Shown piece after piece: positions 1 to 64,000 of a stretch of DNA of 64,000 bases. The stretch's first letter is position 1. Each line of letters opens with the position of its first letter. The notes under the pieces were generated by a model. That model did not search any database and was not told where the DNA came from. It was given only the letters and a program-made list of their open reading frames with translations. This stretch comes from a virus. The stretch is from IMG/VR virus record IMGVR_UViG_3300045988_075126, positions 32,001-96,000 of that record, one strand, 5' to 3'. Position numbers and translations under genes: made by a program.

Positions 1-1
1 G

Positions 2-256
2 GTTGCATTCCGATACAATGCCGACAACAAGGATAGCATCGGTTGGATTGCCCAAAGGGTTCTTCACAACACCTTCATGCAAGACCTTGTGGAGAAAGAC
101 GACAAGGGCTTCCTCAAAATCAACTATTGGTCTCCAAAGCTGATTGCCGTTGCCTTTGGTGCTATCGAGCAAGTTGACGATGAGGTGAGCCGCTTGAAGC
201 GAAGAGTGAGAGACTTGGAAAACGAAGTTGAACAATTAAAAAGTGATAGATTATGA
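2..256 (+). CDS. tail fibre/spike protein, C-terminal fragment (gene starts upstream of window)
   Basis: Frame open from the window edge to TGA 254-256, overlapping the next ATG (ATGA). The tail ...KINYWSPKLIAVAFGAIEQVDDEVSRLKRRVRDLENEVEQLKSDRL resembles the coiled-coil end of intramolecular-chaperone (peptidase S74-like) tail-fibre domains. Confidence 0.45.
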   Translation, partial: VAFRYNADNKDSIGWIAQRVLHNTFMQDLVEKDDKGFLKINYWSPKLIAVAFGAIEQVDDEVSRLKRRVRDLENEVEQLKSDRL

Positions 257-1335
257 GTTTGAACAATGGAATCATCAGTGCTCCAGTAAGCATAGATGAT
301 GTAAAAAGTGTACTTGGAGAGGGTAGCAATGACCTTGCCACATTGTGTAAGTCCACCAACATAAACATGTGGAGTAGGCATAAGCCTGTCATTCATCCGT
401 CTTTGTTTGACGAGAATGCAATAGTAGGTACTGATGGGAATTTTGGCTTTAACATACCAAAGTTTACGTCAGTTAAGGCTTTGTATGAGAATTACATGAA
501 GTACGCAAATGAAGATGGGCTTTATCCTGGCGATGAGGGTTGGAACATTCCTACAAATGGTGTAACTTACGTTCATCCAACAGGTGGCAGTAGCTCACCT
601 TATAGGCTTGGTGACTTTAAGAGTTACGATAAAAATGCTACTTGCTTGATGCACGACTTTGACATAAATACCTACACGGATGAGGAATTATCGTTTATCA
701 TTAGTATTGACAAAGATTCAGGTGGAACTCAAATTCCATTTAGGGATATTGCTACTTATAAGAATTGCTACTTTGGTGTGGCTTTTCTTAGAGACGACAG
801 CTTGGCTATCCATAGCATCCTTACATCCAACAACAAGAATGATAATTTTCTAAAGACAACATTTGTGTATCAGAATCTTGTCAATTTGTTGTATATCGCA
901 GTTCCATTTATGTCTCCGATACCCCATTTGAAGAATGCTCCAAATTTGGAAACGTCAGACAGCATCGAATGTTATCCTATCGTTGGGGTTTCTCCTATTC
1001 TGTTCTATGGCAAGAACGATACTGGTGACTATAGCAAGTATATGTACTTCGTATATCCAGACCGAGACAGCAATGGTAACGAGTGTATAAGAATATATAA
1101 TAAAAGTACAGTTCTGAATGTCGGTTATGTTTTGTACTTGTTGTATGCTGATTCAAGTTATTATAACGGATATACATTAAAAGATGGAGAATATAGAGTT
1201 GATGCAGGATATATAAGCGCAAAAAGCAATGTGGTGACGTACCTTAACAATGATTGGCTGATAAAGGGGAAATCTTATAAGCTGGTTCTCTATAGTACAA
1301 ATAACAACAAGATAGCACAAGAAATGGAGTTGTAA
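253..1335 (+). CDS. hypothetical virion protein (possible tail-fibre partner / receptor-binding)
   Basis: 360-aa ORF, translationally coupled (ATGA) to the tail-fibre-like gene. N/Y/G/S/T-rich composition. No catalytic motif seen. Confidence 0.6.
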   Translation: MSLNNGIISAPVSIDDVKSVLGEGSNDLATLCKSTNINMWSRHKPVIHPSLFDENAIVGTDGNFGFNIPKFTSVKALYENYMKYANEDGLYPGDEGWNIPTNGVTYVHPTGGSSSPYRLGDFKSYDKNATCLMHDFDINTYTDEELSFIISIDKDSGGTQIPFRDIATYKNCYFGVAFLRDDSLAIHSILTSNNKNDNFLKTTFVYQNLVNLLYIAVPFMSPIPHLKNAPNLETSDSIECYPIVGVSPILFYGKNDTGDYSKYMYFVYPDRDSNGNECIRIYNKSTVLNVGYVLYLLYADSSYYNGYTLKDGEYRVDAGYISAKSNVVTYLNNDWLIKGKSYKLVLYSTNNNKIAQEMEL

Positions 1336-1419
1336 CATCAATAATGTTAAAAATATAAAAACAACGGAAAATAACAATATAAAATTCTTTAATTATGGAA
1401 TATTTTTCTTATCTTTGCG

Positions 1420-1427
1420 CTGTTAAA
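1420..1427 (+). promoter_or_regulatory. Bacteroidota-type -7 promoter box (TATCTTTG)
   Basis: Exact TAnnTTTG match in an AT-rich intergenic region 72 nt upstream of ATG 1499. No clear -33 TTTG. Confidence 0.45.
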
Positions 1428-1498
1428 TAGATTATTATTCTGCTTTTATTTGCAAATAGAAGAATAAAATAGTTTAAACGTTTAAATTTTAAGGAATA

Positions 1499-1822
1499 AT
1501 GAAAGTAACATTTGGAAAGATGACAGAGTTCAAGCGAGAGGTTGACATCGTGAACGATTCGACCAAGATGAAGGGCAATGTTGCCGTCAGTGACGGAAGC
1601 ATTGTAAGTGTTGACAACGGTGTTGTGTTGGACGGCGACGGCAACCAGATTGCCACGTTCAGCCAGTATTCCACGGACAACTTGAACGTGAACTACAACA
1701 CCTCAGACTTGCAGAAGATGATTGATGCCGTGACAAGCATCAACGAATTTGCTTCCTACATCAAGGAGCACGTCGATGAGTTGTCGGATGGCATCGTTTC
1801 CTCTGACACCACAGAGGAATAA
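1499..1822 (+). CDS. hypothetical protein
   Basis: ORF track, 107 aa, ATG start, downstream of a promoter-like box. No motif recognised. Confidence 0.6.
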   Translation: MKVTFGKMTEFKREVDIVNDSTKMKGNVAVSDGSIVSVDNGVVLDGDGNQIATFSQYSTDNLNVNYNTSDLQKMIDAVTSINEFASYIKEHVDELSDGIVSSDTTEE

Positions 1823-1837
1823 CAATTAGCTTGGTTG

Positions 1838-1876
1838 GTGGGTACGAGGGCGGCAGTCGGTAGTGCCCACTTTCCA
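1838..1876 (+). terminator. putative intrinsic terminator
   Basis: GC-rich hairpin GTGGGTAC(1838-1845)/GTGCCCAC(1863-1870) just after stop 1822, followed by TTTCC. Confidence 0.4.
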
Positions 1877-1932
1877 ACTGAGCGAACTAACATACATTAT
1901 TTATTAATTAATTATAATAAACCAAGTTAATT

Positions 1933-2397
1933 ATGAAGAAGATTAAGACAATCGAGGCGGTCTACGCCTACAAGACATTGAAGGGCTTCAAGACAAGCTC
2001 TTTGAGTGAGGAAACCATGTTGGCGGTATGGAAGAACATGAAGGCTCTCCGTTCCATCGCCGACACCTTCGACAAGGACAAGGAGGAGGCTCAGGAGTCC
2101 TTGAAGGATGACAAGTTCGAGGAAATGCAAGGCAAGCTCAAAACCGCACAGGAGAACGAGCGCAAGATGAAGGAGGAGGGCTACACCTACACCAAGGAGG
2201 ACACAGACCTCTTGCAAGAGGTGAACGCCTACTTCGCTGGCTTCAGCAAGAAGACCATGGAATACTTCAACGAACTCGCCGACAAGGAGGTCGAGGTGGA
2301 AATCACCGAGGTCGAGGAAGCCGAGCTGCTTAAGGCTATCAAGGCTTGCGAGAAGAGCTTTGACGATATGGAGATGCTCGCTTGCATCTGCAAGTAA
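1933..2397 (+). CDS. hypothetical acidic coiled-coil protein
   Basis: ORF track, 154 aa, E/K-rich. Antisense ORF 1927-2217 looks like a composition artefact. Confidence 0.65.
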   Translation: MKKIKTIEAVYAYKTLKGFKTSSLSEETMLAVWKNMKALRSIADTFDKDKEEAQESLKDDKFEEMQGKLKTAQENERKMKEEGYTYTKEDTDLLQEVNAYFAGFSKKTMEYFNELADKEVEVEITEVEEAELLKAIKACEKSFDDMEMLACICK

Positions 2398-2579
2398 TAT
2401 TTAACAGGATAAGGATGTTCTTTATATGGGCGGCTGATTGTTTCGGTCGCCCATCCTTTTTACTTACAATCTGTAATTTACCCCCCATTTTTGAATGGCA
2501 AATCTTACAGATTGGTATTTTTGCAAAGTTTAACTCTGAAAAGTTGTGCAAAATGAATGTTTTTTTGTGCAGAATTGTT

Positions 2580-2587
2580 TATTTTTG
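2580..2587 (+). promoter_or_regulatory. Bacteroidota-type -7 box (TATTTTTG)
   Basis: TAnnTTTG match 76 nt upstream of ATG 2664. Confidence 0.35.
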
Positions 2588-2663
2588 CAGCACGTTCCTT
2601 ATTATTAAGAATGAGGAACTAAGAATAAATAATAAACACCAAAAACAAAAAGGAGAAGAATTT

Positions 2664-3215
2664 ATGACTAAAGAGGAAGAAGATGAAGTCCATCGGTTAG
2701 TTCAATCAGTCGGTGTTGTACAGTTGTCAAGAGTAATGTTTAAGGGTATGGACGTTAGCGAAATGATTAACGTAATTATCCTTGCAGGTAGAGGCTACAG
2801 CGTGAAGCTACTCACTTGGTTCAAGTATTATTGTGAAGTGATGCCTCTGTTTATCATGCTTTTTCATATTGCATGCATGGTAACATTTGCGTCTCATGAA
2901 AAAGAAATGTGCATATGGTTTAAGGAGAATTGGGTATCGGCAGCATTTATCTATTTTTCAGTTTACATCCATCCGCTTGTGCTTATAATTGCGAGCAGAT
3001 TCTTTTGGCTCTGCTACAGATGGCGTATTCCGATGATTATATACCTATTTGGGATAAATGCTATTCATATCGTATACTGGAATGTTTTTACCACCAACGA
3101 AATGGTGGAAGCTAATGTTGTAATACTTGTAATGACTATTATATTTTATGTATATGGTTTTGCCGATAAGTATTTCTCAGGCAAGGGCTGTCAAAGTTTA
3201 ATCTCTAGATTATAA
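2664..3215 (+). CDS. multi-pass membrane protein
   Basis: First ATG inside ORF 2382-3215 (the track start is TTG and runs through the promoter region). Several long hydrophobic segments (LFIMLFHIACMV, AAFIYFSVYIHPLVLIIA, VVILVMTIIFYVYGF). Confidence 0.55.
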   Translation: MTKEEEDEVHRLVQSVGVVQLSRVMFKGMDVSEMINVIILAGRGYSVKLLTWFKYYCEVMPLFIMLFHIACMVTFASHEKEMCIWFKENWVSAAFIYFSVYIHPLVLIIASRFFWLCYRWRIPMIIYLFGINAIHIVYWNVFTTNEMVEANVVILVMTIIFYVYGFADKYFSGKGCQSLISRL

Positions 3216-3219
3216 TGAT

Positions 3220-3564
3220 ATGGGAAAGTTATTTGGTTATCACACCTTGGGAGTGTTATTAAAATCGTTGTCTGACTCTTGCTTTCGAGCAGACGAGCAA
3301 GAGAAGAGAGGGGAGAAGGTAACTGCTTGCGGAATGAGTAGCGATGAGATAGAAGACCTTTGTGAGAACTATCTGCCGTATGCTCTCAACCCGATGCTGA
3401 GCACGGAGGAGGTCAAGGAGAAGCTGCATGTTTCTGATGCTACCCTTAACAGAATGGTGGCTAGGGGCGATTTGCCCAATGGCGAGTGTAAGAAGCGTGG
3501 GCACACCCGATATTGGAAGAAGTGGGATATTCTGCACTTCATTAAGAGTAAGAGAGGTAAGTGA
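3220..3564 (+). CDS. small DNA-binding protein (excisionase/MerR-type HTH)
   Basis: C-terminal segment LHVSDATLNRMVARGDLP...RYWKKWDILHF looks like an HTH_17/Xis-type helix-turn-helix. True start may be the internal ATG (MSSDEIEDL). Confidence 0.5.
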   Translation: MGKLFGYHTLGVLLKSLSDSCFRADEQEKRGEKVTACGMSSDEIEDLCENYLPYALNPMLSTEEVKEKLHVSDATLNRMVARGDLPNGECKKRGHTRYWKKWDILHFIKSKRGK

Positions 3565-3581
3565 TTGCCTCTCTTTTTTAT
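3551..3581 (+). terminator. intrinsic terminator
   Basis: AGAGAGG(3551-3557)/CCTCTCT(3568-3574) hairpin followed by TTTTTTATT, between convergent genes. Confidence 0.5.
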
Positions 3582-3586
3582 TGTTT

Positions 3587-4096
3587 TCATATTTTCAAGA
3601 AGTCTTCTACATCAATGTACTCAATTCCGAAATTCTCCGCACATTGTTTGTCGGAGTCTGAGAAGTCACCTTCTTTTCCACTAGCATCACCTATCATCAG
3701 CAGCTCACTCTTTTTCCAAGAAGAATACGACTCAAGCATTCCTGTATTTGGCTTTCTCATGCAAATCTCTGCATTTGATGGGCAATACATGGAGTTGACA
3801 AAGATGTTGCGTCCAGTATGATGGCGAAGATATTTTTGCATAAAGCTTTCAATAGCCTTAATCTTTCCGATAAATTCCTGTTCATCAACGAATTGAGGTA
3901 TGCCACCTTGGTTTGAGACTATTTCCACATAGTAAAGAGTAGGGAATGCTTCTACTATCTTATCCAAAACCTCTTTGCGGATTTTGAAATCTGTTACATC
4001 TGTAGGAAAGGTGTTTCCTGAAATAGTCTTGATTATAGTATCGTCTAAATCAATAAATAGTACTTTTTTCTTGATTGAATATCCTTTTTCTATCAT
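3587..4096 (-). CDS. HAD-IIIA family phosphatase (polynucleotide 3'-phosphatase / GmhB-like)
   Basis: HAD motifs in order: FIDLDDTI (DxDxT), SNQGGI, RKPNTGM, GDASGK..DSD. Confidence 0.75.
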   Translation of the reverse strand: MIEKGYSIKKKVLFIDLDDTIIKTISGNTFPTDVTDFKIRKEVLDKIVEAFPTLYYVEIVSNQGGIPQFVDEQEFIGKIKAIESFMQKYLRHHTGRNIFVNSMYCPSNAEICMRKPNTGMLESYSSWKKSELLMIGDASGKEGDFSDSDKQCAENFGIEYIDVEDFLKI

Positions 4097-4154
4097 ATTT
4101 TTGCTTATCCTTTATATTAATGTCATTACCTAAAAAAATGAAGTTTATAAAACA

Positions 4155-4197
4155 CAGTTGTTTTGGTGTGTCTCACCTTTTTAACAATGCAAAGATA
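4155..4197 (-). promoter_or_regulatory. promoter -7 box plus conserved leader hairpin motif (minus strand)
   Basis: Minus strand reads TATCTTTG (4197-4190), then GGTGAGACACACCAAAACAACTG (4177-4155). Upstream of the HAD phosphatase gene. Confidence 0.55.
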
Positions 4198-4245
4198 CGA
4201 CAAAACGGATATTCTTGCAAATAAATTAATGCAAATTTTGAATCG

Positions 4246-4590
4246 TTATCTGTTTTTAAAGAAATCATTAATAATTCTCGCAATAGCTTCTTGTTTGATG
4301 ATGATAGGGGCATCACCTTGATATTCTATCACTTGGCAACCGCATTCCTTCCAAAATAGAGTGCTATTTATGCGTTCTCCATCTACCAAGATCCAATCCG
4401 GATGATGTTCAAACGAATGCATCTTAGTTAGCGGAACGAGAATGAATAATTTATTCTCCATCTTGTTTACGAGTAACGACAAGTCATTATCATCAAATGT
4501 AATGATAACTCGATTTTCATTCTCAGATAGAACGTTAAAATCCTCATTAAAACGTTCATAAAGGTAATTTTTGATTTTCGAACAACTCAT
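4246..4590 (-). CDS. hypothetical protein (paralog family with 35772-36080 and 49581-49880)
   Basis: 114 aa. Shares the core LxVPLTKxHxF...VDGxRIxSxxFxK...Q with the two other ORFs. Confidence 0.65.
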   Translation of the reverse strand: MSCSKIKNYLYERFNEDFNVLSENENRVIITFDDNDLSLLVNKMENKLFILVPLTKMHSFEHHPDWILVDGERINSTLFWKECGCQVIEYQGDAPIIIKQEAIARIINDFFKNR

Positions 4591-4666
4591 ATTCTTGTAA
4601 TTTTATAGGAGGGCAGATGGAAAAATCCAAGGTCTGCCCGCCAAGTTAAACTTATAAGGAAATCTT

Positions 4667-5035
4667 CTATAATATCGACTGACAAAGCCATCCCATAAGA
4701 TAGCATGGTTCTTCGCCTTGCATATCTATTCCCAGATGGTTGCATATATGTGCTACTACATGAAACATTTCATGTGTGAGACTATTTATATACTCACCTT
4801 CAGAAGTAGACTTGCAAATGAGCACAACACTTGTTTTCTTTGAAACATTTGTGTATGTCAATCCTTTGTTTGAAGAATCGGTTGAAATGTGGTCGTATGC
4901 ATCCAATAATGGTTGCCCCTTACAATCAATGGAACTTAGTAAGTCCATAGCTTCGTCAACCTCTTCTTGATTAGCTACATGACATACAATCACATTCCAA
5001 TCGTATTTCTCCAAGTAAATTTCTTGTTTAATCAT
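4667..5035 (-). CDS. putative small HExxH metallopeptidase-like protein
   Basis: 122 aa with LTHEMFHVVAH (HExxH). No other motif recognised. Confidence 0.5.
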   Translation of the reverse strand: MIKQEIYLEKYDWNVIVCHVANQEEVDEAMDLLSSIDCKGQPLLDAYDHISTDSSNKGLTYTNVSKKTSVVLICKSTSEGEYINSLTHEMFHVVAHICNHLGIDMQGEEPCYLMGWLCQSIL

Positions 5036-5460
5036 AATACATCATCCCATGGAATGCCGATACCATTATGGTTGCAATCGGCATAAAATCTATTAAAAAT
5101 AAATCCGTCCGCTTGGTCTGGGTCATCCACCATATCCTTAATGAATTGAGCCAAAGCAGCTTCGTCCTTTAAAGAGGACTTAAAGAAATCGGCTCTAGCC
5201 ATGTTTGCGACATAGACGAAATCGTAATTGTCGGCATTCTCTAACTTTACGTTGTTGACTTTAAGAAGTTCCTCGACTGTATCTTTTTCTGTCGGTTCAA
5301 CTTTTTCGAGCTTACCAGTCGTTGCGTTTGTCTTGCGCATTAAGGTAATAGCCCAATCACACATCTTTTTATTGAAGTGCCAGCCATTGTAGCGAAGGTA
5401 TGCAATCATCCCTTCAGGCTTCATATCGTATGCGTCAAGTGGTATTTTGTATCTTCCCAT
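5032..5460 (-). CDS. hypothetical protein
   Basis: ORF track, 142 aa, 4-nt overlap with the downstream gene. Confidence 0.65.
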   Translation of the reverse strand: MGRYKIPLDAYDMKPEGMIAYLRYNGWHFNKKMCDWAITLMRKTNATTGKLEKVEPTEKDTVEELLKVNNVKLENADNYDFVYVANMARADFFKSSLKDEAALAQFIKDMVDDPDQADGFIFNRFYADCNHNGIGIPWDDVL

Positions 5461-5512
5461 AATAAAAGCTTTTAAAGGAGGTGGAGATTTCTCCCCACCT
5501 CAAAGTGTAATA

Positions 5513-5752
5513 CTAATAGCGATAACCGCCACCTCTGCGACCACCATGTCTTTCACCATAGCGGTCATCATCGTCATCATCCCAATTGTCTCGGTAATCC
5601 GGCATTGGGCTTCTGTGACCCATTCGTCCATACTTGTCATCCCCCATTTCATCAATGCAGTGCATGAGTTTACCACCATACTTAAGCATCTTCTCTACAA
5701 GTTCCGACATTTCATTTACCTTGTTTTCGGTAATTTCTATCATGTATCCCAT
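5513..5752 (-). CDS. small acidic protein with RGG/Y-rich tail
   Basis: 79 aa ending DDDDDDRYGERHGGRRGGGYRY. Last gene of a 4-gene minus-strand operon. Confidence 0.5.
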   Translation of the reverse strand: MGYMIEITENKVNEMSELVEKMLKYGGKLMHCIDEMGDDKYGRMGHRSPMPDYRDNWDDDDDDRYGERHGGRRGGGYRY

Positions 5753-5758
5753 AATGAT

Positions 5759-6277
5759 TTACTTTTTTGTATTAACTTTTTCCAAAGCCACTGACAACAT
5801 AGACTTAATATCGGTCAAAGTTCCCTTCATTCCGCTAACCTCGCTTTTGAGGTTATTGATGTCTTCTTCCTGTTGTCTGTCTTTGGCTATTTGTGGATTC
5901 AATACGGCACGCATCTTTGCGCACTCTTCCATAACCTTTTTGTGGTATGGCTCGCTTTCCACAATTTCCTTAGAATGCCGATACATAGCTTCAACTTCCG
6001 CATCCATAGCTTCACGGCTTTCAGAAACCACGAGGTTTTCCGAATTTGCAATTTGCATATTGGATGGGAGTTGTTTGAACTCCATTTGTTCATTAGGCAA
6101 TTTTACGACAACATCAACGGTAGTCTCCATTGGTTGTGGGTTGAATTGCCCAGGAGTATATGTCGGGAACTTAGGTTGTGGGTTACTGACCGACACAACC
6201 TGTCCGATTTTAAGACTTGGGTTTTCACCCTTGTCAAGCACATAGAATATGCTGTTAGGTCGAAGTCCTTGAAACAT
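5759..6277 (-). CDS. hypothetical coiled-coil protein
   Basis: ORF track, 172 aa. Overlapping + strand ORFs (5634-6245, 5873-6331) judged spurious. Confidence 0.6.
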   Translation of the reverse strand: MFQGLRPNSIFYVLDKGENPSLKIGQVVSVSNPQPKFPTYTPGQFNPQPMETTVDVVVKLPNEQMEFKQLPSNMQIANSENLVVSESREAMDAEVEAMYRHSKEIVESEPYHKKVMEECAKMRAVLNPQIAKDRQQEEDINNLKSEVSGMKGTLTDIKSMLSVALEKVNTKK

Positions 6278-6296
6278 AGCTTTGTAATGTTAATTG

Positions 6297-6641
6297 TTAA
6301 ACAATACCCGTCATTAGCTGAAGGGTGTTAGTATCTCGCTCGAACCAAAACTGATAAACTCCAGTTCCTGCAATGTCGGCTACCGTCAAAGGATTGCCGT
6401 TGAACTTAGTTACAGCTTGGGTTACGCCATTGGTCTCGAAAAGGATTGGCAGCGTATTTGTCGTACCTGTCGGAATGGCTTGATGTAGGTTCACAAAGAT
6501 AGTTCCCCTATAGTTAGCATTCACGAAGGCGTGGTTTCTGAACGAGAAAATGACATTTTCGGTGTTCACCACCACGCCTGTAGATGCGATAGCTGCCGAG
6601 CCGTTACGATTAACCCATGCAAAAGGTCTCATCCATAACAT
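6297..6641 (-). CDS. hypothetical beta-rich protein
   Basis: ORF track, 114 aa, N/T/V/G-rich. Operon position between 6660-7646 and 5759-6277. Confidence 0.55.
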   Translation of the reverse strand: MLWMRPFAWVNRNGSAAIASTGVVVNTENVIFSFRNHAFVNANYRGTIFVNLHQAIPTGTTNTLPILFETNGVTQAVTKFNGNPLTVADIAGTGVYQFWFERDTNTLQLMTGIV

Positions 6642-6659
6642 AGCAGCCTCCTTTCCTAA

Positions 6660-7646
6660 TTAACCCCAAAAGCTTGCATTGTTGACACCATTCAGACCAT
6701 ATAAGCCTGTTTGCCAAGCAACGCAATTTGGAACAGCAGTAAATGGACTGTAGCTGGTTGTAACAGTTGATGGAAGCTTACACTTGATACCATCTACCTC
6801 TTTTTGCAAGCCAGCCAACATAGCGTTGACAGGTGCTATAGCTTGACCTACAATCTGCGAAGTCATGGCAGAAGACTTATAAGTTCCATTCTCTTCACGA
6901 AGATGGTCTATCTTGTCCTGCATATCTCTGAGTTCTGCTTGGCGTTGGCCATTAACTACGGTCTGAGTACTATCTTTAATAGCATTCAAAATGTCGCATG
7001 TCTGACCCTTGGTTTCGAAAGCAACATTAGAAAAGCCTCGTTCCTGACTTACGGCTACATTGTTGATGGCATTCTGCAAAGTGCCAGTCTGCTGGCACAT
7101 AGCCAACTTGACGTTTCCGTCCATAGCCGTAATATTGTTATTTACACGGCAGCAGCAATCAGCGAGTTGTGATGCAATCTGCATGTTACCTTGCTGAAGA
7201 GCGTTGATGGTTTGCATTCCGCTCATGCCTACTTGGTTGCCCACGTTCTGAACTTGGGTTGTCAAGGCAGAGATTGCTTGTTGAATCTGTCCTTCAGTAC
7301 AATTGAGCTGAGTAGCGAGATTACTGAGTGCATTACGATTGCCACCGATAGCATCCATAAGCAAGGAACGACCATAGTCATTGTTGATTTCATTGGCAAG
7401 ACCTGCGCCATTACCACGACCACCAAAGCCGAAACCATTACCGCCCCAACCACAGAAGCAAAGGATAAAGAGCAGCCAAATGAACCAAGAACCATCGCCA
7501 TTGCCGAATCCGTTATTACCCTTCATCGCAAGAAGAACGTTTGGGTCAACGCCTCTCTGTTGGAGCAAAGGAGCTATCAAGCTCATCATTCCTCCATTGT
7601 TACCTGAACCCTCTGGATTAAAAACATAAGTTTTTGATGTCTCCAT
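6660..7646 (-). CDS. glycine-rich membrane protein with Q/N-rich coiled-coil and Cys-rich region
   Basis: 328 aa with GNG/GFG repeats flanking one TM helix (WFIWLLFILCFCGW), a CCC motif, and a long Q/N-rich helical region. Confidence 0.65.
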   Translation of the reverse strand: METSKTYVFNPEGSGNNGGMMSLIAPLLQQRGVDPNVLLAMKGNNGFGNGDGSWFIWLLFILCFCGWGGNGFGFGGRGNGAGLANEINNDYGRSLLMDAIGGNRNALSNLATQLNCTEGQIQQAISALTTQVQNVGNQVGMSGMQTINALQQGNMQIASQLADCCCRVNNNITAMDGNVKLAMCQQTGTLQNAINNVAVSQERGFSNVAFETKGQTCDILNAIKDSTQTVVNGQRQAELRDMQDKIDHLREENGTYKSSAMTSQIVGQAIAPVNAMLAGLQKEVDGIKCKLPSTVTTSYSPFTAVPNCVAWQTGLYGLNGVNNASFWG

Positions 7647-7705
7647 AAGAATAATCTTTTTGTGTTAAACCTTAATTAAACTAACTCTATGTAACGTTAC
7701 GGCTG

Positions 7706-7713
7706 CAAAGTTA
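7706..7713 (-). promoter_or_regulatory. Bacteroidota-type -7 box (TAACTTTG, minus strand)
   Basis: Reverse complement of CAAAGTTA, 60 nt upstream of start 7646. Confidence 0.4.
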
Positions 7714-7841
7714 CGAATAATAAGCAAAAGGTTTAACAACTCTATCAAACTTTCTTTTAATCGTTAATAATCAATAAGTTAAAGTGATAGGGGGTAATAT
7801 CATACTTTCGAATGCATGAAAATCAAAGGCTTGTTTGCAAA

Positions 7842-7887
7842 TTCCGTTTGCAGAAAACGAAAAATGCAAACGGAACTGCAAACGGAA
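7842..7887 (-). terminator. hairpin terminator after 7889-8506
   Basis: 12-bp perfect inverted repeat TTCCGTTTGCAG(7842-7853)/CTGCAAACGGAA(7876-7887), with a second nested copy of the arm, directly after the stop codon at 7889. Confidence 0.5.
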
Positions 7888-7888
7888 A

Positions 7889-8506
7889 TTAAGCACACAC
7901 AAACTTGAAACCAAATTTTTCAGTATAGTATTCCTCTTTAGGGTGTCTTTTTGTCTCGGAGTCATAGCAGAGAATAAACGGCTCACCCTTAGAGTAGAAA
8001 TAGTTATAAGATTTTCGCAAATACATCTTCGCATTCAAAGCCTTTGGGGAGAGTTTTCTTATTCTTAACCTTGTTTCTTGAGGCTTACCCGACAACACTC
8101 TAAGTTCGTCCATTTTGTATTGCATGTGAAGTTTTCTTCCTTTACTTGCATATCTTTCTTTATTCCAATAGTTTCTTAGAGACTTGTTTCGCTCTTTACG
8201 AATTCTATTTATCGTTTCTACATTGTGTTTTAAACCAAGCTTACTGACTTGTCCTAATATTGTAGATTGAGGAATATTCAACACTTCGGAAATTTCCCTT
8301 GCTGTCATCGTTTGGTACATGACGGAAATTTGGCTGATGGTTTCTTTACTCAACTTGTTGTCTATTTTTGTGCCACCTAAAATAGTGATATATTTATATA
8401 AGGTGTGTAGTGTAACACCAGCAGCCTTGGCTACTTTCTTTCGTGGGTAGTCATTGATGTGGACTTTAATATAGTCTATCTGTTCTTTTGTTAATCTTCT
8501 TGGCAT
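7889..8506 (-). CDS. double helix-turn-helix DNA-binding protein (paralog A)
   Basis: 205 aa. Two HTH-like units (KKVAKAAGVTLHTLYKYI; AREISEVLNIPQSTILGQVSKLG). Clear paralog of 8491-9132, including the C-terminal GEP..YD....H..EEYY..K.GF.F. Confidence 0.7.
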   Translation of the reverse strand: MPRRLTKEQIDYIKVHINDYPRKKVAKAAGVTLHTLYKYITILGGTKIDNKLSKETISQISVMYQTMTAREISEVLNIPQSTILGQVSKLGLKHNVETINRIRKERNKSLRNYWNKERYASKGRKLHMQYKMDELRVLSGKPQETRLRIRKLSPKALNAKMYLRKSYNYFYSKGEPFILCYDSETKRHPKEEYYTEKFGFKFVCA

Positions 8507-9132
8507 TCTTCATCCTCCTCAAAAGAAAATCCATATTTGTTCTTATAGTATTCTTCATTCATCCTATGAGTATTCCGGTCATAACCTATGGTGTATGGCT
8601 CACCTTCGAAAGCGAAATATCCATGCTTTGTTATGAGATTGTACTTGGCATGATATGCTTTTATAGGCATATCCGCAAATTTGAATCTTGTCTGTTGCGG
8701 AATGCAGGATATAACTCTGAATTTCTCCATCTGCATGGTTCTTTGCCAGCTTTTTACCCTTTTACTTATTGTTGCTTTCTCATACGCTTTCTTTAAATTT
8801 GCCAAACTATTCCTTTTAAGTCTTTCGATAGTTTCATTCGAATGAGTAAGCTTTAGTCTTTTTGCCGCCTTTCCTACTGTAGACGGATGACACCCTACAA
8901 TCTCGGCAATCTCTTTGACTGAATGGTTGGTGTAAAGCTTTGCAATTTGTTCATCACGCTTCTTGTTGGGTTTCGGAACAGGTCTTTTATGTTCGATTTT
9001 ACAATTGCAATCATGTAGAATCTTATACAAGAATTTCACGCTGACACCCATTCTTTGTGCCAACTTGTATCTTGGTCGTTCATTTATGTGCGCCTTAATG
9101 ATGTCTATTGTATCTTGTTCTATTATCTTCAT
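8491..9132 (-). CDS. double helix-turn-helix DNA-binding protein (paralog B)
   Basis: 213 aa. HTH-like units (YKLAQRMGVSVKFLYKIL; VKEIAEIVGCHPSTVGKAAKRL). Tandem paralog of 7889-8506. Confidence 0.7.
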   Translation of the reverse strand: MKIIEQDTIDIIKAHINERPRYKLAQRMGVSVKFLYKILHDCNCKIEHKRPVPKPNKKRDEQIAKLYTNHSVKEIAEIVGCHPSTVGKAAKRLKLTHSNETIERLKRNSLANLKKAYEKATISKRVKSWQRTMQMEKFRVISCIPQQTRFKFADMPIKAYHAKYNLITKHGYFAFEGEPYTIGYDRNTHRMNEEYYKNKYGFSFEEDEECQED

Positions 9133-9139
9133 TTTTATT

Positions 9140-9203
9140 CAGTTTTTTATGGTGTGACTCACCTGTATTTGCAAAGGTAATGAGATTTTATTGATAGAGC
9201 AAA
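9140..9203 (-). promoter_or_regulatory. promoter (-33 TTTG, -7 TACCTTTG) plus leader hairpin motif (minus strand)
   Basis: Minus strand: TTTG (9203-9200), 20 nt, TACCTTTG (9179-9172), then GGTGAGTCACACCATAAAAAACTG (9163-9140), 7 nt before ATG 9132. Confidence 0.6.
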
Positions 9204-9312
9204 TAATTTAATGTGTTATAACTTTGTTTAAGGAAATATTTAATTATTTGCACAAAAATTAATTGTGTAGTTTTCTGACTCGGCTATTTTCACATTATTA
9301 TATATAAATAGC

Positions 9313-9320
9313 TATCTTTG
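9313..9320 (+). promoter_or_regulatory. Bacteroidota-type -7 box (TATCTTTG)
   Basis: TAnnTTTG 19 nt upstream of ATG 9340. Divergent from the minus-strand promoter at 9172. Confidence 0.45.
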
Positions 9321-9339
9321 CAACAAAAAACATAAGGAA

Positions 9340-9768
9340 ATGACAGCGGAAACTATTCAATTAATACAGACGGGAATTAATCTTCTTTGCGCATCGGGAG
9401 TTATCTCCACGTTGCTGTACTATAATAGTAGAAAACGAAAGGAGGCGGCACTCGCATCACAGGAAGAGAATAAGACTATTTCATCATATGCCGATGAGTG
9501 GAAGGCTCTCTATGAACGTTCCAACGAGTCGGTCGTTAATCTTAATAGTAAAGTAGATGAATTGTATGAGGAAATCAATCAGTATCGTATTACCATACGC
9601 AATCTTAGGGATGAGAAGAACGATTTGAAGCTTGCCTTGCATGAGGCACAATGGAACAGATGCATCAAGGATGGATGCCAACTTAGAACCCCACCAAGAA
9701 AACGAGATTCTTTAGAAGCATTTGTTGAAAAAGAAGAGAGTGCTATATATCGTGACAGGGAGGATTAA
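9340..9768 (+). CDS. membrane-anchored coiled-coil protein, first gene of lysis cassette
   Basis: 142 aa. N-terminal TM (INLLCASGVISTLLYY), then a coiled coil. Precedes the holin and endolysin. Confidence 0.55.
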   Translation: MTAETIQLIQTGINLLCASGVISTLLYYNSRKRKEAALASQEENKTISSYADEWKALYERSNESVVNLNSKVDELYEEINQYRITIRNLRDEKNDLKLALHEAQWNRCIKDGCQLRTPPRKRDSLEAFVEKEESAIYRDRED

Positions 9769-9771
9769 AAT

Positions 9772-10041
9772 ATGATTAAGTATCTGAAATTACTTATACA
9801 AGTTAATAGCGGACATTCAAGCAAGGCATTCTTCTTAGTGTCCGTGACCTTGATAGGTTTCTTGATGCTCTTAGTTGTATGCTTCATCTTAGTGTGGGAA
9901 GTGGTGACTTATGGGACGATCAAGACCGATTTGATGGGGTTAAGTGCATTTGTTGGTAGTGTGGCTAGTTTGTTCGTCACGGCTGGCATTACCAAGACTA
10001 TAGGGGAACGTGGCGAACATCAAAGCGAAAAAGATAAATAG
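9772..10041 (+). CDS. putative holin
   Basis: 89 aa with two TM segments and a charged C-terminus (ERGEHQSEKDK), directly upstream of the endolysin. Confidence 0.6.
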   Translation: MIKYLKLLIQVNSGHSSKAFFLVSVTLIGFLMLLVVCFILVWEVVTYGTIKTDLMGLSAFVGSVASLFVTAGITKTIGERGEHQSEKDK

Positions 10042-10044
10042 ACT

Positions 10045-10593
10045 ATGGCAGACTCAAGTATTTTAAAACCATTCATTCTCTCATTCGAGGGTGGATATTC
10101 TAACAAAAAGAGTGACAGGGGAGGCGCAACGATGAAAGGTGTGACCCTAGAGACGTTCCGTAAAGTTTATGGTGCTAGTAAGACCGCATCGGACTTGAAG
10201 AAGATAACCGATGAACAATGGCATCACATATTCAAGAAATACTATTGGGATGCTTGTAAAGCTGACCAAATCAACAACCAGTCGGTGGCTAATCTCTTGG
10301 TTGACTTTGCTTATAATAGTGGAGTAAGCAGAGCCGTACAAAAGATTCAGACTATCGTAGGAACAAAAGCTGATGGTATCATGGGTAACATGACCTTGGC
10401 TGCTATCAATTCATACAAACAAGGCCAATGGTCGTTGTTCGATAAGTTGAAGGTGTCACGAATTGCCTTTCTCAATGCGTTTGTGAACAATGACCCAAAG
10501 CAAAGTGTGAACCTGCATGGATGGCTTCGAAGAGTTGGAAATATACAATACGGAAAGCTCGTATGTAACAACGGAAAGATAATCACTTGGTAA
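10045..10593 (+). CDS. endolysin, GH108-type lysozyme with C-terminal peptidoglycan-binding domain
   Basis: N-terminus ILKPFILSFEGGYSNKKSDRGGATMKGVT matches the GH108 EGGY..D.GG.T..G signature. C-terminal part resembles PG_binding_3. Confidence 0.8.
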   Translation: MADSSILKPFILSFEGGYSNKKSDRGGATMKGVTLETFRKVYGASKTASDLKKITDEQWHHIFKKYYWDACKADQINNQSVANLLVDFAYNSGVSRAVQKIQTIVGTKADGIMGNMTLAAINSYKQGQWSLFDKLKVSRIAFLNAFVNNDPKQSVNLHGWLRRVGNIQYGKLVCNNGKIITW

Positions 10594-10725
10594 TCTTACG
10601 AGATACAGGCTCAACTAAGGCATTAGTAAGACCATCATCCTTAATTGGGTGGTGGTTTTTCTTCACTTTTGAAATTTTGAAAAAGAGAGAGTGGGCAGAA
10701 AAATTGTTCCTATTGGTTTTATTTG

Positions 10726-10733
10726 TACCTTTG
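10726..10733 (+). promoter_or_regulatory. Bacteroidota-type -7 box (TACCTTTG)
   Basis: TAnnTTTG with ATTG 19 nt upstream, 20 nt before ATG 10754. Confidence 0.4.
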
Positions 10734-10753
10734 CACACAAAAAGGAGGTTGAT

Positions 10754-11347
10754 ATGGAGCTTAGATTTGATTGGTGGCGTTGGCTCGTTACCATATTGGT
10801 AGGTTTCTTCATCATGCTTATGATGTACGGATGCCGGACGACAAGATATGTAGATGTAGAAAAAGTGGTGCGAGACACTACGACTTATGCCCATTGGGAC
10901 TCAATTGTCAACGAAAGGGTCAAGCTTATTCGGGATAGCTTGCTGTCTTATCATTGGGAGCAGACCGAAAAGCAGGTTAAGGATTCCACTTACATCAAGG
11001 ATGATGTCAAGACAAGGGTAGATGAGAGTGGTAAGGTGCTAGGTAAGGATTCTACTCATATAGAGATTAGATACAGGGACAGCAAGGAACTATCCAAGGT
11101 TCGTGATAGCCTTATTCATTATAAGGAGATAGCAGAGCGAGCGAGTATATATAAGGCTCAGAGGGATAGCCTAAACAGAGAATTGAGTATTGCCCAGACC
11201 AAAAAGGAATATATTGAGAAAGACTTGGAGGGATGGGACTTGTTCTATTGGAAATTCGGTATGATTTCCTTTTGGGTCGTTTCCTTGATGCTGGTTACGA
11301 TGATTTTCTTTCTCACAGTAAAATATAAGAAAAAGTTATTTTATTAG
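10754..11347 (+). CDS. putative unimolecular spanin
   Basis: Internal ATG of ORF 10691-11347. N-terminal lipoprotein-like signal (LVTILVGFFIMLMMYGC), central coiled coil, C-terminal TM (FGMISFWVVSLMLVTMIFFLTV). This is the architecture of T1 gp11-type u-spanins. Confidence 0.55.
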   Translation: MELRFDWWRWLVTILVGFFIMLMMYGCRTTRYVDVEKVVRDTTTYAHWDSIVNERVKLIRDSLLSYHWEQTEKQVKDSTYIKDDVKTRVDESGKVLGKDSTHIEIRYRDSKELSKVRDSLIHYKEIAERASIYKAQRDSLNRELSIAQTKKEYIEKDLEGWDLFYWKFGMISFWVVSLMLVTMIFFLTVKYKKKLFY

Positions 11348-11398
11348 GTTGGTTTTTAGTTATTAAGGTTTTAGATTGGTTTAAGGTAACAACTTATG

Positions 11399-11437
11399 GA
11401 GCAGCTGCCAGTGATGGTGGTTGCTCTCTTTTTTTTG
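11399..11437 (+). terminator. intrinsic terminator
   Basis: GAGCAGC(11399-11405)/GTTGCTC(11420-11426) hairpin followed by TCTTTTTTTT. Confidence 0.6.
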
Positions 11438-11569
11438 TCTTGAAAATGCCTTAGAGTGTAAAATGTTAAAATTGCAAGCGACTTAATGTATTTGCGGTTT
11501 TATATATGTAACTAAAATTGTGTTGTGTGTTAAAAATGTGCAATTAGAATAGAATAACACATTAAAACC

Positions 11570-11600
11570 CTTGCAGTTTGAAAATAAATTAGTATCTTTG
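11570..11600 (+). promoter_or_regulatory. promoter of the conserved phage family (CTTG -33, TATCTTTG -7)
   Basis: ACATTAAAACCCTTGCA...(19 nt)...TATCTTTGCAGCG. Same architecture as the repeated cassettes at 15834, 22869, 52828. Confidence 0.6.
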
Positions 11601-11606
11601 CAGCGT

Positions 11607-11740
11607 GCTTTGTTGGTGCTGACACGCTTACAAGAATCAATAAGATTTTCCGTGGCGAAAGCCACATCACGATAATCCTTACCTAGATTTCGGTGTCAGA
11701 CGAATGAAGGGTAAGGATTTCTTTTATCCTTATTAGAATA
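11607..11740 (+). promoter_or_regulatory. structured 5' leader with alternative pairings
   Basis: GNRA hairpin GTGGC-GAAA-GCCAC (11652-11665). CTGACAC(11619-25)/GTGTCAG(11693-99). AATCCTTACC(11674-83)/GGTAAGGATT(11710-19), competing with TAAGGAT(11712-18)/ATCCTTA(11726-32). Confidence 0.5.
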
Positions 11741-11755
11741 AAAAGTGTTATAATT

Positions 11756-12649
11756 ATGAGGAATAGAACATTGAACATACCAATTGCAAGATTGTCTAAA
11801 GCCTTGGAGAATGAAGAGGCTTTTGAGGTGTTCTGTGCCAGCGTAATTATAAAAGAGCATTTTGAATTTTCAACTTTACATACTAAAGGAAAGCCGATTA
11901 AGGCTTTAATGAAATGTCTTCATTGCAAGTACAACACTGCAAAGAGAGTTTTCGATGCGATGTTGAAATCTAAGGCTGTTTCATATTGCGAAAAGAATGG
12001 TGTGCTTTTTTGCAAGCCATTCCGTAACAACATGAAATCTTGCTATCATGGTTACAAGGCAACAAGCGAAGACAATGTATATAAGTTGAAATATGACAAA
12101 GACCAGCCACATACTTTAAGGGAGATAAAGAAAATGCTCCGACTCGTTCTTCTAAAAAACGATGTACTTGTTCGTCAAAGGGCTACTTATAAGACTTCAC
12201 ATAAAAATTCCGTAGAGATACCGGAGAAGGAACAGGTACAGACCCATCGCATGTTTGGAAAGCGAATTGGACGTTCTAAGTCAACCGTTTCAAGGTACAT
12301 CAAGCAAATGGTGAATGATGGTGTAGTAAGAGAGAGTAAATTAGTATCTGAATGTGTTATTCCCCATTTAAATGATGTTACTGCGAAACAATGGTATGCA
12401 AAAAATCCAAAGAAAGGTCGTTTCTTTGCGTGGCGCAATGTAAAGACTGGAGAATGGTCTGGTTGGCAAACTCTCGGAAAGGTTTATACGATGAATGATG
12501 CTAAAGAAGAGCGTAAGTTTATGCACTTGCTTTGGAATCATGTACATCGTGTAACTACTAAGTTTACAAAGAAAGGAATAGGAGAAAATGACTTAATAGA
12601 AGGTAATGAGTATCTTACAAATTATATGGGTAAAAAACAAAAAATGTAA
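11756..12649 (+). CDS. putative DNA-binding regulator / replication-associated protein
   Basis: 297 aa with an HTH-like segment GRSKSTVSRYIKQMVNDGVV. Function otherwise unknown. Confidence 0.6.
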   Translation: MRNRTLNIPIARLSKALENEEAFEVFCASVIIKEHFEFSTLHTKGKPIKALMKCLHCKYNTAKRVFDAMLKSKAVSYCEKNGVLFCKPFRNNMKSCYHGYKATSEDNVYKLKYDKDQPHTLREIKKMLRLVLLKNDVLVRQRATYKTSHKNSVEIPEKEQVQTHRMFGKRIGRSKSTVSRYIKQMVNDGVVRESKLVSECVIPHLNDVTAKQWYAKNPKKGRFFAWRNVKTGEWSGWQTLGKVYTMNDAKEERKFMHLLWNHVHRVTTKFTKKGIGENDLIEGNEYLTNYMGKKQKM

Positions 12650-12722
12650 GTATTTCCCTTTTGCAACACATATATTACTTCACTTCACTATATCCTAGCG
12701 TATATGTGAGCAAGTAATAGAT

Positions 12723-12751
12723 TATAGTGATATACATAGTATATCGCTATA
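12723..12751. repeat. 12-bp inverted repeat in AT-rich intergenic region
   Basis: TATAGTGATATA (12723-34) / TATATCGCTATA (12740-51), with one T.G position. Lies between the putative regulator and the RNase H gene. Confidence 0.5.
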
Positions 12752-12760
12752 ACATAGTAG

Positions 12761-13528
12761 ATGGTTGCTTGTAGGGAAGAAAACAAACAAAAGAAAGAAG
12801 CTATGGGAGAAAGAAGACAAACAGAGGGCGATGAGCACAGAATCGTTGCAAAGCCAACTTATGAAGAGTTTGCAATGTATTGCTCGATGGCAGGTTTTAT
12901 GAAAGACAATCTAAAGTGGCTTTATGGTCGCTTCGATGATGTCGGATGGTTGCTACCAAGCGGTAAAGTCCCTAAGAAATGGGAGGATTTGGTCAAGAAA
13001 TGGAATTCCTTGAAGAACCCAAGCCAGACTTACCGCAAGCATGGTTTCAAGTTCAAGACCAAGGAAGAGAAGATGCACGACTGCTACGAAGTGTGGACAG
13101 ATGGTTCTGCGGTACTTAGGACTGATACCAAGCGAAGAAAGTATACTGGTGGTGCTGCCTATGTGATTTTACACGAAGGCAAGGTGTATAAGCAGGGAAA
13201 CTACGGAACTATAGACACGACAATTAGCCGTATGGAGCTTTTGGCAATCATTTGTGGTGTCGGTCATTGTCCACAGGGTGCGGCTGTGACGGTTCATAGT
13301 GATAGCCAATATGCACTTAAGACTTTGAGCGGTGTTTATTCTGCACACAAGAACTTAGACTTGATGGAGAAGTTTAGAAAGCATTCCGCTCATATAGCAC
13401 ACATCACTTGGCGCAAGGTGAAGAGTCACACAGGAGTTGAGTACAATGAGCTTTGCGACCGATTGGCGAACGAAGGTAGAATAGCTGCCGAGATAAAGGC
13501 AGGTTTAAGAGTAAATTCAAAAGCTTAG
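12761..13528 (+). CDS. rnhA: RNase HI fused to an N-terminal domain of unknown function
   Basis: C-terminal half has RNase H1 motifs: VWTDGSA, SRMELLAI, VHSDSQYA, KVKSHTG..NELCDRLA. True start uncertain. Confidence 0.75.
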   Translation: MVACREENKQKKEAMGERRQTEGDEHRIVAKPTYEEFAMYCSMAGFMKDNLKWLYGRFDDVGWLLPSGKVPKKWEDLVKKWNSLKNPSQTYRKHGFKFKTKEEKMHDCYEVWTDGSAVLRTDTKRRKYTGGAAYVILHEGKVYKQGNYGTIDTTISRMELLAIICGVGHCPQGAAVTVHSDSQYALKTLSGVYSAHKNLDLMEKFRKHSAHIAHITWRKVKSHTGVEYNELCDRLANEGRIAAEIKAGLRVNSKA

Positions 13529-13532
13529 AGGA

Positions 13533-14582
13533 ATGAAGATACGGACATTTCAACTTTGTGCTGGGTATGACTCTCAACTGATGGCTTTAGAGCGGTTGAA
13601 AAAGAAACATTCTGATTTCGATTACGAGTGCATCGGTTGGTCGGAGATAGAGCCAAGTGCAATAGCTTTGCATAACGCTTGCTTTCCTCATCTATCCGGC
13701 AAGAACTTTGGTGACATGACAAAGATAGATTGGAGCAAGGTTGAAGACTTTGACTTGCTGACATATTCAACACCTTGCCAGTCTGTTTCGCAAGCCGGAA
13801 AGCAGGAAGGAATAGAGGAGGGAAGTAATACCCGTTCCTCTATCCTTTGGTTCACAAGAAACACCATTATTACCAGGAGACCGAAATACCTCTTAATGGA
13901 GAATGTAGAGGCTTTGGTTCAAACAAAGTTTATCGGGTTCTTCAACAAGTGGCGCAAGGAGTTGGAATCCTACGGATATGTTAACTATGCTAAGGTGGTA
14001 AATGCAGCCGACTGCGGTGTTCCTCAGAACAGAAAGCGTGTCTTCATGCTCTCTATACGAAACGATGGTGATAAGATAGATTATCATTTTCCGAGAAAGA
14101 TAAAGCTGGAGAAACACTTAGTTGATGTCTTGGAGGAAAATGTGGACGAGAAGTACTTTTTGAGCGATGCCCTGCTATGTAAAGAGAAGTTTGTGTCAAA
14201 TGAAAGGAAAGAGCCTATGAGTGCAGCTATAAGAACTCGTTCTGAGGGGAAGTGGATAAAAGGCGAAATGCATAGTCCAAAGGTCGAGCTTGGAAAGAAT
14301 ATAGCCAATACCATTACATCTGCGAGCAAGGACTCCTTGGTTGTGCTTGGAGAGACAAGGTTGCGCATTAGGCGTTTGACTCCGAGAGAACTCTTCCGCT
14401 TAATGAACGTTGACGAAGAATACATAGACAAGATGCTTGAAAGTGGAGTGTCGAAGTCAAGTCTTCAAAAGGCTGCTGGAAATTCGATTGTCGTAGCTTG
14501 CATGGAGAGAATATTCAAGGAACTTTGGTTTTCTGAGAGTAATGTTAAGGTCGCTGATGATGGTCAGCTATGTCTATTTTAA
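13533..14582 (+). CDS. dcm: DNA (cytosine-5)-methyltransferase
   Basis: C5-MTase motifs: LCAGYDS (I), STPCQSVSQAG (IV, PCQ), LLMENV (VI), QNRKRVF (VIII), GNSIVV (X). Confidence 0.85.
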   Translation: MKIRTFQLCAGYDSQLMALERLKKKHSDFDYECIGWSEIEPSAIALHNACFPHLSGKNFGDMTKIDWSKVEDFDLLTYSTPCQSVSQAGKQEGIEEGSNTRSSILWFTRNTIITRRPKYLLMENVEALVQTKFIGFFNKWRKELESYGYVNYAKVVNAADCGVPQNRKRVFMLSIRNDGDKIDYHFPRKIKLEKHLVDVLEENVDEKYFLSDALLCKEKFVSNERKEPMSAAIRTRSEGKWIKGEMHSPKVELGKNIANTITSASKDSLVVLGETRLRIRRLTPRELFRLMNVDEEYIDKMLESGVSKSSLQKAAGNSIVVACMERIFKELWFSESNVKVADDGQLCLF

Positions 14583-14860
14583 ATATTGACGATATGATGT
14601 TTTTAAATAGTAACGAGAAAAAGGAGAAAGCAAATGCTATCTCATACAAGATAGATGAGTACATCTGGGGACGAAAGGATTTTGTTACTGATTGCCCCTA
14701 TGATGAGAAAGGCAGATATACCAATGCCATTAATAAAGTTGGTGATTTGGGCTGCAACACTTGCGAATGGCAGGTGAGGCATAACCCAAGAACGCAAGTA
14801 GTTATGTGCTCCCATCCAAAGGAGGAGAATAGCGAGGTTAAGAAACTGTTTAAGGATTAA
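14570..14860 (+). CDS. hypothetical Cys-containing protein
   Basis: ORF track, 96 aa, overlaps the upstream stop by 13 nt. Confidence 0.55.
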   Translation: MSILNIDDMMFLNSNEKKEKANAISYKIDEYIWGRKDFVTDCPYDEKGRYTNAINKVGDLGCNTCEWQVRHNPRTQVVMCSHPKEENSEVKKLFKD

Positions 14861-14865
14861 AGATT

Positions 14866-15258
14866 ATGTATAAAGAAAAGTTAAAGAAAGATTACGAGAA
14901 TGCTTGTAATGCTTACTTGAAGGCATTCTGTGAGAAGCATGAGTTTTATGGATTGGATAATCCGGAGACATATTGGATAGGAGACCAAGTTGGAGAAATA
15001 GCCAATTGCGGTGATTTTACCTTCGATATGGCTACTATTGTAACTGATATAGACAAGGATGCTCCAGAGGAAGAGTTGTTGAAATGGTATGATTATACTA
15101 TTGAAGCTAGTGAGTTCAATTTGCCTGTTCCAAACTTCGACCATTGGCTTATGGGGTGTCCTATAACACCAAGTAAATGGTTCGAGAATATGCGAGCAAA
15201 GCGTAAGGAGTTTGAGGATTTATTAAAACAAGAAAACGAAAGGTTGAAAAATGGATAG
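14866..15258 (+). CDS. hypothetical protein
   Basis: ORF track, 130 aa. Confidence 0.6.
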   Translation: MYKEKLKKDYENACNAYLKAFCEKHEFYGLDNPETYWIGDQVGEIANCGDFTFDMATIVTDIDKDAPEEELLKWYDYTIEASEFNLPVPNFDHWLMGCPITPSKWFENMRAKRKEFEDLLKQENERLKNG

Positions 15259-15529
15259 AAGTAATCTTTTTAATCATTTGTTGAGGCTATTTGATGAAGG
15301 TCTCAGTATGAATACTACCGAGCTTGAATTCGGTACACTTGAAGTAACGGCAGAGAATCGAAGCCAAGGCAAGCAAATCACATTCTTTGCAAAGGGCATG
15401 GAGGATGCAAAGCAGAAAGCTACGGAATGGCAGGTTGGTCAGATGCTCTTGAATTGTGATGACTTTGAAGAGATAGTAATGTTCTTGGCTCAAAGAAAGA
15501 AACTTAAAGCGGAAATGAAGTATGGATAA
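15251..15529 (+). CDS. hypothetical protein
   Basis: ORF track, 92 aa, 8-nt overlap with the upstream gene. Confidence 0.55.
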   Translation: MDRSNLFNHLLRLFDEGLSMNTTELEFGTLEVTAENRSQGKQITFFAKGMEDAKQKATEWQVGQMLLNCDDFEEIVMFLAQRKKLKAEMKYG

Positions 15530-15677
15530 GAATTTTAGAAGTTGCTTTTGTTGTATCCATTTCTTGGGATTACTAAATACTAGCGCAGGTAATGTTTTAA
15601 AATGCAAGAAAGGAAGCACTACGAAAGTACAAGGGAAGAGACTGACAGAAATCGCTGCAAGATGCAAAAATTACAAA

Positions 15678-15701
15678 GCGTGAGGCACACGTTAAAAACT
15701 G
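15678..15701 (+). promoter_or_regulatory. leader hairpin motif copy (CGTG variant)
   Basis: GCGTGAGGCACACGTTAAAAACTG. Followed 12 nt later by only a 10-codon ORF (ATG 15714). Confidence 0.5.
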
Positions 15702-15833
15702 AATTTGATTAATATGGTTACAAAAACTTTCAAGTGTTTGAACGCATAAAATGCAAAAATCTACTAAATGAATGGTTGTATTAATGCTTAAAGATTAAAA
15801 TACTTTAAACACGTATATAAATACATTAAATAA

Positions 15834-15915
15834 CTTGCATATTTCGAGATTTGTTTGTATCTTTGCAATGTAATTAAGAGACAAATTTAAATGGTGAGAC
15901 ACACCACAAAAACTG
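15834..15915 (+). promoter_or_regulatory. promoter-leader cassette (CTTG -33, TATCTTTG -7 at 15858-15865, hairpin motif 15893-15915)
   Basis: ACATTAAATAACTTGCA-20 nt-TATCTTTGCAATG...GGTGAGACACACCACAAAAACTG, 6 nt before ATG 15922. Confidence 0.65.
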
Positions 15916-15921
15916 GAGATA

Positions 15922-16233
15922 ATGACAAAGAAAGAAATTTTAAAACAATGGCTTGATGAACCGAAAGTGAAATATTGTGGCAAATCAAATTTCACGTTAG
16001 GTTATGGTGATGGCTGGGATTGGGTTAAAGATACCCTACGACCAGCTATCACGAAGAATGCGATGTTCCTTAGATTCTTGGAGCATGGTTTCCGTGAGAT
16101 AGAGGGATTTCTGAAATCGAAGACCGGAAAGCCAAGCGAAGAGGATTGCACCTTGTATTCTGTTGGTTACAAAGATGGGGTCAAGGATGCCATGATTGCA
16201 ATTAAGAATAGATTTGAAAAATTAAAATCCTAG
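15922..16233 (+). CDS. hypothetical protein
   Basis: ORF track, 103 aa. Stop TAG directly abuts the putative omega-RNA region. Confidence 0.6.
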   Translation: MTKKEILKQWLDEPKVKYCGKSNFTLGYGDGWDWVKDTLRPAITKNAMFLRFLEHGFREIEGFLKSKTGKPSEEDCTLYSVGYKDGVKDAMIAIKNRFEKLKS

Positions 16234-16500
16234 TTCCGGAAGCCTTTGATTAGGCTACAGCGGTTATCCATTCAATCGTCTGGAGCGGATTAGCCTCAGC
16301 CCCGAATGGAATTGGGAGCTACGTTAGGGATGAATACATAGGCACGTCAGGATGTCCGTCCAAGTTCTGACCTCTGCGGTCGATGATTAAAAGCGAGGAA
16401 ACTTGCGGTGTTGTCGGCAAGAAACCATCCTATAACATTGGCGATGGGCGCACAACCACCTTTCGAGGTGAGATTTATTTATTAATTTAAATTAATTTTT
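16234..16500 (+). ncRNA. putative IscB omega-RNA (HEARO-type) scaffold
   Basis: 267-nt ORF-free, GC-enriched segment immediately 5' of iscB. Helices AGGCTA(16252-57)/TAGCCT(16291-96), CCATTC(16268-73)/GAATGG(16304-09, pseudoknot-type crossing), GTCAGGA(16346-52)/TTCTGAC(16365-71), and CACCT-UUCG-AGGTG (16457-70). Exact 5'/3' ends unknown. Confidence 0.65.
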
Positions 16501-17748
16501 ATGATTTACGTAAGGAACAAGGAAGGTAAGGCATTGATGCCAAGCGAGCGTGGAGCGAGGATAGGTTATCTTCTTCGCCATGGTAAGGCTCATGTTGTCA
16601 GCCGTGTTCCGTTTATCGTTCAGTTGGATTATGAGAGCACCACCTATACGCAGGAAGTGAGCCTTGGCATTGATGCTGGCTCAAAGCACATAGGCGTTTC
16701 GGCTAGTTCCGAGAAGAAGGAGCTGCTTGCAGCGCAGGTTGAGTTAAGAAGTGATGTTGTGAACTTGCTTTCTGCTCGCAGGGAGTTGAGACGGACAAGG
16801 CGAAACCGCAAGACACGTTACCGCAAGGTTCGTTTTGATAACCGCAAGAAGAAAGATGGTTGGCTTGCACCCAGTATTGAGCAAAAGGTTGAGAGCCACT
16901 TGAAGGTTATCCGCTTGGTTCATAAGTTACTTCCAATTACGAAGACCACTATTGAGGTTGCTCAGTTCGATGCTCAGAAAATCAAGAATACCGACATCAA
17001 GGGTGAGGAGTATCAGCAGGGCGAACAGATGGGCTTTTGGAATGTTAGGGAGTACGTCTTGGCAAGGGATGGGCACAAGTGCATTCACTGCAAGGGTAAG
17101 AGCAAAGACCCTATCTTGAATGTTCACCATTTGGAGAGCCGCAAGACTGGTAGCAATTCCCCAAGCAATCTCGTAACGCTTTGCGAGACCTGCCACAAGG
17201 CTTACCATCGTGGAGAGTTCGACTTGAAAGTCAAGCGTGGCACTACTTTGCGTGATGCTGCGGTGATGAACATTATGCGTTGGGCGGTCTATGAGCGAGC
17301 GAAGGCAGAGTTTGGGAATGTTCACTTGACTTATGGTTACATAACTAAGCACACTCGCATAGAGAATGGTATTGCTAAGAGCCATGCAGCCGATGCTTTC
17401 TGTATTGCCAAGAACGTAAATGCAATGCGGTTGGAATTCTTCTTCATGTGCCGTTGTGTTCCCCGTCATACGAGAGCCTTGCATGTAGCGAATCCAAAGA
17501 AAGGTGGCATCCGCAGAAGCACGATAGCCTCTCATAAGATAGGTAAGTCTCGCTTCCAGCGTTTCGACATGGTGCGGTGGATGGGCGAGGAATGCTTTAT
17601 CTTTGGCAGCACGCATGGTAATGTTGTTTTGCGTAAAATTGATGGTGTAAAGGTGCATGAAACGCAAGCTGTGAACATCAAGACGATAAAGTTTTTGAGG
17701 AGATTGAGAAATAATATTTTAGTTAAAGAAATAGTTTTTATAAGTTGA
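16501..17748 (+). CDS. iscB: IscB RNA-guided nuclease (RuvC-HNH, OMEGA family)
   Basis: 415 aa. PLMP-like KALMPSERG; RuvC-I SLGIDAGSKHIGVS; Arg-rich bridge helix RRELRRTRRNRKTRYRKVRFDNRKKK; HNH CIHCKG..NVHHLESR..NLVTLCETCHKAYH; RuvC-III KSHAADAF. Confidence 0.85.
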   Translation: MIYVRNKEGKALMPSERGARIGYLLRHGKAHVVSRVPFIVQLDYESTTYTQEVSLGIDAGSKHIGVSASSEKKELLAAQVELRSDVVNLLSARRELRRTRRNRKTRYRKVRFDNRKKKDGWLAPSIEQKVESHLKVIRLVHKLLPITKTTIEVAQFDAQKIKNTDIKGEEYQQGEQMGFWNVREYVLARDGHKCIHCKGKSKDPILNVHHLESRKTGSNSPSNLVTLCETCHKAYHRGEFDLKVKRGTTLRDAAVMNIMRWAVYERAKAEFGNVHLTYGYITKHTRIENGIAKSHAADAFCIAKNVNAMRLEFFFMCRCVPRHTRALHVANPKKGGIRRSTIASHKIGKSRFQRFDMVRWMGEECFIFGSTHGNVVLRKIDGVKVHETQAVNIKTIKFLRRLRNNILVKEIVFIS

Positions 17749-17754
17749 ATTATT

Positions 17755-18045
17755 ATGGATTTAGGAAAGGCGATTAAGACAATGAGGGTAAGCAAGGGCT
17801 TGACCCAACGACAACTTGGTAAGGCTATCGGTTGTAGCGAGACAAATATGTTGTTTATGGAGACCGGAAGAACGTTTCCACGTAAGGGTAAGATTGATGC
17901 AATATGCAAGGTATTGGAGATTCCGATGTCATATTTGTTGATGTTCTCTATTACACCGGATGATATTCCGGAAGATAAGCAGAGTTTGTATACAAGCATC
18001 GTTGAGCCGATGCGTAACGAATTTATTAGGGAGTTGTTGCGATGA
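17755..18045 (+). CDS. XRE-family helix-turn-helix protein
   Basis: MDLGKAIKTMRVSKGLTQRQLGKAIGCSETNMLFMETG is a classic HTH_3 pattern. Confidence 0.75.
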   Translation: MDLGKAIKTMRVSKGLTQRQLGKAIGCSETNMLFMETGRTFPRKGKIDAICKVLEIPMSYLLMFSITPDDIPEDKQSLYTSIVEPMRNEFIRELLR

Positions 18046-18275
18046 AGAAAGGCTATTATTTTGTGGCTAAGTATGTCAAGAATGGCATAACACGAATATG
18101 TACAGGTACACAAGAGACGATTGAAGGCTATTTTGATTTCGTCAGTGCTAGTAATTTTATAGCAAAGGAACATAATGTTGATTTCGAAGACGTAATTGTA
18201 ACTTTTTGGTCTGAGATTAATTCAATAATGTTAGATAAATATAGGAAAACATTAGGAGAGCAGAAAAATGGTTGA
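18042..18275 (+). CDS. hypothetical protein
   Basis: ORF track, 77 aa, 4-nt overlap. Confidence 0.55.
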   Translation: MKKGYYFVAKYVKNGITRICTGTQETIEGYFDFVSASNFIAKEHNVDFEDVIVTFWSEINSIMLDKYRKTLGEQKNG

Positions 18276-18456
18276 ATTCGAGTACGAAGGAAATATCATT
18301 TGGAAAAATTACGACTTTCATTTTATGCCTTGTGTAGGAGATAAAGTTGTGATTAACAATCTGACATACAAGATTAAGTCTCGTGTGTTCAAGTGTGATG
18401 GGAAGATAGTTAAAGTGGTTTTAAAAAAGGTAGATAATGAAATTACGAATAGTTAA
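18268..18456 (+). CDS. hypothetical protein
   Basis: ORF track, 62 aa. Confidence 0.5.
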   Translation: MVEFEYEGNIIWKNYDFHFMPCVGDKVVINNLTYKIKSRVFKCDGKIVKVVLKKVDNEITNS

Positions 18457-18778
18457 ACATGTTTGTGCCGATGGAGTAGAAAGAGGTATATTGGAGTACC
18501 GCAACCATTGGTGGGAGAAGTGGAAGCCATTGCATCAGGAAGGCAAGCTGGCTTATGTCTCATATATGGGAACGAAACCATATAAGTCATTGCAGGAAGA
18601 GTGCTTTGATGTACTAGGATTGAATGAAGAACAGATAAAGGTGCGTGAACAGATGTTCCGTTATATCTTGGATGCAGAAGAGGTATATGTTGGTGCTAGA
18701 ATAGGCAACGAATATCATATCGGCTATGATGTTGATAATGATGAGAGTCTTGAAACGCTTAGAAATTTGGAGGAATAG
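18437..18778 (+). CDS. hypothetical protein
   Basis: ORF track, 113 aa. Confidence 0.55.
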   Translation: MKLRIVKHVCADGVERGILEYRNHWWEKWKPLHQEGKLAYVSYMGTKPYKSLQEECFDVLGLNEEQIKVREQMFRYILDAEEVYVGARIGNEYHIGYDVDNDESLETLRNLEE

Positions 18779-18780
18779 TT

Positions 18781-19077
18781 ATGTTCGGAAAGATTTTTTC
18801 GGTTAAGACCGATATTGTATATCGTAGAGAAGAGAGTTTGAATCTCTTCGATGGCAAGAAGAAACTTGATAAGGTGGTGTCTGGTCGGGTAATCAGAGAA
18901 CAAATCAAGTTGTTTGGTTTCACCATCAGGACAAAGTATTTTTATCAGATTTGCTGCCCACAAGTCAATATGAATGATACCCATGAGGTTTGCACATTGA
19001 ATAAGGTCGAGGATTTGGTTAGAACAGAGTGCTATAACAAGGTTGTTGAATATTCAAACAGAAAGCATCATGCCTAG
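18781..19077 (+). CDS. hypothetical protein
   Basis: ORF track, 98 aa. Confidence 0.55.
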   Translation: MFGKIFSVKTDIVYRREESLNLFDGKKKLDKVVSGRVIREQIKLFGFTIRTKYFYQICCPQVNMNDTHEVCTLNKVEDLVRTECYNKVVEYSNRKHHA

Positions 19078-19894
19078 TGTAAATTGTTTCAGAAGAGTCT
19101 TGTTGAATGTAGGTGGCAAGAAGATAGTCATAAGTGTTCCGAATGGAATGACCGAAACCGAAGTGAATAAGATTATGGTCGTTACTAGGGCTTATCTTCA
19201 GCAGTATGTATATGTCGAAATGGTCTTAGCAGAGTGCTTTATGCAGAAAATCGAAAAGAGTATTCTGAAGAAGAAATGCGTTAGGTTTGAAGTTAAGAAG
19301 AAGTGGGTAGACTGCAAGAAGAACCTTCGAAAGGTGGTTAAGTATTATGACGCTTATGTTCCTAATGCAGATTTTAATGAAGAATTCGCAATGACGTTCT
19401 ATGACAAGATTAGTGGAGACTTGTATAAGTTGCGAGATAAGCTTGCTTTAAGATTACAGAACTTAGGGATTGGAGAAAAATCGGGAGTTTATGCGAATGC
19501 AATCATCCTGTACAATCTGACAAACCTTTGTTTGGGAACTTATGAGAATATCATCCGTAAGTTGTATGAAGATTTGCATGTTAACTTAATGCAAGCGTTC
19601 AAGGACTTTGCCCCTATATTGGCCTTTGAAAACTCTTATGACTTCATGGCATTGGTGATGGATAAGGATTTCAAGAGATTGGCTGACCATTTGATGACTA
19701 AAGAAATTCTTTCTTATTTCGATAAGGTAAGAAAAGGTGTCTTTGATGAACAGACTTTGAATGAGGCGGCTATCAATGCAACGGAAGACCTGAAGGACGA
19801 TGAGAAGGATTTACAGCGAACTTATATAGGAATTAGTGACTTTATGAAGAGTGACTATCCTTTGGAGAGTGTGACATCTAAGAAAGCAAGCTGA
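19070..19894 (+). CDS. hypothetical protein
   Basis: First ATG (MPSVNCF) inside ORF 19043-19894, overlapping the upstream stop by 8 nt. Confidence 0.6.
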   Translation: MPSVNCFRRVLLNVGGKKIVISVPNGMTETEVNKIMVVTRAYLQQYVYVEMVLAECFMQKIEKSILKKKCVRFEVKKKWVDCKKNLRKVVKYYDAYVPNADFNEEFAMTFYDKISGDLYKLRDKLALRLQNLGIGEKSGVYANAIILYNLTNLCLGTYENIIRKLYEDLHVNLMQAFKDFAPILAFENSYDFMALVMDKDFKRLADHLMTKEILSYFDKVRKGVFDEQTLNEAAINATEDLKDDEKDLQRTYIGISDFMKSDYPLESVTSKKAS

Positions 19895-20151
19895 TGAAGA
19901 TTGAACCAAGTGAGTTCTTGCCGATAGGTAATGAGTTTCAGAAAATCTTCGGTGTAAGCTTTGGAAAGTTCATTGATATGCGGTTTCTTTTGGCAAGAAA
20001 AGAGCTGGTCTTCAACTTGCTGAAGTTCACAGACTGGCTTGAAGAACGTTATCCGGATGAGTGTTCCATTGATGGAGTGAGTTACAATGCGGTTGTCGGG
20101 CGAAAGTTTGGCAAGCGAGGTGTTAAAATGATTAAGAAGTTGATAGGATGA
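19894..20151 (+). CDS. hypothetical protein
   Basis: ORF track, 85 aa, start overlaps the previous stop. Confidence 0.55.
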   Translation: MKIEPSEFLPIGNEFQKIFGVSFGKFIDMRFLLARKELVFNLLKFTDWLEERYPDECSIDGVSYNAVVGRKFGKRGVKMIKKLIG

Positions 20152-20873
20152 AGTACATGGGTAGTAAGGCTAGAATCGTGCATGAGATATTGCCGATTAT
20201 GCTGGACAAAGAACATGATACGTTTGTTGACGCTTTCTGTGGTGGATGTAGTGTTATTGAAAATGTGCCGGACACGTATCGCAGGATTGCCAACGATAAG
20301 AATAGGTATCTTATCGAAATGTGGAAGTATCTTCAGAATGATGGGTTTGTCTTCAACCATATTAGCAAGACGTTGTATAACTTTGCACGAGACTGTTATC
20401 ATGGAAAGAATAATTACTTCACAGAAGCAGGTGTCGGACTAATTGGCTTTATGGCGAGCTTTAATGGTCGTTTCTTTGATGGTGGCTATAGCGGACATAA
20501 TGTGGTCGGCAAGAACGGAAAGGTAAGAGATTACATAAGGGAGCAGATAGAAAACACAATGCGTGATGTGCCTCTTCTCAAAGGTGTTGAGTTCTATAGC
20601 GGCAGTTATGATGAACTTGTGATACCGGATAGGAGTATAGTGTATTGCGATTTGCCTTACAAAGCTACGAAAAAGTATGATGTATCAAAGAATTTCGATT
20701 ACGAAAGATTCTATATATGGTGCATGGAAATGGCTAGAAGAGGTCATAAGGTCTTTATCAGCGAGTACCAGATGCCCCAAGAGTTCAGATGTGTTTGGGA
20801 AAAGGAAGTAACCAATTCCCTTAACCCGAATATCACAAAGAGACCAGTCGAAAGGTTGTTTACAATTGATTAG
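20148..20873 (+). CDS. dam: N6-adenine DNA methyltransferase (D12/Dam class)
   Basis: N-terminal MKYMGSKARIV (SAM-binding GSK motif) and catalytic DPPY-type VYCDLPYKAT. Confidence 0.8.
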   Translation: MKYMGSKARIVHEILPIMLDKEHDTFVDAFCGGCSVIENVPDTYRRIANDKNRYLIEMWKYLQNDGFVFNHISKTLYNFARDCYHGKNNYFTEAGVGLIGFMASFNGRFFDGGYSGHNVVGKNGKVRDYIREQIENTMRDVPLLKGVEFYSGSYDELVIPDRSIVYCDLPYKATKKYDVSKNFDYERFYIWCMEMARRGHKVFISEYQMPQEFRCVWEKEVTNSLNPNITKRPVERLFTID

Positions 20874-20882
20874 AAAGAAGAA

Positions 20883-21041
20883 ATGAAAGAAACTTATTGC
20901 TTGGAAGATACGCTTTACAACACAAAGCGTTACTTCACTTTGGAAAATGGTGTAGTATCAGGAACGGAACTTGCGCAGGAAGACTTTAATGTGTTCCTCG
21001 ACCTTGCAAGTTGTCTTGGTTATAATGTAGTGAAACTATGA
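20883..21041 (+). CDS. hypothetical small protein (52 aa)
   Basis: Below the ORF-track cutoff. ATG 20883, stop TGA 21039-21041, ATGA-coupled to the next small ORF. Confidence 0.4.
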   Translation: MKETYCLEDTLYNTKRYFTLENGVVSGTELAQEDFNVFLDLASCLGYNVVKL

Positions 21042-21199
21042 CAAGGCGAGTAAACAAGGATTGTCCGTTCACAGCAGAAGAACTGGATGGGTTCAGAGCT
21101 GCTTTGTATAGTGTGAATACATCGTTTCACTGCTGTAATGCAGCTCCGGTAGATTGGGCGGCAGGTTGGCAGCGGAATGATATAAGAAAGTCAAGGTAG
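21038..21199 (+). CDS. hypothetical small protein (53 aa)
   Basis: MTRRVNKDCPFTAEELDGFRAALYSVNTSFHCCNAAPVDWAAGWQRNDIRKSR, ends at TAG 21197-21199. Protein-like composition. Confidence 0.4.
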   Translation: MTRRVNKDCPFTAEELDGFRAALYSVNTSFHCCNAAPVDWAAGWQRNDIRKSR

Positions 21200-21640
21200 G
21201 ATTGCCATAATCTACCAAATTTCCACGTATCAAAGCCGTGTGATGCCTTGCGTGGGGGCAGGATGGTAAACTTAGGAGTCGCACGGCTTTATTTGGAAGT
21301 TTCCATATCTACAAATAGCCTATCGCTAATGGTTGTTCCCTTGGGCAGGGAAATAGTTAATACCGCATCGTAAGATGTGAACACTTAAAATTGCCGATAG
21401 CCATTGGCAAATGCCCATCAGTCAGCGACAGAAACCCTTGGGCAAGGTTGGGAATGGTGCACAGTCTTCAAATTCGCATCTGTCGCTGACAAACGGATGA
21501 GTGGCATTGGCAACTGAAAGCAATGCGACCCTCGCAAACTTGGAGCGGATTTCTTGATTAAACATTCCGTGTACTGGGTCACTGGGGAGGTATTGCCACC
21601 AAGAAGGGTTTGAATCCCTTCTCATCCACTAATTTTAAAA
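21200..21640 (+). ncRNA. candidate large structured RNA with tRNA-like 3' module (class unknown)
   Basis: No + strand ORF over 40 codons. Perfect long-range helices 21232-40/21282-90 (9 bp) and 21421-31/21480-90 (11 bp). Twin CCCTTGGGCA hairpins (21336-52, 21436-47). 3' module 21495-21628 with acceptor-like GGATGAG/CTCATCC and T-arm AAGGG-TTTGAAT-CCCTT. Confidence 0.45.
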
Positions 21641-21649
21641 GGTTAAATT

Positions 21650-21877
21650 ATGAATGAATTTTGTAAGGATTTAATTTCAAAAGGCGTTCCTAGATGGGTA
21701 GTAGAGGATGCCTATAAATTTACAATTGAGCCTTTGAAATCAACAGAAGGCTTGGTAGGAATTGATAAGGAAAATAGTGAGCTATATAGAAATGTCATTA
21801 TCGCAGCCTACATTGAGGGTGCTAGTGCTACATTGTTAAAAGTGCAAAGATATTATGGCGGTGAGGAACATAGTTAG
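21650..21877 (+). CDS. hypothetical protein
   Basis: ORF track, 75 aa. Confidence 0.55.
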   Translation: MNEFCKDLISKGVPRWVVEDAYKFTIEPLKSTEGLVGIDKENSELYRNVIIAAYIEGASATLLKVQRYYGGEEHS

Positions 21878-22094
21878 ACAATGGAACGAGGCAACTGAAG
21901 GATATTCGTACCGCTTCAAAGGTGGAGATATTTTCCTCCGGTTGGTTAAGGCTGAAGAATGTTACGAATTGCGTAACCCTATAGGCTATGGTGTTCAAGT
22001 AGTCAAGTGCAAAGACTTGGATGAAGCAGATGCTAAAGCCAAGGAAGTGCTAGAAGCGTTTTTTGATGACAAAGTTAATATAAAAGCAATCTGA
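21855..22094 (+). CDS. hypothetical protein
   Basis: ORF track, 79 aa, overlaps the upstream gene by 23 nt. Confidence 0.5.
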   Translation: MAVRNIVRQWNEATEGYSYRFKGGDIFLRLVKAEECYELRNPIGYGVQVVKCKDLDEADAKAKEVLEAFFDDKVNIKAI

Positions 22095-22096
22095 TT

Positions 22097-22366
22097 ATGG
22101 ACTTAGAATTAATGATTGATAAGATAGATTTTAATCAAGGTGCAAGGCAGATAGCCAAACAAGCCTTGGAGTTGGGAATGAAATGCCAAAAGGAATGTGC
22201 TTGGCATCCGGTAGAAGAATTGCCTGAGCACAACAGACGCATTGTCGGTTTGACCAAGGTTCGCAAGCGTTTCAAGCATCTGAATTTCATGGGTGAGGAA
22301 TGGTGGAAGAAGTTTACGGAGTCCAACGCCATCTATAAATGGGCTTATGTTGAGGACTTGATTTAA
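22097..22366 (+). CDS. hypothetical protein (DUF551-like W..V/I..LP motif)
   Basis: 89 aa with CAWHPVEELPEHNRRIVGL, similar to several other small ORFs in the window. Confidence 0.55.
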   Translation: MDLELMIDKIDFNQGARQIAKQALELGMKCQKECAWHPVEELPEHNRRIVGLTKVRKRFKHLNFMGEEWWKKFTESNAIYKWAYVEDLI

Positions 22367-22367
22367 A

Positions 22368-22733
22368 ATGAAAGATATAAAGCGTATACCTAAAATAGGT
22401 GAGGTTATTTCTTTCTTTGATGATGGTAAGGTCTGTTGCTCTAGGTTGTATAAGGCAATCATAAAGGACGTGGTTTTATATGCTTATGCACCGGATTATG
22501 TAAAGCAAGCATTCAAGACTAATTCAGAAGTGTGTAGTTGGATCTGGAATGGAACAACTGATTATTTCATTGGTTGTGTTATTAAAGAGTATGATAAGAA
22601 TGAAATTTGGTTTGCTCGCACAAAAGAAGGTGGTTGGTTTAGTTTAGATATTCAGTCCGATTGGCAAGGTGGAGTACTTGATGTAGATGGAGAATTAAAG
22701 AAAGTACTAGATAGTAATCGAAGAAATCCATAA
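22368..22733 (+). CDS. hypothetical protein
   Basis: ORF track, 121 aa. Confidence 0.6.
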   Translation: MKDIKRIPKIGEVISFFDDGKVCCSRLYKAIIKDVVLYAYAPDYVKQAFKTNSEVCSWIWNGTTDYFIGCVIKEYDKNEIWFARTKEGGWFSLDIQSDWQGGVLDVDGELKKVLDSNRRNP

Positions 22734-22756
22734 TGCTATTTTGTTTTAAATGTTTG

Positions 22757-22796
22757 CCCCATCACTATATATAATAATGTAGTGGTGGGGATTTTA
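22757..22796 (+). terminator. intrinsic terminator
   Basis: 11-bp stem CCCCATCACTA(22757-67)/TAGTGGTGGGG(22780-90) followed by ATTTTAG. Confidence 0.55.
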
Positions 22797-22868
22797 GTGT
22801 TAACGTCAGTGAATTATTAATTTATATTATTATAGTGTGTTAAAAGATAAAAGAAATACATTAAATAA

Positions 22869-22958
22869 TTTGCATGTTTCGGATATTCTTTGTATCTTTG
22901 CATCGTAGTTAAGAAACAAGGTTACTAATTAAAAAGGTGAGACACACCATAAAAACTG
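22869..22958 (+). promoter_or_regulatory. promoter-leader cassette (TTTG -33, TATCTTTG -7 at 22893-22900, hairpin motif 22936-22958)
   Basis: TTTG-20 nt-TATCTTTGCATCG...TTAAGAAACAAGGTTAC...GGTGAGACACACCATAAAAACTG, 10 nt before ATG 22969. About 90% identical to 52798-52919. Confidence 0.7.
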
Positions 22959-22968
22959 TAATAAGAAA

Positions 22969-23229
22969 ATGGAAAAGAATAATGCTTATGTAGAGGTGTT
23001 ATTAAAGATTGCTAGCCTCATGGGTAGAACAAAGGAGTCTATCCAGATGTCGTCTTCTAATACCCATACGAGTATTATGATGTTTGCCGCAAATAATAGC
23101 AAGATTATTGGAAATTGGTATTTTGATGCTTCCGATAGCAAGGAGTTGGTGGATGCTACTTTCAATAGTCTGAAGGCTTTGGTTGAGTCTCTTGAGCACA
23201 ATAAGAGCAATGACGGACAAGCAGCGTAA
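22969..23229 (+). CDS. hypothetical protein
   Basis: ORF track, 86 aa. Confidence 0.6.
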   Translation: MEKNNAYVEVLLKIASLMGRTKESIQMSSSNTHTSIMMFAANNSKIIGNWYFDASDSKELVDATFNSLKALVESLEHNKSNDGQAA

Positions 23230-23458
23230 GTACATAGAAAGTCTTATCAAGAAAGTGTTTCGTAATGCAGATTCGCAGAGCGAAATACTTTCCAGATTGG
23301 ATAGGGTTAAGATTTCAAGCCAACAAGCTTCAGTAATGATACATGCATTGAAGTTAGAGTGCAACATCGGTCGTTCCGTTCCGGCATATATGTTAATGGC
23401 AAATAATCTAAATCCAAAAATGGATGAGTTCTTTAGCATATTAGGTTATGATGAATAA
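23210..23458 (+). CDS. hypothetical protein
   Basis: Internal ATG (MTDKQRKY) of ORF 23183-23458. 20-nt overlap with the upstream gene. Confidence 0.55.
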   Translation: MTDKQRKYIESLIKKVFRNADSQSEILSRLDRVKISSQQASVMIHALKLECNIGRSVPAYMLMANNLNPKMDEFFSILGYDE

Positions 23459-23487
23459 CGGATTCGTCAAGAAGAAAAGAAGTTGAT

Positions 23488-23763
23488 ATGAAAAAGGTAT
23501 TTATGATAATTGCCGTTGCCGCCATTTTGGTAGGTTGCAAAGGTAAGGGTACAAGAGTCCAAATCTCGGATTTTGTTGACAAATTCAAGGTCGAGAAATT
23601 GTTTGTTGTTGATAGTATAACAGTGTACAGGTTTTATGACCAAGGAAATGCTATCTATTTCACTAACCGGAAAGGTAGGGTATATGCAACCCATTCCGAG
23701 TACAATCCGGTTACTCATACATACAATGACGAGGTTAACGAAACTTTATGTGAAGGAGATTGA
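23488..23763 (+). CDS. small lipoprotein
   Basis: MKKVFMIIAVAAILVGCKG: signal peptide plus lipobox (LVGC). Confidence 0.65.
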   Translation: MKKVFMIIAVAAILVGCKGKGTRVQISDFVDKFKVEKLFVVDSITVYRFYDQGNAIYFTNRKGRVYATHSEYNPVTHTYNDEVNETLCEGD

Positions 23764-23765
23764 AA

Positions 23766-23978
23766 ATGAATAAACGAAAATGCAAGAAGTTATTCTACAA
23801 GGAGAGTACTAAATGGCTTTTGAAAAGAGGTTGGACTGACGGTTATATAAGTCCTAATACTATAAAATATGTAGTAAGAAAGTTAGAAAAACTCACAAAG
23901 TTAAAACTTTTATACTACTTACATAATAAAGTTGAAGAAGATTACTTTATGATAAGGAAGGAGGTGAACAATGACTAA
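23766..23978 (+). CDS. hypothetical basic protein
   Basis: First ATG in ORF 23760-23978 (track start is TTG). Confidence 0.5.
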   Translation: MNKRKCKKLFYKESTKWLLKRGWTDGYISPNTIKYVVRKLEKLTKLKLLYYLHNKVEEDYFMIRKEVNND

Positions 23979-24159
23979 ATGGTACTCTGCAAAAGAAGCT
24001 CCAAACTACGAAGAATGGATTCTTACAGAATGGTATGATGGAGACGATGGAGGTATTAAGTACGAAGCTGATTATCTTTACTCTTTAGTTTATTGGAAAG
24101 ATTATGTAAGGAGAAACAACATCACAAAGTGGTGCTATATTAAAGATATAAAAGATTAG
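23971..24159 (+). CDS. hypothetical protein (DUF551-like)
   Basis: 62 aa. KWYSAKEAPNYEEWILTEW pattern. Confidence 0.5.
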   Translation: MTKWYSAKEAPNYEEWILTEWYDGDDGGIKYEADYLYSLVYWKDYVRRNNITKWCYIKDIKD

Positions 24160-24258
24160 GTATATGAAAGTACTTAAGAAGATTTTTTGTGAGCATATTT
24201 TCGATAATCGAAATAAAGGCTTGTAGTGTTAGTCCGAATTTAAAGAGGAGGTTTGATT

Positions 24259-24477
24259 ATGAAATTATCTGAAATAGAATTAGATTTTTTGTATGAGAAA
24301 TCTGCCGAGTTGTTTAGAGATAAAGTAAAACAACGAGGGGAAGATTATGAACATGATAATAGATGCGCTTGCCCTGAAGCAGTTCGCAGAACTCATCTAC
24401 GAACTCTCGCAAGAGAATCTATAGAAGATGTTAAGATTTTAATTGATGAACTGCGTAATAATGGTTATGAAGCTTAA
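24259..24477 (+). CDS. hypothetical protein
   Basis: First ATG in ORF 24253-24477. Confidence 0.5.
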   Translation: MKLSEIELDFLYEKSAELFRDKVKQRGEDYEHDNRCACPEAVRRTHLRTLARESIEDVKILIDELRNNGYEA

Positions 24478-24481
24478 TAAA

Positions 24482-24901
24482 ATGGTTTTAGATGATAAGA
24501 AAATAGATGAAGCCGCAAGAGGAGCAGCAGACTTGTATGAGCAAGATTTGCCTATAATGTCTTATGATGAAGACACAGAGGTTGATGGTCAGCATCATTT
24601 CTGCCAAGAGTTTGGCGCAGAGTTGTTTAAGGATGGTGTTAAGTGGACTATCAATGAGTTATTGAAGGACTTGCTTCACCCTGCTAGCGAAGTTCCTCGA
24701 AATGACAACGGAAAGATTCTTGCGTTTTCAAGAGAATTCGGTTTTAGAAAGCTCTACGATATGAACGCTATGCTTGATGAAACTTCATGTCGCACATATC
24801 AAGGAATGTGGAAAGAGCAAGTCAAATTATATCGTTTAACTGATTGGATATTCGTAGATGAATTGTTTGACTTGATTACGAAAGGAGGCAATCATGATTA
24901 A
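24482..24901 (+). CDS. hypothetical protein
   Basis: ATG just after the upstream stop, within ORF 24443-24901. Confidence 0.55.
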   Translation: MVLDDKKIDEAARGAADLYEQDLPIMSYDEDTEVDGQHHFCQEFGAELFKDGVKWTINELLKDLLHPASEVPRNDNGKILAFSREFGFRKLYDMNAMLDETSCRTYQGMWKEQVKLYRLTDWIFVDELFDLITKGGNHD

Positions 24902-25118
24902 GGAAGTAACAATGTACTCTGTCGTTTGTGACAGATGCAGAAAGACTTATGGTGTGGATGATGGCATTGACTGTTGGGTGGACATCTGTACTGCTAGAGA
25001 ACAAGCAATGGAATCCGAATGGGTAGAAATTGGCGATAAGCACTACTGCCCAGACTGCTATGAGTTTAGCTATGAGTTAGAAGAGTATGTTCCTAAAAAG
25101 AAAGGAGGCGACCTATGA
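24894..25118 (+). CDS. zinc-ribbon protein
   Basis: 74 aa with CDRC...CPDC cysteine pairs. Confidence 0.55.
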   Translation: MIKEVTMYSVVCDRCRKTYGVDDGIDCWVDICTAREQAMESEWVEIGDKHYCPDCYEFSYELEEYVPKKKGGDL

Positions 25119-25276
25119 AGATATTCACATTCGATGTTATGCTCAACGGAAGATTCGTCTGCACATTAAAGTATAAATATTGTGCGCTATTCCCCATAGA
25201 TTTTGAAGATTTAGAGAAGTTCGTCCTCAAAAAGAGACCAACTTTGAAAGGTAAGGATTTTAGAATTGCATTTTAA
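25115..25276 (+). CDS. hypothetical small protein (53 aa)
   Basis: Below the track cutoff. ATGA-coupled to the upstream gene. MKIFTFDVMLNGRFVCTLKYKY... Confidence 0.4.
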   Translation: MKIFTFDVMLNGRFVCTLKYKYCALFPIDFEDLEKFVLKKRPTLKGKDFRIAF

Positions 25277-25288
25277 GGAGTAAAGTGT

Positions 25289-25657
25289 ATGGTACAGAAA
25301 TATATAGTTGGTGATGTTGTCATGTACAACAACAAAATCATGGTTGTCAAAGAACCAAGAGACGGAAGCCACTTTGACTTATCTTGCCACAAAGAAGGAT
25401 TGGTGTACTGCTTTGTTGGTGTTGATGAAATAAAGCCAGTGCTTCTTACAGCTGCCATTCTTCTTAAGAATGGATGGAGTAAGGGACAAATATACTTTAG
25501 GCATAGTCGTATTCCAAGAATTAAACTTTGCACAGACGGCGGTATTAGTTGGTCTGTTTCAATAAATAATGATATTATGGGAGGGTATATCAGTTACGTC
25601 CACGAGTTACAGCATATCCTATTTGCTTTTAAAATCACATCAGAAATGGAGGTGTAG
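25289..25657 (+). CDS. hypothetical protein
   Basis: ORF track, 122 aa. Confidence 0.6.
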   Translation: MVQKYIVGDVVMYNNKIMVVKEPRDGSHFDLSCHKEGLVYCFVGVDEIKPVLLTAAILLKNGWSKGQIYFRHSRIPRIKLCTDGGISWSVSINNDIMGGYISYVHELQHILFAFKITSEMEV

Positions 25658-25659
25658 GT

Positions 25660-25806
25660 ATGAAAGTAATATTTATAATAGGTATAGTCTTGATTATATT
25701 TGGAGTGTACTTGTTCTTGAAAGATTTTGCATATATGCTCCAAGGAGTCATACTTATGATATTAGGAGCAGGTATATTAGGCATCAGCTTGTCTTATATC
25801 GTTTAA
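25660..25806 (+). CDS. small two-TM membrane protein (48 aa)
   Basis: MKVIFIIGIVLIIFGVYLFLKDFAYMLQGVILMILGAGILGISLSYIV. Preferred over the out-of-frame track ORF 25569-25904. Confidence 0.45.
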   Translation: MKVIFIIGIVLIIFGVYLFLKDFAYMLQGVILMILGAGILGISLSYIV

Positions 25807-25833
25807 TGTTTAACGCCTTCTGGCACAAATTGA

Positions 25834-26109
25834 TTGATTATGATTTTAAATTGTATTACAGCTATTATTATTGTGGCGATTGTTTGTACCACCATTGTCG
25901 TTAACTGCTATATCAGCAAGAAGACTGCTGATTATAAGGCGACATTAAAAAAGCGCAAGGAATTTATGTCCGATATTGGTTATTATATTAATAGAATCAA
26001 TAAGAATTTTGAGCGTATAGACGTAGAGAAAAGTGCAAGGGAGCAAATAGGCTCTGACTTGCATTTTGTCAGAGATTATATCTATAAGTATTGTGATGAG
26101 ATAGATTAA
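25834..26109 (+). CDS. membrane-anchored protein
   Basis: 91 aa with an N-terminal TM (ILNCITAIIIVAIVCTTIVV). Confidence 0.55.
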   Translation: MIMILNCITAIIIVAIVCTTIVVNCYISKKTADYKATLKKRKEFMSDIGYYINRINKNFERIDVEKSAREQIGSDLHFVRDYIYKYCDEID

Positions 26110-26137
26110 CCGCCTTTAGGCATAAATAAATAGTAAT

Positions 26138-26323
26138 ATGAAAGCAAGTGAGTTGATAGAGCATTTAAAATCTTACATTGATTTTACAGGTGGAGATTGT
26201 GAAATGCTTGTATTTGATAAAGCAGAAGGTGTTTCTTGTGGTATCGAGAATACTTCTACGGATGGTGATTATGTGTTTCTGCACATTTCATCCGATAAAT
26301 ACACAACAAAGATACCTGAGTAA
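26138..26323 (+). CDS. hypothetical protein
   Basis: ORF track, 61 aa. Confidence 0.5.
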   Translation: MKASELIEHLKSYIDFTGGDCEMLVFDKAEGVSCGIENTSTDGDYVFLHISSDKYTTKIPE

Positions 26324-26357
26324 TTACCATCCCTTATGGGATATAAATATAAGAAAT

Positions 26358-27140
26358 ATGAAGGAATTAAGAAAGAAAACATTTAAAAATGGTGTCGTGT
26401 ATTGTCTTCAGTTAGAAGATGGTTTTCTAGTTGAAACTACAGATACATTCTTGCCTTATTACACTAAAGATGCAATAGGCAGACATCAGAATAAGCTCGA
26501 CAACAATGAGCTTGGCGACCGCATGGAACGTTGGATGATAGGAGTATCTACAATGAGTGGATGTCCAGTAAGATGCAAGTTCTGTGCTACAGGCAACATG
26601 AAACGTTATCGCAATCTTACAGCAGAAGAAATCGTTGAACAGGTTGAATTTGCCATCAACAAGGCAGGTGCTGACCCAAGCAAAGCAAAAGAGTTTAAGA
26701 TAAACTATACTCGTATGGGCGAGCCATTCCTTAATATTGATGCAGTCAAAGAGGCTATTCGTGTTATTACTGAGAAATATCCTAATACCCATCATTACGT
26801 ATCAACGATTGGTATCAAGGGGAGTGATTTTTCTTTCATTAAGGGAAATATTACGTTACAGATTAGTTTGCATTCATTTGATGATAACAAGCGTAATTGG
26901 TTGATTCCTTACAAGAACAAAATGACTATTCAAGAGTTAGGTCAGATACGGACACAAAGCAATCTGAAAACAACAATCAACCTCACTCTTGTTGATACAT
27001 CTGATTTCGATGCGAAAAAGTTGGCTGAGTGGTTTGATAAGGAACATTTCTTTGTGAAGTTGTCTCCTATCAATGTGAATAACATATCAGAAAAGAATCA
27101 TCTTGGAACTGGTGTAGTAGAAGGAATTAATTTAGTATGA
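26358..27140 (+). CDS. RlmN/Cfr-family radical SAM methyltransferase core (lacks the C-terminal Cys motif)
   Basis: Internal ATG of ORF 26178-27140. GVSTMSGCPVRCKFCATG (CX3CX2C), EEIVEQV, RMGEPFLN, VSTIG, LQISLHS, LIPYKNK, VKLSPINV: same order as in RlmN. Ends before the AACGQL region. Confidence 0.75.
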   Translation: MKELRKKTFKNGVVYCLQLEDGFLVETTDTFLPYYTKDAIGRHQNKLDNNELGDRMERWMIGVSTMSGCPVRCKFCATGNMKRYRNLTAEEIVEQVEFAINKAGADPSKAKEFKINYTRMGEPFLNIDAVKEAIRVITEKYPNTHHYVSTIGIKGSDFSFIKGNITLQISLHSFDDNKRNWLIPYKNKMTIQELGQIRTQSNLKTTINLTLVDTSDFDAKKLAEWFDKEHFFVKLSPINVNNISEKNHLGTGVVEGINLV

Positions 27141-27904
27141 AAAAGGGAATTTTTAGATACAGGATTATCACGAATCTGAATTGCAACATGAATGAAAGCA
27201 CAGGAGTAAACGGAAATTGTTACTTCTGTTACCAAAAGTTCAAGTCACCGTTGCGCTTGGATAGTGATAAGATGGAGGAAACATTGAAGAAGGTTGGTGT
27301 TCTGAAAAGAGCAACTATCATGGGAGGCGAAAGCTTGCTCAATCCAGATTTGGTAAAGATTGTAAAGATAGTCAGCAACTATACATCTGATGGTATCTGT
27401 CTTGTTACAAATGGAATACTGCTTAATGAGGACATCATCGTTGCATTGAAAGATGCCGGATTAACTGAGGTTGCTATCAGCGTGTCTTCTATCGAACAAT
27501 ACGAAAGACGTAGAGACATGGCACTTCTGTGTAAGGAGATTATTCCAAACACAAGAATAAACATTCCTAAGTGCAAGGAAAGTTTGAATCCACAACTACT
27601 GGAAACAATACTATCAGATAGTTTCTATAGCATTGTATGCGAAGATTTACAGGCAAGGTATGGTGAGATAAGACTCCCAGATGGTTCTGTAAAGGTTGGT
27701 GATGACGGATATGGATTTTATGATTACAAGTGGAATGGCCATACGTTTGGAGTATTTGGCAATTATGGGAAGTACAACAGAAGCGATATTATCATAACTC
27801 CTCTTGGAAATTTCTGTGATTGGGAAAAGTATTGCAAGGCCGTTAAGAACAATGAACTTGTCAGAAGAAACAATCATATTGATGATGACAAAATTGTGCA
27901 TTGA
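27137..27904 (+). CDS. second radical-SAM-like enzyme (MoaA/SPASM-type core, atypical CX11CX2C)
   Basis: TNLNCNMNESTGVNGNCYFCY, IMGGESLLNPD, LVTNGILL. No SPASM Cys cluster evident. Confidence 0.55.
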   Translation: MKKGIFRYRIITNLNCNMNESTGVNGNCYFCYQKFKSPLRLDSDKMEETLKKVGVLKRATIMGGESLLNPDLVKIVKIVSNYTSDGICLVTNGILLNEDIIVALKDAGLTEVAISVSSIEQYERRRDMALLCKEIIPNTRINIPKCKESLNPQLLETILSDSFYSIVCEDLQARYGEIRLPDGSVKVGDDGYGFYDYKWNGHTFGVFGNYGKYNRSDIIITPLGNFCDWEKYCKAVKNNELVRRNNHIDDDKIVH

Positions 27905-28325
27905 TTTCGGAAGTGGCTATAATCCAAAGGCTGGATATAAAACTTGCGATGTAAAAACCTTTCCACAATTGGATTTTCAGTATGATGGGAAAGATGAGAT
28001 TGTCGGTCTTAGAGAAAAATCAGTAGATGTATTTTATCTAAGAAACGTTGTTCATCATATCCCAGATTTACAGAGAACTTTTACAACCTTGAAGAAGTAT
28101 CTGAAGGTAGGTGGGAAGCTAGTTATCATTGATTGCAATAAAGGTCATTATAAGACAAATGTATTTCTTGACAATTTATGGTATAGATTTGTTGGCAATA
28201 ACAACGAAATCTTTATCAGTAAACAGTATAGAGATTACATTAACGTTTTGAAAAAGTTAGGTTTTAAGCAATTATATTATAAATCATTTAAAGAAAAGGA
28301 GATTACTAAGTATGAATGCAATTAA
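27852..28325 (+). CDS. class I SAM-dependent methyltransferase
   Basis: Motif I LCIDFGSGYNP and post-I/II LKVGGKLVIID. Start ambiguous (27852, 27882 or 27885), overlaps the upstream gene. Confidence 0.6.
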   Translation: MNLSEETIILMMTKLCIDFGSGYNPKAGYKTCDVKTFPQLDFQYDGKDEIVGLREKSVDVFYLRNVVHHIPDLQRTFTTLKKYLKVGGKLVIIDCNKGHYKTNVFLDNLWYRFVGNNNEIFISKQYRDYINVLKKLGFKQLYYKSFKEKEITKYECN

Positions 28326-28431
28326 GAATCAATTGGAAAAGATGGGCTACGATTATGCAGTAGCAATCGCAACAAAGGCTGAAATTGAGAATGGAGCTGC
28401 TTGTGGCCAGCTCGCTATTATTTGTGAGTAA
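28312..28431 (+). CDS. 39-aa ORF encoding the detached RlmN/Cfr C-terminal segment (AACGQL motif)
   Basis: MNAIKNQLEKMGYDYAVAIATKAEIENGAACGQLAIICE aligns with the RlmN C-terminus ...[25 protein letters not shown] (recalled from memory). Confidence 0.55.
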   Translation: MNAIKNQLEKMGYDYAVAIATKAEIENGAACGQLAIICE

Positions 28432-28441
28432 GTAATTAACC

Positions 28442-28469
28442 ACCCTCTCCTTGGCAACAGGGAGAGGGT
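28442..28469 (+). terminator. strong hairpin (possible terminator)
   Basis: ACCCTCTCC(28442-50)/GGAGAGGGT(28461-69), 9 bp. Followed by an A-run rather than a U-run, so function is uncertain. Confidence 0.35.
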
Positions 28470-28483
28470 AAAAAGAAGAAAAT

Positions 28484-28792
28484 ATGGCAGACATGGAATT
28501 TGGAAAATGTGATATTTGTGGCAAAGAAGCTGCTTTATCACGTACATATTTCAAATATAGAATAGGTAGTTGTGAGTGTTGTGAAAGCAAATTGCGTGAT
28601 GGCTCAAAAGGTCATTTTGAGGTTGTGCATCATTGCAATAAATGCGTTCCTCATTTACCTACAGTTATTCATCCTTTATTTAAGGCTTTAGATGGTAAAG
28701 TTTACAGAGCAAATGTTACTAACGTTTTACCATTTGAAATTGAAGGTAAATACATTATCGAAGAACCAGTAATCAAGGAGGATAAGCAATGA
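28484..28792 (+). CDS. Cys-rich zinc-binding protein
   Basis: 102 aa with CDIC...CECC...HHCNKC. Confidence 0.55.
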   Translation: MADMEFGKCDICGKEAALSRTYFKYRIGSCECCESKLRDGSKGHFEVVHHCNKCVPHLPTVIHPLFKALDGKVYRANVTNVLPFEIEGKYIIEEPVIKEDKQ

Positions 28793-29304
28793 GCAAAATG
28801 AACGTTAAGGAGTCACTTCTAGATGTTGTTAAAAGCAACAACCTAGAGATACTCAAAATAGATTTATTTAACGATTTTGAGTTGTTCGTAAGAGAAGGCA
28901 CTAGGGAACGTAATGAGTATTGCAAGACTTATACAACATTAGACGATTTGGATTTTGAGGTAGAGGCTTACTTGCTGAATGATGAAGTACGTGGAATTGT
29001 ATACTGCCAAGATAAAGACACAAAAGAACCTGTGTGGATTGAACCTTGGAGTGATGAATGCTGTTCTTGGTGGCAGGTTAGCAGAGTCCCAAAGTTCTAC
29101 AAACGAAATACTTTAAATGAAGTAAAGTTATTATTAATCAGTGCTAGAAACAGGTTTCGTAGTGCTATTGATGGTGTGATGATACCTCCTGATGAGAGAT
29201 ATAGAGAAAAGTCAAAAGCATTTGAGGAACTTGAAAAAGCACTTGAAGAGTTGGAAAACGAAACTATGTGGGTAAGCAAGCCCGATAAGGAGGACAAGGT
29301 ATGA
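28789..29304 (+). CDS. hypothetical protein
   Basis: ORF track, 171 aa. Confidence 0.6.
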   Translation: MSKMNVKESLLDVVKSNNLEILKIDLFNDFELFVREGTRERNEYCKTYTTLDDLDFEVEAYLLNDEVRGIVYCQDKDTKEPVWIEPWSDECCSWWQVSRVPKFYKRNTLNEVKLLLISARNRFRSAIDGVMIPPDERYREKSKAFEELEKALEELENETMWVSKPDKEDKV

Positions 29305-29651
29305 ATTACAAAAAGATACTAACGAGATACATTCAAGGAAGGCTGTCAGAATTGTCTAATGTTGACGCTTATGAACCAAACAAGTTGGCATTAACTAACA
29401 TGTTGTGGTTTCTTGGCAAGGCAACCAGTAATGAAGTGATTGTGGCAAAGCTTAAAATCATGGATGGTGCTGATATAAAAAGAAAGAAATATCTTAGTAG
29501 GTATGATGGTAACGAATCATTATACGAGGATGATTATTCCAAGGCGGTAGGAACTATCGGAAAGGATTGCTTGACGTATTTACAAAACGCCAAAAATGAG
29601 GTGCAAGATGAAAACAAGGCAAGCCAAGAAGATTTTGAAGAGCCGGAATGA
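29301..29651 (+). CDS. hypothetical protein
   Basis: ORF track, 116 aa. Confidence 0.6.
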   Translation: MNYKKILTRYIQGRLSELSNVDAYEPNKLALTNMLWFLGKATSNEVIVAKLKIMDGADIKRKKYLSRYDGNESLYEDDYSKAVGTIGKDCLTYLQNAKNEVQDENKASQEDFEEPE

Positions 29652-29751
29652 TTATTGGTGGTCAAGAAGATATTGGTATAAGTTAGAATTTGACCAATTG
29701 CGTTTTAAAGACCACCGCATCACAAAGGCGATAAGATTAACAAAAAAGTAG
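29608..29751 (+). CDS. small basic protein (47 aa), paralog of 30142-30402
   Basis: MKTRQAKKILKS...DHRITKAIRLTKK versus MKIRQAKKIMKE...DHRLLKAMRLTQK. Below the track cutoff. Confidence 0.45.
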   Translation: MKTRQAKKILKSRNDYWWSRRYWYKLEFDQLRFKDHRITKAIRLTKK

Positions 29752-29757
29752 TAGTGT

Positions 29758-30138
29758 ATGAATATAGAATTTTTATATCTTAGTATGAGCTTTATCTACA
29801 TCCTGCTTGTTTGTTTGGATGGAGAAGATGTTAAGCCAAAATGGAAGCAATGGCTAGCTGACCAACTAGGCATCAAACCAAAGATAGAGGTTAGATACAT
29901 AAAGCCACAAGTTATTAAGCTTCATTCAAGAGTTGCAATGTCAAGCTTTGAAATGCAATATTATTGCCGTGACAAATCTGGCATGGAGCAATTGAAGAGA
30001 AGAGCAATAGAAAGTGTGTATGATGGCATTCTCCGGGAAATGAAGGCAAACGAATTGGTTTCCATTTCGCAATATAATGACATTTATAGTAATAACACTA
30101 TTTATGAGGGGACATGTGAAATTTATAAAAATAATTAG
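29758..30138 (+). CDS. membrane-anchored protein
   Basis: 126 aa with an N-terminal hydrophobic segment (FLYLSMSFIYILLVCL). Confidence 0.55.
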   Translation: MNIEFLYLSMSFIYILLVCLDGEDVKPKWKQWLADQLGIKPKIEVRYIKPQVIKLHSRVAMSSFEMQYYCRDKSGMEQLKRRAIESVYDGILREMKANELVSISQYNDIYSNNTIYEGTCEIYKNN

Positions 30139-30141
30139 TAT

Positions 30142-30402
30142 ATGAAGATTAGACAAGCAAAGAAGATAATGAAGGAAGTCTATAAAACCCGATATTGGGC
30201 TTATAGACAAGGCTATTATTGTGGCAAAACGGATGCAGGAAAGCTAGCCGGAGACCATCGTTTGTTAAAGGCTATGCGTCTTACACAGAAGTGGGAAATC
30301 CGCAAGATGCGAAATAAAATATTGAAGAAGAATCCGTTCAAACCGAGAGACCTTCGACGTAGTGTTTTAAAATTAATGAGATATGGATGTAGCAATGCTT
30401 AA
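30142..30402 (+). CDS. small basic protein
   Basis: ORF track, 86 aa. Paralog of 29608-29751. Confidence 0.55.
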   Translation: MKIRQAKKIMKEVYKTRYWAYRQGYYCGKTDAGKLAGDHRLLKAMRLTQKWEIRKMRNKILKKNPFKPRDLRRSVLKLMRYGCSNA

Positions 30403-30459
30403 TCGTAAAATTCTCGGTGTAGATTTTGAATATAAAAACTTCTAAAATGAAAAAGAGAT

Positions 30460-30897
30460 ATGGAAATTAAAGATAACAAATTAGTCCTAGACATTCCTGA
30501 AGGAATGGAAGTGGACGTTGAAAAAAGTGACTTAAAAGCTGGTGTTATAGCATTCAAAAAGAGTCCCCTCAGCTATGAGGATGTTGTATGTTCTTTAAGA
30601 GACCATTGTTTTAGACCTGTCGTATTGAATGTTACTAATTGTAATGTAGAGAAAATTGCAGCATATGATAGGCTTATGGATATAGCAAAGTACTATAATG
30701 GTGATTGGAAGCCAAACTGGAGTGATGCAGGAGAAAGTAAATACGTAATCATAGCAGGCAAATTAGGAAATTTGTTTGTAGAAACTAAATTTGAAACAAA
30801 TTATGGTGTTGTCTGTTTCCGAAGCAAAGAAGATGCCCAAGCTGTTATTGGTAATCCGAATTTCAGAAGCATTCTTGATGCTATTTACAAGGATTAA
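30460..30897 (+). CDS. hypothetical protein
   Basis: ORF track, 145 aa. Confidence 0.6.
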   Translation: MEIKDNKLVLDIPEGMEVDVEKSDLKAGVIAFKKSPLSYEDVVCSLRDHCFRPVVLNVTNCNVEKIAAYDRLMDIAKYYNGDWKPNWSDAGESKYVIIAGKLGNLFVETKFETNYGVVCFRSKEDAQAVIGNPNFRSILDAIYKD

Positions 30898-30908
30898 AAC
30901 GGTGGTTT

Positions 30909-31148
30909 ATGAAAGAAATGTTCTTTAAGAGTGTAAAGTTCCGTGAAGTTCAGCATTGGGCATTCTCGGATGAATATATAACCGCATACGTGTCGGTGGA
31001 CAATGTTCCTAAGATATACCTAAGTGTTAATACACCTCGTGACGAATATGGGTTTGCGAAAGGCAAACCAAAGCGTTACTTTAGAGTAGGGTTAGGGAAA
31101 TGGCTCACCGAACGAGCGTTTGTTAAAAAATATTTTAGTGAAGAATGA
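30909..31148 (+). CDS. hypothetical protein
   Basis: ORF track, 79 aa. Confidence 0.55.
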   Translation: MKEMFFKSVKFREVQHWAFSDEYITAYVSVDNVPKIYLSVNTPRDEYGFAKGKPKRYFRVGLGKWLTERAFVKKYFSEE

Positions 31149-31152
31149 AAAT

Positions 31153-31416
31153 ATGAAGAATAAAGACAAAATAATCAATGAGTTTCTGAGCAACTTGTGG
31201 CATGATGCAATTGAGGCTCCTGACTTGGATAGACGAATCTTGTATGTATATAAGCCTAATGGTGAGATAAATCCACCAATATATATCAGAGAGGCTACAT
31301 ACGAAAAGATACGTTGGAAGGAATGTGGTTACAAGCCAATAAATCCAGAACGGATTATTATTCGTTGGCTCTACTTGGATGAATTGTTTCCTAAGAAAGG
31401 AGGTGATAGCAAATGA
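31153..31416 (+). CDS. hypothetical protein (DUF551-like)
   Basis: ATG after the upstream stop, within ORF 31120-31416. LWHDAIEAPDLDRRILYVY. Confidence 0.5.
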   Translation: MKNKDKIINEFLSNLWHDAIEAPDLDRRILYVYKPNGEINPPIYIREATYEKIRWKECGYKPINPERIIIRWLYLDELFPKKGGDSK

Positions 31417-31586
31417 CCGAGGCAGAATTTAATAAGTTTGTACTTGTATTAGAGAACGAGGCGTTTCGGTTTTCAAGAAGCCAAAAAGAATTTAAGGAAC
31501 ATCGAGTAGTGATAGAGCAGTCTTTCAAGATAGGAGGGCTGTTCATTCTTCGAGAGTTGGAAAAGTATTTTAATCAAAAGAAGTAG
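31413..31586 (+). CDS. hypothetical small protein (57 aa)
   Basis: ATGA-coupled. Below the track cutoff. Confidence 0.4.
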   Translation: MTEAEFNKFVLVLENEAFRFSRSQKEFKEHRVVIEQSFKIGGLFILRELEKYFNQKK

Positions 31587-31590
31587 GAGT

Positions 31591-31764
31591 ATGAAAAAAG
31601 TTTCTTTGACTGATGATGAGCTAGAATTACTTATTATCGGGCTGCATTGTGTAGATAGGTCTAATTATAACAACTACGGACGATATTACGATTCTTATGA
31701 TAAAGTGTCGCAAATGAAGGAAGAACTTAGGATTAAACTTAAGAGGGAGTTGTATAATTTTTAG
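31591..31764 (+). CDS. hypothetical small protein (57 aa)
   Basis: ATG 4 nt after the previous stop. Below the track cutoff. Confidence 0.4.
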   Translation: MKKVSLTDDELELLIIGLHCVDRSNYNNYGRYYDSYDKVSQMKEELRIKLKRELYNF

Positions 31765-31794
31765 TTTTGAATAGTAGCTTAAATATATTAAGAT

Positions 31795-32070
31795 ATGGAA
31801 TTAAAGATAAAAACGAATCATGCATTACCTTGCCGTACAGAGGTATTCACAATTAACGGAAAGAATGCCGAACAAAATGATTTTGGTGATATGTATGACC
31901 ATCATGCTCAAGATGCAGAGCCTTATGCTTGTGCCGATATGCACTTTGACCCAAAGCCTCCAACAAAGGAAGTACTAAACCGCTATAATATAACGGATAA
32001 AGAATATTATGACATCTGTAACGAACTAGAAAGCGAGTTGTACGTTGGTCGTTGCGGATGGTGTATTTGA
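31795..32070 (+). CDS. hypothetical protein
   Basis: ORF track, 91 aa, ends CGWCI. Confidence 0.55.
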   Translation: MELKIKTNHALPCRTEVFTINGKNAEQNDFGDMYDHHAQDAEPYACADMHFDPKPPTKEVLNRYNITDKEYYDICNELESELYVGRCGWCI

Positions 32071-32098
32071 TAGTATTTAAGAATAAACAATATAAGCA

Positions 32099-32278
32099 AT
32101 GACAAAGGAAGAAATATTGGAAAAGGCATCTGATTTTGAGGATGAAGATGAGTTTGTGAAGTGTGATAGATTGCCGTTCACTGAGGAATGGTGGCTTTTG
32201 CATCAACTAGTGTATCATCTTGGCTTGACTTGTACCTATACAGGTCGTGGTTATATAATTGAAAAACTTAAAGATTAG
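32099..32278 (+). CDS. hypothetical small protein (59 aa)
   Basis: One codon below the track cutoff. MTKEEILEKASDFEDEDEF... Confidence 0.4.
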   Translation: MTKEEILEKASDFEDEDEFVKCDRLPFTEEWWLLHQLVYHLGLTCTYTGRGYIIEKLKD

Positions 32279-32282
32279 TAAA

Positions 32283-33059
32283 ATGGAAGCGAATGATTAT
32301 TTGAAGGCTATGCAAGCTATGGACGAATTGGATAGACTTGTAACCAGTGTTTATCCGGATAAGTTTAAGTTGGTCTGCAAGAAGCATGGAATAGATGAAT
32401 GCGAGGCGATGAACATGTATTCGTACTTGCAAAAGATGCATAAAGGTCAGTCTTGGTTAGTTAGATACAAGCCATTGGAATATCTAGAGCGTGTATTAAC
32501 TCTAGCCAGAGAAGCTTATGCGTCTTACATGAACAACGGCTTGATTCTGAGTATGGTCAATTTTGGCGATAAGTATACAAAAATACTTGTAATCTTTGAG
32601 AAAGATGGCGTGAGAAGCCAACAGGAATTTGACCTTAGAGAGCAAAGAACATATGTTGATATAGCGGACTTTATTGGAAATGGTTACACCATCGTATCTG
32701 TTATCCGTCAGTCTGACAATGTTGACAGCGAACAGTTTGTTGGAGAAAAGGATGAGCGAAGTCATAGTATTCCTATTTACGATGGTGATGTAATGCTTTG
32801 TTACGTGAACAAACCGGAATTTTGGAGTTCAGATTGGCGTAATAGCGGACTTTATATTTGTGAGAGTGGCTCATATCATAGATTGCTATACACACCGAAT
32901 AAGGGGTACGTAAGACATGGAGAGCCAGATGTAGATGAAGACTTCACCCTTGATATTGGGGAAGAATCCTTCAGTAGTTATGTTATGACTTTAGATCAGT
33001 CTTGGTATAAGTTGGGTAATGTTCATGCAGGTATAGGTTTTTTGAAGGAGAAAGAATAG
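32283..33059 (+). CDS. hypothetical protein
   Basis: First ATG (MEANDYL) of ORF 32259-33059 (track start is TTG). Confidence 0.6.
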   Translation: MEANDYLKAMQAMDELDRLVTSVYPDKFKLVCKKHGIDECEAMNMYSYLQKMHKGQSWLVRYKPLEYLERVLTLAREAYASYMNNGLILSMVNFGDKYTKILVIFEKDGVRSQQEFDLREQRTYVDIADFIGNGYTIVSVIRQSDNVDSEQFVGEKDERSHSIPIYDGDVMLCYVNKPEFWSSDWRNSGLYICESGSYHRLLYTPNKGYVRHGEPDVDEDFTLDIGEESFSSYVMTLDQSWYKLGNVHAGIGFLKEKE

Positions 33060-33072
33060 AAGGAGAGGAATA

Positions 33073-33144
33073 TCATTTCCCCTCCTTTGCCTTAATCTCC
33101 AGCTCGATAGGCTTGCCGCAATGAGGGCAGATGATAGCCGGAGA
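33073..33144 (-). pseudogene. orphan fragment of an XRE-Zn-ribbon repressor C-terminus
   Basis: Minus-strand frame SPAIICPHCGKPIELEIKAKEGK* with no start codon, preceded by a stop. Matches the C-terminus LVCPHCGKPMNVEINLKVH of 48065-48337. Confidence 0.5.
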
Positions 33145-33153
33145 TTATATAAA

Positions 33154-33172
33154 GTGAGTCACACAAAAACTG
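33154..33172 (+). promoter_or_regulatory. leader hairpin motif copy (short GTG variant)
   Basis: GTGAGTCACACAAAAACTG, 7 nt before ATG 33180. Confidence 0.5.
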
Positions 33173-33179
33173 AAAAATT

Positions 33180-33890
33180 ATGGAAATTGATAAAAGTAAA
33201 GTGTATTATTCCGTGGAGGGATTTCCTTTTAAGATTGTAAAAATGACATCAAAGTTGACTTGTATTGTTTTTGCTTTCAAACAAGGATTTATGAAAGGAG
33301 TAAGAATAGACAAGATTAACAATGTTTCTTTTCTTATAAATGGAAAAGGTTACTTTGATGTAACTACCATTGAGGAGTATTGTGATAAGTATAATTCAAA
33401 AGCGTACCAAATTTGGACTGGTATTTTATGCCGCATAGGGGTATCTGGGTATAAAGATGTGAGTGTTTGTAAGGAGTGGTTATTGTTCTCTCGTTTTGAA
33501 GAATTTCATACCAGGTGGTATCAAGAAGGTTATGCAATAGATAAAGATTTGCTTTCGGGTGATACTAAGATATATTCCCCTGATACTTGTACTTATATGC
33601 CAGGTTATTTGAACAATTCAATAACTCCCGAATTTAGTAAACGAGAATATGATTTTAAGAAATCTAATGGTATCTATTATTATGATATAGCTGATATAAA
33701 ACAACGTATTTATAGTTCCACAAAGGATGGAATTATTCACAAATACGCCATTTGTAGATGCATAAGGGTTAAAACGTATTATTCTTCGTGTTGGAAGTTT
33801 TTGCGTCCGGAAGCGAGAGAAAAGATAGAAAATATGTATCAGGTAGAACATTTAGAAAAGTATATAAAGGAACATTTAAAGGAGGATTAA
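33180..33890 (+). CDS. putative HNH-like/AP2-type homing-endonuclease-related DNA-binding protein
   Basis: Central pattern YQIWTGILCR...YKDVSVCKEWLLFSRFEEF..W...GYAIDKD....IYSPDTCTYMP resembles the Y..W..M..RC...Y.GV.VC..W..F..F..W...LDRID....Y.P.NC module of phage HNH-like proteins. From memory only. Confidence 0.4.
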   Translation: MEIDKSKVYYSVEGFPFKIVKMTSKLTCIVFAFKQGFMKGVRIDKINNVSFLINGKGYFDVTTIEEYCDKYNSKAYQIWTGILCRIGVSGYKDVSVCKEWLLFSRFEEFHTRWYQEGYAIDKDLLSGDTKIYSPDTCTYMPGYLNNSITPEFSKREYDFKKSNGIYYYDIADIKQRIYSSTKDGIIHKYAICRCIRVKTYYSSCWKFLRPEAREKIENMYQVEHLEKYIKEHLKED

Positions 33891-33955
33891 TCCTCCTTTA
33901 AATTAATTCCCATATTAATAGGTTTGCCACAAAGAAGCCAATTTAACTTGGTTGG
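33887..33955 (-). pseudogene. decayed Zn-ribbon tail, out of frame behind 33958-34281
   Basis: Minus-strand frame PTKLNWLLCGKPINMGINLKED*, shifted relative to the upstream ORF. Matches CGKPMNVEINLK of 48065-48337 but has lost the first Cys pair. Confidence 0.45.
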
Positions 33956-33957
33956 CT

Positions 33958-34281
33958 CTATTTCGTCTTTGAAGAAATTTCCAGCTTGTCAACAATAGAA
34001 CGAAGTTCTTGCAAGGAAGACGCTACAAATGTATCTCCATTTTCTGAGCGGACAAATGCACAGAAGTTAAACCTAGGCGAACACTCGCAGTAGATGTCTT
34101 CTGGGTCAACAAACAATTGCCAAGTTGGAATACCAAGAAGTTGTGCTATTTCTTCCAACCTCGCTTTTGTAGGGTTGCCATTGATAATGTTAGGGATACT
34201 TTGCTTGGTTATCCCTAACATCTTAGCAAAAGTAGTCTTTGTGATGCCTTTTTGCTTTAATATTTCTTCTAGTCTATACAT
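33958..34281 (-). CDS. XRE-family helix-turn-helix repressor-like protein
   Basis: MYRLEEILKQKGITKTTFAKMLGITKQSIPNIINGN: HTH_3 pattern. Divergently transcribed from the + strand cassette at 34445. Confidence 0.7.
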   Translation of the reverse strand: MYRLEEILKQKGITKTTFAKMLGITKQSIPNIINGNPTKARLEEIAQLLGIPTWQLFVDPEDIYCECSPRFNFCAFVRSENGDTFVASSLQELRSIVDKLEISSKTK

Positions 34282-34322
34282 ATTATATATATATTAAATG
34301 ATTGTACGAACTTATTCGTTTG

Positions 34323-34330
34323 CAAAGGTA
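34323..34330 (-). promoter_or_regulatory. Bacteroidota-type -7 box (TACCTTTG, minus strand)
   Basis: Reverse complement of CAAAGGTA, 42 nt upstream of start 34281. Confidence 0.45.
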
Positions 34331-34444
34331 CGATTAAATTACGAAAGTAAGAAGAGAATATTACTAATAAATGTGAATAAATATGGTGGTTTGAATATAT
34401 TCGTACTAACAAAGGTTAAATATAAGAAGATTTTCATACTTTCT

Positions 34445-34555
34445 CTTGGTAATATGAGAAGATATTCGTACCTTTGCAATGTCTTTAAGAGATAAAGGCT
34501 TTAAAGTTTAACTATTAATTGCTGTTATGCAGCCGAGTCGGCACTCGTAAAACGG
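34445..34555 (+). promoter_or_regulatory. promoter (CTTG -33, TACCTTTG -7 at 34469-34476) plus variant leader hairpin (34532-34555)
   Basis: CTTG-20 nt-TACCTTTGCAATG...GCCGAGTCGGCACTCGTAAAACGG (stem CGAGT/ACTCG), 9 nt before ATG 34565. Near-identical hairpin at 48602-48624. Confidence 0.6.
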
Positions 34556-34564
34556 TTTGAGGAT

Positions 34565-34903
34565 ATGACTACTTCAATTAAGAACAAGATGAGAAAGGTA
34601 ATGCAGTTGGCACATAGAGCCTATCAGTTGAAATCAAGTTCAATGTCTTGGGTTGAGTGCTTGAAACAGGCTTGGCAGGTCGTAAAGCTTGAGGCAGCGA
34701 TGAAGACCAAGGTGGTAGAGTTCTTCTTTATGAAGATGAATGGTGAGGTAAGACAAGCCTTTGGTACGCTCATCCAGAGTCACATTGACTACACTCCAAA
34801 TGGTACTGGTCATGCAGCATCAAGAGATTGCATCCGCTATTGGGATGAAGAAAAGGGCGCATGGAGACAATTCAAGGCTTACAACTTTTTGCGAGTTGCA
34901 TAA
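34565..34903 (+). CDS. hypothetical protein (paralog of 48851-49186)
   Basis: 112 aa. About 60% identical by eye to 48851-49186 (MSW.ECLKQAWQV.KL...VVEF.F.KMNGE.RQAFGTL..SHIDYTPNG). Confidence 0.7.
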   Translation: MTTSIKNKMRKVMQLAHRAYQLKSSSMSWVECLKQAWQVVKLEAAMKTKVVEFFFMKMNGEVRQAFGTLIQSHIDYTPNGTGHAASRDCIRYWDEEKGAWRQFKAYNFLRVA

Positions 34904-34943
34904 AGATATATACACGTTCTAAGGTGTTTGGCGAGGCTTTAAT

Positions 34944-34967
34944 AGGGGTGAGCCTTTAATCACCCCT
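34944..34967 (+). terminator. hairpin terminator candidate
   Basis: AGGGGTGA(34944-51)/TCACCCCT(34960-67) followed by TTAGTTT. Confidence 0.45.
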
Positions 34968-34998
34968 TTAGTTTAGGACTTTTAAATTAAAATCGAAT

Positions 34999-35211
34999 AT
35001 GTTACATTCTGAGATTGTTAGTGAGTTGAAGAACATTGGTGTACAAGTAAAACCATATAATGTTCAAGATGGCTTTATGGATATGTTCGTAAATGGTGAG
35101 GTTTACGATATGTTTGTGAAGTTTGTAAAAGAGAACAACTTAGAAGTGATATATGATAACATTCATCATTGGGATATTTTCACATGGTGTGATGCTACAA
35201 TTTGGTTTTAA
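34999..35211 (+). CDS. hypothetical protein
   Basis: ORF track, 70 aa. Confidence 0.55.
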   Translation: MLHSEIVSELKNIGVQVKPYNVQDGFMDMFVNGEVYDMFVKFVKENNLEVIYDNIHHWDIFTWCDATIWF

Positions 35212-35231
35212 TCACAAATAGAGTATAAGAT

Positions 35232-35480
35232 ATGGAGACAATTGCTAAGTGTTTGAAAGAAGTGTTCTACAAAGGGCATCATATTACCAAGGTGGAGGAC
35301 GTATTCGGTCAGGTATTCGTTCGCATTGATAATGTAGTTGAACCGGACTATGCTAGCATAGCAGAGGCGAAACGTGTAATCAATGGTAAAGCCCCAAAGT
35401 GGTTTAATGATGGTTATATGTGGGACGAAGCCAGCAAGAAAGTTGTAAAAGACCCTAACGCTTTCCGATGGGAGGAGTAA
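35232..35480 (+). CDS. hypothetical protein
   Basis: ORF track, 82 aa. Confidence 0.55.
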   Translation: METIAKCLKEVFYKGHHITKVEDVFGQVFVRIDNVVEPDYASIAEAKRVINGKAPKWFNDGYMWDEASKKVVKDPNAFRWEE

Positions 35481-35515
35481 GAAAACATAAGGTAAAGAAC
35501 TTAAAACAATTGGTT

Positions 35516-35779
35516 ATGGAAAAGTTTATTGATGGCAGTTATGTATTCGAGAAAACAAATGAGTTTCCGGATGGCTACGAAATTTGGGCGATTGGCCGAA
35601 GAAATTTCGAGCACAAAGGCTACGTACCATTGTGTGAGGTCGATGAGAACTATAACGTAAAAAGAGATACCTTGAAGGCTTTGAAAGTAAAGGATGAAGC
35701 ATTTGCTTTGGCTTTACTCTATGAAGCCGTTAAACGAGGAGTTAACAAGAAGAAGTATAACAGAATGATTAATGCATAA
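35516..35779 (+). CDS. hypothetical protein
   Basis: ATG (MEKFIDG) downstream of the upstream stop, within ORF 35468-35779. Start uncertain. Confidence 0.5.
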   Translation: MEKFIDGSYVFEKTNEFPDGYEIWAIGRRNFEHKGYVPLCEVDENYNVKRDTLKALKVKDEAFALALLYEAVKRGVNKKKYNRMINA

Positions 35780-36080
35780 GAAAATGGATGAGAATTTTCT
35801 GAATGTGCTCTATATCGAGCACACGGATAAAATAGGCGTTTTAAAGGACGATAAGGACGAAAGGGTATCGATTATCCTTGGGACGGACAAAACGCTTGTA
35901 GAACGCAAGAGAGACGGCAAAACGTACCTTCTTGTACCATTGACAAAGAACCACACCTTTGTCTGCAAGGGTAATTGCATTGATGTGGATGGTAAGCGTA
36001 TCAAGAGTGAAATCTTCTTTCGTAAGGATGGTACGCAGTGGATTGAGATCGATAAAGAAACGTTATCTAAGGTAGCGTAA
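35772..36080 (+). CDS. hypothetical protein (paralog of 49581-49880 and 4246-4590)
   Basis: LYIEHTDKIGVL...LLVPLTKNHTFVCKG..IDVDGKRIKSEIFFRKDGTQWIE aligns along its length with 49581-49880. Confidence 0.65.
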   Translation: MHKKMDENFLNVLYIEHTDKIGVLKDDKDERVSIILGTDKTLVERKRDGKTYLLVPLTKNHTFVCKGNCIDVDGKRIKSEIFFRKDGTQWIEIDKETLSKVA

Positions 36081-36098
36081 TAAAAGGAGGTTTAAGCT

Positions 36099-36356
36099 AT
36101 GAAAGTATATGTAGTAATTTCTTCGTACCAACACGGATTGGGTGAAGCTGTTGAGGTTGATGCAGAAGTCTTCGATACCAGAGATAAGGCTAGAAAGGCT
36201 ATAAGACACAAAGGAATGAACACTTTGGAGAATTACAAGCGAGTTTTGAATTGCGATGATTATCTATACAATATCTCAGATTCTTTCTTCCATATCTCAG
36301 ACAGCGAAGGAGAAACGTGGGACAATTTCGACATCGTAGAACAAGAATTAAAATAA
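36099..36356 (+). CDS. hypothetical protein
   Basis: ORF track, 85 aa. Confidence 0.55.
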   Translation: MKVYVVISSYQHGLGEAVEVDAEVFDTRDKARKAIRHKGMNTLENYKRVLNCDDYLYNISDSFFHISDSEGETWDNFDIVEQELK

Positions 36357-36363
36357 TAAAGCT

Positions 36364-36612
36364 ATGAAGATTGATGTTATCAAAAATATTATAGAAGATG
36401 CGAAGGAGTCTGGTTGCCTTGTGACAATTACACTTGTAAATGGGCAGGTATCGCATGTAAACTTCAGTAAGCAAATAAAGACGTTTACTGCTACAGATGA
36501 TGTAATCTTGGACGAAGAGGGACATCTTGTGATAATACTTGGTACGGATGGAAGTAGAGATTACATTGATAGCGATTCCGTCATTCGCATATTTAGTAAA
36601 GAAGGTGTTTAA
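36364..36612 (+). CDS. hypothetical protein
   Basis: ORF track, 82 aa. Same size and weakly similar layout to the next ORF. Confidence 0.55.
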   Translation: MKIDVIKNIIEDAKESGCLVTITLVNGQVSHVNFSKQIKTFTATDDVILDEEGHLVIILGTDGSRDYIDSDSVIRIFSKEGV

Positions 36613-36631
36613 CAATTGATTAGATAAGAAT

Positions 36632-36880
36632 ATGGATGCAGGTCATGTGAATGTGATATTAGGCGAAGCCGAGGACAAAGGTCTTAGAGGAAATATCAAC
36701 TTGGTAGGTGGAGCAAAAATAAGTTTCGACTTCAATGGTATTGGTATTGAAACATCTTTCAATTGCAATACAAAGAACAGAACACTTATGATTGGGAGTG
36801 GAAGTGCAGTAGTGTTTACACGTAAATATATTGATTGTAGCTCTATCCAGTATATTGAAGTGTTTGAACGTACAAAATAA
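36632..36880 (+). CDS. hypothetical protein
   Basis: ORF track, 82 aa. Confidence 0.55.
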   Translation: MDAGHVNVILGEAEDKGLRGNINLVGGAKISFDFNGIGIETSFNCNTKNRTLMIGSGSAVVFTRKYIDCSSIQYIEVFERTK

Positions 36881-36897
36881 TTATAGGAGACAAGAAT

Positions 36898-37182
36898 ATG
36901 AATATACTAGACTATTATGAGGTTGTCACCTCAAAGATTTTCAAGTTGGAAAGCATGAACGAGGGGCTTGTATTGATAGCACCGGAGCAGGAGGTAGATG
37001 GAGTCCGTTCCTTGATGGTGGGACTATATGTGCCAGAGCATGAACGATACAAGATGTATACTTTCCGTTCCTCTATGAACGAGGGTGAACTTGGCGACAA
37101 GTACAAGGCGATGGTCGGCACGATGGATGTGCTTAAACCGGATTGGGACAGAATTAGAAAGAAAAGACGGAAGAGGATTTAA
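36898..37182 (+). CDS. hypothetical protein
   Basis: ORF track, 94 aa, basic tail KKRRKRI. Confidence 0.55.
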   Translation: MNILDYYEVVTSKIFKLESMNEGLVLIAPEQEVDGVRSLMVGLYVPEHERYKMYTFRSSMNEGELGDKYKAMVGTMDVLKPDWDRIRKKRRKRI

Positions 37183-37367
37183 CCTCTTACCGCCTTAAGG
37201 ATGCATTCGTTGATGAAGTCACTCTTGTTTCCATCTAAAGAATTGAGGATGTCGAGTGTTTCTTCTGTGGCAGAAAAGAACATACGTTTAGCGCATTTCT
37301 TCTTGCGTCCACAGCCTTCTCTTGCACCTCCCCATGACTTGGCTGTCTTTTCTTCGTTTGTGTCCAT
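37179..37367 (-). CDS. small basic DNA-binding-like protein
   Basis: 62 aa. N-terminal KSWGGAREGCGRKKK. Convergent with 36898-37182 (4-nt overlap). Confidence 0.5.
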   Translation of the reverse strand: MDTNEEKTAKSWGGAREGCGRKKKCAKRMFFSATEETLDILNSLDGNKSDFINECILKAVRG

Positions 37368-37401
37368 ACGTTAAAAATTTGGTGGTTTGAAATAAATTTC
37401 G

Positions 37402-37458
37402 TACCTTTGCAACGAAATCCCAAGGTGGGAGGCGGTGGGCAGCACCACCTCCCTTGGA
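37402..37458 (+). promoter_or_regulatory. -7 box TACCTTTG (37402-37409) followed by GC-rich composite hairpin
   Basis: CCAAGGTGGGAGG CGGTGGGCAGCACCAC CTCCCTTGG. Inner GGTG-N5-CACC (37434-37446) resembles the leader hairpin motif. Confidence 0.4.
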
Positions 37459-37607
37459 GTTAGAATAATCTAATCGTGAATGATAAGATTTCTATTTTCC
37501 AAATCTTCAATGAAACTTTGAGAACGTTCATAAGACTTTGGGATTTCATTTTACCTACTCTTTCAGGTTTTCGGCATCCCCTTTGTAATCTCTCTTTGAT
37601 TACACTG

Positions 37608-37615
37608 CAAAGATA
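37608..37615 (-). promoter_or_regulatory. Bacteroidota-type -7 box (TATCTTTG, minus strand)
   Basis: Reverse complement of CAAAGATA. Would give a ~230-nt leader for 37179-37367. Confidence 0.4.
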
Positions 37616-37710
37616 CGAAAAATATTTGAAATATGCAAACTATTTCAAGATTATTTTAAGAAAACATGAAAATAAATTAGAGTTTTCTTGCATTTTTCAA
37701 AGGTTTTTGC

Positions 37711-37718
37711 TACCTTTG
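37711..37718 (+). promoter_or_regulatory. Bacteroidota-type -7 box (TACCTTTG)
   Basis: 28 nt upstream of ATG 37747. Confidence 0.45.
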
Positions 37719-37746
37719 CAGATGTAAACAATAAAACAATGAGCTT

Positions 37747-38151
37747 ATGAAAGTATTATCAATTCGCCAGCCGTATGCTTGGTTAATCGCTATCGGCTGC
37801 AAGACCATTGAAAACAGAACCTGGAATAGAAAGTTCCGTGGTCGTTTCCTTATTCATGCTAGCCAAGCCAAACCCGAAAAACTTGACGGATGGCAGGAGA
37901 GCGCAATGAAGAAATATTGCCAAGAGCATGGTATTGTTATTCCGGACTTCAAAGACTTGCCAACGTCAGCCATTATCGGCAGCGTAGAGTTGGATGATAT
38001 TCAATTCCATGAGGCTTATCCGGATGCGTTTGCTGAAGATTTTCAGTATCACTGGTTCTTGAAGAATGCTAAATTGTTCGATGAGCCGATTAGAAACGTC
38101 AAAGGCAAGTTGTTCCTCTGGGATTATGAGTACAATGAAGCTGAAAAGTAA
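37747..38151 (+). CDS. ASCH (PUA-like) domain protein
   Basis: MKVLSIRQPYAWLIAIGCKTIENRTWNRKFRGRFLIHAS matches the ASCH pattern SI.QPWA..I..G.K..E.R. Confidence 0.65.
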   Translation: MKVLSIRQPYAWLIAIGCKTIENRTWNRKFRGRFLIHASQAKPEKLDGWQESAMKKYCQEHGIVIPDFKDLPTSAIIGSVELDDIQFHEAYPDAFAEDFQYHWFLKNAKLFDEPIRNVKGKLFLWDYEYNEAEK

Positions 38152-38266
38152 AATAACAATACTTCTGTAATAAAAATACAAGTCGTTGAAAATTAGAGCA
38201 AAAGTATTTGTTATTCTCTAGAGTAGATAAGAATCAAATGTAAATATATTATTAAACGTTTAGATC

Positions 38267-38740
38267 ATGAAGAAGGTCTTATATTTTATTTCTTTTGTTG
38301 TGCTTTTGTTGACTAGTTGTACATCAAAGGAAAACAAAGCAGATGCCCTTATTAAGGCAAGAGGGTTTGAATGCGCCAATGTAGAGAAGTTAGAGGAATT
38401 TCAATGCAATCCTGCTTCTACCGAAATGATTATGGTTGCTTATAATAGTTTGTGGCGCAACGACTCGTTGTCTAGGAATATGCATTTGTCTAGTAGTAAT
38501 ATCAATTATGTTTGTAATGAGATACAAAGACAAGAGCAAAATGCAAAAAATCTGTTGGAAAAAGCTGATGAGATTGGCATGATTAATAATCATACAGAAT
38601 TATGTGGTTATTATGTTGTTATCTCTCCCGATAAGATTAATGGTGCGTATATAGACAAAAATAGAAAATGTACAAGGTATGAGGTCTTCTTTGATAAAGA
38701 TGTCGAACGCATCATAGGAATACATCCAATTCGTAAATAA
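38267..38740 (+). CDS. lipoprotein
   Basis: MKKVLYFISFVVLLLTSCTSKE: signal peptide with lipobox LTSC. Confidence 0.65.
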   Translation: MKKVLYFISFVVLLLTSCTSKENKADALIKARGFECANVEKLEEFQCNPASTEMIMVAYNSLWRNDSLSRNMHLSSSNINYVCNEIQRQEQNAKNLLEKADEIGMINNHTELCGYYVVISPDKINGAYIDKNRKCTRYEVFFDKDVERIIGIHPIRK

Positions 38741-38800
38741 ACGAATTAACAGGTTTAGTGTTGTAAAGTTAGTATATTGACAATTTAAATAAATGTGATT

Positions 38801-39520
38801 ATGAAGAAGAAATTAATAATTGCCATCATCGCAGCTATCGTTGTGATAGGTGGCGGCATTGGTGGTTATGTGTACCATTCTAACCAAGTGAAGGCAGAGA
38901 AGCTAGCTGATTACAAAAAGGCATTGCAGGGTTTTTATGAAGGTGAAAGAGACATGACCTATGGAATTGACTTTATCCTTACTGATTATTTAGCTAATTG
39001 GAGTGGAGCGATACATAATCAAAAAGCATTGGACAAGACAAACAAAGTGGTTGATTGTGAATCTTTTAATGATGCACTTTCAATGAGATATACATTTTAT
39101 ACAAGATTTGGTGCTTTCAACACTATTGATAGTGCCTATATAGCTTTAGGTAAATATTTAGAAACTATAAAAAACAATGCGAAAGAAGAAAATTCTGATG
39201 TAGTAAAACTTTGCGAAAAGCAGTATGAGGAGTTGAGTAATGCAATTACTATGGCAAAAGACCCAAATGGTTCTTATATGGAATTTTCTATGCAGAAAGG
39301 AAATTGTTTTCAAAAATTATATAGTACAGACCGAATATTGGCATCAAAAGGGAATGTTATAAAAAAAGATTTAGGAAGTCTGAATATGGCAGTTCATGGA
39401 GAGCTTTTTCTAGTAGATAGAAATTTAAAGACCAAGGAAGGTTATAAGGAGTATAGTAAAAGAGAGGGGATGCTTATGGATATTTCCTGGAGATTACAAA
39501 ATGTTGATTACGATGATTAG
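38801..39520 (+). CDS. membrane-anchored protein
   Basis: First ATG of ORF 38795-39520. N-terminal TM KKKLIIAIIAAIVVIGGGIGGYVY. Confidence 0.6.
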   Translation: MKKKLIIAIIAAIVVIGGGIGGYVYHSNQVKAEKLADYKKALQGFYEGERDMTYGIDFILTDYLANWSGAIHNQKALDKTNKVVDCESFNDALSMRYTFYTRFGAFNTIDSAYIALGKYLETIKNNAKEENSDVVKLCEKQYEELSNAITMAKDPNGSYMEFSMQKGNCFQKLYSTDRILASKGNVIKKDLGSLNMAVHGELFLVDRNLKTKEGYKEYSKREGMLMDISWRLQNVDYDD

Positions 39521-39559
39521 ATAGTTTTTATATAGAAGAAAAATAAGTAAACAAGACCT

Positions 39560-39594
39560 AGCCTTCTGCATGTGAATGTGGAAGGCTTTTTTTG
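39560..39594 (+). terminator. intrinsic terminator
   Basis: AGCCTTC(39560-66)/GAAGGCT(39581-87) followed by TTTTTTTG. Confidence 0.65.
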
Positions 39595-39675
39595 TGTCTA
39601 GACCTTATTCTTTGCACTTAAAGCTTTTGTGAAATCACACCTTTTAATTCATTCGTTATTCCTTTGATTATTAGC

Positions 39676-39683
39676 TAATTTTG
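39676..39683 (+). promoter_or_regulatory. Bacteroidota-type -7 box (TAATTTTG)
   Basis: 17 nt upstream of ATG 39701. No good -33 element. Confidence 0.35.
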
Positions 39684-39700
39684 CCAATAAAAAGTAAAAT

Positions 39701-42700
39701 ATGGCAGAACTAGAATTTAACCTCCGAGCGAATTTCTCCCAAATCAAGGAAGCCAAGGAAGAGCTTGAAAGATTGCGTGGTGAATTGTTGAAGACTTCGA
39801 GAGCGACAGATAAATCTGTGGTTCAAGACCTCACGGATAAATATGCTGAACAAAAGCGTAAAGTAACCGAATTAAGCGAAGCAATGGGTCGTTATGCTAT
39901 GGTAACGAGCAGCGATTATGCAAAGAAAATGCAATCTTTGACACGGGAAGTATATGCTTTTGAATTGCAAGCCGACTCGTCCAGGCGAAAGATAGAGAAG
40001 CTTTCCAATGAGATAGCGAAGATGGAAAGCAAAATGCGCAGAGGTGGTCTTGATGTAGGAACAAGCGCAATTCTTTCTGATAACATATCATCCGGCTATG
40101 CCTCGTTGAAAGACGAAAAGGCTAGACTGGAGAATCTTACTGGATTAGGCAAGCAAGCGAGACAAGAGTTACAGAATATGCAAACGGAATATGCTAAGTA
40201 TTCGGGTTCTGTGTCTCCTGCTAAGGATATGACCAATCAAATGACAAATGCATTTGCCCAAATGATTGCTGAAATGAAGCAAGCTCCTACAGTCGGTGAA
40301 GGTATTTCCTCATTGTTTGGTCGTTTGAATGGTGACGCAAGACAACTAGCTATGAGTTTAGTTGGTGGTCTGGGCTTTGAACAATTGGCTGAGCACATCT
40401 TTAACGTTCGCTCTCAATTCCAACAATTGGAGATTTCTTTTACAACAATGTTGGGTAGTGAGCAAAAGGCTGGTGCGCTTATGGATGAACTTATCCAAAC
40501 TGCTGCTCGCACACCTTTCAACATGACAGACGTTACTGAAGGCGCAAAACAACTCTTAGCATATGGAATACAAGCCAATGAAGTAAATGACACCTTGGTA
40601 CATTTGGGTGATATAGCTTCTGGCCTTAATATTCCTTTGTCGCAGCTTGTTTATTTGTACGGCACGACCATTTCGCAAGGAAGAATGTTTACAATTGATT
40701 TGCGTCAATTCATGGGTCGAGGCATTCCGATGGCCGAGACCTTGGGGCAAATTATGGGTAAGACCGTATCCCAAGTGCAAGAGGCTGTAACGAAAGGTGA
40801 AGTCGGTGCAGATCTTGTGAAAGAAGCGATTGTGAAGATGTCAAGCGAGGGCAGCAAATTCGGAGGCTTGATGAACAAGCAAGCCGAAACCCTTCAAGGT
40901 CGTTGGTCGAACATAGAAGATACGATAGACCAAGCAATCAACTCTATAGGACAAAAGACACAAGGAATCTTTGGAACAGGTCTTGACTTAATATCTTCTC
41001 TGATAGAGAATTGGGAAACTTTGGTTAAAGTTATTGGTTCAGCGGCTGTTATGGTCGGAACTTACAAAGCTGGCTTGATGGCAGCGGCAAGCATTCAGAA
41101 GGTTCAGAATGCTATGACAATGGCATCAATCACAGAGGAACTTGATTCTAAGTTAGGAGAGGCAAGAGACCAAGAAAACAACTTCCGTTCCTTAAATGGT
41201 AAAGACACCAAGCAGTATCGGGCAAATAGATACAAGGCTTTAGGTGATGCTATTGCCGATACGTCAAACATTGGTGATGATAAGACAGAGGAAATCGTTT
41301 CAAAGCAAATTGAGATGGCGAGGAACGAGGGTCTTATCACCGAGCAGATGGCTCAACAACTCCAAACAAAGCGAGATTTATTGGTTGCCCAGCAAAAGGC
41401 TGCTGATAATGAGCGCATGGAGTATGAGAACGCAAAGCGGACAAAAGAAATAGAAGAGGAAGCCGCACGACAAAAGAGAGCCGATGCGGAAATGGCTGCT
41501 GAAATTAACGCAAAGGCTGCAAAGAAAGCCACTATAGACGAGGCTAATAATACTCCTTTGGGTAAGGCTATTCTTAACACAAATGCTATAGAGGAAAAGA
41601 AAAAACTGGCAGAAGCAAGCATCGAATTTGCCAAAGAAGAGGCAAGGGAACAACATGGAATTGTAGAGGAAATCGGTGCTCAAATCAAGAAGCAAGAAGA
41701 ACTTGTAGCCGCAAAAAAGGAGCAGGTAAAGTCTTCATACCAAGATGTGATTGATTTGGGCGGTTATGATGATGGCTTTGGTGATGATTTGAAATTACGA
41801 GACCAAGCAGTAAATCAATATGTGGCTGAGCAGCAAAAGTTGAACGACCTCAAACAGAAGAGTTACGAGGCTTCTCAAAAGGCATATCTCGCAGACCAAA
41901 AAGTATTGGGTATGCAAGAAGACCTTAAAGGTGTAACCCAAGAGCTTAATCAAGCTATAGAGGAGGAAAACCGAATCTATGGAGAAACTGGCTCTAATGC
42001 GGACGAGATAAACAAGCTGGTGAATGAGGGGGTTGCGGCAAAAGAGGGCGATACGGCTGCGGTTAATGCAAATACTACTGCCAAACAAGGGAATACGACA
42101 TCTGAGAATGCGAACTCTGCGGCACGAAACGCTAATGCCGGAGCTACTACAAGACAAACTGCATCAAATGCAGCAAACACAACCACAGAGAATGTTAATT
42201 CAGCGGCTACCGGAGCGAATACGACTTCTCAAAACGTGAATACAAGTGCGAAGCAACGCAATTCCTTTGTTACAAGCATGATGTCAGTTGGTACAAAGGC
42301 TGCGACCTTGGCTCAATCGGCTTTTTCGTGGGCAACCAATGCGTTGACAACGAGCTTGCGTAGTCTTTGGGCTACTATGGTTTCTAATCCATTGACTTCT
42401 GTCATTACTTTAGTGAGCACAGCTATTTCTGTATTCTCTTTGTTTGGTGACGAAACGGAAGATGTTGCGACCAAGACTGCAAACATGGGGAATAAAGCAT
42501 CTGAGGCAAGTGCTAAGGTTCGTTCCTTGTTTGCTATCTTGGGGGCCGGCAAGGATGCGGAAAACCACAAAGAGACAATAGATGCATTGAAAAGCGCATA
42601 CGAAGAGTATGGCGTAAAGCTCGATGAAACAATTATGAAGTCCGAAAACGAAGCTTCAAAGGTACAAGAGCTGATGAAGCATAAGGAAGATTTGATAGGC

Positions 42701-45700
42701 GTTATCGAAGAGCAAACTATTGCCATGGAACATCAAAATGCCGTACAGCAAGCGTATGACGATTATAATACCAGTAAGAATTCCGCAAAGATGGATTTTC
42801 AGGAGGCAACTAAAGGCGTGCTTACAAGTGATCAAGCTGCGTTTGCCACCATTGCGGTAAAGGATGAAGATTTAGATAAACTTATCGAATTAAGCAAGAA
42901 ATATAAGGAAGTTAGAGACAATTCGGAAGAAATGTACAAACTCAACCAGCAGTATGCTTCTGTCATGGATAAGGTTTCCGAAGGTGTAATGAGATATTAT
43001 AAAAACCTTCATCTTTCTGATGAACAAATAAGAAGTATAACGGGAGCAACAAATGAATACATTTCTACTATTACCCATTCAAAGGAAGCGTTAAATGAGA
43101 GGGTTAAATCTGAGAACAAAGCTAAAGTTGCAGCGGAGAATGCTAGTAAAGAGGTAAGAAAGCTTTCAGATAGTACAAAGGAGAATGCCGAACGTAACAG
43201 GTTGGCGAAAAAGTCATTTAAGGAAATGGCTGTTGAAATGGATGAAATCCGAAAGATTTGTGAAAGAACTTATCATATGAAAATCAAGGTGGACTATGAC
43301 GATAAGTCATTGCCCGCTTGGATTAAGAATATGTCTCAGAGCCAAAGGGCAGGAAGTGCAAGAGCAAGATTGGCATGGTTGAAAACCCATAAGCCGGGAG
43401 ATACAACAAAGAAGTTTGGTGGAACTAATAAGAATTATTGGACTATTTATAATGAAAGCCGAGGGCTTCAATACAAGGGGGAAAAGGTAGAGAGTACACC
43501 AACCGAGACTGAGGCTCAGAGAAAGAAACGTCTCGCTGCTGAAGCTAAGAAAAAACGTGAAGCGGAACGTGCGGCAACTAAGGCAGAGCGTGAAGCAAAT
43601 CAAAAGGAAACGATGGCTGGTAATAAGCGCAAGGCAGAGGAGGACTATGCTAAGTCTATTTCTTCCTATTCGGAGAAAGCCAGTGATGAGTTGTCAAAGC
43701 GAAGAACGGAATTGATTAAGAATGAGACCGAAAAGGAGATTGCTCAAATTAATATGTCTTCAGACAAGGAGAAAAAGGCTATAGAGGATTCGATTGACAA
43801 ACTCGTTGAGGCTAAGAAGAAGAAAGACCAGATTGTTTGGGTAAATTCGGGAAAAGGTCGTAAAGCCAGCATGTGGAAACAGGGTAAGTCCGATGCGGAA
43901 TACCGCAAAGAGGTATTGGGCACACAAATGGTTGACGACAAGGGTAATCATCTTGGGAAGACCATTGGACAGAACTCTGAAGACCAAATTGCCTTGATTG
44001 AGAAACAGAGGCAATTAAAGCTGAAGGAAATCCAGCAAGCGGAGATAAAGGACATGTTGGATTTCATGAAGCAATACGGCAGCTTAGAACAACAACGTTA
44101 TGCTATTGTAAAAGAATACACGGACAAGATAGACCTTGCAAGAGAAAAGGGAGATACTTTTGGTGCAGCGAACGCTGAAATGGAGATGAACGACCAGTTG
44201 AAGAAGTTGAATTTTTCGGATTTCAAGGATTCTATCAATTGGGATGTTGTCTTTCAGGATATGAACCGATTGAGTATTCCTTATCTTGAAGACCTTCGCA
44301 AGAAGATGAAGGAGTTGCTTGGTTCGGGTACGTTGGAAATTGATGACATGAAAACCGTATCTGACCAAATCTACAAGATTGATGATGCGATTTCCGAGCA
44401 GAAGGATAGATGGGGATTGGTTAATGATGCAGTCCGTGAACACCGTAGGCTTATTGATGAGGCGAAGGATGCGCAAGACCGATTGGCACAAGCTAGAAAG
44501 GTGGAGTTTGATGCCAAGGCTGACAACATGAGCCAAAGGAGAAAAATCCAAGGTGTGTTTGCGGAAAGTGGGATTAATATAGATACCAGTAATATTACTT
44601 CTGCCAATAAGGACAGACTAATGGGTTCTACCAAAAATCTCAGTGTAAGCCAAACGGAGAAGTTACGTAAGCTTTTTGATGATTTGGCGGTTTCAGAGGT
44701 TAAGGTTGGAAAGGCAACAAAGGAAGTCGGAAAGGCGCAGGAAGAAGCCAAGGTAAAGCAGGATGCCGCAAAGAAGAGCTTGCACGATACTATCGAGGAA
44801 TGGGCTGAGGGTTTGAGTAAAATCCAAGAGAAACTAAAAGACCTTCCTGGGTTAGTCGATGCTTTGGGTCTCGGAAACACAGGCTTTGGTAAAGCTGTGA
44901 ATAACGGAATGGATGCATTGAACAGTGGAACACAAGCCTTTTCTGATTTTGCAAGCGGAAACTACATAGGCGCAGCTATGAATGGAATAAAAACCATTGG
45001 TTCGTTGGGCAAGATGTTCGGTATTGGTGGAGGTAATGGTGCAGAAGTTGCGAAGAAAACTGAAGAGCTGACCGAGAGCAATGACAGATTGATGTATTCC
45101 ATTGATAAGTTAAAAGAGTCTATTGACAAATCTTCCGGTTATACAGCCGTCAGCAACTATAATGCTGCTTACGATGCTCAAAAGCAGGTTAACACCCAAA
45201 CGATGGATATTCTCAAAACACAAATGGGGTATCATGGTGCACACCATTCAAATGCTTATTATTGGAATCTTTCTGCACAAGATTATGCGGCAATCAATAA
45301 GACTTTGGCACAGCAATCGGCAGTCAGAGGCGGTTATACCAATTCTTCGATAAACAAGGTTAATTCCTTGGAGGATATATACAAGCTCACTCCAGAGCAG
45401 ATGGCTGACATTCGTACACATAATGCGGATGTATGGAAGAACATGACCGACCAAGGCAAGTATGATAAGACGGAATATTGGGAGCAATATACAGAACTGG
45501 CGGGAAAACTAGAGGAGTTGACGGAGCAAATCAATGAGAATTTGACTCAAACAACCTTTGATTCGATGAAGAGTGACTTCATAAACAATCTTATGGATAT
45601 GAGCAAGTCTGCAAAGGATTTTTCTAATGACTTCACTACAATGCTCAGCCAGTCGATGCTCAACTTCGCTTTGGGAGACCTTATGAATAAAAAGCTTAAG

Positions 45701-46234
45701 CCTCTTTATGAGAGCTGGGCAAACAAGATGAAGGAGAATGGAGGAAGGCAGCTCACGCCAACCGAATTGAATAATCTTAAAGAAGAGTATGATAAGATAG
45801 TTCAAGAGGGTTTGGCTATTCGTGATAATATTGCTGATATTACGGGTTACAAGCAATCTTACGAGCAGTCCGCTTCTTCCGGTTCTTTTGAATCAATGAG
45901 CCAAGATACAGGAGAAGAGTTGAATGGTCGTTTCACAGCGGTACAAATTGCTACAGAGGGAACGTATGAGGAAACAAAGCTCATAAATACCAAGTTGGAT
46001 GCTATTGCGGCTCGTGATGGTGGCACAGAGGGTAGCTTATTAACGGCTAGCGTGAATACCATTATGGGTAATGTAGGTAATATATGGGTTGCCGTTGATG
46101 AGGGAAGAACCATTCTTGCACAAAGCTTGATGTACTTGCAGTCGATAGATGAGCGACAAGAAAGCTGGAATAAGCATATTTTACTGATGAGCCGTAATCT
46201 TGACACTATCAAAAACAAGGTGGATAGGTTGTAA
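39701..46234 (+). CDS. tape-measure-like giant protein (2177 aa)
   Basis: Contains the TMP core pattern TTMLGSEQKAGALMDELIQTAARTPFNMTDVTEGAKQLLAYGI...LVHLGDIASGL...LVYLYGTTISQGRM. Long coiled coils. An N/T/A/S-rich repeat region (nt ~42058-42260) is followed by hydrophobic segments. Confidence 0.8.
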   Translation: MAELEFNLRANFSQIKEAKEELERLRGELLKTSRATDKSVVQDLTDKYAEQKRKVTELSEAMGRYAMVTSSDYAKKMQSLTREVYAFELQADSSRRKIEKLSNEIAKMESKMRRGGLDVGTSAILSDNISSGYASLKDEKARLENLTGLGKQARQELQNMQTEYAKYSGSVSPAKDMTNQMTNAFAQMIAEMKQAPTVGEGISSLFGRLNGDARQLAMSLVGGLGFEQLAEHIFNVRSQFQQLEISFTTMLGSEQKAGALMDELIQTAARTPFNMTDVTEGAKQLLAYGIQANEVNDTLVHLGDIASGLNIPLSQLVYLYGTTISQGRMFTIDLRQFMGRGIPMAETLGQIMGKTVSQVQEAVTKGEVGADLVKEAIVKMSSEGSKFGGLMNKQAETLQGRWSNIEDTIDQAINSIGQKTQGIFGTGLDLISSLIENWETLVKVIGSAAVMVGTYKAGLMAAASIQKVQNAMTMASITEELDSKLGEARDQENNFRSLNGKDTKQYRANRYKALGDAIADTSNIGDDKTEEIVSKQIEMARNEGLITEQMAQQLQTKRDLLVAQQKAADNERMEYENAKRTKEIEEEAARQKRADAEMAAEINAKAAKKATIDEANNTPLGKAILNTNAIEEKKKLAEASIEFAKEEAREQHGIVEEIGAQIKKQEELVAAKKEQVKSSYQDVIDLGGYDDGFGDDLKLRDQAVNQYVAEQQKLNDLKQKSYEASQKAYLADQKVLGMQEDLKGVTQELNQAIEEENRIYGETGSNADEINKLVNEGVAAKEGDTAAVNANTTAKQGNTTSENANSAARNANAGATTRQTASNAANTTTENVNSAATGANTTSQNVNTSAKQRNSFVTSMMSVGTKAATLAQSAFSWATNALTTSLRSLWATMVSNPLTSVITLVSTAISVFSLFGDETEDVATKTANMGNKASEASAKVRSLFAILGAGKDAENHKETIDALKSAYEEYGVKLDETIMKSENEASKVQELMKHKEDLIGVIEEQTIAMEHQNAVQQAYDDYNTSKNSAKMDFQEATKGVLTSDQAAFATIAVKDEDLDKLIELSKKYKEVRDNSEEMYKLNQQYASVMDKVSEGVMRYYKNLHLSDEQIRSITGATNEYISTITHSKEALNERVKSENKAKVAAENASKEVRKLSDSTKENAERNRLAKKSFKEMAVEMDEIRKICERTYHMKIKVDYDDKSLPAWIKNMSQSQRAGSARARLAWLKTHKPGDTTKKFGGTNKNYWTIYNESRGLQYKGEKVESTPTETEAQRKKRLAAEAKKKREAERAATKAEREANQKETMAGNKRKAEEDYAKSISSYSEKASDELSKRRTELIKNETEKEIAQINMSSDKEKKAIEDSIDKLVEAKKKKDQIVWVNSGKGRKASMWKQGKSDAEYRKEVLGTQMVDDKGNHLGKTIGQNSEDQIALIEKQRQLKLKEIQQAEIKDMLDFMKQYGSLEQQRYAIVKEYTDKIDLAREKGDTFGAANAEMEMNDQLKKLNFSDFKDSINWDVVFQDMNRLSIPYLEDLRKKMKELLGSGTLEIDDMKTVSDQIYKIDDAISEQKDRWGLVNDAVREHRRLIDEAKDAQDRLAQARKVEFDAKADNMSQRRKIQGVFAESGINIDTSNITSANKDRLMGSTKNLSVSQTEKLRKLFDDLAVSEVKVGKATKEVGKAQEEAKVKQDAAKKSLHDTIEEWAEGLSKIQEKLKDLPGLVDALGLGNTGFGKAVNNGMDALNSGTQAFSDFASGNYIGAAMNGIKTIGSLGKMFGIGGGNGAEVAKKTEELTESNDRLMYSIDKLKESIDKSSGYTAVSNYNAAYDAQKQVNTQTMDILKTQMGYHGAHHSNAYYWNLSAQDYAAINKTLAQQSAVRGGYTNSSINKVNSLEDIYKLTPEQMADIRTHNADVWKNMTDQGKYDKTEYWEQYTELAGKLEELTEQINENLTQTTFDSMKSDFINNLMDMSKSAKDFSNDFTTMLSQSMLNFALGDLMNKKLKPLYESWANKMKENGGRQLTPTELNNLKEEYDKIVQEGLAIRDNIADITGYKQSYEQSASSGSFESMSQDTGEELNGRFTAVQIATEGTYEETKLINTKLDAIAARDGGTEGSLLTASVNTIMGNVGNIWVAVDEGRTILAQSLMYLQSIDERQESWNKHILLMSRNLDTIKNKVDRL

Positions 46235-46239
46235 TACAA

Positions 46240-46299
46240 AAGGTGTGGAGAAATGCAACTAAGCGCAGGTATGCGTCCAGATGCAAGTCTTCACACCTT
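46240..46299 (-). terminator. hairpin; U-run is on the minus strand
   Basis: AAGGTGTG(46240-47)/CACACCTT(46292-99). On the minus strand it is followed by TTTTGTATT; on the + strand no U-run follows. Confidence 0.4.
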
Positions 46300-46536
46300 G
46301 AAAGTAGCCGAGGGAAAAATTTCCCCGAGGGTTCATTTCCTAAATTTGTGAAATGAAGAAGTAAGAAGATGCTCGCTTGATAAAATTATCAAATGAGGGG
46401 TTAAGCATCATTTACCCCCATTGAAAGCAAATGGTAAGGTTTTTCACAAAGTTGTGAAAAATGGATGCAGGGCAAATCTCTATAAAATGTATTCATAGTA
46501 AGGGTATCAAATTTACCAAAAAGTGGTAAAAATAGG

Positions 46537-46544
46537 CAAAGATA
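46537..46544 (-). promoter_or_regulatory. possible -7 box (TATCTTTG, minus strand) facing the TMP 3' end
   Basis: Reverse complement of CAAAGATA. No -33 element and no downstream ORF over 31 codons. Confidence 0.3.
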
Positions 46545-46867
46545 CAAAAATCCTATTAGTCTATATTATTTATCAGTAAGTATGGGTGTCGCAAATCACG
46601 ACACCTCATTTGGCTATATGAATGTAGGTTTTAGACAAAATTGGCAAAAACCTAAGAGTCCAGTAAAAACAGGAGTGACCTAATAGGAACTTTTCCCCCA
46701 TTTGGGTGAAAACCATCGGGCTTGTTTTCTAGCTTGTTGAATGATTGGTGTTGTCTTCAAAGGTTCAATAGGACAGAATATCCGTCCTATTTATCCTTTG
46801 AAATGCAACCACAAATCACATTTGGATTGTGGAACGAACGCAAATCTGCTTTGGTTGCATCCTACAT

Positions 46868-47449
46868 TTATGGATTCTCTATTAAACTTTTTCTATCTAT
46901 TGGTGGAACAAAAACTTTCTTTTCTTCCTTTTCTTCACCAATTGCAAGAATATAATGCTTAGGATATGTTAGGCAATGAAACGTTACACGTTTTCTTCCA
47001 TAATCCCATTCTGCCTTAACCACAAACTTATCATTCCTAAAGAAAAAGCTATTATTCTGGGTGAGTATGAAATCCTCCTTTAACTTCTTCTTAATAACAT
47101 TGGTATTGATTTCTGTCAGCTCATATTTACTAGGTGATATAGGAACATAAAGCATCTTCTTGGAATCTACATTCTTGTCATCTTCATATATAGCATCCTG
47201 CATCATTAAAAAGAAACTTCTATCAATACGCCCTACATACCTATCCATCACGGCATAACCTATAGTTCCATAGACATTTGCCAACGTTACGGTATCACCA
47301 TCCATTTCAGATACATCATGTGTCTCTATATACTGCCCAAATGTCTGAAATCCTTTCTTGGGAACTACAGGCATCGCCTTGATATATTCTTGTGCCTTAG
47401 ATGGCAATGCAAGCATTATTATTACGGCAACTAACAAATCTTTCTTCAT
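46868..47449 (-). CDS. secreted protein
   Basis: MKKDLLVAVIIMLALPSKAQE: signal peptide. 193 aa. Confidence 0.65.
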   Translation of the reverse strand: MKKDLLVAVIIMLALPSKAQEYIKAMPVVPKKGFQTFGQYIETHDVSEMDGDTVTLANVYGTIGYAVMDRYVGRIDRSFFLMMQDAIYEDDKNVDSKKMLYVPISPSKYELTEINTNVIKKKLKEDFILTQNNSFFFRNDKFVVKAEWDYGRKRVTFHCLTYPKHYILAIGEEKEEKKVFVPPIDRKSLIENP

Positions 47450-47492
47450 AATCTAATTGTTTTAATTATCAATACTTGAGAGGAACGCTCAC

Positions 47493-48068
47493 CTAATTAC
47501 TTTCCAGCTTGTCAAGCAAAGCCCTAGCCTCAGCGATGGACGATGCGGAATACAACTCACCACCTTGTTTTATTAGGGCGATGAAATTATTGGCATGCCT
47601 ATCCTCTACAAAACGAACAGTTCTGTTTTCCTCTAACAAAGAAGACAAACTGACTCCTAACTTCTCGCTTGCAGCTTTTAGCTCATTGTACTTTAATTTT
47701 TTGTCACTAACATAATCCGTATTAAGAGGTGGTCGCAAGATTCTTATAAAGTCATCTTCATAAGCAGCATCGTTGCTCTCATTTAATGCGTATATACCAA
47801 ACGAATTATATTTGTTAAATGCCTTTTGAACAAGAGGCAAACAATGATATTTACCTTTCATTCCCCAATAATGTTGTTGTACACGTTTTCTTAGATTAGA
47901 TGACACACCAACATAAAAGGAATACCCAGAACCAAAAACTATTAAATATACACCATAATGCTTTGTACGATTTGGCTCATAAGGCATTAGTAACGTAAAT
48001 TTACCATTTTGGTAATCAGCTAACTTACGGAAGCCCGATAACATTATATTTATTTCCATAAGAGTCAA
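47493..48068 (-). CDS. GIY-YIG homing endonuclease
   Basis: YGVYLIVFGSGYSFYVGVSSNLRKRVQQHYW...: GIY..YVG..R..H signature. 191 aa. Confidence 0.75.
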   Translation of the reverse strand: MTLMEINIMLSGFRKLADYQNGKFTLLMPYEPNRTKHYGVYLIVFGSGYSFYVGVSSNLRKRVQQHYWGMKGKYHCLPLVQKAFNKYNSFGIYALNESNDAAYEDDFIRILRPPLNTDYVSDKKLKYNELKAASEKLGVSLSSLLEENRTVRFVEDRHANNFIALIKQGGELYSASSIAEARALLDKLESN

Positions 48069-48337
48069 TGCACTTTTAAATTGATTTCTACATTCATAGG
48101 CTTACCACAATGAGGGCAGACTAAAGAAGTGCCCTGCTGGTCGTTTTCGAAGAACGAACAAATACTTATCTGCATAGCATCTGCAAGCCTTTGAAGTGTT
48201 TCAACTGTAGGGTTGGCACTATTCACTATTCGAGACATAGAAGACTGTTTTACCTCACGCCCCTCTATCTCCTGCATTTTGGCTCTTAATGATTCCAGAG
48301 TCCATCCATTATCTTTTATCGTTTTCTTTATATTCAT
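48065..48337 (-). CDS. XRE-type HTH protein with C-terminal zinc ribbon
   Basis: Start moved to MNIKKTIK (48337), because the -7 box lies at 48372-48379 inside the track ORF. HTH-like core and CPHCGKP ribbon. Confidence 0.6.
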   Translation of the reverse strand: MNIKKTIKDNGWTLESLRAKMQEIEGREVKQSSMSRIVNSANPTVETLQRLADAMQISICSFFENDQQGTSLVCPHCGKPMNVEINLKVH

Positions 48338-48371
48338 ATATACATTACTTATATGTGTTATTAATTTGGTG

Positions 48372-48379
48372 CAAAGATA
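48372..48379 (-). promoter_or_regulatory. Bacteroidota-type -7 box (TATCTTTG, minus strand)
   Basis: Reverse complement of CAAAGATA, 34 nt upstream of ATG 48337. Confidence 0.45.
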
Positions 48380-48511
48380 CAAAAAGTTATTGAAACAACA
48401 AAGAAAATAAGCAAAAATATGATTTTAAAGTGTTTTTTTTGTGAATATATATGAATTTCAAGCGTTATTTGTTAAGAAACATCAAAATATCGCATAAAAG
48501 TGATATTTTAT

Positions 48512-48624
48512 TTTGTTATATCACATAAAAGCGTTATCTTTGCATCGTGATTAAGAAACAAAGGTCACAATAACATTATTAATTTAGTTGAGGTTGCACC
48601 TCCGAGTCGGCACTCGTAAAACGG
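48512..48624 (+). promoter_or_regulatory. promoter (TTTG -33, TATCTTTG -7 at 48535-48542) plus variant leader hairpin (48602-48624)
   Basis: TTTG-19 nt-TATCTTTGCATCGTGATTAAGAAACAAAGGT...CCGAGTCGGCACTCGTAAAACGG, 9 nt before ATG 48634. Confidence 0.6.
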
Positions 48625-48633
48625 TATAGCAAT

Positions 48634-48816
48634 ATGACTACTTCAATGATAAGAAGAAACTTGATTCAGAAGTTCGTTATGATAGAGTTCGTAAGCAACA
48701 GGATAAACACCCAAAAGGACGTTGATAGAATGTTGAATATGATAACAATAAAGCTCAATATGAACAACGATGAGGCTAAGAGCTTCTTGCGTGAGAGCAT
48801 CGGACTTGCAAAGTAA
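48634..48816 (+). CDS. hypothetical protein
   Basis: ORF track, 60 aa. Confidence 0.5.
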   Translation: MTTSMIRRNLIQKFVMIEFVSNRINTQKDVDRMLNMITIKLNMNNDEAKSFLRESIGLAK

Positions 48817-48850
48817 GTAATTTAAGTTTAACGTTTAAAATTGAAAGATT

Positions 48851-49186
48851 ATGGCTACTACATTTAAGAATATGATGAGAGAAGTGATGAATATGGCACA
48901 CAGAGCCTTTCAGCTTAAAGGTGCTTATATGAGTTGGGCAGAATGCTTGAAGCAAGCTTGGCAGGTTATCAAGCTGAAGGCTCGCATGAAGAAGCAGGTC
49001 GTTGAGTTCTATTTTCAGAAAATGAATGGTGAGATTCGTCAGGCTTTCGGCACTTTGATGGAGAGTCATATTGACTACACTCCAAACGGCAAGGGTTACG
49101 CTTGCAAGGACTGCACAAAGTATTGGGATGAAGTTAAGGGCGAGTGGAGACAATTCAAGAACTACAACTTGATTAGAGTTGCTTAA
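48851..49186 (+). CDS. hypothetical protein (paralog of 34565-34903)
   Basis: 111 aa, collinear similarity to 34565-34903. Confidence 0.7.
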   Translation: MATTFKNMMREVMNMAHRAFQLKGAYMSWAECLKQAWQVIKLKARMKKQVVEFYFQKMNGEIRQAFGTLMESHIDYTPNGKGYACKDCTKYWDEVKGEWRQFKNYNLIRVA

Positions 49187-49219
49187 CAAGGTTATTAAGG
49201 ATTTAAAAAGAAACTAGAT

Positions 49220-49519
49220 ATGAGTGCAAAGATTATCGTGATGCAAGGCAACATGGTTGCAACCATCGAAGAGACGAACAAGGACGCATTTATCAAGCGT
49301 GGAGAGTATAAAGAGACCGAGCTGGACAAACGCAAGCGTGAGGTCGATTTCCTGATTACAAGCATCGCAAACCGCTACGAAGTGACATTCAATCACAAGG
49401 TAGAGCTGAAGGAAAGCCGAAGCATCAAGAAAAGCGAGTATTTCGATAACATCTACTACGTTACCGAGAATGCATTGAATAAGCTGAAAAAGCAATACTC
49501 ATACGAGTGTGATTTGTAA
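49220..49519 (+). CDS. hypothetical protein
   Basis: ORF track, 99 aa. Confidence 0.55.
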   Translation: MSAKIIVMQGNMVATIEETNKDAFIKRGEYKETELDKRKREVDFLITSIANRYEVTFNHKVELKESRSIKKSEYFDNIYYVTENALNKLKKQYSYECDL

Positions 49520-49526
49520 TAGATTT

Positions 49527-49547
49527 CGTGAGGCACACGCTAAACTG
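49527..49547 (+). promoter_or_regulatory. leader hairpin motif copy (CGTG variant)
   Basis: CGTGAGGCACACGCTAAACTG, 33 nt before ATG 49581. Confidence 0.5.
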
Positions 49548-49580
49548 CACCGGACTTTGAACATTAAATATTTAAGAGAT

Positions 49581-49880
49581 ATGGATAAGAATTTGAAGGA
49601 TGCTCTTTACGTTGAGCATGATGGCAAGATTGGCGTTTTAAGCTCAGATGAGCGCAAGGTGGTATCACAGGTTATCGGTACGGATTTGACGCTTGTGTAC
49701 GACAAGAAAGAGGGTGATACATACCTTTTGATACCATTGACCCGAAACCACAAGTTCGAGTGCAAAGGTAGCCACATTATCGTGGATGGAAAGCGGTTCG
49801 ATTCTGACATCTTTTTCCGCAAGGATGCTTGCCAATGGATTCAGATGCAATCTAAAGAAATGCTATCAATGGTAGCGTAA
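49581..49880 (+). CDS. hypothetical protein (paralog of 35772-36080 and 4246-4590)
   Basis: Internal ATG (MDKNLKDALYVEH) of ORF 49509-49880. The upstream part of the track ORF covers the leader motif. Confidence 0.6.
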   Translation: MDKNLKDALYVEHDGKIGVLSSDERKVVSQVIGTDLTLVYDKKEGDTYLLIPLTRNHKFECKGSHIIVDGKRFDSDIFFRKDACQWIQMQSKEMLSMVA

Positions 49881-49890
49881 CAATATATAA

Positions 49891-49926
49891 GGTGAGGCAC
49901 ACCGAAACAACTGCACATTATCTTTG
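49891..49926 (+). promoter_or_regulatory. leader hairpin motif copy followed by a -7 box (TATCTTTG 49919-49926)
   Basis: GGTGAGGCACACCGAAACAACTG (49891-49913), then TATCTTTG. A 25-codon Arg-rich ORF (49954-50031) follows. Confidence 0.45.
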
Positions 49927-50067
49927 ATGTTTAACAATTAAATTCCGTGAGCAATGGAAAGAAGAAGTAATGTGCAGCATCGTGCCACAATGGTTGGTCG
50001 TGCTGGCGAGGACAGAAGTCCTCCAAAGTAAAACAAACGTTAATGTTTTAAACAAAACACTAAAGCG

Positions 50068-50099
50068 TTTGCAAGTTAAAGAAAATAGCATTAACTTTG
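50068..50099 (+). promoter_or_regulatory. promoter (TTTG -33, TAACTTTG -7)
   Basis: AACACTAAAGCGTTTGCA-20 nt-TAACTTTGCAGCC. Same family layout as the other cassettes. Confidence 0.55.
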
Positions 50100-50240
50100 C
50101 AGCCGAAATAACAAGGTTGTGAAGTAAGGCGCACGACTGACTGACATTTGAACAATTTTACAAAATAAATATTTTCATTAGCTCCAAGCGTGGAGCTTCG
50201 TCATTCCGTTCATCGCCTTACATAAGTGGACGGTTGACAC

Positions 50241-50287
50241 AAGCCCTGTCCGCTCTTACCACATTAGCGGATGGGGCTTTTCGTTTC
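50241..50287 (+). terminator. terminator-like hairpin inside the leader of 50332-51210 (possible attenuator)
   Basis: AAGCCC-TG-TCCGCT (50241-54) / AGCGGA-TG-GGGCTT (50266-79), followed by TTCGTTT. Lies between promoter 50092 and ATG 50332. Confidence 0.45.
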
Positions 50288-50331
50288 CACCACAGCCAAA
50301 TATAATTATTAACAATTTAAATTTTAGGTAA

Positions 50332-51210
50332 ATGACATTAGAATTTAACAAAACTGATGTAAATGTAGAGGCTTTACCAGTAGTCTCAGAGTTCCTTAAC
50401 AATGAAAAGAGAGGTATTGAAGTTGTAGAGATTATCGAGCATGACGGCAAACAAGCCGTGAACGCAAGGGAGCTGCACCAAAAGTTGGGCAGTAAGCAAG
50501 ACTTTTCAACATGGATTAAAAATCGCATAGAAAAGTATGGATTCGTTGAAAATCAAGATTTTGAAGTTTTCCACAAAATTATGGAAAACTCAAATGGTGG
50601 TCGAAGTCGTATTGAGTATGCCTTATCTTTGGATATGGCAAAGGAGTTGTGTATGATTGAGAACAATGAGCAAGGTAGATTGTTCCGTAAGTACTTCATC
50701 GAAGTCGAGAAAGCTGCCAGAGTCAAGTACGAGCAGGAGAAGCTGGACAAGAAGGCTTCCGATTCCTTTGACATCAAGCTGAAGTGGTTGAACTTTCTTC
50801 CTGGTTATCTGAACCTCAGCGATGTTTCCAAATTGGCGATGGCTAAGAAAATTGCTGAACCATTAGGGTTGCCGACACCTGATTATGTGAGCGCACCGAA
50901 TGGTGCAAAGCATTCCGCTACGGAGTTATTGAAATCTCATGGTGTAGGCTTGTCTGCTCGAAAGTTCAATGAGTTGGCGGTAAAGGCAGGATTATTGAAA
51001 CTAAAAGAGCGCAAGGGTACGAACAAGGTACACAAGTATTGTGAGATTACCAAGAAAGGATTGGCTTATGGTGAGAACGACATCAACGAGAAGAATATGA
51101 ATCAAACACAACCACATTGGTATGATTCTAAATTTGGGGAGGTATTGGAAATCATCGGCTACAAGTCTTCCAGGCAAGTAGATATGTTTGCAAGCGGTGA
51201 GACACACTAA
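50332..51210 (+). CDS. antirepressor-like protein (AntA/ORF6N-type N-domain)
   Basis: VNARELHQKLGSKQDFSTWIKNRIEKYGFVENQDFEV matches the phage antirepressor N-terminal pattern. 292 aa. Confidence 0.65.
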   Translation: MTLEFNKTDVNVEALPVVSEFLNNEKRGIEVVEIIEHDGKQAVNARELHQKLGSKQDFSTWIKNRIEKYGFVENQDFEVFHKIMENSNGGRSRIEYALSLDMAKELCMIENNEQGRLFRKYFIEVEKAARVKYEQEKLDKKASDSFDIKLKWLNFLPGYLNLSDVSKLAMAKKIAEPLGLPTPDYVSAPNGAKHSATELLKSHGVGLSARKFNELAVKAGLLKLKERKGTNKVHKYCEITKKGLAYGENDINEKNMNQTQPHWYDSKFGEVLEIIGYKSSRQVDMFASGETH

Positions 51211-51218
51211 GACAACTG
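51196..51218 (+). promoter_or_regulatory. leader hairpin motif copy overlapping a stop codon
   Basis: GGTGAGACACACTAAGACAACTG spans the last codons and the TAA (51208-51210) of the antirepressor gene. Confidence 0.45.
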
Positions 51219-51245
51219 TAGTAATATTGATATATAATCGAGAAG

Positions 51246-51281
51246 GAGGGGAATGCGTGATGCACTCTCCTCTTTTTTTTA
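51246..51281 (+). terminator. probable intrinsic terminator
   Basis: GAGGGG/CTCCTC stem followed by an 8-nt T-run (51272-51280). Confidence 0.45.
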
Positions 51282-51339
51282 TGGTGATAGTTTTTGTTTT
51301 TCACAATATAGATAAGTGTTGTTAAACTGAGTGCTAATT

Positions 51340-51371
51340 TTTGGTAGAGTGGAATATAATAGCTATCTTTG
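51340..51371 (+). promoter_or_regulatory. promoter (TTTG -33, TATCTTTG -7)
   Basis: TTTG(51340-43)-20 nt-TATCTTTG(51364-71), 27 nt before ATG 51399. Confidence 0.55.
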
Positions 51372-51398
51372 TGGTCGAATATTAAAACTTATAAGGAT

Positions 51399-52295
51399 AT
51401 GAAGATATTAGAACCGAAATACGAAATCCTATCCCAAGGTGAGGGTATGGATGGAGTTTACAAGCAGATAGAGCTATGTGGTCGCACTTGCTATGCGTCA
51501 ACTATGAAGATAGACAAAGACAGCGCAAAGCCTTTCGTTGAGCGTATGATGAACTCAACGCACTATGCTGTGTTGGAGCATGGAACAATCTATCTCCATG
51601 TTGCTTACGATAACGAGTTCTTTGTACCGGAGTCTTTATTGGTCAAGCACTATCGTGAGAACAAGTATTCCAAGGTGATGCAGATAGGTAACGATTACTA
51701 TATTACGACCAACTACAGAGTGATAGTAGAGAATGAATGGTTTGATGATTTGGACTATATCTGCGAGCCTACGGAATGGCATGAGAAGCGAATAACCGTC
51801 CGCTTTACTACTCAGATTGCGGTAAGTAGAGAGGCTAACAGACATCGTGTAGATTCCGTAGCGGAACAAAGCACCCGATATTGCAACTATAGTAAAGATA
51901 AGTTCGGAGGAGAGATTGCTATCAACAAGCCAAAGTGGGTTAGCGAAGATTATGCGGTTAATCCATCGTCTTTTGATGGTGGAACATTTGTTGACCTATC
52001 AAAGAACATCGGTAGTTATGAGCATTGGAGTCCGGTAGAAAAATGGTGGTTTGCCAATAGAGTATGTGAAATGATGTATTTGTCTTTGGTTAAGGATGAT
52101 GGTTTAAAGCCACAAGATGCGAGAACTATTCTTCCTCTTGATACCAACACGGAGTTGATTCATACCGCATTCGTGAGTGATTGGCTTCATTTCTTCGATT
52201 TGCGATCAAAAGGAACTACTGGAAAGCCTCATCCAGATATTGAGGTCTTGGCAACCCCATTGATGAATGAGTTCAAGGAACGAGGTTTGATTTAA
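51399..52295 (+). CDS. thyX: FAD-dependent thymidylate synthase ThyX
   Basis: ThyX signature SREANRHRVDSVAEQSTRY (RHR...S..QS.RY). Start moved to the ATG downstream of the promoter. Confidence 0.85.
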   Translation: MKILEPKYEILSQGEGMDGVYKQIELCGRTCYASTMKIDKDSAKPFVERMMNSTHYAVLEHGTIYLHVAYDNEFFVPESLLVKHYRENKYSKVMQIGNDYYITTNYRVIVENEWFDDLDYICEPTEWHEKRITVRFTTQIAVSREANRHRVDSVAEQSTRYCNYSKDKFGGEIAINKPKWVSEDYAVNPSSFDGGTFVDLSKNIGSYEHWSPVEKWWFANRVCEMMYLSLVKDDGLKPQDARTILPLDTNTELIHTAFVSDWLHFFDLRSKGTTGKPHPDIEVLATPLMNEFKERGLI

Positions 52296-52301
52296 TCGCT
52301 T

Positions 52302-52772
52302 ATGAAGAAGAAAGCCAAGCAAATAGCCAATGTGATGAGCAATGACTCTTTGGAGGTTGTTGCTCAGATGATTGTTGATGAGGCTAAAGGTGTGCGCTAT
52401 GAAGTGTATGCTGATGGCTCTAGTAAGAACAACAAGTGTGGTTGCGGTTGGCTTGTGCTTCATAAGGGAGCGATTATCAATAGTGGGAAATATACATTTA
52501 TCACAGCCAAAGTGAACGATTCGGTGAGAGCCGAAATAAGGGCGGTCATTCAAGCATTGGGTGATTGCCCTCCTTTGTGTTCTGTTGATGTATATGTGGA
52601 TTGCCAAGTGGCTATAGAGAGAATACAGGCTTGCAAGTTAGGAGACTTACAGCCTATATATAATAAGGTAGCGAAAGGCAAGGTGATAAGATACCATTGG
52701 GTTAAGGCTCATAGAGGTAATATGTATAACGAAATGGTGGATTCTTTGGCTTTTTCTGCTACAGAAAGTTAA
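52302..52772 (+). CDS. rnhA: RNase HI
   Basis: VYADGSS, VRAEIRAVIQAL, VDVYVDCQVA, HWVKAHRGNMYNEMVDSLA: RNase H1 D-E-D-(H)-D order. Confidence 0.75.
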   Translation: MKKKAKQIANVMSNDSLEVVAQMIVDEAKGVRYEVYADGSSKNNKCGCGWLVLHKGAIINSGKYTFITAKVNDSVRAEIRAVIQALGDCPPLCSVDVYVDCQVAIERIQACKLGDLQPIYNKVAKGKVIRYHWVKAHRGNMYNEMVDSLAFSATES

Positions 52773-52827
52773 TTTTGTGCCTACATATATAATAAGCGTT
52801 AAAATATAAAAGAAATACATTAAATAA

Positions 52828-52918
52828 TTTGCATATTTCAATAATTCTTTGTATCTTTGCATCGTAATTAAGAAACAAGGTTACTAATTTTAAAAGGTGA
52901 GACACACCGTAAAAACTG
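52828..52918 (+). promoter_or_regulatory. promoter-leader cassette (TTTG -33, TATCTTTG -7 at 52852-52859, hairpin motif 52896-52918)
   Basis: About 90% identical to 22839-22959. GGTGAGACACACCGTAAAAACTG sits 9 nt before ATG 52928. Confidence 0.7.
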
Positions 52919-52927
52919 TGATTCGTT

Positions 52928-53149
52928 ATGAATACTAGATTGAGTAAGAAAGAGACAATGGTTTATGGCAACATCGGAGTGATGGCTGACGTAATCGGAG
53001 GTAATAAGTACTTCACTTTTGCAGATTTGTATGATTTCGATTTGGATAATACCAAGGATGAGTTGAAAGAAATATTAAATTCTTTGACCGAAAAGGGTTA
53101 TCTGAAGAGTTTTAATGATTTCGATAAAACTTATCGAGTTTTGAAGTAA
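52928..53149 (+). CDS. hypothetical protein
   Basis: ORF track, 73 aa. Confidence 0.55.
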   Translation: MNTRLSKKETMVYGNIGVMADVIGGNKYFTFADLYDFDLDNTKDELKEILNSLTEKGYLKSFNDFDKTYRVLK

Positions 53150-53157
53150 GAACAATA

Positions 53158-53178
53158 AAGGGGATATAAAATCCCCTT
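53158..53178 (+). terminator. hairpin terminator candidate
   Basis: AAGGGGAT(53158-65)/ATCCCCTT(53171-78), 9 nt after the stop. Confidence 0.4.
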
Positions 53179-53195
53179 ACATTATAAATTTAGAA

Positions 53196-53216
53196 CGTGA
53201 GACACACGTAAAACTG
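53196..53216 (+). promoter_or_regulatory. leader hairpin motif copy (CGTG variant)
   Basis: CGTGAGACACACGTAAAACTG, 10 nt before ATG 53227. Confidence 0.5.
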
Positions 53217-53226
53217 TATTGAAAAA

Positions 53227-53310
53227 ATGAAAAAGGTATTCACGATTGAGAATGCATTAACGCTTTTGTTTGCTCTTGAAATAGTATCATTAATATTTTT
53301 TCTAGGATAG
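53227..53310 (+). CDS. hypothetical 27-aa hydrophobic peptide
   Basis: MKKVFTIENALTLLFALEIVSLIFFLG. Called only because it sits at the canonical distance from the leader motif. Confidence 0.3.
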   Translation: MKKVFTIENALTLLFALEIVSLIFFLG

Positions 53311-53315
53311 GGCTT

Positions 53316-53534
53316 ATGCAGATTAAGTTTGGTAAGATAAAGTTTACTGCGGCTAAGTCTGAAAAAGGATGCCGTTTTGATGCTTGCTACAAAGGTGAGC
53401 ATGTGGCTTTTGAGAGTGAAGATATGTCTTTGTATGATGATGTCTTTTCTGCTAATAATAGAAGAGCAAAGGCTGCAAAGAGGGTGATTTACGAGAATAT
53501 AAAGCACAAGTATTATGAATGTCATAGAGATTAG
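53316..53534 (+). CDS. hypothetical protein
   Basis: ORF track, 72 aa. Confidence 0.5.
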   Translation: MQIKFGKIKFTAAKSEKGCRFDACYKGEHVAFESEDMSLYDDVFSANNRRAKAAKRVIYENIKHKYYECHRD

Positions 53535-53949
53535 CGACTTTAACGCTGCTGATGAATTTGTTGTTGAGGCAATGATGCATGATGGCAAATTCAAGGTAAT
53601 AGGCAAGGTTATCACGGATAATAATCTTCTGAATGATGATGATTTGGAAACCATCTGGGATTATGCCAACTGGGAGACGAACGGCTATGAAAAGATGGTT
53701 GTCTCTAATGGAGTGTACAAAGGCTTGAAAGCATTCAGCGATGGGCGTTTGTTCTATGTTATCACAGATGATGAGACTGGAGTGGTAAACGACAATATCA
53801 TGGTACGTAAGCATTACGATGTCAACAATGGCTATTATATTAAGTCTTCAAGGTTACACAAGGAGCTATCCAAGGATTTGTGGTGCTTCGGTAGCCGTGA
53901 GACTATTGAGAACGAATATAAGTCTAACCCATTTATTTGTGGTAAGTGA
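53515..53949 (+). CDS. hypothetical protein
   Basis: ORF track, 144 aa. Confidence 0.6.
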   Translation: MNVIEISDFNAADEFVVEAMMHDGKFKVIGKVITDNNLLNDDDLETIWDYANWETNGYEKMVVSNGVYKGLKAFSDGRLFYVITDDETGVVNDNIMVRKHYDVNNGYYIKSSRLHKELSKDLWCFGSRETIENEYKSNPFICGK

Positions 53950-54203
53950 TGGCAAAAAAGATTAATCATGTTAAGCCTTCATTTATTGAAGGCGGTGAAG
54001 TCTGGCATGATATTGATAAGTTCCCGATGCTAGACCATACAATTCTAGTAGAGTTGCAGGTAAAAGGCTCAGACGGATTGATTTACCGGACGCAAGATGT
54101 ATGTGTTGAGCGTGCGGATAGGTTCGTACCTACGATGTCTTTTGTTCCTAAGCGTTGGGCGTACGCAATAGACTTAGCTCAATGTAAGCAACTTGAAGGA
54201 TAA
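53946..54203 (+). CDS. hypothetical protein (DUF551-like)
   Basis: 85 aa. VWHDIDKFPMLDHTILVEL. Confidence 0.55.
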   Translation: MMAKKINHVKPSFIEGGEVWHDIDKFPMLDHTILVELQVKGSDGLIYRTQDVCVERADRFVPTMSFVPKRWAYAIDLAQCKQLEG

Positions 54204-54232
54204 AAACAAAATACAAAATTAAGAATTAGCAT

Positions 54233-54583
54233 ATGGAAGAATCAAGAGGTGTTTACACATTACCTGTCTTGTATAATGAACAAAGTGGTAGAAATGAAGG
54301 TGTATGTGTTAGAAGTGAACTTGGAGTAGTTGTTGCAATTGACAATGAAGATGAGTTTAAAGGTGTTTTTTCAAAGGATGGTGAGATTGATGTATTCAAG
54401 CAGTTACTATCACAAGAAGTGTATCGTTTCAACACAGAACACCATGCATTCCCAACTGAACCTTTGATTTCTTACAAGATGGATGGCGACATTATCTTTG
54501 ATTTCGTTGAAGTAACAATCGGAAAGATGTATGGCGGTTATGTTTATATCGTGCATTACAACTTTGCAAGCACGGCATCATAA
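54233..54583 (+). CDS. hypothetical protein
   Basis: ORF track, 116 aa. Confidence 0.6.
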   Translation: MEESRGVYTLPVLYNEQSGRNEGVCVRSELGVVVAIDNEDEFKGVFSKDGEIDVFKQLLSQEVYRFNTEHHAFPTEPLISYKMDGDIIFDFVEVTIGKMYGGYVYIVHYNFASTAS

Positions 54584-54598
54584 TAAACAAGTTTGATT

Positions 54599-54733
54599 AT
54601 GACAATAGTAAGAGAAAGATTAAAAATTGTGGCTCAGATTGAGGTGCTGGAAGATATTGCTATTGATTATAGGGGAAAGACTATAGATAACATCATCCAA
54701 CAGCTAGAAGCGAGGTTGACTGCGTTGAAGTAA
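54599..54733 (+). CDS. hypothetical small protein (44 aa)
   Basis: Fills the gap between flanking genes. Helical composition. Below the track cutoff. Confidence 0.35.
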   Translation: MTIVRERLKIVAQIEVLEDIAIDYRGKTIDNIIQQLEARLTALK

Positions 54734-54757
54734 GTTCAAGTTTGAAATTAAAAGTCT

Positions 54758-55114
54758 ATGAGTGGAGGACGTTTTGATTATGCTCAGTATAGGATTGCTG
54801 ACATATATACAAAGATAGAAGATTATGTTGATGGTCATCCGTTGGATGAGGAAGACGAAAGATGCTTTCTCGAAGACCGATGGTTAGAAGAGGATGAAGA
54901 CAAGTATGTTAGAAAACATCATCATACGATGCCTAATAGATATGGCTTATCTAAAAAGACTATCAAGGAATTCAAAAAGGGTATTGAACTTCTGAAGAAA
55001 GCTCAGGTTTATGCCCAAAGAATTGATTGGCTTCTTTCCGGTGATGATGGAGAAGATAATTTCCATCTACGTTTGAAAGAGGATTTGGCAAATTTAAAAA
55101 GTAAGAAAGGATAG
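54758..55114 (+). CDS. hypothetical protein
   Basis: ORF track, 118 aa. Confidence 0.6.
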   Translation: MSGGRFDYAQYRIADIYTKIEDYVDGHPLDEEDERCFLEDRWLEEDEDKYVRKHHHTMPNRYGLSKKTIKEFKKGIELLKKAQVYAQRIDWLLSGDDGEDNFHLRLKEDLANLKSKKG

Positions 55115-55117
55115 ATT

Positions 55118-55615
55118 ATGAGTTGGAATTATCGCTTAGATACACCTATGATGCAATTAGCTGAAGAGGTGAACAAGAAATATGATACTGATGCAGGTAA
55201 GATGCTTCTTTGCACTTATCTCTTCATGGTATCAAGTGAAGAGGTCAAGGATAAGAAGGCATTCTTCGATTGGGTAGAAGAATTGAGTAAGTCTAGCAAG
55301 TGTGATGCGGTAAGGGAGTACGTGAAAATCAACGGAAAAGCCGATTGGCTGCATGGTGGATTCAGTAAGCCGATTTACCGACACTATAAGGGCAATTTCT
55401 ATGAGTACCTTGGTGAGGTTACTGATAGCGAGACTTCTGAAGCTAAGGTTGCATATCAAGCAGTGTGCGGACAGCATGAGGTTTGGGTACGACCAAAGGA
55501 AATGTTCTTTGGAAATGTTGAGGTTGATGGTAAGTCAGTTCCTCGATTTGATAAGGTAGATTTAAAAGACTTAGAGAAACAAACCGAGAAGAGCAATGGA
55601 CAGAAAAAAGATTAA
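55118..55615 (+). CDS. hypothetical protein with C-terminal DUF1653-like segment
   Basis: YRHYKGNFYEYLGEVTDSETSEAKVAYQAV.G.HEVWVRPKEMF resembles the DUF1653 pattern. From memory. Confidence 0.55.
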   Translation: MSWNYRLDTPMMQLAEEVNKKYDTDAGKMLLCTYLFMVSSEEVKDKKAFFDWVEELSKSSKCDAVREYVKINGKADWLHGGFSKPIYRHYKGNFYEYLGEVTDSETSEAKVAYQAVCGQHEVWVRPKEMFFGNVEVDGKSVPRFDKVDLKDLEKQTEKSNGQKKD

Positions 55616-55922
55616 GAGCTTGTTAGGTCTAGCAATCTTGCGAGTGAATGAAGTCGTACCAGATTTCGAAGACTTGGATAAGGTTCTTCCTTTGCTAGAA
55701 CAAGCATATGATGAAGCGGATAAGTCGGATTGGATTTCTGTAAAGGAGCGTTTGCCGGAGTTTGAAGAAGAAGTTCTTGTTACTAATGAAGAGAATAAGG
55801 AAATTTGGTTTTGTCATCGAAGTAATAACCCGTCAGTAATAACCGCAGAGTATAAGTTTTGTAATTACATGTTGATGCCAGTAACGCATTGGCAAGATAT
55901 TAAAAAGTTGGATAATGGCTAA
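55596..55922 (+). CDS. hypothetical protein (DUF551-like)
   Basis: 108 aa. DWISVKERLPEFEEEVLV. Confidence 0.55.
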   Translation: MDRKKIKSLLGLAILRVNEVVPDFEDLDKVLPLLEQAYDEADKSDWISVKERLPEFEEEVLVTNEENKEIWFCHRSNNPSVITAEYKFCNYMLMPVTHWQDIKKLDNG

Positions 55923-56448
55923 TAAACAGACGATAAAACCAAAGGTAGTTCCCTTTGAGATAGCCAAGTTTCTGAAGGAGGTTGGCTATGATGAGAAGAT
56001 AGCCGAATTTTGGGCTTATGCCAGCCCTTGGACAGCAAAGGGTGGTGTTCGTAAGGGTGGAAAATATAGTGAGCATTATGGCAGTTATATTGCTTACTCA
56101 AATTCCGAGTGGGAGAAATCCAATATTGAGTTTTCTGCTGCCTTAAAGTTGAATAGTAAGCATCCGGCAATATCCGCTCCAAGCTATGATATGGTGTTAG
56201 ATTGGCTTTTAGAGCATTTCGGTTACTATATTTGTGTTGCAAACATTTCGAAAGGTAAGTTTTGTTGGCAAACTACATCATGGTGTGTAGAGGAAGGCTT
56301 GTGTCATACGGATGGTAAGGAATATTCCAGTAGATACGAGGCAATGGATGCCGCTTTCAAGAGTATCTTAAAGGCTCGCATTGAGAATAAAGATAACGAG
56401 GTAATCAAAAGACTTTCGGAGGAAATACAAGATGGAAAGACTTTATGA
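55915..56448 (+). CDS. hypothetical protein
   Basis: ORF track, 177 aa. Confidence 0.6.
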   Translation: MANKQTIKPKVVPFEIAKFLKEVGYDEKIAEFWAYASPWTAKGGVRKGGKYSEHYGSYIAYSNSEWEKSNIEFSAALKLNSKHPAISAPSYDMVLDWLLEHFGYYICVANISKGKFCWQTTSWCVEEGLCHTDGKEYSSRYEAMDAAFKSILKARIENKDNEVIKRLSEEIQDGKTL

Positions 56449-56767
56449 TACTTTTGTACACGCAATAATGATGAAGTTAGAAGCTCGTTTATGTTCTGAA
56501 CTCGAATGTGTTTATAAGAATATAACAAACAAAATTGTTGAGAAGAAAGGTAAACTCACCAACGAAGACGTAATTGAGTTTCAGAAAAAACTACAGGAGG
56601 TGTACGACACGGATGCTGATATTCGTGAACAGATTATTGGTATTAAAGATTCCAAGAAGTGCATCTTAACTAAAGAAGCATGTGAAGAGTTAATAAAGAG
56701 ACTTAGCGTGATTAATATAAAAGAAGATGAACAAGCAAAGAATGATAGAGTGGGTATCCACTTGTGA
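56432..56767 (+). CDS. hypothetical protein
   Basis: ORF track, 111 aa. Confidence 0.55.
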   Translation: MERLYDTFVHAIMMKLEARLCSELECVYKNITNKIVEKKGKLTNEDVIEFQKKLQEVYDTDADIREQIIGIKDSKKCILTKEACEELIKRLSVINIKEDEQAKNDRVGIHL

Positions 56768-57101
56768 TACAGGTATCTCTTCAATGACTATGTGGAGTGC
56801 ATTGATGGGTGTAAAGCGAAAGAAAGATTTGAATATTCCTAAAGACAATAGTGACTTCCGTAGATGCTATGACATGGTAGAATACGGACACGTAACCTTG
56901 GATGAGCTACAGGTTGTAAAGAAGCAATATTCTTGGTTTGCTCCTTTTGTTGATAACTGGAAGGAATTGTCTCTTTTGTTTGAAGAAGAGCTGGCAAACG
57001 CTTGTATATGCGTATTCGTCAGCTATGTGAAGAGTCAGATGCTATCCGGTATGAGAAAAAGGGAGAACTTTATTATGAGAGGAATTTTTGGTATAATATA
57101 A
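56727..57101 (+). CDS. hypothetical protein
   Basis: ORF track, 124 aa. Start uncertain (41-nt overlap with the upstream gene). Confidence 0.5.
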   Translation: MNKQRMIEWVSTCDTGISSMTMWSALMGVKRKKDLNIPKDNSDFRRCYDMVEYGHVTLDELQVVKKQYSWFAPFVDNWKELSLLFEEELANACICVFVSYVKSQMLSGMRKRENFIMRGIFGII

Positions 57102-57120
57102 CACAATAATCAAATTAAGA

Positions 57121-57945
57121 ATGAAGAAAATTATCTTAATGTTTTGTTTTGCGATACTCGGCATGAGTGCGCTTACAAGTTGTCATTCGGTTTCTCCCGA
57201 TGCAGACGAAGAAGCCGTAATCGTAAAGAAGCCTTGGTTTATTGGGCATGGAGGTGTTGAACAGCAAGCAGTGCAGACTGGTCTCACTTGGTGTTGGTGG
57301 TCAACGAGTGGTTATTACTTCAAGATTGTTCCAGTCCGTCATGAGATTACCTTAGATGATTTGTTTAGTGACGATAACACGCCACTTGACTTCCATACTG
57401 TAATCATTACTCAGATTGAGCAAGGCAAGTCCCCAATTCTTTTGCAGAATTATGGAGAGAAATGGTTTGATACTAATCTCAACAATTATTTCTGCAATCT
57501 GGTTCGAGACCATATTTCTCAGCATTCCCCATTTGACTTGATGTCGAATCGGCAAGTGCTTAATCAGATTGACACCAAGATACGCAAGCAGATGCAGGAC
57601 TATGTGAATGCTCTATCAAAGAAAAAGCAGATGCCTATCATCATAAAGGAGGTTATCATTGGTAAAGCTACACCAAACAAGGAACAGCTTAATGAAATGA
57701 ACCGCACGGCAAAGGTCGTGCAAGCCAAGCAGACACAAGAACGTGAATATGAAGTGCAGATAGCAAGAGAAAAGGCTGAGCGACAAAAGGCAAAGGCAGA
57801 TAAGGCATATATGGAAGAAATGAACCTTTCCGCTGGTCAGTTTATCAACCTTAAGTGGATTGAAACAGTAGCAAATAAGCAAGGAGCAAATATTGATGTT
57901 ATGGTTGGCCCTGCTGAAAGCATGTGGAATATAAGACGCAATTAA
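57121..57945 (+). CDS. lipoprotein, possible SPFH/band-7-like domain
   Basis: MKKIILMFCFAILGMSALTSCHS (lipobox LTSC). C-terminal charged coiled coil (QTQEREYEVQIAREKAERQKAKADKAY), typical of SPFH proteins. Domain call tentative. Confidence 0.55.
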   Translation: MKKIILMFCFAILGMSALTSCHSVSPDADEEAVIVKKPWFIGHGGVEQQAVQTGLTWCWWSTSGYYFKIVPVRHEITLDDLFSDDNTPLDFHTVIITQIEQGKSPILLQNYGEKWFDTNLNNYFCNLVRDHISQHSPFDLMSNRQVLNQIDTKIRKQMQDYVNALSKKKQMPIIIKEVIIGKATPNKEQLNEMNRTAKVVQAKQTQEREYEVQIAREKAERQKAKADKAYMEEMNLSAGQFINLKWIETVANKQGANIDVMVGPAESMWNIRRN

Positions 57946-57971
57946 TTAATTTATAAATCAAGTAAACAGAA

Positions 57972-58325
57972 ATGAATAAAGACAAATTAAAGGTCAGTTT
58001 TGAGATTGATCGTTACAAGGTGATTGGTATGCTCTCACGAAATTGTGAGAATGCTGAAGAGTACAATGAGATTATGGGTATTCTTGAAGACAAGAATGAG
58101 TTTGTGCGTGATGCGAATGGTAACGAGGAGCTTGCAAGCCGCATTTGCAATTATGCTTTAGACTCTATCTTGGTTGAGAATCCAGATTTGGCTCTCCGTA
58201 AGCGTTTGGATAAGGAACAGAAAGGCGAGGATGCTCCTGATGTTTCAAATGTTATCGAAATTAAAGGTGATGACGCAAAGAAACTTGTAGAAACCCTTTG
58301 CGGTATTCTCCGCAAGGATAAGTGA
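57972..58325 (+). CDS. hypothetical protein
   Basis: ORF track, 117 aa. Confidence 0.6.
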   Translation: MNKDKLKVSFEIDRYKVIGMLSRNCENAEEYNEIMGILEDKNEFVRDANGNEELASRICNYALDSILVENPDLALRKRLDKEQKGEDAPDVSNVIEIKGDDAKKLVETLCGILRKDK

Positions 58326-58364
58326 TGTGAAATTCATCAAAAGAATATAAATAAACACTAAAAC

Positions 58365-58538
58365 ACTTGCAGGTATAAGAAAAAATGCTTATCTTTGCAT
58401 CGTGTTTGAAACAGATGGTCTTCAGAGAGGTCGCTTCTACCATAATAAGTCAAGACTTAGGAGTTTACGGCATGGTTTATAGATTACCCAGCCCAGCTAG
58501 ACTATAACAAGGAAACTCTTATTAGGGTGAGAGACCCT
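58365..58538 (+). promoter_or_regulatory. promoter of the tRNA cluster (CTTG -33, TATCTTTG -7 at 58390-58397) and leader with hairpin variant
   Basis: AACACTTGCA-21 nt-TATCTTTGCATCGTG. AGGGTGAGAGACCCT hairpin (58524-58538) lies just before tRNA-Glu. Confidence 0.55.
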
Positions 58539-58542
58539 AGAT

Positions 58543-58615
58543 GCTGCATTAGACAAGTGGTTAAGTCGCCAGCTTTTCACGCTGGTATTCAAAGGTTCGA
58601 ATCCTTTATGCAGTA
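58543..58615 (+). tRNA. tRNA-Glu: tRNA-Glu (anticodon TTC)
   Basis: Manual cloverleaf: acceptor GCTGCAT/ATGCAGT, D-loop with GG, anticodon stem CCAGC/GCTGG, loop TTTTCAC, T-arm AAAGG-TTCGAAT-CCTTT. 73 nt, no encoded CCA. Confidence 0.8.
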
Positions 58616-58621
58616 CTAAAT

Positions 58622-58692
58622 TGCCCTATGGTGTAATGGCAACACTACAGGTTTTGGTTCTGTCATTAGTGGTTCGAATCCACTTGGGGCAA
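58622..58692 (+). tRNA. tRNA-Gln: tRNA-Gln (anticodon TTG)
   Basis: Acceptor TGCCCTA/TGGGGCA (U1-A72), D-arm GTGT/ACAC, anticodon stem ACAGG/TCTGT, loop TTTTGGT, T-arm AGTGG-TTCGAAT-CCACT. 71 nt. Confidence 0.8.
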
Positions 58693-58722
58693 CGAGGAGG
58701 AATAGGAGTATGTTCCACAAAT

Positions 58723-58807
58723 GGTGCGATATTCAAGCGGTTAAAGAAGATTGACTGTAAATCAATTCCCATAGCGGGTTCGGTGAGTTCGAATCTCCCT
58801 TGCACCA
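58723..58807 (+). tRNA. tRNA-Tyr: tRNA-Tyr (anticodon GTA), long variable arm
   Basis: Acceptor GGTGCGA/TTGCACC, anticodon stem ATTGA/TCAAT, loop CTGTAAA, 16-nt variable region, T-arm GTGAG-TTCGAAT-CTCCC (one mismatch). 85 nt. Confidence 0.7.
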
Positions 58808-58829
58808 CAAGTACTTTTGTCATATTACA

Positions 58830-58902
58830 AGGAATGTAGCTCAGTAGTAGAGCACTTGGCTTGGTAACCAAGGGGGCGTTGGTGCAAATCCAACCATTCC
58901 TT
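58830..58902 (+). tRNA. tRNA with 8-nt anticodon loop CTTGGTAA (Thr-GGT-like with an extra U; identity uncertain)
   Basis: Acceptor AGGAATG/CATTCCT, D-arm GCTC-AGTAGTA-GAGC (no GG), anticodon stem CTTGG/CCAAG enclosing 8 nt, T-arm GTTGG-TGCAAAT-CCAAC (atypical T-loop). 73 nt. Confidence 0.55.
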
Positions 58903-58905
58903 TAC

Positions 58906-58977
58906 GCTTTCGTAGCTCAGTGGCAGAGCATAGGATTTTTAATCCTAGGGTCGAAGGTTCGAATCCTTCCGTTGGCA
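58906..58977 (+). tRNA. tRNA-Lys: tRNA-Lys (anticodon TTT), imperfect acceptor stem
   Basis: D-arm GCTC-AGTGGCA-GAGC, anticodon stem TAGGA/TCCTA, loop TTTTTAA, T-arm GAAGG-TTCGAAT-CCTTC. Acceptor GCTTTCG/CGTTGGC has two central U.U mismatches. Confidence 0.55.
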
Positions 58978-59159
58978 CAATGATACACAAGAAGAGAGCC
59001 GTGATGTTTGTCCTATTGGAATCTCGGACATCTTTCAACGGGTAAACGTAGGAAGCAGATGGGACGAATAAAGTTGCGAATAAGTCTATGAACTAGGGAG
59101 ACAAGCGGAATGGTTCTCTTTTGTGTTTCGTTTGATGGTTTTACGAAAATTAGAAGAAT

Positions 59160-59429
59160 ATGAAAAGTCCGCTAAGAATGGCAGTCGCTTTAGAGAAGAA
59201 TAATAAAGTATATCCGAAAGATGTACGGAAGTTCTTGATGGGATTGTACGCCACGCTGCATTTGACAGATAACGCAACGGCTAAAGATATGGAAAAGGTG
59301 GTTTATTATGCTTTTCGGAATGGCTATCTGCTAGGTGTTAAGTCTGAAGGTGGTGATGACCAAAAAGCGTATGACAGACTGCCGGATTTGGGAGTAGAAG
59401 AAGATATTGGTGATGATTTAAGAAGATAG
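59160..59429 (+). CDS. hypothetical protein
   Basis: ORF track, 89 aa. Confidence 0.55.
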   Translation: MKSPLRMAVALEKNNKVYPKDVRKFLMGLYATLHLTDNATAKDMEKVVYYAFRNGYLLGVKSEGGDDQKAYDRLPDLGVEEDIGDDLRR

Positions 59430-59463
59430 TTGATAAAATTGGTAATTAGTTAGTAAAGTTTTT

Positions 59464-59497
59464 AGGCTTTGGTGTGTGAACATCGAAGCCTTTTTTA
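59464..59497 (+). terminator. intrinsic terminator
   Basis: 11-bp stem AGGCTTTGGTG(59464-74)/CATCGAAGCCT(59481-91) followed by TTTTTT. Confidence 0.7.
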
Positions 59498-59588
59498 TAT
59501 ATAATAAGGTATATAAAGAGGGTAATTGTTAATAAAGTGCATATATCAGTTACCGTAAGTTAAATATATAAAGAAAAACATTAAAATG

Positions 59589-59716
59589 CTTGCATGTTTC
59601 AAAACTTATTTGTATCTTTGCATCGTCAATCAAGATAAGTTGGTTGATTTGCCGAGTGACAAGTTTCACTCAATAAGGTGAGAGCGACACCAAGGGGTAA
59701 GACCCGAAACAACTAG
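59589..59716 (+). promoter_or_regulatory. promoter-leader cassette (CTTG -33, TATCTTTG -7 at 59613-59620; hairpins 59653-59670 and 59677-59691)
   Basis: ACATTAAAATGCTTGCA-20 nt-TATCTTTGCATCG...GAGTGA..TCACTC...GGTGAGAGCGACACC...GAAACAACTAG, 11 nt before ATG 59728. Confidence 0.6.
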
Positions 59717-59727
59717 CACAATTGATT

Positions 59728-60657
59728 ATGTCTAAGCAGACTGGTTTTTCATTCGCAAGTTCAAAGAAGTCATTAATTGAGACTATTGACGAAATAAAGA
59801 AGTCAAAGATGCCTCGCAACGAAAAGATTGTTGCATTGAAGGCTTGCGGTCTTCGTGAGAAAGAAATCTCCGATATGTTGAAGGTCTATGTACCTAGCGG
59901 CTCTACTTCAACGAGATTTGTTTATACATTCGGTGTTGAGATTGAATGTGTTCATGCCGAGCGCAATGCCTTGATAGAGGCAGGTCGTCAGAATGGTGTT
60001 GATATTCATTCTGAGGGTTATAACCACACCGATAATAAGAGCTATTTCAAGATTGTTAGTGATTCTTCTGTTGGTGGTGATGTTGACCCTAACGAGGTTG
60101 TTAGTCCGGTATTGAATGGCAATACAAATGGTATGGCAACTTTGAAGAAGGCTATTAAGTCTTTGGATGCTGTAGGTGCAAGAGTTAATTCTACTTGTGG
60201 TCTTCACGTTCATATTGGGGCAGCAAAGTTGACAGGTGAGCAGTATGTTAACGTTTTCAAGAATTATCAGAAACTTGAAAGATTGATTGATAGTTTCATG
60301 GCTCCTTCAAGAAGAGGTAATTGCCGTTGGGCAGCCAGCTTGCTTGACAAGGATTTCTCTAATTGCCACGGCAATTACGATATTAGACGTAATGTATTTC
60401 ATGGAGATAGATATTACAAGGTCAATGCAGAGAGCTATGCACGTCACAAGACTATCGAATTTCGCCAGCATCAAGGTTCAACCAATTATAAGAAGATTGA
60501 AATGTGGGTTAAGTTCTGTGCAAAGCTTGTCGGTTGGTCTCGCAACAATGTCTTCACTAGTGAGGTTATGAATATCGAAGATATACCTTTCTTGAATAAA
60601 GAAGAGAAGGCTTTCTTCCAGAGCCGTAAGGATGCATTTGCAGCCAATAATAATTAA
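59728..60657 (+). CDS. amidoligase (glutamine-synthetase-like COOH-NH2 ligase, Amidoligase_2 family)
   Basis: FGVEIECV, VVSPVL, CGLHVHIG, IEFRQHQGS: the conserved blocks of the phage/bacterial amidoligase family. First ATG of ORF 59722. Confidence 0.7.
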   Translation: MSKQTGFSFASSKKSLIETIDEIKKSKMPRNEKIVALKACGLREKEISDMLKVYVPSGSTSTRFVYTFGVEIECVHAERNALIEAGRQNGVDIHSEGYNHTDNKSYFKIVSDSSVGGDVDPNEVVSPVLNGNTNGMATLKKAIKSLDAVGARVNSTCGLHVHIGAAKLTGEQYVNVFKNYQKLERLIDSFMAPSRRGNCRWAASLLDKDFSNCHGNYDIRRNVFHGDRYYKVNAESYARHKTIEFRQHQGSTNYKKIEMWVKFCAKLVGWSRNNVFTSEVMNIEDIPFLNKEEKAFFQSRKDAFAANNN

Positions 60658-60734
60658 TTAATGTAGTCCTAGGGCTTTTACCCTAGGACACAAATAAACC
60701 AAAGTATTATTAAGAAAAAAGAAAGGGTAAAGAT

Positions 60735-61268
60735 ATGTGTGTTGTTATTGTATGTCCGAAAGGTGTTGCTTTGCCATCCGTAGATGAGCTGAAGGCTGCA
60801 TATATGAGAAATCCAGATGGTTGTGGGTTCGTGAGCGAGTCTGACCATTACAAGAGTTTGCATTTCTCTACATTTATCCGTAGATTGATGAAGCGAGATA
60901 TAAATGAAAATGTAATCATACATTTTAGATTTGCTACTCATGGTTCTGTTTGTGTCAAGAATTGCCATCCATTCTATAAGGCAGGTTATTGGTTTGCACA
61001 TAATGGAGTGCTCCCGATTTGCTCCGAGCATGATAAAACGGATAGTCAGATTTGCTTTGAGCGTTTCATTTATCCTACTATCAAGAAATATGGTTGGGGT
61101 TCTAATGAACATATGAAAGAAATGAATAAATGGACAGCTCATGGTTCTAAGTTTGCAATGTTGCATAATGGTGAGATTGTGAAGTCCGGTAAATTCATAG
61201 AGCGTGATGGACGGTTTTATTCTAATTTGAATCATTTGGGTTATATGCGAAATGTTATAAACTTTTAG
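60735..61268 (+). CDS. class II (Ntn, YafJ-type) glutamine amidotransferase
   Basis: Starts MC (Cys2 nucleophile). FRFATHG, NCHPF, WFAHNGVL blocks. Confidence 0.7.
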   Translation: MCVVIVCPKGVALPSVDELKAAYMRNPDGCGFVSESDHYKSLHFSTFIRRLMKRDINENVIIHFRFATHGSVCVKNCHPFYKAGYWFAHNGVLPICSEHDKTDSQICFERFIYPTIKKYGWGSNEHMKEMNKWTAHGSKFAMLHNGEIVKSGKFIERDGRFYSNLNHLGYMRNVINF

Positions 61269-61302
61269 ATGATTAATGTTTAGGTTCTTTTTATTCGACA
61301 AG

Positions 61303-61337
61303 CGTCAGATGTCCGTGAGGATGTTTGGCGTTTTTTC
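61303..61337 (+). terminator. intrinsic terminator
   Basis: 12-bp stem (four G.U pairs) CGTCAGATGTCC/GGATGTTTGGCG with a GTGA loop, followed by TTTTTT. Confidence 0.55.
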
Positions 61338-61424
61338 GTTATATGCGAGTTTAATTTTGTATTACCACTAGTTATACGATTTCATAATAAAATAGCCTTA
61401 AATCGCTTGTAAATGCCATTATTG

Positions 61425-61446
61425 CTCACTTTTAGGCAAAAGTGAG
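61425..61446 (+). promoter_or_regulatory. perfect 9-bp hairpin / inverted repeat upstream of the head-module promoter
   Basis: CTCACTTTT-AGGC-AAAAGTGAG, 43 nt upstream of the -7 box at 61489. Confidence 0.4.
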
Positions 61447-61488
61447 ATACTTGCAAATAGATTAGTGTATTAATTATTCTTTTCGTAT

Positions 61489-61496
61489 TATCTTTG
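61489..61496 (+). promoter_or_regulatory. Bacteroidota-type -7 box (TATCTTTG)
   Basis: 28 nt upstream of ATG 61525. No -33 element at the canonical spacing. Confidence 0.45.
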
Positions 61497-61524
61497 CACT
61501 AGTTTTAACAAATATATCGAAAGA

Positions 61525-62382
61525 ATGAAAGAGAAAATTTTCCAGTTACTAAAACAAGAGTATAAGTCTCTTGGGTTAGGTGATGAAGTTCTTCAGGCAC
61601 ATGCCGAAATGCTTGATAAGATGGGGCTTGTTACTGATGACAACATCGAGACAGTGGTTGCTAGTCAAAAGGATTTTTTGGAGTCCTTGCAAAAGGACAA
61701 TGACCGCAGAGTTACCGATGCCAAGAAAAAGTTCGAGGAGGCGCAGAAGGCTAAAGAAGATGCTGAACGCAAGGCTGCTGAAGAGGAAGCTAAGAAGAAA
61801 GCTGAAGAAGAAGCCAAGAAAGCCGCTGAGGAAGCCGAAAAGAAACGCTTGGAGGAATTGGCAAAGAAAAACGAAATGCCGGACTATCTCAAAAAATACT
61901 TTGAAGAGCAGGCAGCAGAGAAGAAAGCTTCTGAGGAAGCAAGAACCAAGGAACGTGAAGAGTTCAAGAAACTCGTAGAGACCTTGACTCAAAAGAACAC
62001 CGACCAAACCAAAGTCTACAACGAACAGATGGAGGCGCAAAGCAAGACCATCAAGGAATTGCAGGATACCATCCAAAAGCAAGCTGAGGAGGCTAAGGCT
62101 AAGGAAGAGGCTGCTGCTAAGGCAAAGGCAAAAGCAGACCACGATGCGAAGATTTTATCGAAGGCTAAGGAGTTGGGCATTCCCGAAAGTCGTATTAACG
62201 AGGGTTTCACTTTGAGCGATGATGCCACAGATGAGACCATCGAAACATACCTCTCTAAGGTAGCGAACAACTACAAGGCGTTGCAACAACCACAATTCGG
62301 GGGCAGCTATCGTGCTAGCGAGGGTGAGCCAACAAAGGAGGACGTTGACAATGTAGCCGCATCATTAGTTCAGTCACTTTAA
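61525..62382 (+). CDS. putative head scaffolding protein
   Basis: 285 aa, extreme E/K/A coiled-coil centre. Positioned two genes upstream of the capsid gene. Confidence 0.55.
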   Translation: MKEKIFQLLKQEYKSLGLGDEVLQAHAEMLDKMGLVTDDNIETVVASQKDFLESLQKDNDRRVTDAKKKFEEAQKAKEDAERKAAEEEAKKKAEEEAKKAAEEAEKKRLEELAKKNEMPDYLKKYFEEQAAEKKASEEARTKEREEFKKLVETLTQKNTDQTKVYNEQMEAQSKTIKELQDTIQKQAEEAKAKEEAAAKAKAKADHDAKILSKAKELGIPESRINEGFTLSDDATDETIETYLSKVANNYKALQQPQFGGSYRASEGEPTKEDVDNVAASLVQSL

Positions 62383-62394
62383 AAATTGAAAAAC

Positions 62395-62847
62395 ATGAAT
62401 CAGGAATTGAAGACTACGAAAAAGCAAATTGTCTTTGGTGAGGATTCCGTCATCATCCAGAAATGGGAAGGCGACATCAAGGGCGGTCGTGCTTTGGATT
62501 GGACAGGCGTAAAAGATGAAGTTCTTTACGCAGGTCGTGTTATCGTGACAGATGGTAAGGGAACTTACAAGCCATTGCCTATCGAAACTGGCAATTATAA
62601 GGAATTGGGCACTACTAGTGACCCATTGGAACATTACAAGTATGCAGGTGTTCTCTATCGTTCCATTCTGAACGGTGAGCCAGCGGCAATTATGACTGCT
62701 GGACAAGTAAACAAGGTAGCAGCTAAGGCTGCAAATGGTGCAGACTATCCGGATGCATTCCTTACAGCTATGCCAAAGATTGCTTTGGTTAGCGATGAGG
62801 ATGCTAACAAGTTCGATGAGTCTGATGCAACTATGGACAAAGACTAA
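62395..62847 (+). CDS. putative head decoration / accessory capsid protein
   Basis: First ATG of ORF 62386-62847. Its position between scaffold and major capsid matches the lambda D-E arrangement. Confidence 0.45.
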   Translation: MNQELKTTKKQIVFGEDSVIIQKWEGDIKGGRALDWTGVKDEVLYAGRVIVTDGKGTYKPLPIETGNYKELGTTSDPLEHYKYAGVLYRSILNGEPAAIMTAGQVNKVAAKAANGADYPDAFLTAMPKIALVSDEDANKFDESDATMDKD

Positions 62848-62864
62848 AAGGAGGAGGATAACAG

Positions 62865-63953
62865 ATGGAAAAATCACTTTATTTTCAGTTGGTCAATAAA
62901 TACTTCCCACAACTTGTTGCAAGTGTAGTAGAGAAGTTGAACGGCAAGTATCAGACCACATTGACCTATATGTACCGAGACCACTTGACTAATACCTATA
63001 GTCAAGACGGACGATGGGCATCAATTACTGCGGAATACACACGAGTTGCTGCTGACGTTGTATCAATGGATGCGGAACTTCCATTGAAGAGCCGTGACAA
63101 GGTATCAACCGCTGAGGGTCAAATCCCAAAGGTTGGTATGAAACTCTACATGTCAGAGAAGCAGCTTAAGGATTTGGACAACATGATTGCGCAACGTTTG
63201 CCTCAGCCACAGATTTTGCGTAACTTGTTTGCAGACCTTCCTCGTTGTATTCAGGCGGTTTACGAGCGTATTGAAGATATGTTCCTCAGTGAGTTGTCAA
63301 CAGGTGTAGCTTTGGCTACCCGTTCAGGTGGTACTGGTGTTCGAGTTGATGTTGGCTTTGCCGAGAAGAACAAGTTCGGTCATGGCACTAAGGCTTGGGA
63401 CGCAGAGGATGCAACCCCACTTGACGACATCCAATTGGTTTACGACAAGGCGATGGAAGACCAAAATACCATCACTACTTGTTATCTTGACGATTACACA
63501 ATCAAGTTGCTTGGTAAGAACAAGCAGGTTCGTGCTCAGTTTGCCTTCAATCAAGGCATTGCGATTAATAGTGATAGCAATATTCCTATTTTGAGCTTAG
63601 AGCAAATTGCTTCTATCTTCAAGAACAAGTGGCAGACTAACTTGGTACGTGTAGCCCGTACGATCAAGACCGAGATTAACGGCAAGAAGGGAACACACAA
63701 CCCTTGGGCTAAGGGTCACATGACCTTTACTTGCTATGACAATCTTGGTGATTTGTTCTGGACTAACGTAGCCGAAGCTACAAGACCAGTTGCAGGTGTA
63801 ACTTATCAGTCAGCCGATGAGTATATCTTGGCTAGCCGTTATTCTACCAACGACCCACTCCGTGAGTTCACCAGCTCACAGGCAATGGTTGTTCCTATCT
63901 TGAATAACGTTGATGCCATTTACTCTTTGGACTCAACACAAGCAGTAGGTTAG
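62865..63953 (+). CDS. major capsid protein (HK97 fold, lambda gpE-like size class)
   Basis: 362 aa. Head-module position after the scaffold and decoration-like genes. No sequence motif verified. Confidence 0.6.
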   Translation: MEKSLYFQLVNKYFPQLVASVVEKLNGKYQTTLTYMYRDHLTNTYSQDGRWASITAEYTRVAADVVSMDAELPLKSRDKVSTAEGQIPKVGMKLYMSEKQLKDLDNMIAQRLPQPQILRNLFADLPRCIQAVYERIEDMFLSELSTGVALATRSGGTGVRVDVGFAEKNKFGHGTKAWDAEDATPLDDIQLVYDKAMEDQNTITTCYLDDYTIKLLGKNKQVRAQFAFNQGIAINSDSNIPILSLEQIASIFKNKWQTNLVRVARTIKTEINGKKGTHNPWAKGHMTFTCYDNLGDLFWTNVAEATRPVAGVTYQSADEYILASRYSTNDPLREFTSSQAMVVPILNNVDAIYSLDSTQAVG

Positions 63954-63957
63954 GCTT

Positions 63958-64000
63958 ATGAGAGGTGAGGTAATTAGTCCGTTCCGTGACAAGTTCCATT
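63958..64000 (+). CDS. hypothetical protein, 5' fragment (runs off window)
   Basis: ATG 63958, open to the window end (MRGEVISPFRDKFH...). Confidence 0.35.
   Translation, partial: MRGEVISPFRDKFH

Follow-up and report, generated by a model that had tools for sequence, protein, structure and literature searches.

Why does a single viral sequence carry the same short hairpin and AAAACTG tail again and again, mostly just ahead of start codons, and what could such an element do? We analyzed the window, i.e., the whole 64-kb stretch of DNA, together with related phages and mobile elements. Judged from sequence comparison, the motif is best read as a short RNA element carried by the 5′ leaders of phage and mobile-element genes.

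A hairpin with a free, covarying stem and a fixed loop

The motif unit consists of a 3–4 bp stem, an invariant G-AGACA-C loop, 1–4 free bases and then a single-stranded AAAACUG. The stem sequence is free (at least 23 distinct stem sequences were found, with pairing that ends after 3–4 bp), while the pentaloop AGACA and its closing G-C pair stay constant. AGACA is present in 253 of 253 units of Firmicutes arrays; in Bacteroidota units, retrieved with a pattern that let only loop base 3 vary, A accounts for 87% at this position, G for 10% and U for 1%. Using 76 distinct units picked by loop and tail only, we found a stem covariation score of 0.523, compared with 0.131 in shuffles (0 of 500 reached 0.523) and at most 0.16 in slid controls. 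Compensatory changes affect three of the four stem pairs, and 90.5% of cells are paired, compared with 67% in shuffles. A sequence-only reading had taken the exchange of GGTG/CACC for CGTG/CACG at 15678, 49527 and 53196 as a sign of selection on the hairpin; that exchange is real, and the compensatory changes extend far outside this genome. By themselves the hairpins are marginal (−1 to −3 kcal/mol), suggesting that a binding partner is needed.

Copies in the window

Scanning the window with a covariance model derived from related sequences returned 11 canonical copies (E = 8e-7 to 0.023), the next match having E = 3.1 (Table 1). The core GTGAGNCACAC, with at most one mismatch, occurs 11 times in the window compared with 0.64 expected, and a scan that took structure into account, requiring 3 bp or more of stem, an AGNCA loop and an ACTG no more than 8 nt away, gave 12 matches compared with 0.92 in shuffles; its match at 34102 (minus strand) is probably due to chance. 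The earlier count of about 16 was thus too high, although the coordinates, strands and ATG distances given for these 11 copies were correct. The other five sites are not members. The model found no match at 58524-38 and missed 59677..59716, which is at best a divergent relative; at 37434-46 the site forms the end of a long, perfectly paired hairpin downstream of a promoter. The sites at 34532 and 48602, presented as a second hairpin type with the same tail, were rejected as belonging to a separate leader family, which stands ahead of just one protein family; conservation of this leader extends to over 118 viral stretches.

Table 1. Motif copies and related sites in the window (distances are from site to start codon)
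Site	Strand	Hairpin and tail	Score	Upstream or overlapping	Downstream
4154..4179	-	canonical, GGUG-AGACA-CACC + AAAACAACUG	33.0 bits, E = 6.8e-6	-7 box 4188-4197(-), 12 nt away	PNK3P-phosphatase gene, ATG at 58 nt
9139..9165	-	canonical, GGUG-AGUCA-CACC + AUAAAAAACUG	30.7 bits	-7 box 9170-9179(-), 8 nt away, so copy at or near transcript 5′ end	213-aa HTH protein, ATG at 7 nt
15677..15702	+	canonical, CGUG-AGGCA-CACG + UUAAAAACUG	32.1 bits	no consensus promoter	10-codon ORF at 12 nt
15891..15916	+	canonical, GGUG-AGACA-CACC + ACAAAAACUG	34.4 bits	D1-family promoter (-7 box 15858-15867)	103-aa ORF, ATG at 6 nt
22934..22959	+	canonical, top-scoring	36.8 bits, E = 8e-7	D1-family promoter (-7 box 22893-22902) and conserved leader CGUAGUUAAGAAACAAGGUUAC	86-aa ORF, ATG at 10 nt
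33151..33173	+	canonical, 3-bp stem, GUG-AGUCA-CAC + AAAAACUG	24.9 bits	inside operon	HNH endonuclease gene, ATG at 7 nt
49525..49548	+	canonical, CGUG-AGGCA-CACG + CUAAACUG	25.5 bits		99-aa ORF, ATG at 33 nt, distance kept in 5 orthologous loci
49889..49914	+	canonical, orphan, GGUG-AGGCA-CACC + GAAACAACUG	27.7 bits		just a 25-codon ORF at 40 nt
51194..51219	+	canonical, weakest, GGUG-AGACA-CACU + AAGACAACUG, outermost pair G-U	18.7 bits, E = 0.023	overlaps antirepressor stop codon	terminator, no gene start
52894..52919	+	canonical	35.5 bits	D1-family promoter (-7 box 52852-52861)	73-aa ORF, ATG at 9 nt, arrangement repeated in 27 orthologous loci
53194..53217	+	canonical, CGUG-AGACA-CACG + UAAAACUG	34.0 bits	terminator-like hairpin	27-codon ORF at 10 nt
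59677..59716	+	candidate divergent relative, GGUG..CACC stem, 7-nt loop, then extra GGGUAAGACCC hairpin, then GAAACAACUAG	missed by model	D1-family promoter	amidoligase gene, ATG at 11 nt
34532..34555	+	second leader type, GAGU-CGGC-ACUC + GUAAAACGG			ATG at 9 nt
48602..48624	+	second leader type, paralogous copy of 34532

All 11 canonical copies share the orientation of their flanking genes and 10 are intergenic; 2 of them (49891 and 51196) lack an adjoining plausible gene start. A copy on each side of ORF 49581-49880 would suit an element that acts at the DNA level: a protein operator on duplex DNA or a boundary at which gene cassettes recombine, both among the earlier proposals, or a single-stranded hairpin that serves in priming or as a single-strand promoter. 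Motif orientation does switch along with GC skew and gene direction, and several motif-bearing genes (ArdC, RadC, amidoligase) come from modules of conjugative elements, whose DNA arrives in the cell as a single strand. However, a free and covarying stem, an asymmetric loop and a variable tail spacer are unlike a double-stranded operator, and the exact placement before start codons or Shine-Dalgarno (SD) sequences would go unexplained. Cassette exchange has no specific support; the window holds 97-nt promoter-plus-leader (D1) repeats that are better recombination substrates than a 13-nt hairpin. These repeats resemble the T4-type PeSL cassettes (promoter-early stem-loops), in which promoter and stem-loop recur together around small ORFs in plastic parts of a phage genome; in PeSL the stem-loop is a terminator and a recombination substrate, whereas the present hairpin is 13 nt long, lacks a U-tract and keeps its loop sequence across phyla. 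We regard action as DNA as extremely improbable.

Placement and distribution in two phyla

The motif, which is unannotated, recurs across two bacterial phyla, where phages and mobile elements that carry it number in the hundreds. Among 129 distinct Bacteroidota-type instances (the window phage is Prevotella-type), the ACUG stands 9–10 nt before the ATG of a 40-codon or longer ORF in 48, and within 3–11 nt in 72. It precedes 31 unrelated protein clusters, and orthologous leaders keep the hairpin, the A-run, the ACUG and the ATG distance while the 2-nt linker drifts; the link to start codons drawn earlier thus extends to the leaders of related phages. On non-phage mobile elements the motif stands before ArdC, DUF6876, amidoligase, SNF2, RadC and Mob_Pre-neighbourhood genes, so that of the proposed "phage-specific" role in translation initiation or RNA stability, the role is still the best reading and the restriction to phages is lost.

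Firmicutes phages carry the motif as tandem arrays of two to four units, and all 113 arrays have a terminator on one side and, on the other, the SD of a gene from one head-scaffolding protein family, so that the units lead straight into canonical AAAGGAG sequences. Across 1.13 Mb of these Firmicutes loci no further unit turned up, and no sigma-70-type promoter lies between terminator and array. The suggestion that the element makes up for missing SD initiation in Bacteroidota is therefore unsupported, because in Firmicutes loop and tail adjoin a canonical SD. The geometry differs by phylum: 9–10 nt to the AUG in Bacteroidota, compared with about 10–25 nt, with the SD between, in Firmicutes.

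In Bacteroidota, copies are often downstream of a TTTG/TAnnTTTG promoter; the distance from −7 box to motif varies (5–19 or 33–37 nt), and 34% of instances have no −7 box within 120 nt. That two-thirds of the copies stand just 3′ of a promoter would suit a transcription-elongation signal, in which the nascent hairpin and an A-rich segment ending in U-G pause RNA polymerase or load a Nus-type factor or antiterminator, on the model of boxB/nut, HK022 put, the rrn boxB-boxA leaders or RNA-binding NusG paralogs. In rrn leaders a hairpin is followed by a single-stranded element, and pause sites end in pyrimidine-G, both as in the motif; the universal NusA would account for conservation across phyla. 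The lambda/P22 nut site (boxA plus a boxB hairpin bound by N) likewise combines a 4–5 bp hairpin, a conserved pentaloop and a conserved single-stranded element in the leader RNA of a phage, where a trans-acting factor recognizes them. Yet the order of the motif is reversed relative to nut, no boxA-like CUCUUU occurs in its units, its loop is AGACA rather than a G-first, GNRA-like pentaloop, and it has 11 copies per 64 kb, some within operons, compared with two nut sites. Its position is anchored by the ATG rather than the promoter, and Firmicutes arrays lie 3′, not 5′, of terminators. Moreover, the distance from hairpin to U is 6–9 nt in most copies, below the 10–12 nt of hairpin-stabilized pauses. 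The nut/boxB antitermination role suggested earlier is thus a poor fit, and an elongation signal appears very unlikely.

Some copies lie at the predicted transcript 5′ end, 5–9 nt past the −7 box, and others between cistrons after terminator-like hairpins, as might be expected of a site for RNA processing or stability, where an endoribonuclease would cut near hairpin and tail to yield mRNAs with short defined leaders, or the bound element would block 5′-end-dependent decay like 5′ stabilizers and STAB-SD. Cas6-type sites consist of a hairpin plus an 8-nt handle, a syntax that the motif recalls. Its 5′ arms are rich in G and resemble SD sequences (GGAG, GGUGA), and purine-rich SD-like segments are shared by STAB-SD of cryIIIA, the SP82 polypurine stabilizer and ribosome standby sites, 5′ mRNA stabilizers and translational enhancers that sit in the noncoding leader shortly before the actual ribosome-binding site and boost the expression of highly abundant proteins. 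These elements, however, have neither a conserved hairpin loop nor an AAAACUG tail, and the motif is found in Bacteroidota too, which make no use of SD pairing. In addition, the hairpins alone are too weak to stop nucleases, a passive stabilizer needs no invariant loop, no candidate nuclease is common to the phyla, and the distance from the predicted 5′ end varies greatly. We consider such a site quite unlikely.

A proposed module read beside the ribosome-binding site

Since the motif occurs in two phyla, it probably works via a conserved partner, which may belong to the host gene-expression machinery. We tentatively favor, at somewhat below an even chance, an RNA module beside the ribosome-binding site through which a conserved trans-acting factor would set translation and mRNA fate. 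The nascent leader would fold, and one partner conserved across phyla would read loop and tail together; this partner would most likely come from the core machinery of the host, at or close to the 30S subunit, and not from the phage. Binding would raise the output of the downstream gene by favoring initiation, protecting the mRNA or both, and tandem copies before the scaffold gene would multiply the effect for a very abundant virion-assembly protein. We infer that the motif works as RNA, after transcription, positively and via a host component; that it activates rather than represses is a guess based on the consensus promoters and the association with the scaffold gene. Counting against the favored module are the ATG 58 nt away at one copy, the lack of an adjoining one at 49891 and 51196, and the different motif-AUG geometry of the two phyla.

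The opposite sign is expected if the motif is a translational operator, at which an RNA-binding protein of the mobile element would bind loop and tail and block the adjoining ribosome-binding site, shutting off an early-gene regulon in the Bacteroidota phage and autoregulating scaffold synthesis in Firmicutes phages. As in the T4 RegA targets, the MS2/PP7 coat-protein operators and the P22 case, the site adjoins or overlaps the ribosome-binding region. One genome carries it before many unrelated genes, as with T4 RegA; the hairpin has fixed loop bases, as in MS2 and as is typical of protein operators; and in Firmicutes it is found solely at the scaffold gene, a gene that is under post-transcriptional control in P22, whose scaffolding protein autoregulates. 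An ASCH-domain ORF lies at 37747-38151. Nonetheless, no protein family is common to the window and the Firmicutes loci, which are partial genomes, and this argues against a shared phage-encoded partner; the pre-capsid gene of the window is not a member of the Firmicutes scaffold family. Phage operators normally co-evolve and diverge with their protein, whereas here two phyla and several mobile-element types share an unchanged loop and tail. An operator is in our view unlikely, and the host-read module is preferred.

One lead to a host component is 16S rRNA helix 13, whose apical loop is conserved across Bacteria. In E. coli (324-330, CUG-AGACA-CGG) a short stem bears the identical pentaloop, closed by the identical G-C pair. 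Within the 30S subunit, helix 13 is located at the body, far from the mRNA exit, and the helix 44 site on which it docks is occupied in mature ribosomes. The rRNA loop presumably varies at position 4, unlike the phage motif, which varies at position 3. The identity could be a coincidence, the p value of about 0.005 being a rough a posteriori estimate. The protein encoded by rpsT binds close to helix 13, and the E. coli rpsT leader lacks a hairpin of this kind. The rRNA loop is reported to dock on helix 44 (Tran et al. 2011, FEBS J 278:4405, cited in bioRxiv 10.64898/2026.05.08.718354). The helix 13 hairpin has no 3′ AAAACUG tail; AACUG is its 5′ arm.

The motif matched nothing in Rfam 15 at gathering or permissive thresholds, and we found no paper on it in the literature. 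Among the Bacteroidales 5′-UTR motifs of Rfam, DUF805b (RF02914) likewise consists of a short hairpin and a conserved tail past a Bacteroidetes-type promoter and likewise has no assigned function; it differs from the motif in sequence and loop, and is itself present in the window at 37552-37584(-).

The repeated unit and its setting in the phage

The sequence-only reading had described about 16 copies of a hairpin followed by AAAACTG, usually close to a start codon. Searching the window for the GTGAGNCACAC core with at most one mismatch, we found 11 copies against 0.64 expected, and a structure scan (stem of at least 3 bp, AGNCA loop, ACTG within 8 nt) gave 12 matches against 0.92 in Markov shuffles of the window. 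A covariance model trained on 50 units, mostly taken from related loci, and run on the window without filters picked out these 11 copies again (E = 8e-7 to 0.023), with nothing else better than E = 3. For these 11 canonical copies, the coordinates and ATG distances first reported are correct. The five further sites are not members of the motif: the one at 37434 caps a long perfect hairpin, those at 58524 and 59677 are missed by the covariance model, and those at 34532 and 48602 represent a distinct leader type. All 11 copies lie on the sense strand of the flanking genes, including the two on the minus strand, where genes and GC skew flip as well, and 10 of the 11 are intergenic.

Position-frequency tables and pair counts define the unit, from 5′ to 3′, as an A-rich flank, two to three base pairs of free sequence, a G-C closing pair, an A-G-N-C-A loop, one to four unconstrained bases and AAAACUG. 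The search pattern itself prescribed the closing pair and every loop base but the third; at this free position, Bacteroidota units have A (87%), G (10%) or U (1%). Among 76 distinct units picked by loop and tail only, compensatory changes occur in three of the four pairs, with U-A 36 times, G-C 31 times and A-U 6 times at the pair adjoining the closing pair, and six standard pair types at the outermost one. The covariation score is 0.523, compared with 0.131 in shuffles (0 of 500 reach 0.523) and 0.16 or less with the partner columns shifted, and pairing is absent past four pairs. Without exception, the 5′ arm is rich in G and the 3′ arm in C; at the third pair, G-U and A-C mismatches number 7 and 4, few cases for telling which strand folds. 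In isolation, the hairpin is marginal (-1 to -3 kcal/mol). A selected hairpin had been proposed at the outset, and the counts, this covariation and the conservation of position exclude chance or recent duplication. A protein operator had also been suggested, but a duplex-DNA operator is unlikely since the stem sequence is free, the loop asymmetric and the spacer variable, and we regard DNA-level roles in general as highly improbable.

The window derives from a large siphovirus-type phage that encodes, besides tape-measure and major head proteins, five tRNAs, homing endonucleases, methyltransferases and an antirepressor. The Bacteroidetes-type promoter TANNTTTGCA occurs 30 times in the window against 5 expected. 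Four promoter-plus-leader repeats carry -33 TTTG and -7 TAtcTTTG boxes followed by a conserved transcribed CGTRATTAAGAAACAAGGTTAC ahead of the hairpin, and the leader of this family recurs in many related contigs. Near-identical leaders are found on contigs binned with Segatella copri, which points to Segatella/Prevotella as the probable host. A search for isolated phages with the promoter-plus-motif region matched only four unannotated faecal contigs.

Features of the window and of related leaders, with their coordinates
Feature	Position	Strand	Remarks
Tape-measure protein	39701-46234		2177 aa
Major head protein	62865-63953
Promoter-plus-leader repeats	15804-15900, 22839-22935, 52798-52894, 59559-59655		97 nt, at most 91% identity
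Second leader type	34532-34555, 48602-48624; loci L289-L365		GAGU-CGGC-ACUC + GUAAAACGG + 9 nt + ATG; another hairpin upstream
DUF805b RNA (Rfam RF02914)	37552-37584	-	42.7 bits, gathering threshold 35.6; just downstream of a minus-strand Bacteroidetes-type promoter (-7 box 37606-37615)
Long near-perfect GC-rich hairpin, CCCAAGGTGGGAGG...CCTCCCTTGG	37413-37459	+	Between promoter 37402-37411 and ORF 37476-37727
tRNA with four-base anticodon tggt, no isotype assigned (ARAGORN)	58829-58903	+	In the five-tRNA cluster 58543-58978
Two separate RNase H-domain proteins and one ASCH-domain protein	12761-13528, 37747-38151, 52302-52772
Terminator-like hairpin, GAGAAGGAG...CTCTCCTC + T8	51226-51280		Directly after the orphan motif copy located at the antirepressor gene's end
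Scaffold-leader 5′ hairpin, stem-CGAA-stem, then AAACUAC	L187 (a Firmicutes locus) 5074-5098 and equivalents in other Firmicutes loci		Directly after the terminator

Distribution in Bacteroidota and Firmicutes

The exact Bacteroidota form is present in more than 118 IMG/VR contig stretches among the matches listed (contigs of 60-135 kb). Genome matches include Prevotella, Segatella and Hoylesella isolates and a Chitinophagaceae isolate, and further matches come from metagenome-assembled genomes of Rikenellaceae, Ignavibacteria and freshwater Bacteroidetes. Of 129 distinct instances, 66% follow a TAnnTTTG -7 box by no more than 120 nt, with preferred distances of 5-19 nt and 33-37 nt. The distance from ACUG to the ATG of an ORF of at least 40 codons is sharply peaked at 9-10 nt (48 of 129) and falls within 3-11 nt in 72; several apparent exceptions have a GTG start or a very short ORF downstream. 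In orthologous leaders, the hairpin, the A-run, ACUG and the distance to the ATG stay constant while two linker bases drift, a signature of purifying selection on the element and its position. The downstream genes fall into 31 unrelated clusters, including a TnpB-like gene, an ArdC-like anti-restriction gene and DUF6876, and the neighbors in Prevotella isolates are mobile-element modules (amidoligase, SNF2, PAPS-reductase/DUF3440, ParB-like, RadC and Mob_Pre). No core host gene was met beside the motif among the instances looked at, a non-systematic sample.

Two of these settings recur across loci. In L121, L129, L140, L159 and L168, a near-identical element carries the motif before each of an ArdC-like gene, an ORF for a 72-aa Cys-rich product and DUF6876; these copies sit in metagenome-assembled genomes assigned to Rikenellaceae, Ignavibacteria and freshwater Bacteroidetes, a spread that may reflect either high mobility of the element or artefacts of binning. 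In related phages (L020 and 10 further loci akin to it), the motif stands ahead of a TnpB/OrfB_IS605-family gene (378 aa) whose ATG lies 16 nt after ACUG, and this transposon-associated nuclease gene thus appears to use the motif leader module.

The genome scan also matched contigs of Lachnospiraceae, Eubacterium, Blautia, Ruminococcus and Erysipelotrichaceae. A search for two units in tandem, independent of the stem, yielded at least 120 viral stretches, in which arrays of 2-4 copies repeat with a period of 24-30 nt, most often 25 nt. Their stems take 23 different sequences; all 253 units share an AGACA loop. The context of these arrays is invariant: a Rho-independent terminator, a stem-CGAA-stem hairpin, AAACUAC, the array, a canonical AAAGGAG Shine-Dalgarno (SD) sequence and the ATG follow one another from 5′ to 3′. 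All 113 proteins encoded downstream belong to one family, the head scaffolding protein (phrog_2303, E = 1e-38), in an SPP1-like order of portal, head-morphogenesis protein, scaffold and capsid. No unit was found outside the arrays in 1.13 Mb of Firmicutes array loci, nor a sigma-70-type promoter between terminator and array in the one leader scanned (L187). The stem-CGAA-stem hairpin covaries in its turn (GCC/GGC, GUC/GAC, GCUC/GAGC, GCCC/GGGC) and, together with AAACUAC, may add another conserved portion to this scaffold leader.

Known element classes and candidate functions

We compared the motif with described RNA elements. Rfam 15 returned only five tRNAs and DUF805b over the whole window, the motif matching no family at the gathering threshold, and returned no family in ten Firmicutes loci; permissive scans of one Bacteroidota and one Firmicutes leader gave chance-level matches only, and a literature search by sequence and keyword retrieved no description of the motif. 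An intrinsic terminator is excluded because the tail is A-rich rather than a U-tract, and the hairpin is weak. A preQ1-I-type pseudoknot was rejected on inspecting the consensus since neither CUG nor ACUG can pair with the 5-nt loop, and no Rfam match was obtained. A metabolite sensor is hard to reconcile with eleven copies before unrelated genes, and a riboswitch made of a 13-nt hairpin before dozens of unrelated genes is implausible. A CRISPR repeat would show unique spacers of about 30 nt or identity to a repeat of the host; the units of the motif arrays are 24-30 nt apart with 4-7 nt between them, which leaves no spacers. T4-type PeSLs consist of a promoter and a terminator stem-loop flanking exchangeable ORFs; the window has repeated promoter-plus-leader modules and one ORF flanked by two motif copies, but the motif hairpin is not a terminator.

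A transcriptional pause or an antitermination signal, the latter put forward as a nut-like site in the sequence-only reading, would act on the elongating polymerase, and the AAAACUG tail may resemble the 3′ half of the Gram-positive rrn boxA (GAAAACU). A boxA-like CGCUCUUA is absent beside the hairpin, the flank frequency tables showing A-rich sequence and AAAACUG only. Moreover, nut boxB has a G-first, GNRA-like pentaloop (GAAAA, GACAA) whereas the loop is A-G-N-C-A in all copies of the motif, and nut sites number a few in each genome and follow an early promoter, ahead of the terminators that they override, whereas the motif has 11 copies in 64 kb, is anchored to start codons and, in Firmicutes, forms arrays 3′ of a terminator. 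N proteins, the arginine-rich partners of nut sites, are too short and divergent to be recognized by sequence similarity. A nut-like site thus fits poorly, and we consider a pause or antitermination signal improbable.

In both phyla, the motif is anchored at the ribosome-binding region, at neither the promoter nor the transcript end. It is not itself an SD sequence, which would pair with the 16S 3′ tail 5-10 nt ahead of the start codon: ACUG after an A-run occupies that position, and the Firmicutes have a separate AAAGGAG downstream; a substitute for SD confined to Bacteroidota, the earlier suggestion, is excluded because the Firmicutes arrays precede normal SD sequences. Given that the hairpin is too weak on its own and that loop and tail are invariant, something presumably reads them, and this reader would have kept one specificity across two phyla, phages, and conjugative and mobilisable elements. 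No protein family was consistently common to the window and the Firmicutes loci when all window ORFs were compared with Firmicutes-locus ORFs by BLASTP and phmmer. A shared phage-encoded partner was rejected for these loci, which cover parts of genomes, the pre-capsid gene of the window also falling outside the Firmicutes scaffold family. Among about 60 window ORFs searched against Pfam and PHROGs for RNA binders, the sole candidate was an ASCH domain, a predicted RNA-binding fold.

We thus think it probable that the motif works post-transcriptionally, as a leader RNA element that some trans-acting factor reads, a confidence that roughly sums those placed in our best explanation and in two RNA-level rivals. 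The best explanation, which we hold tentatively, is that a conserved host partner acts at translation initiation and/or in mRNA protection, with a positive effect. A host partner is favored by the ribosome-binding-site anchoring, the weak hairpin with invariant loop and tail, and a specificity kept across phyla without a shared protein; a positive effect is favored because the motif accompanies the strongest consensus promoters and because it is multiplied before the scaffold gene, whose transcript must pass a terminator and whose protein is very abundant. Of the two rivals, we hold it rather unlikely that the mobile element encodes a repressor for which the motif serves as operator, on the model of RegA, the MS2 coat protein or the autoregulation of the P22 scaffold; a processing or stabiliser site is improbable.

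A short leader hairpin read by a factor is of a familiar kind; the family itself appears undescribed, and its unusual traits are the cross-phylum invariance, the tandem scaffold-leader form and the identity to an rRNA loop. This 20-nt module is common to Segatella/Prevotella phages, Bacteroidota mobile elements carrying anti-restriction genes and well over a hundred Firmicutes phage contigs, a spread that points to a conserved partner and to a general expression device of mobile elements. Bacteroidota and their phages choose start codons without SD pairing, and a sharply positioned, sequence-invariant leader element offers a concrete handle on how they do so. The motif is absent from current RNA family catalogues and small enough for direct reporter testing; should it boost or gate expression, engineers of gut Bacteroidota and Clostridia would gain a useful part.

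Likeness to 16S helix 13 and neighboring elements

The loop with its closing pair, G-AGACA-C, is identical to positions 324-330 of E. coli 16S rRNA, within a predicted CUG/CGG hairpin (CUG-AGACA-CGG) at the tip of helix 13. The surrounding ACUGAGACACGG, just 5′ of the 341F primer site, is presumably conserved throughout Bacteria, Bacteroidota and Firmicutes among them. GAGACA also occurs elsewhere in rRNA, at 23S positions 940 and 2597 and 16S position 1041, and the probability of one pentaloop match in rRNA by chance is about 0.005, a rough a-posteriori estimate. The helix 13 loop has been reported to dock on helix 44, according to a title in a reference list (Tran et al. 2011). The match is suggestive at most, and helix 13 lies far away from the path of the mRNA. 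A hairpin that copies this universally conserved loop and adds AAAACUG could be a portable expression signal independent of host phylum, although we consider this improbable; the leaders would then tap into some slowly evolving core portion of the translation machinery or of ribosome biogenesis, and phage and conjugative genes would be translated efficiently in non-SD Bacteroidota and SD-dependent Firmicutes alike. Two related ideas were dropped. The E. coli rpsT leader has no such hairpin, so that an analogy with S20 autoregulation gains no support; and for base pairing of tail or loop with rRNA, E. coli rRNA lacks CAGUUU(U) and contains the loop complement UGUCUC once, at 23S ~1991, presumably inside a helix.

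Other elements accompany the motif in the window. The second leader type is found in more than 118 viral stretches among the matches listed, always before one small protein family (MTTSIKN.../MATTLRK...), with one compensatory variant, GUGU/ACAC, and has in common with the main motif the syntax "hairpin, AAAAC, ~9 nt, AUG." The DUF805b RNA is a second small leader-RNA motif here, and the long GC-rich hairpin near it may be a leader structure or an attenuator. The tRNA called with a four-base anticodon is scored by Rfam as a normal tRNA (62.4 bits); it could be frameshift-suppressor-like, with an 8-nt anticodon loop, or a mis-call. Two RNase H-domain proteins are encoded in addition to the ASCH-domain protein. 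Finally, a thymidylate-synthase-like gene (ATG 51400), the next after the terminator-like hairpin that follows the antirepressor gene, has its own promoter-like box at 51363-51370.

What the first reader, a model, noticed from the sequence alone, without database searches (positions are those of the whole stretch)
16234..17748. Compact IscB nuclease with an upstream omega-RNA-like region, wedged into a phage operon with no transposase and no room for transposon ends
The 415-aa ORF carries the full IscB domain order. It has a PLMP-like N-terminus (KALMPSERG) and RuvC-I (SLGIDAGSKHIGVS). An Arg-rich bridge helix (RRELRRTRRNRKTRYRKVRFDNRKKK) follows. The HNH region reads CIHCKG..NVHHLESR..NLVTLCETCHKAYH, and RuvC-III is KSHAADAF. 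The 267 nt directly upstream have no ORF, are GC-enriched compared with other intergenic DNA here, and contain several helices. These include a crossing (pseudoknot-type) pair: 16252-57/16291-96 versus 16268-73/16304-09. A UUCG-capped hairpin (16457-70) sits 30 nt before the ATG. This is the layout known for IscB omega-RNAs (HEARO RNA). The unusual part is the context. The upstream ORF stops at 16233 and the next ORF starts 7 nt after the iscB stop. There is no TnpA and no obvious IS200/IS605 ends. The module therefore looks fixed in the phage rather than a recent IS insertion. A phage-borne RNA-guided nuclease could act in phage-phage competition, host-DNA targeting or homing.
Basis: partly seen in the sequence, partly recalled or inferred. 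Interest (0 to 1): 0.8.

Follow-up and report, generated by a model that had tools for sequence, protein, structure and literature searches.

The report
Mobile IscB guide-RNA element in phage
A 1.5-kb selfish DNA element that encodes an RNA-guided nuclease (IscB, the small ancestor of Cas9) and its guide RNA sits in a gut phage genome; it is real and looks functional, but it is a known kind of element in a known kind of place, and it comes and goes among close relatives of this phage.

Summary
ORF 16501-17748 is a full IscB: NCBIfam guided_IscB scores 349 bits against a cutoff of 175, and the RuvC and HNH catalytic residues are present. The upstream 270 nt is its omega/HEARO RNA, with 16 base pairs showing compensatory changes across 35 copies.

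The "unusual context" claim mostly fails. A phage about 90% identical lacks exactly 16229-17754. I found 123 copies, 80-92% identical, at 36 different guide-side junctions in human-gut phage contigs. The element ends are not missing. The left end is the 5' end of the omega RNA. The right end overlaps the last iscB codons, and the stop codon lies in the target-adjacent motif TTGAA. Lack of tnpA, co-orientation with the upstream gene, phage carriage and omega-RNA-only mini copies are all published features of IscB elements.

This copy does have degenerate ends, yet iscB is under purifying selection (dN/dS about 0.1). The best reading is a non-autonomous ISC/IS605-type element now kept by RNA-guided homing between co-infecting phages.

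One pattern is unexplained: the element always replaces 10-1200 bp of phage DNA, and one right junction pairs with several left junctions.

Verdict: new member of a known kind, moderate interest.

The parts
16213..16228 (+). Predicted guide segment of the omega RNA (TTTGAAAAATTAAAAT). It is flank-derived and is the 3' end of phage ORF 15922-16233.
   Evidence: Inference. Similarity between copies at different sites starts at 16229-16232. In IscB elements the guide lies 5'-adjacent, outside the transposon boundary (PMC10055086). Not shown experimentally.
16229..17754 (+). Stretch absent from element-free relatives (inserted element plus junction nucleotides).
   Evidence: L001 (MT835610.1) and at least 10 other related contigs join 16228 to 17755 through only AGGAGGTTAA.
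16228..16233 (+). Degenerate left terminus: TCCTAG instead of the family consensus TTCAAG. The consensus is the reverse complement of the transposon-encoded cleavage motif TTGAA. The mutation creates the TAG stop of the upstream ORF.
   Evidence: Junction alignment of 30 copies and of 36 junctions.
16229..16480 (+). Omega RNA scaffold (HEARO-type).
   Evidence: Rfam HEARO hit 16278-16456 at 77.7 bits. Consensus structure on 35 distinct copies: 96% of cells paired against 34-45% when slid, 16 pairs with compensatory changes, 0 of 500 shuffles reach this.
16233..16286 (+). First helix P1 (16233-16239 with 16280-16286). It encloses the local hairpin 16241-44/16253-56 and an invariant single-stranded stretch.
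   Evidence: Ten sequences carry a both-sides change at one pair, and there are several wobble changes. It corresponds to GUCAAC/GUUGAC in Geobacillus copies.
16268..16309 (+). Pseudoknot pairing CCAUUC (16268-73) with the loop GAAUGG (16304-09).
   Evidence: Paired in 35 of 35 copies, with one compensatory C-G to U-A change in L025.
16457..16470 (+). Terminal UUCG-capped hairpin, 30 nt before the ATG.
   Evidence: Three pairs change on both sides in 13 copies.
16501..17748 (+). iscB (415 aa) with PLMP/RuvC-I, bridge helix, RuvC-II, HNH, RuvC-III and a C-terminal TAM-interaction region.
   Evidence: dN/dS is 0.08-0.18 between copies.
17722..17744 (+). Degenerate right subterminal hairpin. The family consensus GTGGAAGAAAGGACTTCCGAAAG reads GTTAAAGAAATAGTTTTTATAAG here, so the 3' arm is lost.
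   Evidence: The same lesion is shared with L026, L007 and L008, which sit at the same right junction.
17745..17749 (+). TTGAA: predicted target-adjacent motif on the IscB strand (reverse complement of TTCAA). It contains the iscB stop codon TGA (17746-17748).
   Evidence: It is the positional equivalent of ATGAA, the reverse complement of TAM TTCAT, at the end of Geobacillus ISGst5-like copies (PMC10055086). At the L069 site the element ends at ...CCGAAAG and is followed by the local sequence of the empty allele instead.

Best explanation
Window 16229-17744 is a copy of a non-autonomous insertion sequence of the ISC / IS200-IS605 kind. It carries only iscB and its omega RNA.

Shown here: it is an insertion relative to close relatives; it belongs to a family found at many sites in human-gut phage genomes; the RNA structure and the protein are under selection; both of its ends have decayed.

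Inferred mechanism:
1. Read-through transcription of the phage operon produces an RNA. Its first roughly 16 nt (16213-16228, the end of the upstream phage gene) act as guide, and 16229-16480 act as scaffold.
2. IscB binds this RNA and cuts DNA that carries the guide sequence next to a TTGAA/ATGR-like motif. Such DNA is the same locus in a co-infecting or sister phage genome that lacks the element.
3. Recombinational repair from the element-bearing genome copies the element in. This is 'non-restorative homing'.
4. New sites in the family were most likely made by a Y1 TnpA supplied in trans. This copy can probably no longer use one.
For: Identity.

Insertion polymorphism: L001 and at least 10 other relatives have the empty site.

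Mobility: 123 copies with 36 guide-side junctions, and up to two full copies per contig.

End architecture parallels the experimentally studied Geobacillus ISGst5 IscB elements, which share 52% protein identity. The scaffold starts at the boundary with the reverse complement of the transposon-encoded motif, and the far end abuts the reverse complement of the TAM (PMC10055086).

Selection: dN/dS is about 0.1 even between copies that share the degenerate right end.

Targets: in element-free alleles the DNA just after the guide-matching flank begins A|TGR in 7 of 23 sites (P = 7e-5). This resembles the TAM, so such alleles would be cleavable.

The same site holds either the full element or the omega-RNA-only mini element in different phages. 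That fits exchange by recombination.
Against: No RNA, cleavage or homing data exist for this family, and its TAM is inferred, not measured.

At this copy's own site the known empty alleles have AGGAGG after the guide match, which is not TTGAA-like. Homing by this particular copy is therefore doubtful.

The guide is very AT-rich.

No tnpA was found in the window, in any flank of about 150 loci, or attached to a matching end. The source of transposition is therefore unknown.

Insertions are never simple. The element replaces 10-1200 bp, which the standard peel-and-paste model does not predict.

The termini form an imperfect inverted repeat of about 18 nt, which is not typical of IS200/IS605.
Confidence: 0.75

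Rival explanations
1. Domesticated phage gene. The element is immobilised, and the phage keeps IscB and its RNA for its own benefit, for example to cut competing phages or host DNA. It is not a selfish homing element.
For: Both ends of this copy are degenerate. iscB is still under purifying selection. No transposase is present.
Against: At least 10 close relatives lack it at this site, and others carry it elsewhere. It is therefore not a conserved phage function. The guide is the adjacent phage sequence itself, not host or foreign DNA. Purifying selection is equally expected for a homing element.
Confidence: 0.12
2. This copy is still an active transposon that a host- or phage-encoded TnpA can excise and move.
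For: The family has clearly moved many times. Some genomes hold two full copies.
Against: In this copy the terminal TTCAAG reads TCCTAG, and the 3' arm of the right hairpin is replaced. Both ends and the motif are needed for excision in ISGst elements (PMC10055086).
Confidence: 0.08
3. Fixed-guide reading. The invariant stretch AGCGATTATCCATTCAATC (16260-16277), which lies just 5' of the Rfam HEARO match, is the guide. On this reading every copy targets one constant sequence.
For: This stretch is identical in nearly all copies. The Rfam alignment starts right after it.
Against: The stretch lies inside helix P1 (16233-39/16280-86), which has compensatory support. Part of it pairs in the pseudoknot. 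In Geobacillus relatives P1 starts at the element boundary. The Rfam start is therefore an alignment artefact.
Confidence: 0.03
4. An ordinary protein-only HNH homing endonuclease of phages, with an unrelated structured leader.
For: PHROGs label the family 'HNH endonuclease'.
Against: The full IscB architecture has a split RuvC domain and passes the NCBIfam equivalog cutoff. It matches solved IscB structures. The leader matches HEARO and co-varies.
Confidence: 0.02

Closest known systems
ISGst5-type IscB elements of Geobacillus stearothermophilus (Meers et al. 2023, PMC10055086)
   Same: Protein identity is 52% to Geobacillus, Anoxybacillus and Paenibacillus copies. Catalytic residue numbering is identical (D58, H209, H210). 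The omega RNA lies upstream with the scaffold starting at the element boundary. The far end has a hairpin followed by a 5-nt motif (ATGAA there, TTGAA here). The element is non-autonomous.
   Different: Here the iscB ORF runs through the end hairpin and stops inside the motif. The two termini form an imperfect inverted repeat of about 18 nt (TTCAAGTTCCGGAAGCC against TTCAACTTTCGGAAGTCC). The insertion inside P1 is 40 nt with a different hairpin. The carriers are phages, not a chromosome. Insertions are accompanied by loss of adjacent DNA.
ISC2 transposons (Kapitonov, Makarova and Koonin 2016, PMC4810608)
   Same: Size is 1.3-1.7 kb. They encode IscB only, have subterminal imperfect hairpins, make no target duplication, have the target motif on the 3' side of the sense strand (N|ATGA and similar), and show empty sites in related genomes.
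   Different: No partner IS605/IS200 with the same ends and a transposase was found for this family.
OgeuIscB-omega RNA (PDB 7utn, 7xht)
   Same: Same domain order and catalytic residues, E about 1e-45. Same RNA family.
   Different: About 80 residues shorter. The TAM is unknown here (NWRRNA for OgeuIscB, PMC12660989).
Standalone, mobilised omega RNAs acting in trans (summarised in Altae-Tran et al. 2023, PMC10691335) and PATE-like minimal elements (PMC10055086)
   Same: The roughly 330-nt mini elements found in related phages carry both ends and a complete omega RNA but no iscB. They often share a genome with a full copy.
   Different: The mini form has its own terminator-like hairpin (CATCCC-TTCG-GGGATG plus a T-run). 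It occupies the very same junctions as full copies in other phages.
Free-standing homing endonuclease genes of T-even phages (SegF, SegB, Mob; reviewed in PMC13565253)
   Same: A nuclease gene sits between conserved phage genes and is present or absent among relatives. Flanking markers appear co-converted, for example the first codons of the downstream gene at the L003 site.
   Different: Target recognition is by RNA guide rather than protein. The element has sharp, transposon-like ends.

Membership tests
IscB (RNA-guided endonuclease, NCBIfam NF040563) | Scores above the curated equivalog cutoff | tested here: met
   348.7 bits against 175.
IscB | Split RuvC domain with inserted HNH, N-terminal PLMP region and Arg-rich bridge helix, with catalytic D/E/H/D and HNH residues present | tested here: met
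   Pfam RRXRR 2-174 plus HNH 194-237. D58, E152, H209/H210, N223, H295 and D298 align to solved IscB.
IscB | RNA-guided, TAM-dependent cleavage of double-stranded DNA | not testable with these tools
   Needs biochemistry.
HEARO / omega RNA (Rfam RF02033) | Reaches the Rfam gathering score | tested here: not met
   77.7 bits against 83, E 1.9e-15. The first stem was mis-aligned. The rest of the model (1-211) is matched.
HEARO / omega RNA | Conserved multi-helix structure, supported by covariation, directly upstream of iscB on the same strand | tested here: met
   65 pairs are 96% paired, 16 pairs have compensatory changes, and slid controls give 34-45%.
ISC / IS200-IS605 transposon | Discrete ends shared by copies in different contexts, with empty sites in related genomes | tested here: met
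ISC / IS200-IS605 transposon | Subterminal imperfect hairpins at both ends | tested here: inconclusive
   The family consensus has them: left 16241-44/16253-56 with compensatory changes, right GGAAG...CTTCC. In the window copy the right one is destroyed.
ISC / IS200-IS605 transposon | Insertion next to a short specific motif, without target duplication and without loss of target DNA | tested here: inconclusive
   The motif TTGAA (variants TCGAA, TTGGA, TTAAA) follows most copies, and there is no duplication. In all but one of the sites that have an empty allele, 10-1200 bp of target is missing. The exception is the L014 site, where no DNA is lost but about 5 extra nt are present.
ISC / IS200-IS605 transposon | Mobilised by a Y1 (HUH) TnpA in cis or trans | tested here: inconclusive
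   None in cis: the window and about 150 loci are negative with tblastn and a local HMM that does detect TnpA beside distant IscBs. Supply in trans is not testable.
Type II CRISPR-Cas9 | CRISPR array, tracrRNA and a REC lobe | tested here: not met
   Cas9 models score far below cutoff. The protein is 415 aa. A dedicated repeat-array search was not run.

The most novel reading that the evidence does not exclude
This lineage has become a largely transposase-independent, RNA-guided 'gene-overwriting' drive of gut phages.
- The guide-side junction is repeatedly re-set to a new upstream position that lies just 5' of an ATGR/TTGAA-like motif, often the start codon of a phage gene.
- The re-setting would arise from adjacent deletion or from recombination between nearby copies.
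- Each new allele carries a new guide whose target exists only in element-free competitors.
- Cutting and repair then replace the intervening phage gene (10 bp to 1.2 kb) with the element.
- Omega-RNA-only mini elements ride on the same nuclease, so one phage genome can hold one nuclease and several guides.
Probability: 0.3. Interest if true: 0.65.

Novelty: new member of a known kind. Interest (0 to 1): 0.4.

Why it matters
By itself the locus adds one more IscB to a large known family, so it is not a discovery.

Its value lies in the population around it. Dozens of near-identical gut phage genomes carry the element, or its RNA-only miniature, at the same or different sites, alongside matching empty alleles. 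A 2026 review of OMEGA systems (PMC13565253) still treats homing of such elements between co-infecting phages as theoretical. This family offers a natural data set, and candidate phage pairs, to test it.

The compact 415-aa nuclease with a defined RNA of about 250 nt is also a candidate genome-editing scaffold. Many such scaffolds already exist.

Tried and rejected
(1) Rfam at gathering threshold found no HEARO. The E-value run did. The shortfall comes from the first stem.

(2) I read the invariant 16260-16277 as a possible fixed guide. I rejected this because it lies inside the covarying helix P1 and takes part in the pseudoknot.

(3) I looked for a transposase three ways. tblastn used IS608 and IS200 TnpA sequences recalled from memory, which makes it a lead only. 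A local HMM was built from TnpAs found beside distant IscBs. Neither found anything in the window or in close-family loci. A scan for the right-end sequence to find an autonomous partner returned only more copies, minis, one end remnant (L157) and chance hits.

(4) I tried several models for the junctions. These were a TA-duplicating (Tc1/IS630-like) insertion, pairing of the two termini (co-variation of the outermost dinucleotides), and taking the IscB strand as the TnpA 'top' strand. None fitted all sites.

(5) Treating TTGAA as part of the element was rejected by the L069 site. There the element ends at CCGAAAG and the empty-allele sequence follows directly.

(6) Host assignment failed. The capsid protein's nearest annotated relatives (25-31%) infect Bacteroidota. 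The only close copy in a genome bin is labelled Lachnospiraceae. The empty site carries a strong AGGAGG ribosome-binding site.

(7) The Altae-Tran 2021 paper could not be read. Statements about it rest on later papers that cite it.

Full report
**What is at the coordinates.** ORF 16501-17748 (+) encodes 415 aa. The upstream ORF ends at 16233 and the next starts at 17755. The protein passes the NCBIfam equivalog model for IscB (348.7 bits, cutoff 175). It has Pfam RRXRR plus HNH. It aligns to solved IscB structures (7utn, 7xht, 11hr; E about 1e-45) with D58, E152, H209/H210, N223, H295 and D298 opposite the catalytic residues. D58/H209/H210 are the same positions mutated to inactivate Geobacillus IscB (PMC10055086). 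PHROG 119, labelled 'HNH endonuclease', matches residues 1-312 at 2e-58. On my understanding that PHROGs are numbered by size, this is a large family, so proteins of this type would be common in phages.

**The RNA.** Rfam finds nothing at gathering threshold. With an E-value threshold, HEARO matches 16278-16456 at 77.7 bits (gathering score 83, E 1.9e-15).

I aligned 35 distinct copies of the region from related loci. The consensus fold has 65 pairs:
- 96% of cells are paired, against 34-45% when partners are slid.
- 16 pairs carry both-sides changes.
- No shuffle out of 500 reaches this.

The first helix is 16233-16239 with 16280-16286. It has a C-G to U-A swap in ten copies. It encloses a small hairpin (16241-44/16253-56, three compensating pairs) and an invariant stretch. 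This corresponds to the GUCAAC/GUUGAC helix with a 46-nt insert in Geobacillus copies. It explains why the Rfam alignment started too late and scored just under threshold.

- 16268-73/16304-09 is supported (35 of 35 paired, one compensatory change).
- The UUCG hairpin 16457-70 is supported.
- 16252-57/16291-96 is not supported.

**It is an insertion, and the family is mobile.** MT835610.1 (L001), about 90% identical over the neighbourhood, joins window 16228 to 17755 through only AGGAGGTTAA. At least ten further related contigs have the same empty site.

A protein-guided scan of viral contigs gave 29 loci with 82-92% identical IscB. DNA scans with a conserved 19-mer gave 44 stretches in viral contigs and 45 in metagenome contigs. 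Together these hold 123 copies with 36 different guide-side junctions.

The window itself carries empty versions of four other occupied sites: 13805/14579, 18284/18436, about 30450/30472 and 57052/57099. Some contigs carry two full copies or one full copy plus one mini copy.

Among one genome per species (185,579 species), only one close copy turned up, on a 15.6-kb contig. The next relatives are 59% identical or less. The family therefore looks phage-borne.

**Where the ends are.** Similarity between copies in unrelated contexts begins at TTCAAG (window 16228-16233, here mutated to TCCTAG). It ends at ...GGAAGAAAGGACTTCCGAAAG (window 17722-17744, here GTTAAAGAAATAGTTTTTATAAG). TTGAA follows in most copies.

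Geobacillus ISGst5-like copies have the same plan: guide | GTCAAC... iscB ... hairpin ... | ATGAA. ATGAA is the reverse complement of the experimentally defined TAM TTCAT (PMC10055086). By analogy:
- TTGAA (17745-17749) is the target-adjacent motif.
- TTCAA at the left terminus is the reverse complement of the transposon-encoded motif.
- The guide is the 16 nt before the boundary (16213-16228).

At the L069 site the element ends at CCGAAAG and continues straight into the sequence of the empty allele. This shows that TTGAA belongs to the target. The iscB stop codon TGA therefore lies in the target motif. So there is 'room' for the ends: they overlap the RNA and the ORF.

**State of this copy.** Both ends are degenerate. 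The left motif has two substitutions, which create the TAG stop of the upstream ORF. The right hairpin has lost its 3' arm, a lesion shared with L026, L007 and L008 at the same right junction.

Even so, dN/dS for iscB is 0.08-0.18 in all comparisons. This includes copies that share the lesion: window versus L026 gives 0.11, and L026 versus L007 gives 0.09. The RNA helices are also intact. The nuclease and RNA are therefore still under selection although transposase-mediated movement of this copy is unlikely.

**No transposase.** tblastn with recalled TnpA sequences and a local HMM both detect TnpA beside distant IscBs (L033-L040, L056). Neither finds anything in the 64-kb window or in any close-family locus. 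A scan for the right-end sequence found no autonomous partner. This is the normal situation for iscB: about 1.5% have tnpA nearby (PMC10055086).

**Mechanism.** Steps shown here: insertion polymorphism, multiple sites, conserved RNA structure, an intact catalytic set and purifying selection. Steps inferred are set out under the best explanation: read-through transcription makes a guide-plus-scaffold RNA, IscB cuts element-free alleles that carry the guide match next to the motif, and recombination copies the element in.

Three observations support feasibility:
- In element-free alleles the DNA immediately after the guide-matching flank begins A|TGR in 7 of 23 sites. The background rate is 0.048, giving P = 7e-5. 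This resembles both TTGAA and the N|ATGA target of known ISC elements (PMC4810608).
- Full and mini forms occupy identical junctions in different phages.
- The first codons of the downstream gene differ between filled and empty alleles at the L003 site, as expected from co-conversion.

One observation counts against homing by this particular copy: its empty allele has AGGAGG after the guide match.

**Unexplained pattern.** At eight sites with an empty allele the element replaces target DNA rather than simply inserting. The lost segments are 10, 11-12, 14-18, 42, 85-186, about 146 and about 770 bp (the 3' part of the C5 methyltransferase gene), plus a whole 1.15-kb gene. Only the L014 site shows no loss; there about 5 extra nt are present instead.

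One right junction is combined with several left junctions: five for this site, three each for two others, and two each for three more. The reverse is never seen. The last base of the left flank is A in 34 of 36 junctions (P about 7e-15).

Candidate causes:
- A transposase-mediated joining of the guide-side end to an upstream motif.
- Recombination between two nearby copies after a local hop. Two-copy genomes exist.
- Selection for keeping the downstream gene translated.

I could not decide between them. The termini also form an imperfect inverted repeat of about 18 nt, unlike ISGst5.

**Comparison with the literature.** The following are all published:
- Virus-associated HEARO/IscB: over 16% of contigs (PMC9755519).
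- Standalone mobilised omega RNAs that work in trans (PMC10691335).
- PATE-like minimal elements and flexible end choice (PMC10055086).
- ISC structure and targets (PMC4810608).

Homing into co-infecting phages is so far described as theoretical (PMC13565253).

**Verdict.** The object is a new member of a known kind.

Noticed in passing
related loci L059, L064, L068, L078, L085, L086, L090, L094, L101, L148, L151, L156: Omega-RNA-only mini elements of about 330 nt. Each holds the first roughly 249 nt of the element, a terminator-like hairpin (CATCCC-TTCG-GGGATG plus a T-run) and the last roughly 45 nt with the right hairpin. They sit at the same junctions as full copies in other phages. Four contigs hold one full copy and one mini copy.
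   Followed up: partly
window 13805/14579, 18284/18436, ~30450/30472, 57052/57099: The window carries the unoccupied versions of four other insertion sites of the same element family. In other phages the element replaces the 3' 770 nt of the methyltransferase gene, most of a 62-aa ORF, or 42 nt of spacer at these places.
   Followed up: yes
window 17755-18045: The gene directly downstream of the element is an HTH transcriptional regulator (phrog_8, 1e-13). In element-free relatives it has an AGGAGG ribosome-binding site, which the element has removed. Its start now lies 6 nt after the iscB stop.
   Followed up: partly
window 37552-37584 (-): Rfam DUF805b RNA motif above its gathering score (42.7 bits against 35.6).
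   Followed up: no
window 58543-58977 (+): Cluster of five tRNA genes within 435 nt.
   Followed up: no
window 15819-15915; L001:5165-5271; L002:1491-1596 and 9717-9792; several other loci: An AT-rich intergenic stretch of about 100 nt recurs at 77-84% identity at several places in these phage genomes. It may be a repeated promoter or terminator region.
   Followed up: no
L157:1053-1070 region; L084:367-540; L074: Decay products of the element. L157 keeps only about 35 nt of the right end. L084 is a 171-nt internal-deletion derivative that joins the first roughly 95 nt to the last roughly 90 nt. L074 is a copy truncated after the first helix.
   Followed up: partly
L033, L038, L056 (and weaker L034-L040), about 300 nt downstream of distant iscB genes: Distant IscB relatives (42-50% identity; Clostridioides difficile and phage-like contigs) are followed on the same strand by a Y1 TnpA gene. 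These are autonomous ISC2Y-type elements.
   Followed up: no
window 39701-46234, 62865-63953, 51369-52295, 26178-27140, 12761-13528: Phage context: a 2177-aa tape measure protein, major capsid protein E, ThyX, a radical SAM protein and RNase H. The nearest annotated capsid relatives are only 25-31% identical (Cellulophaga, Riemerella and Porphyromonas phages). The host is unresolved.
   Followed up: partly
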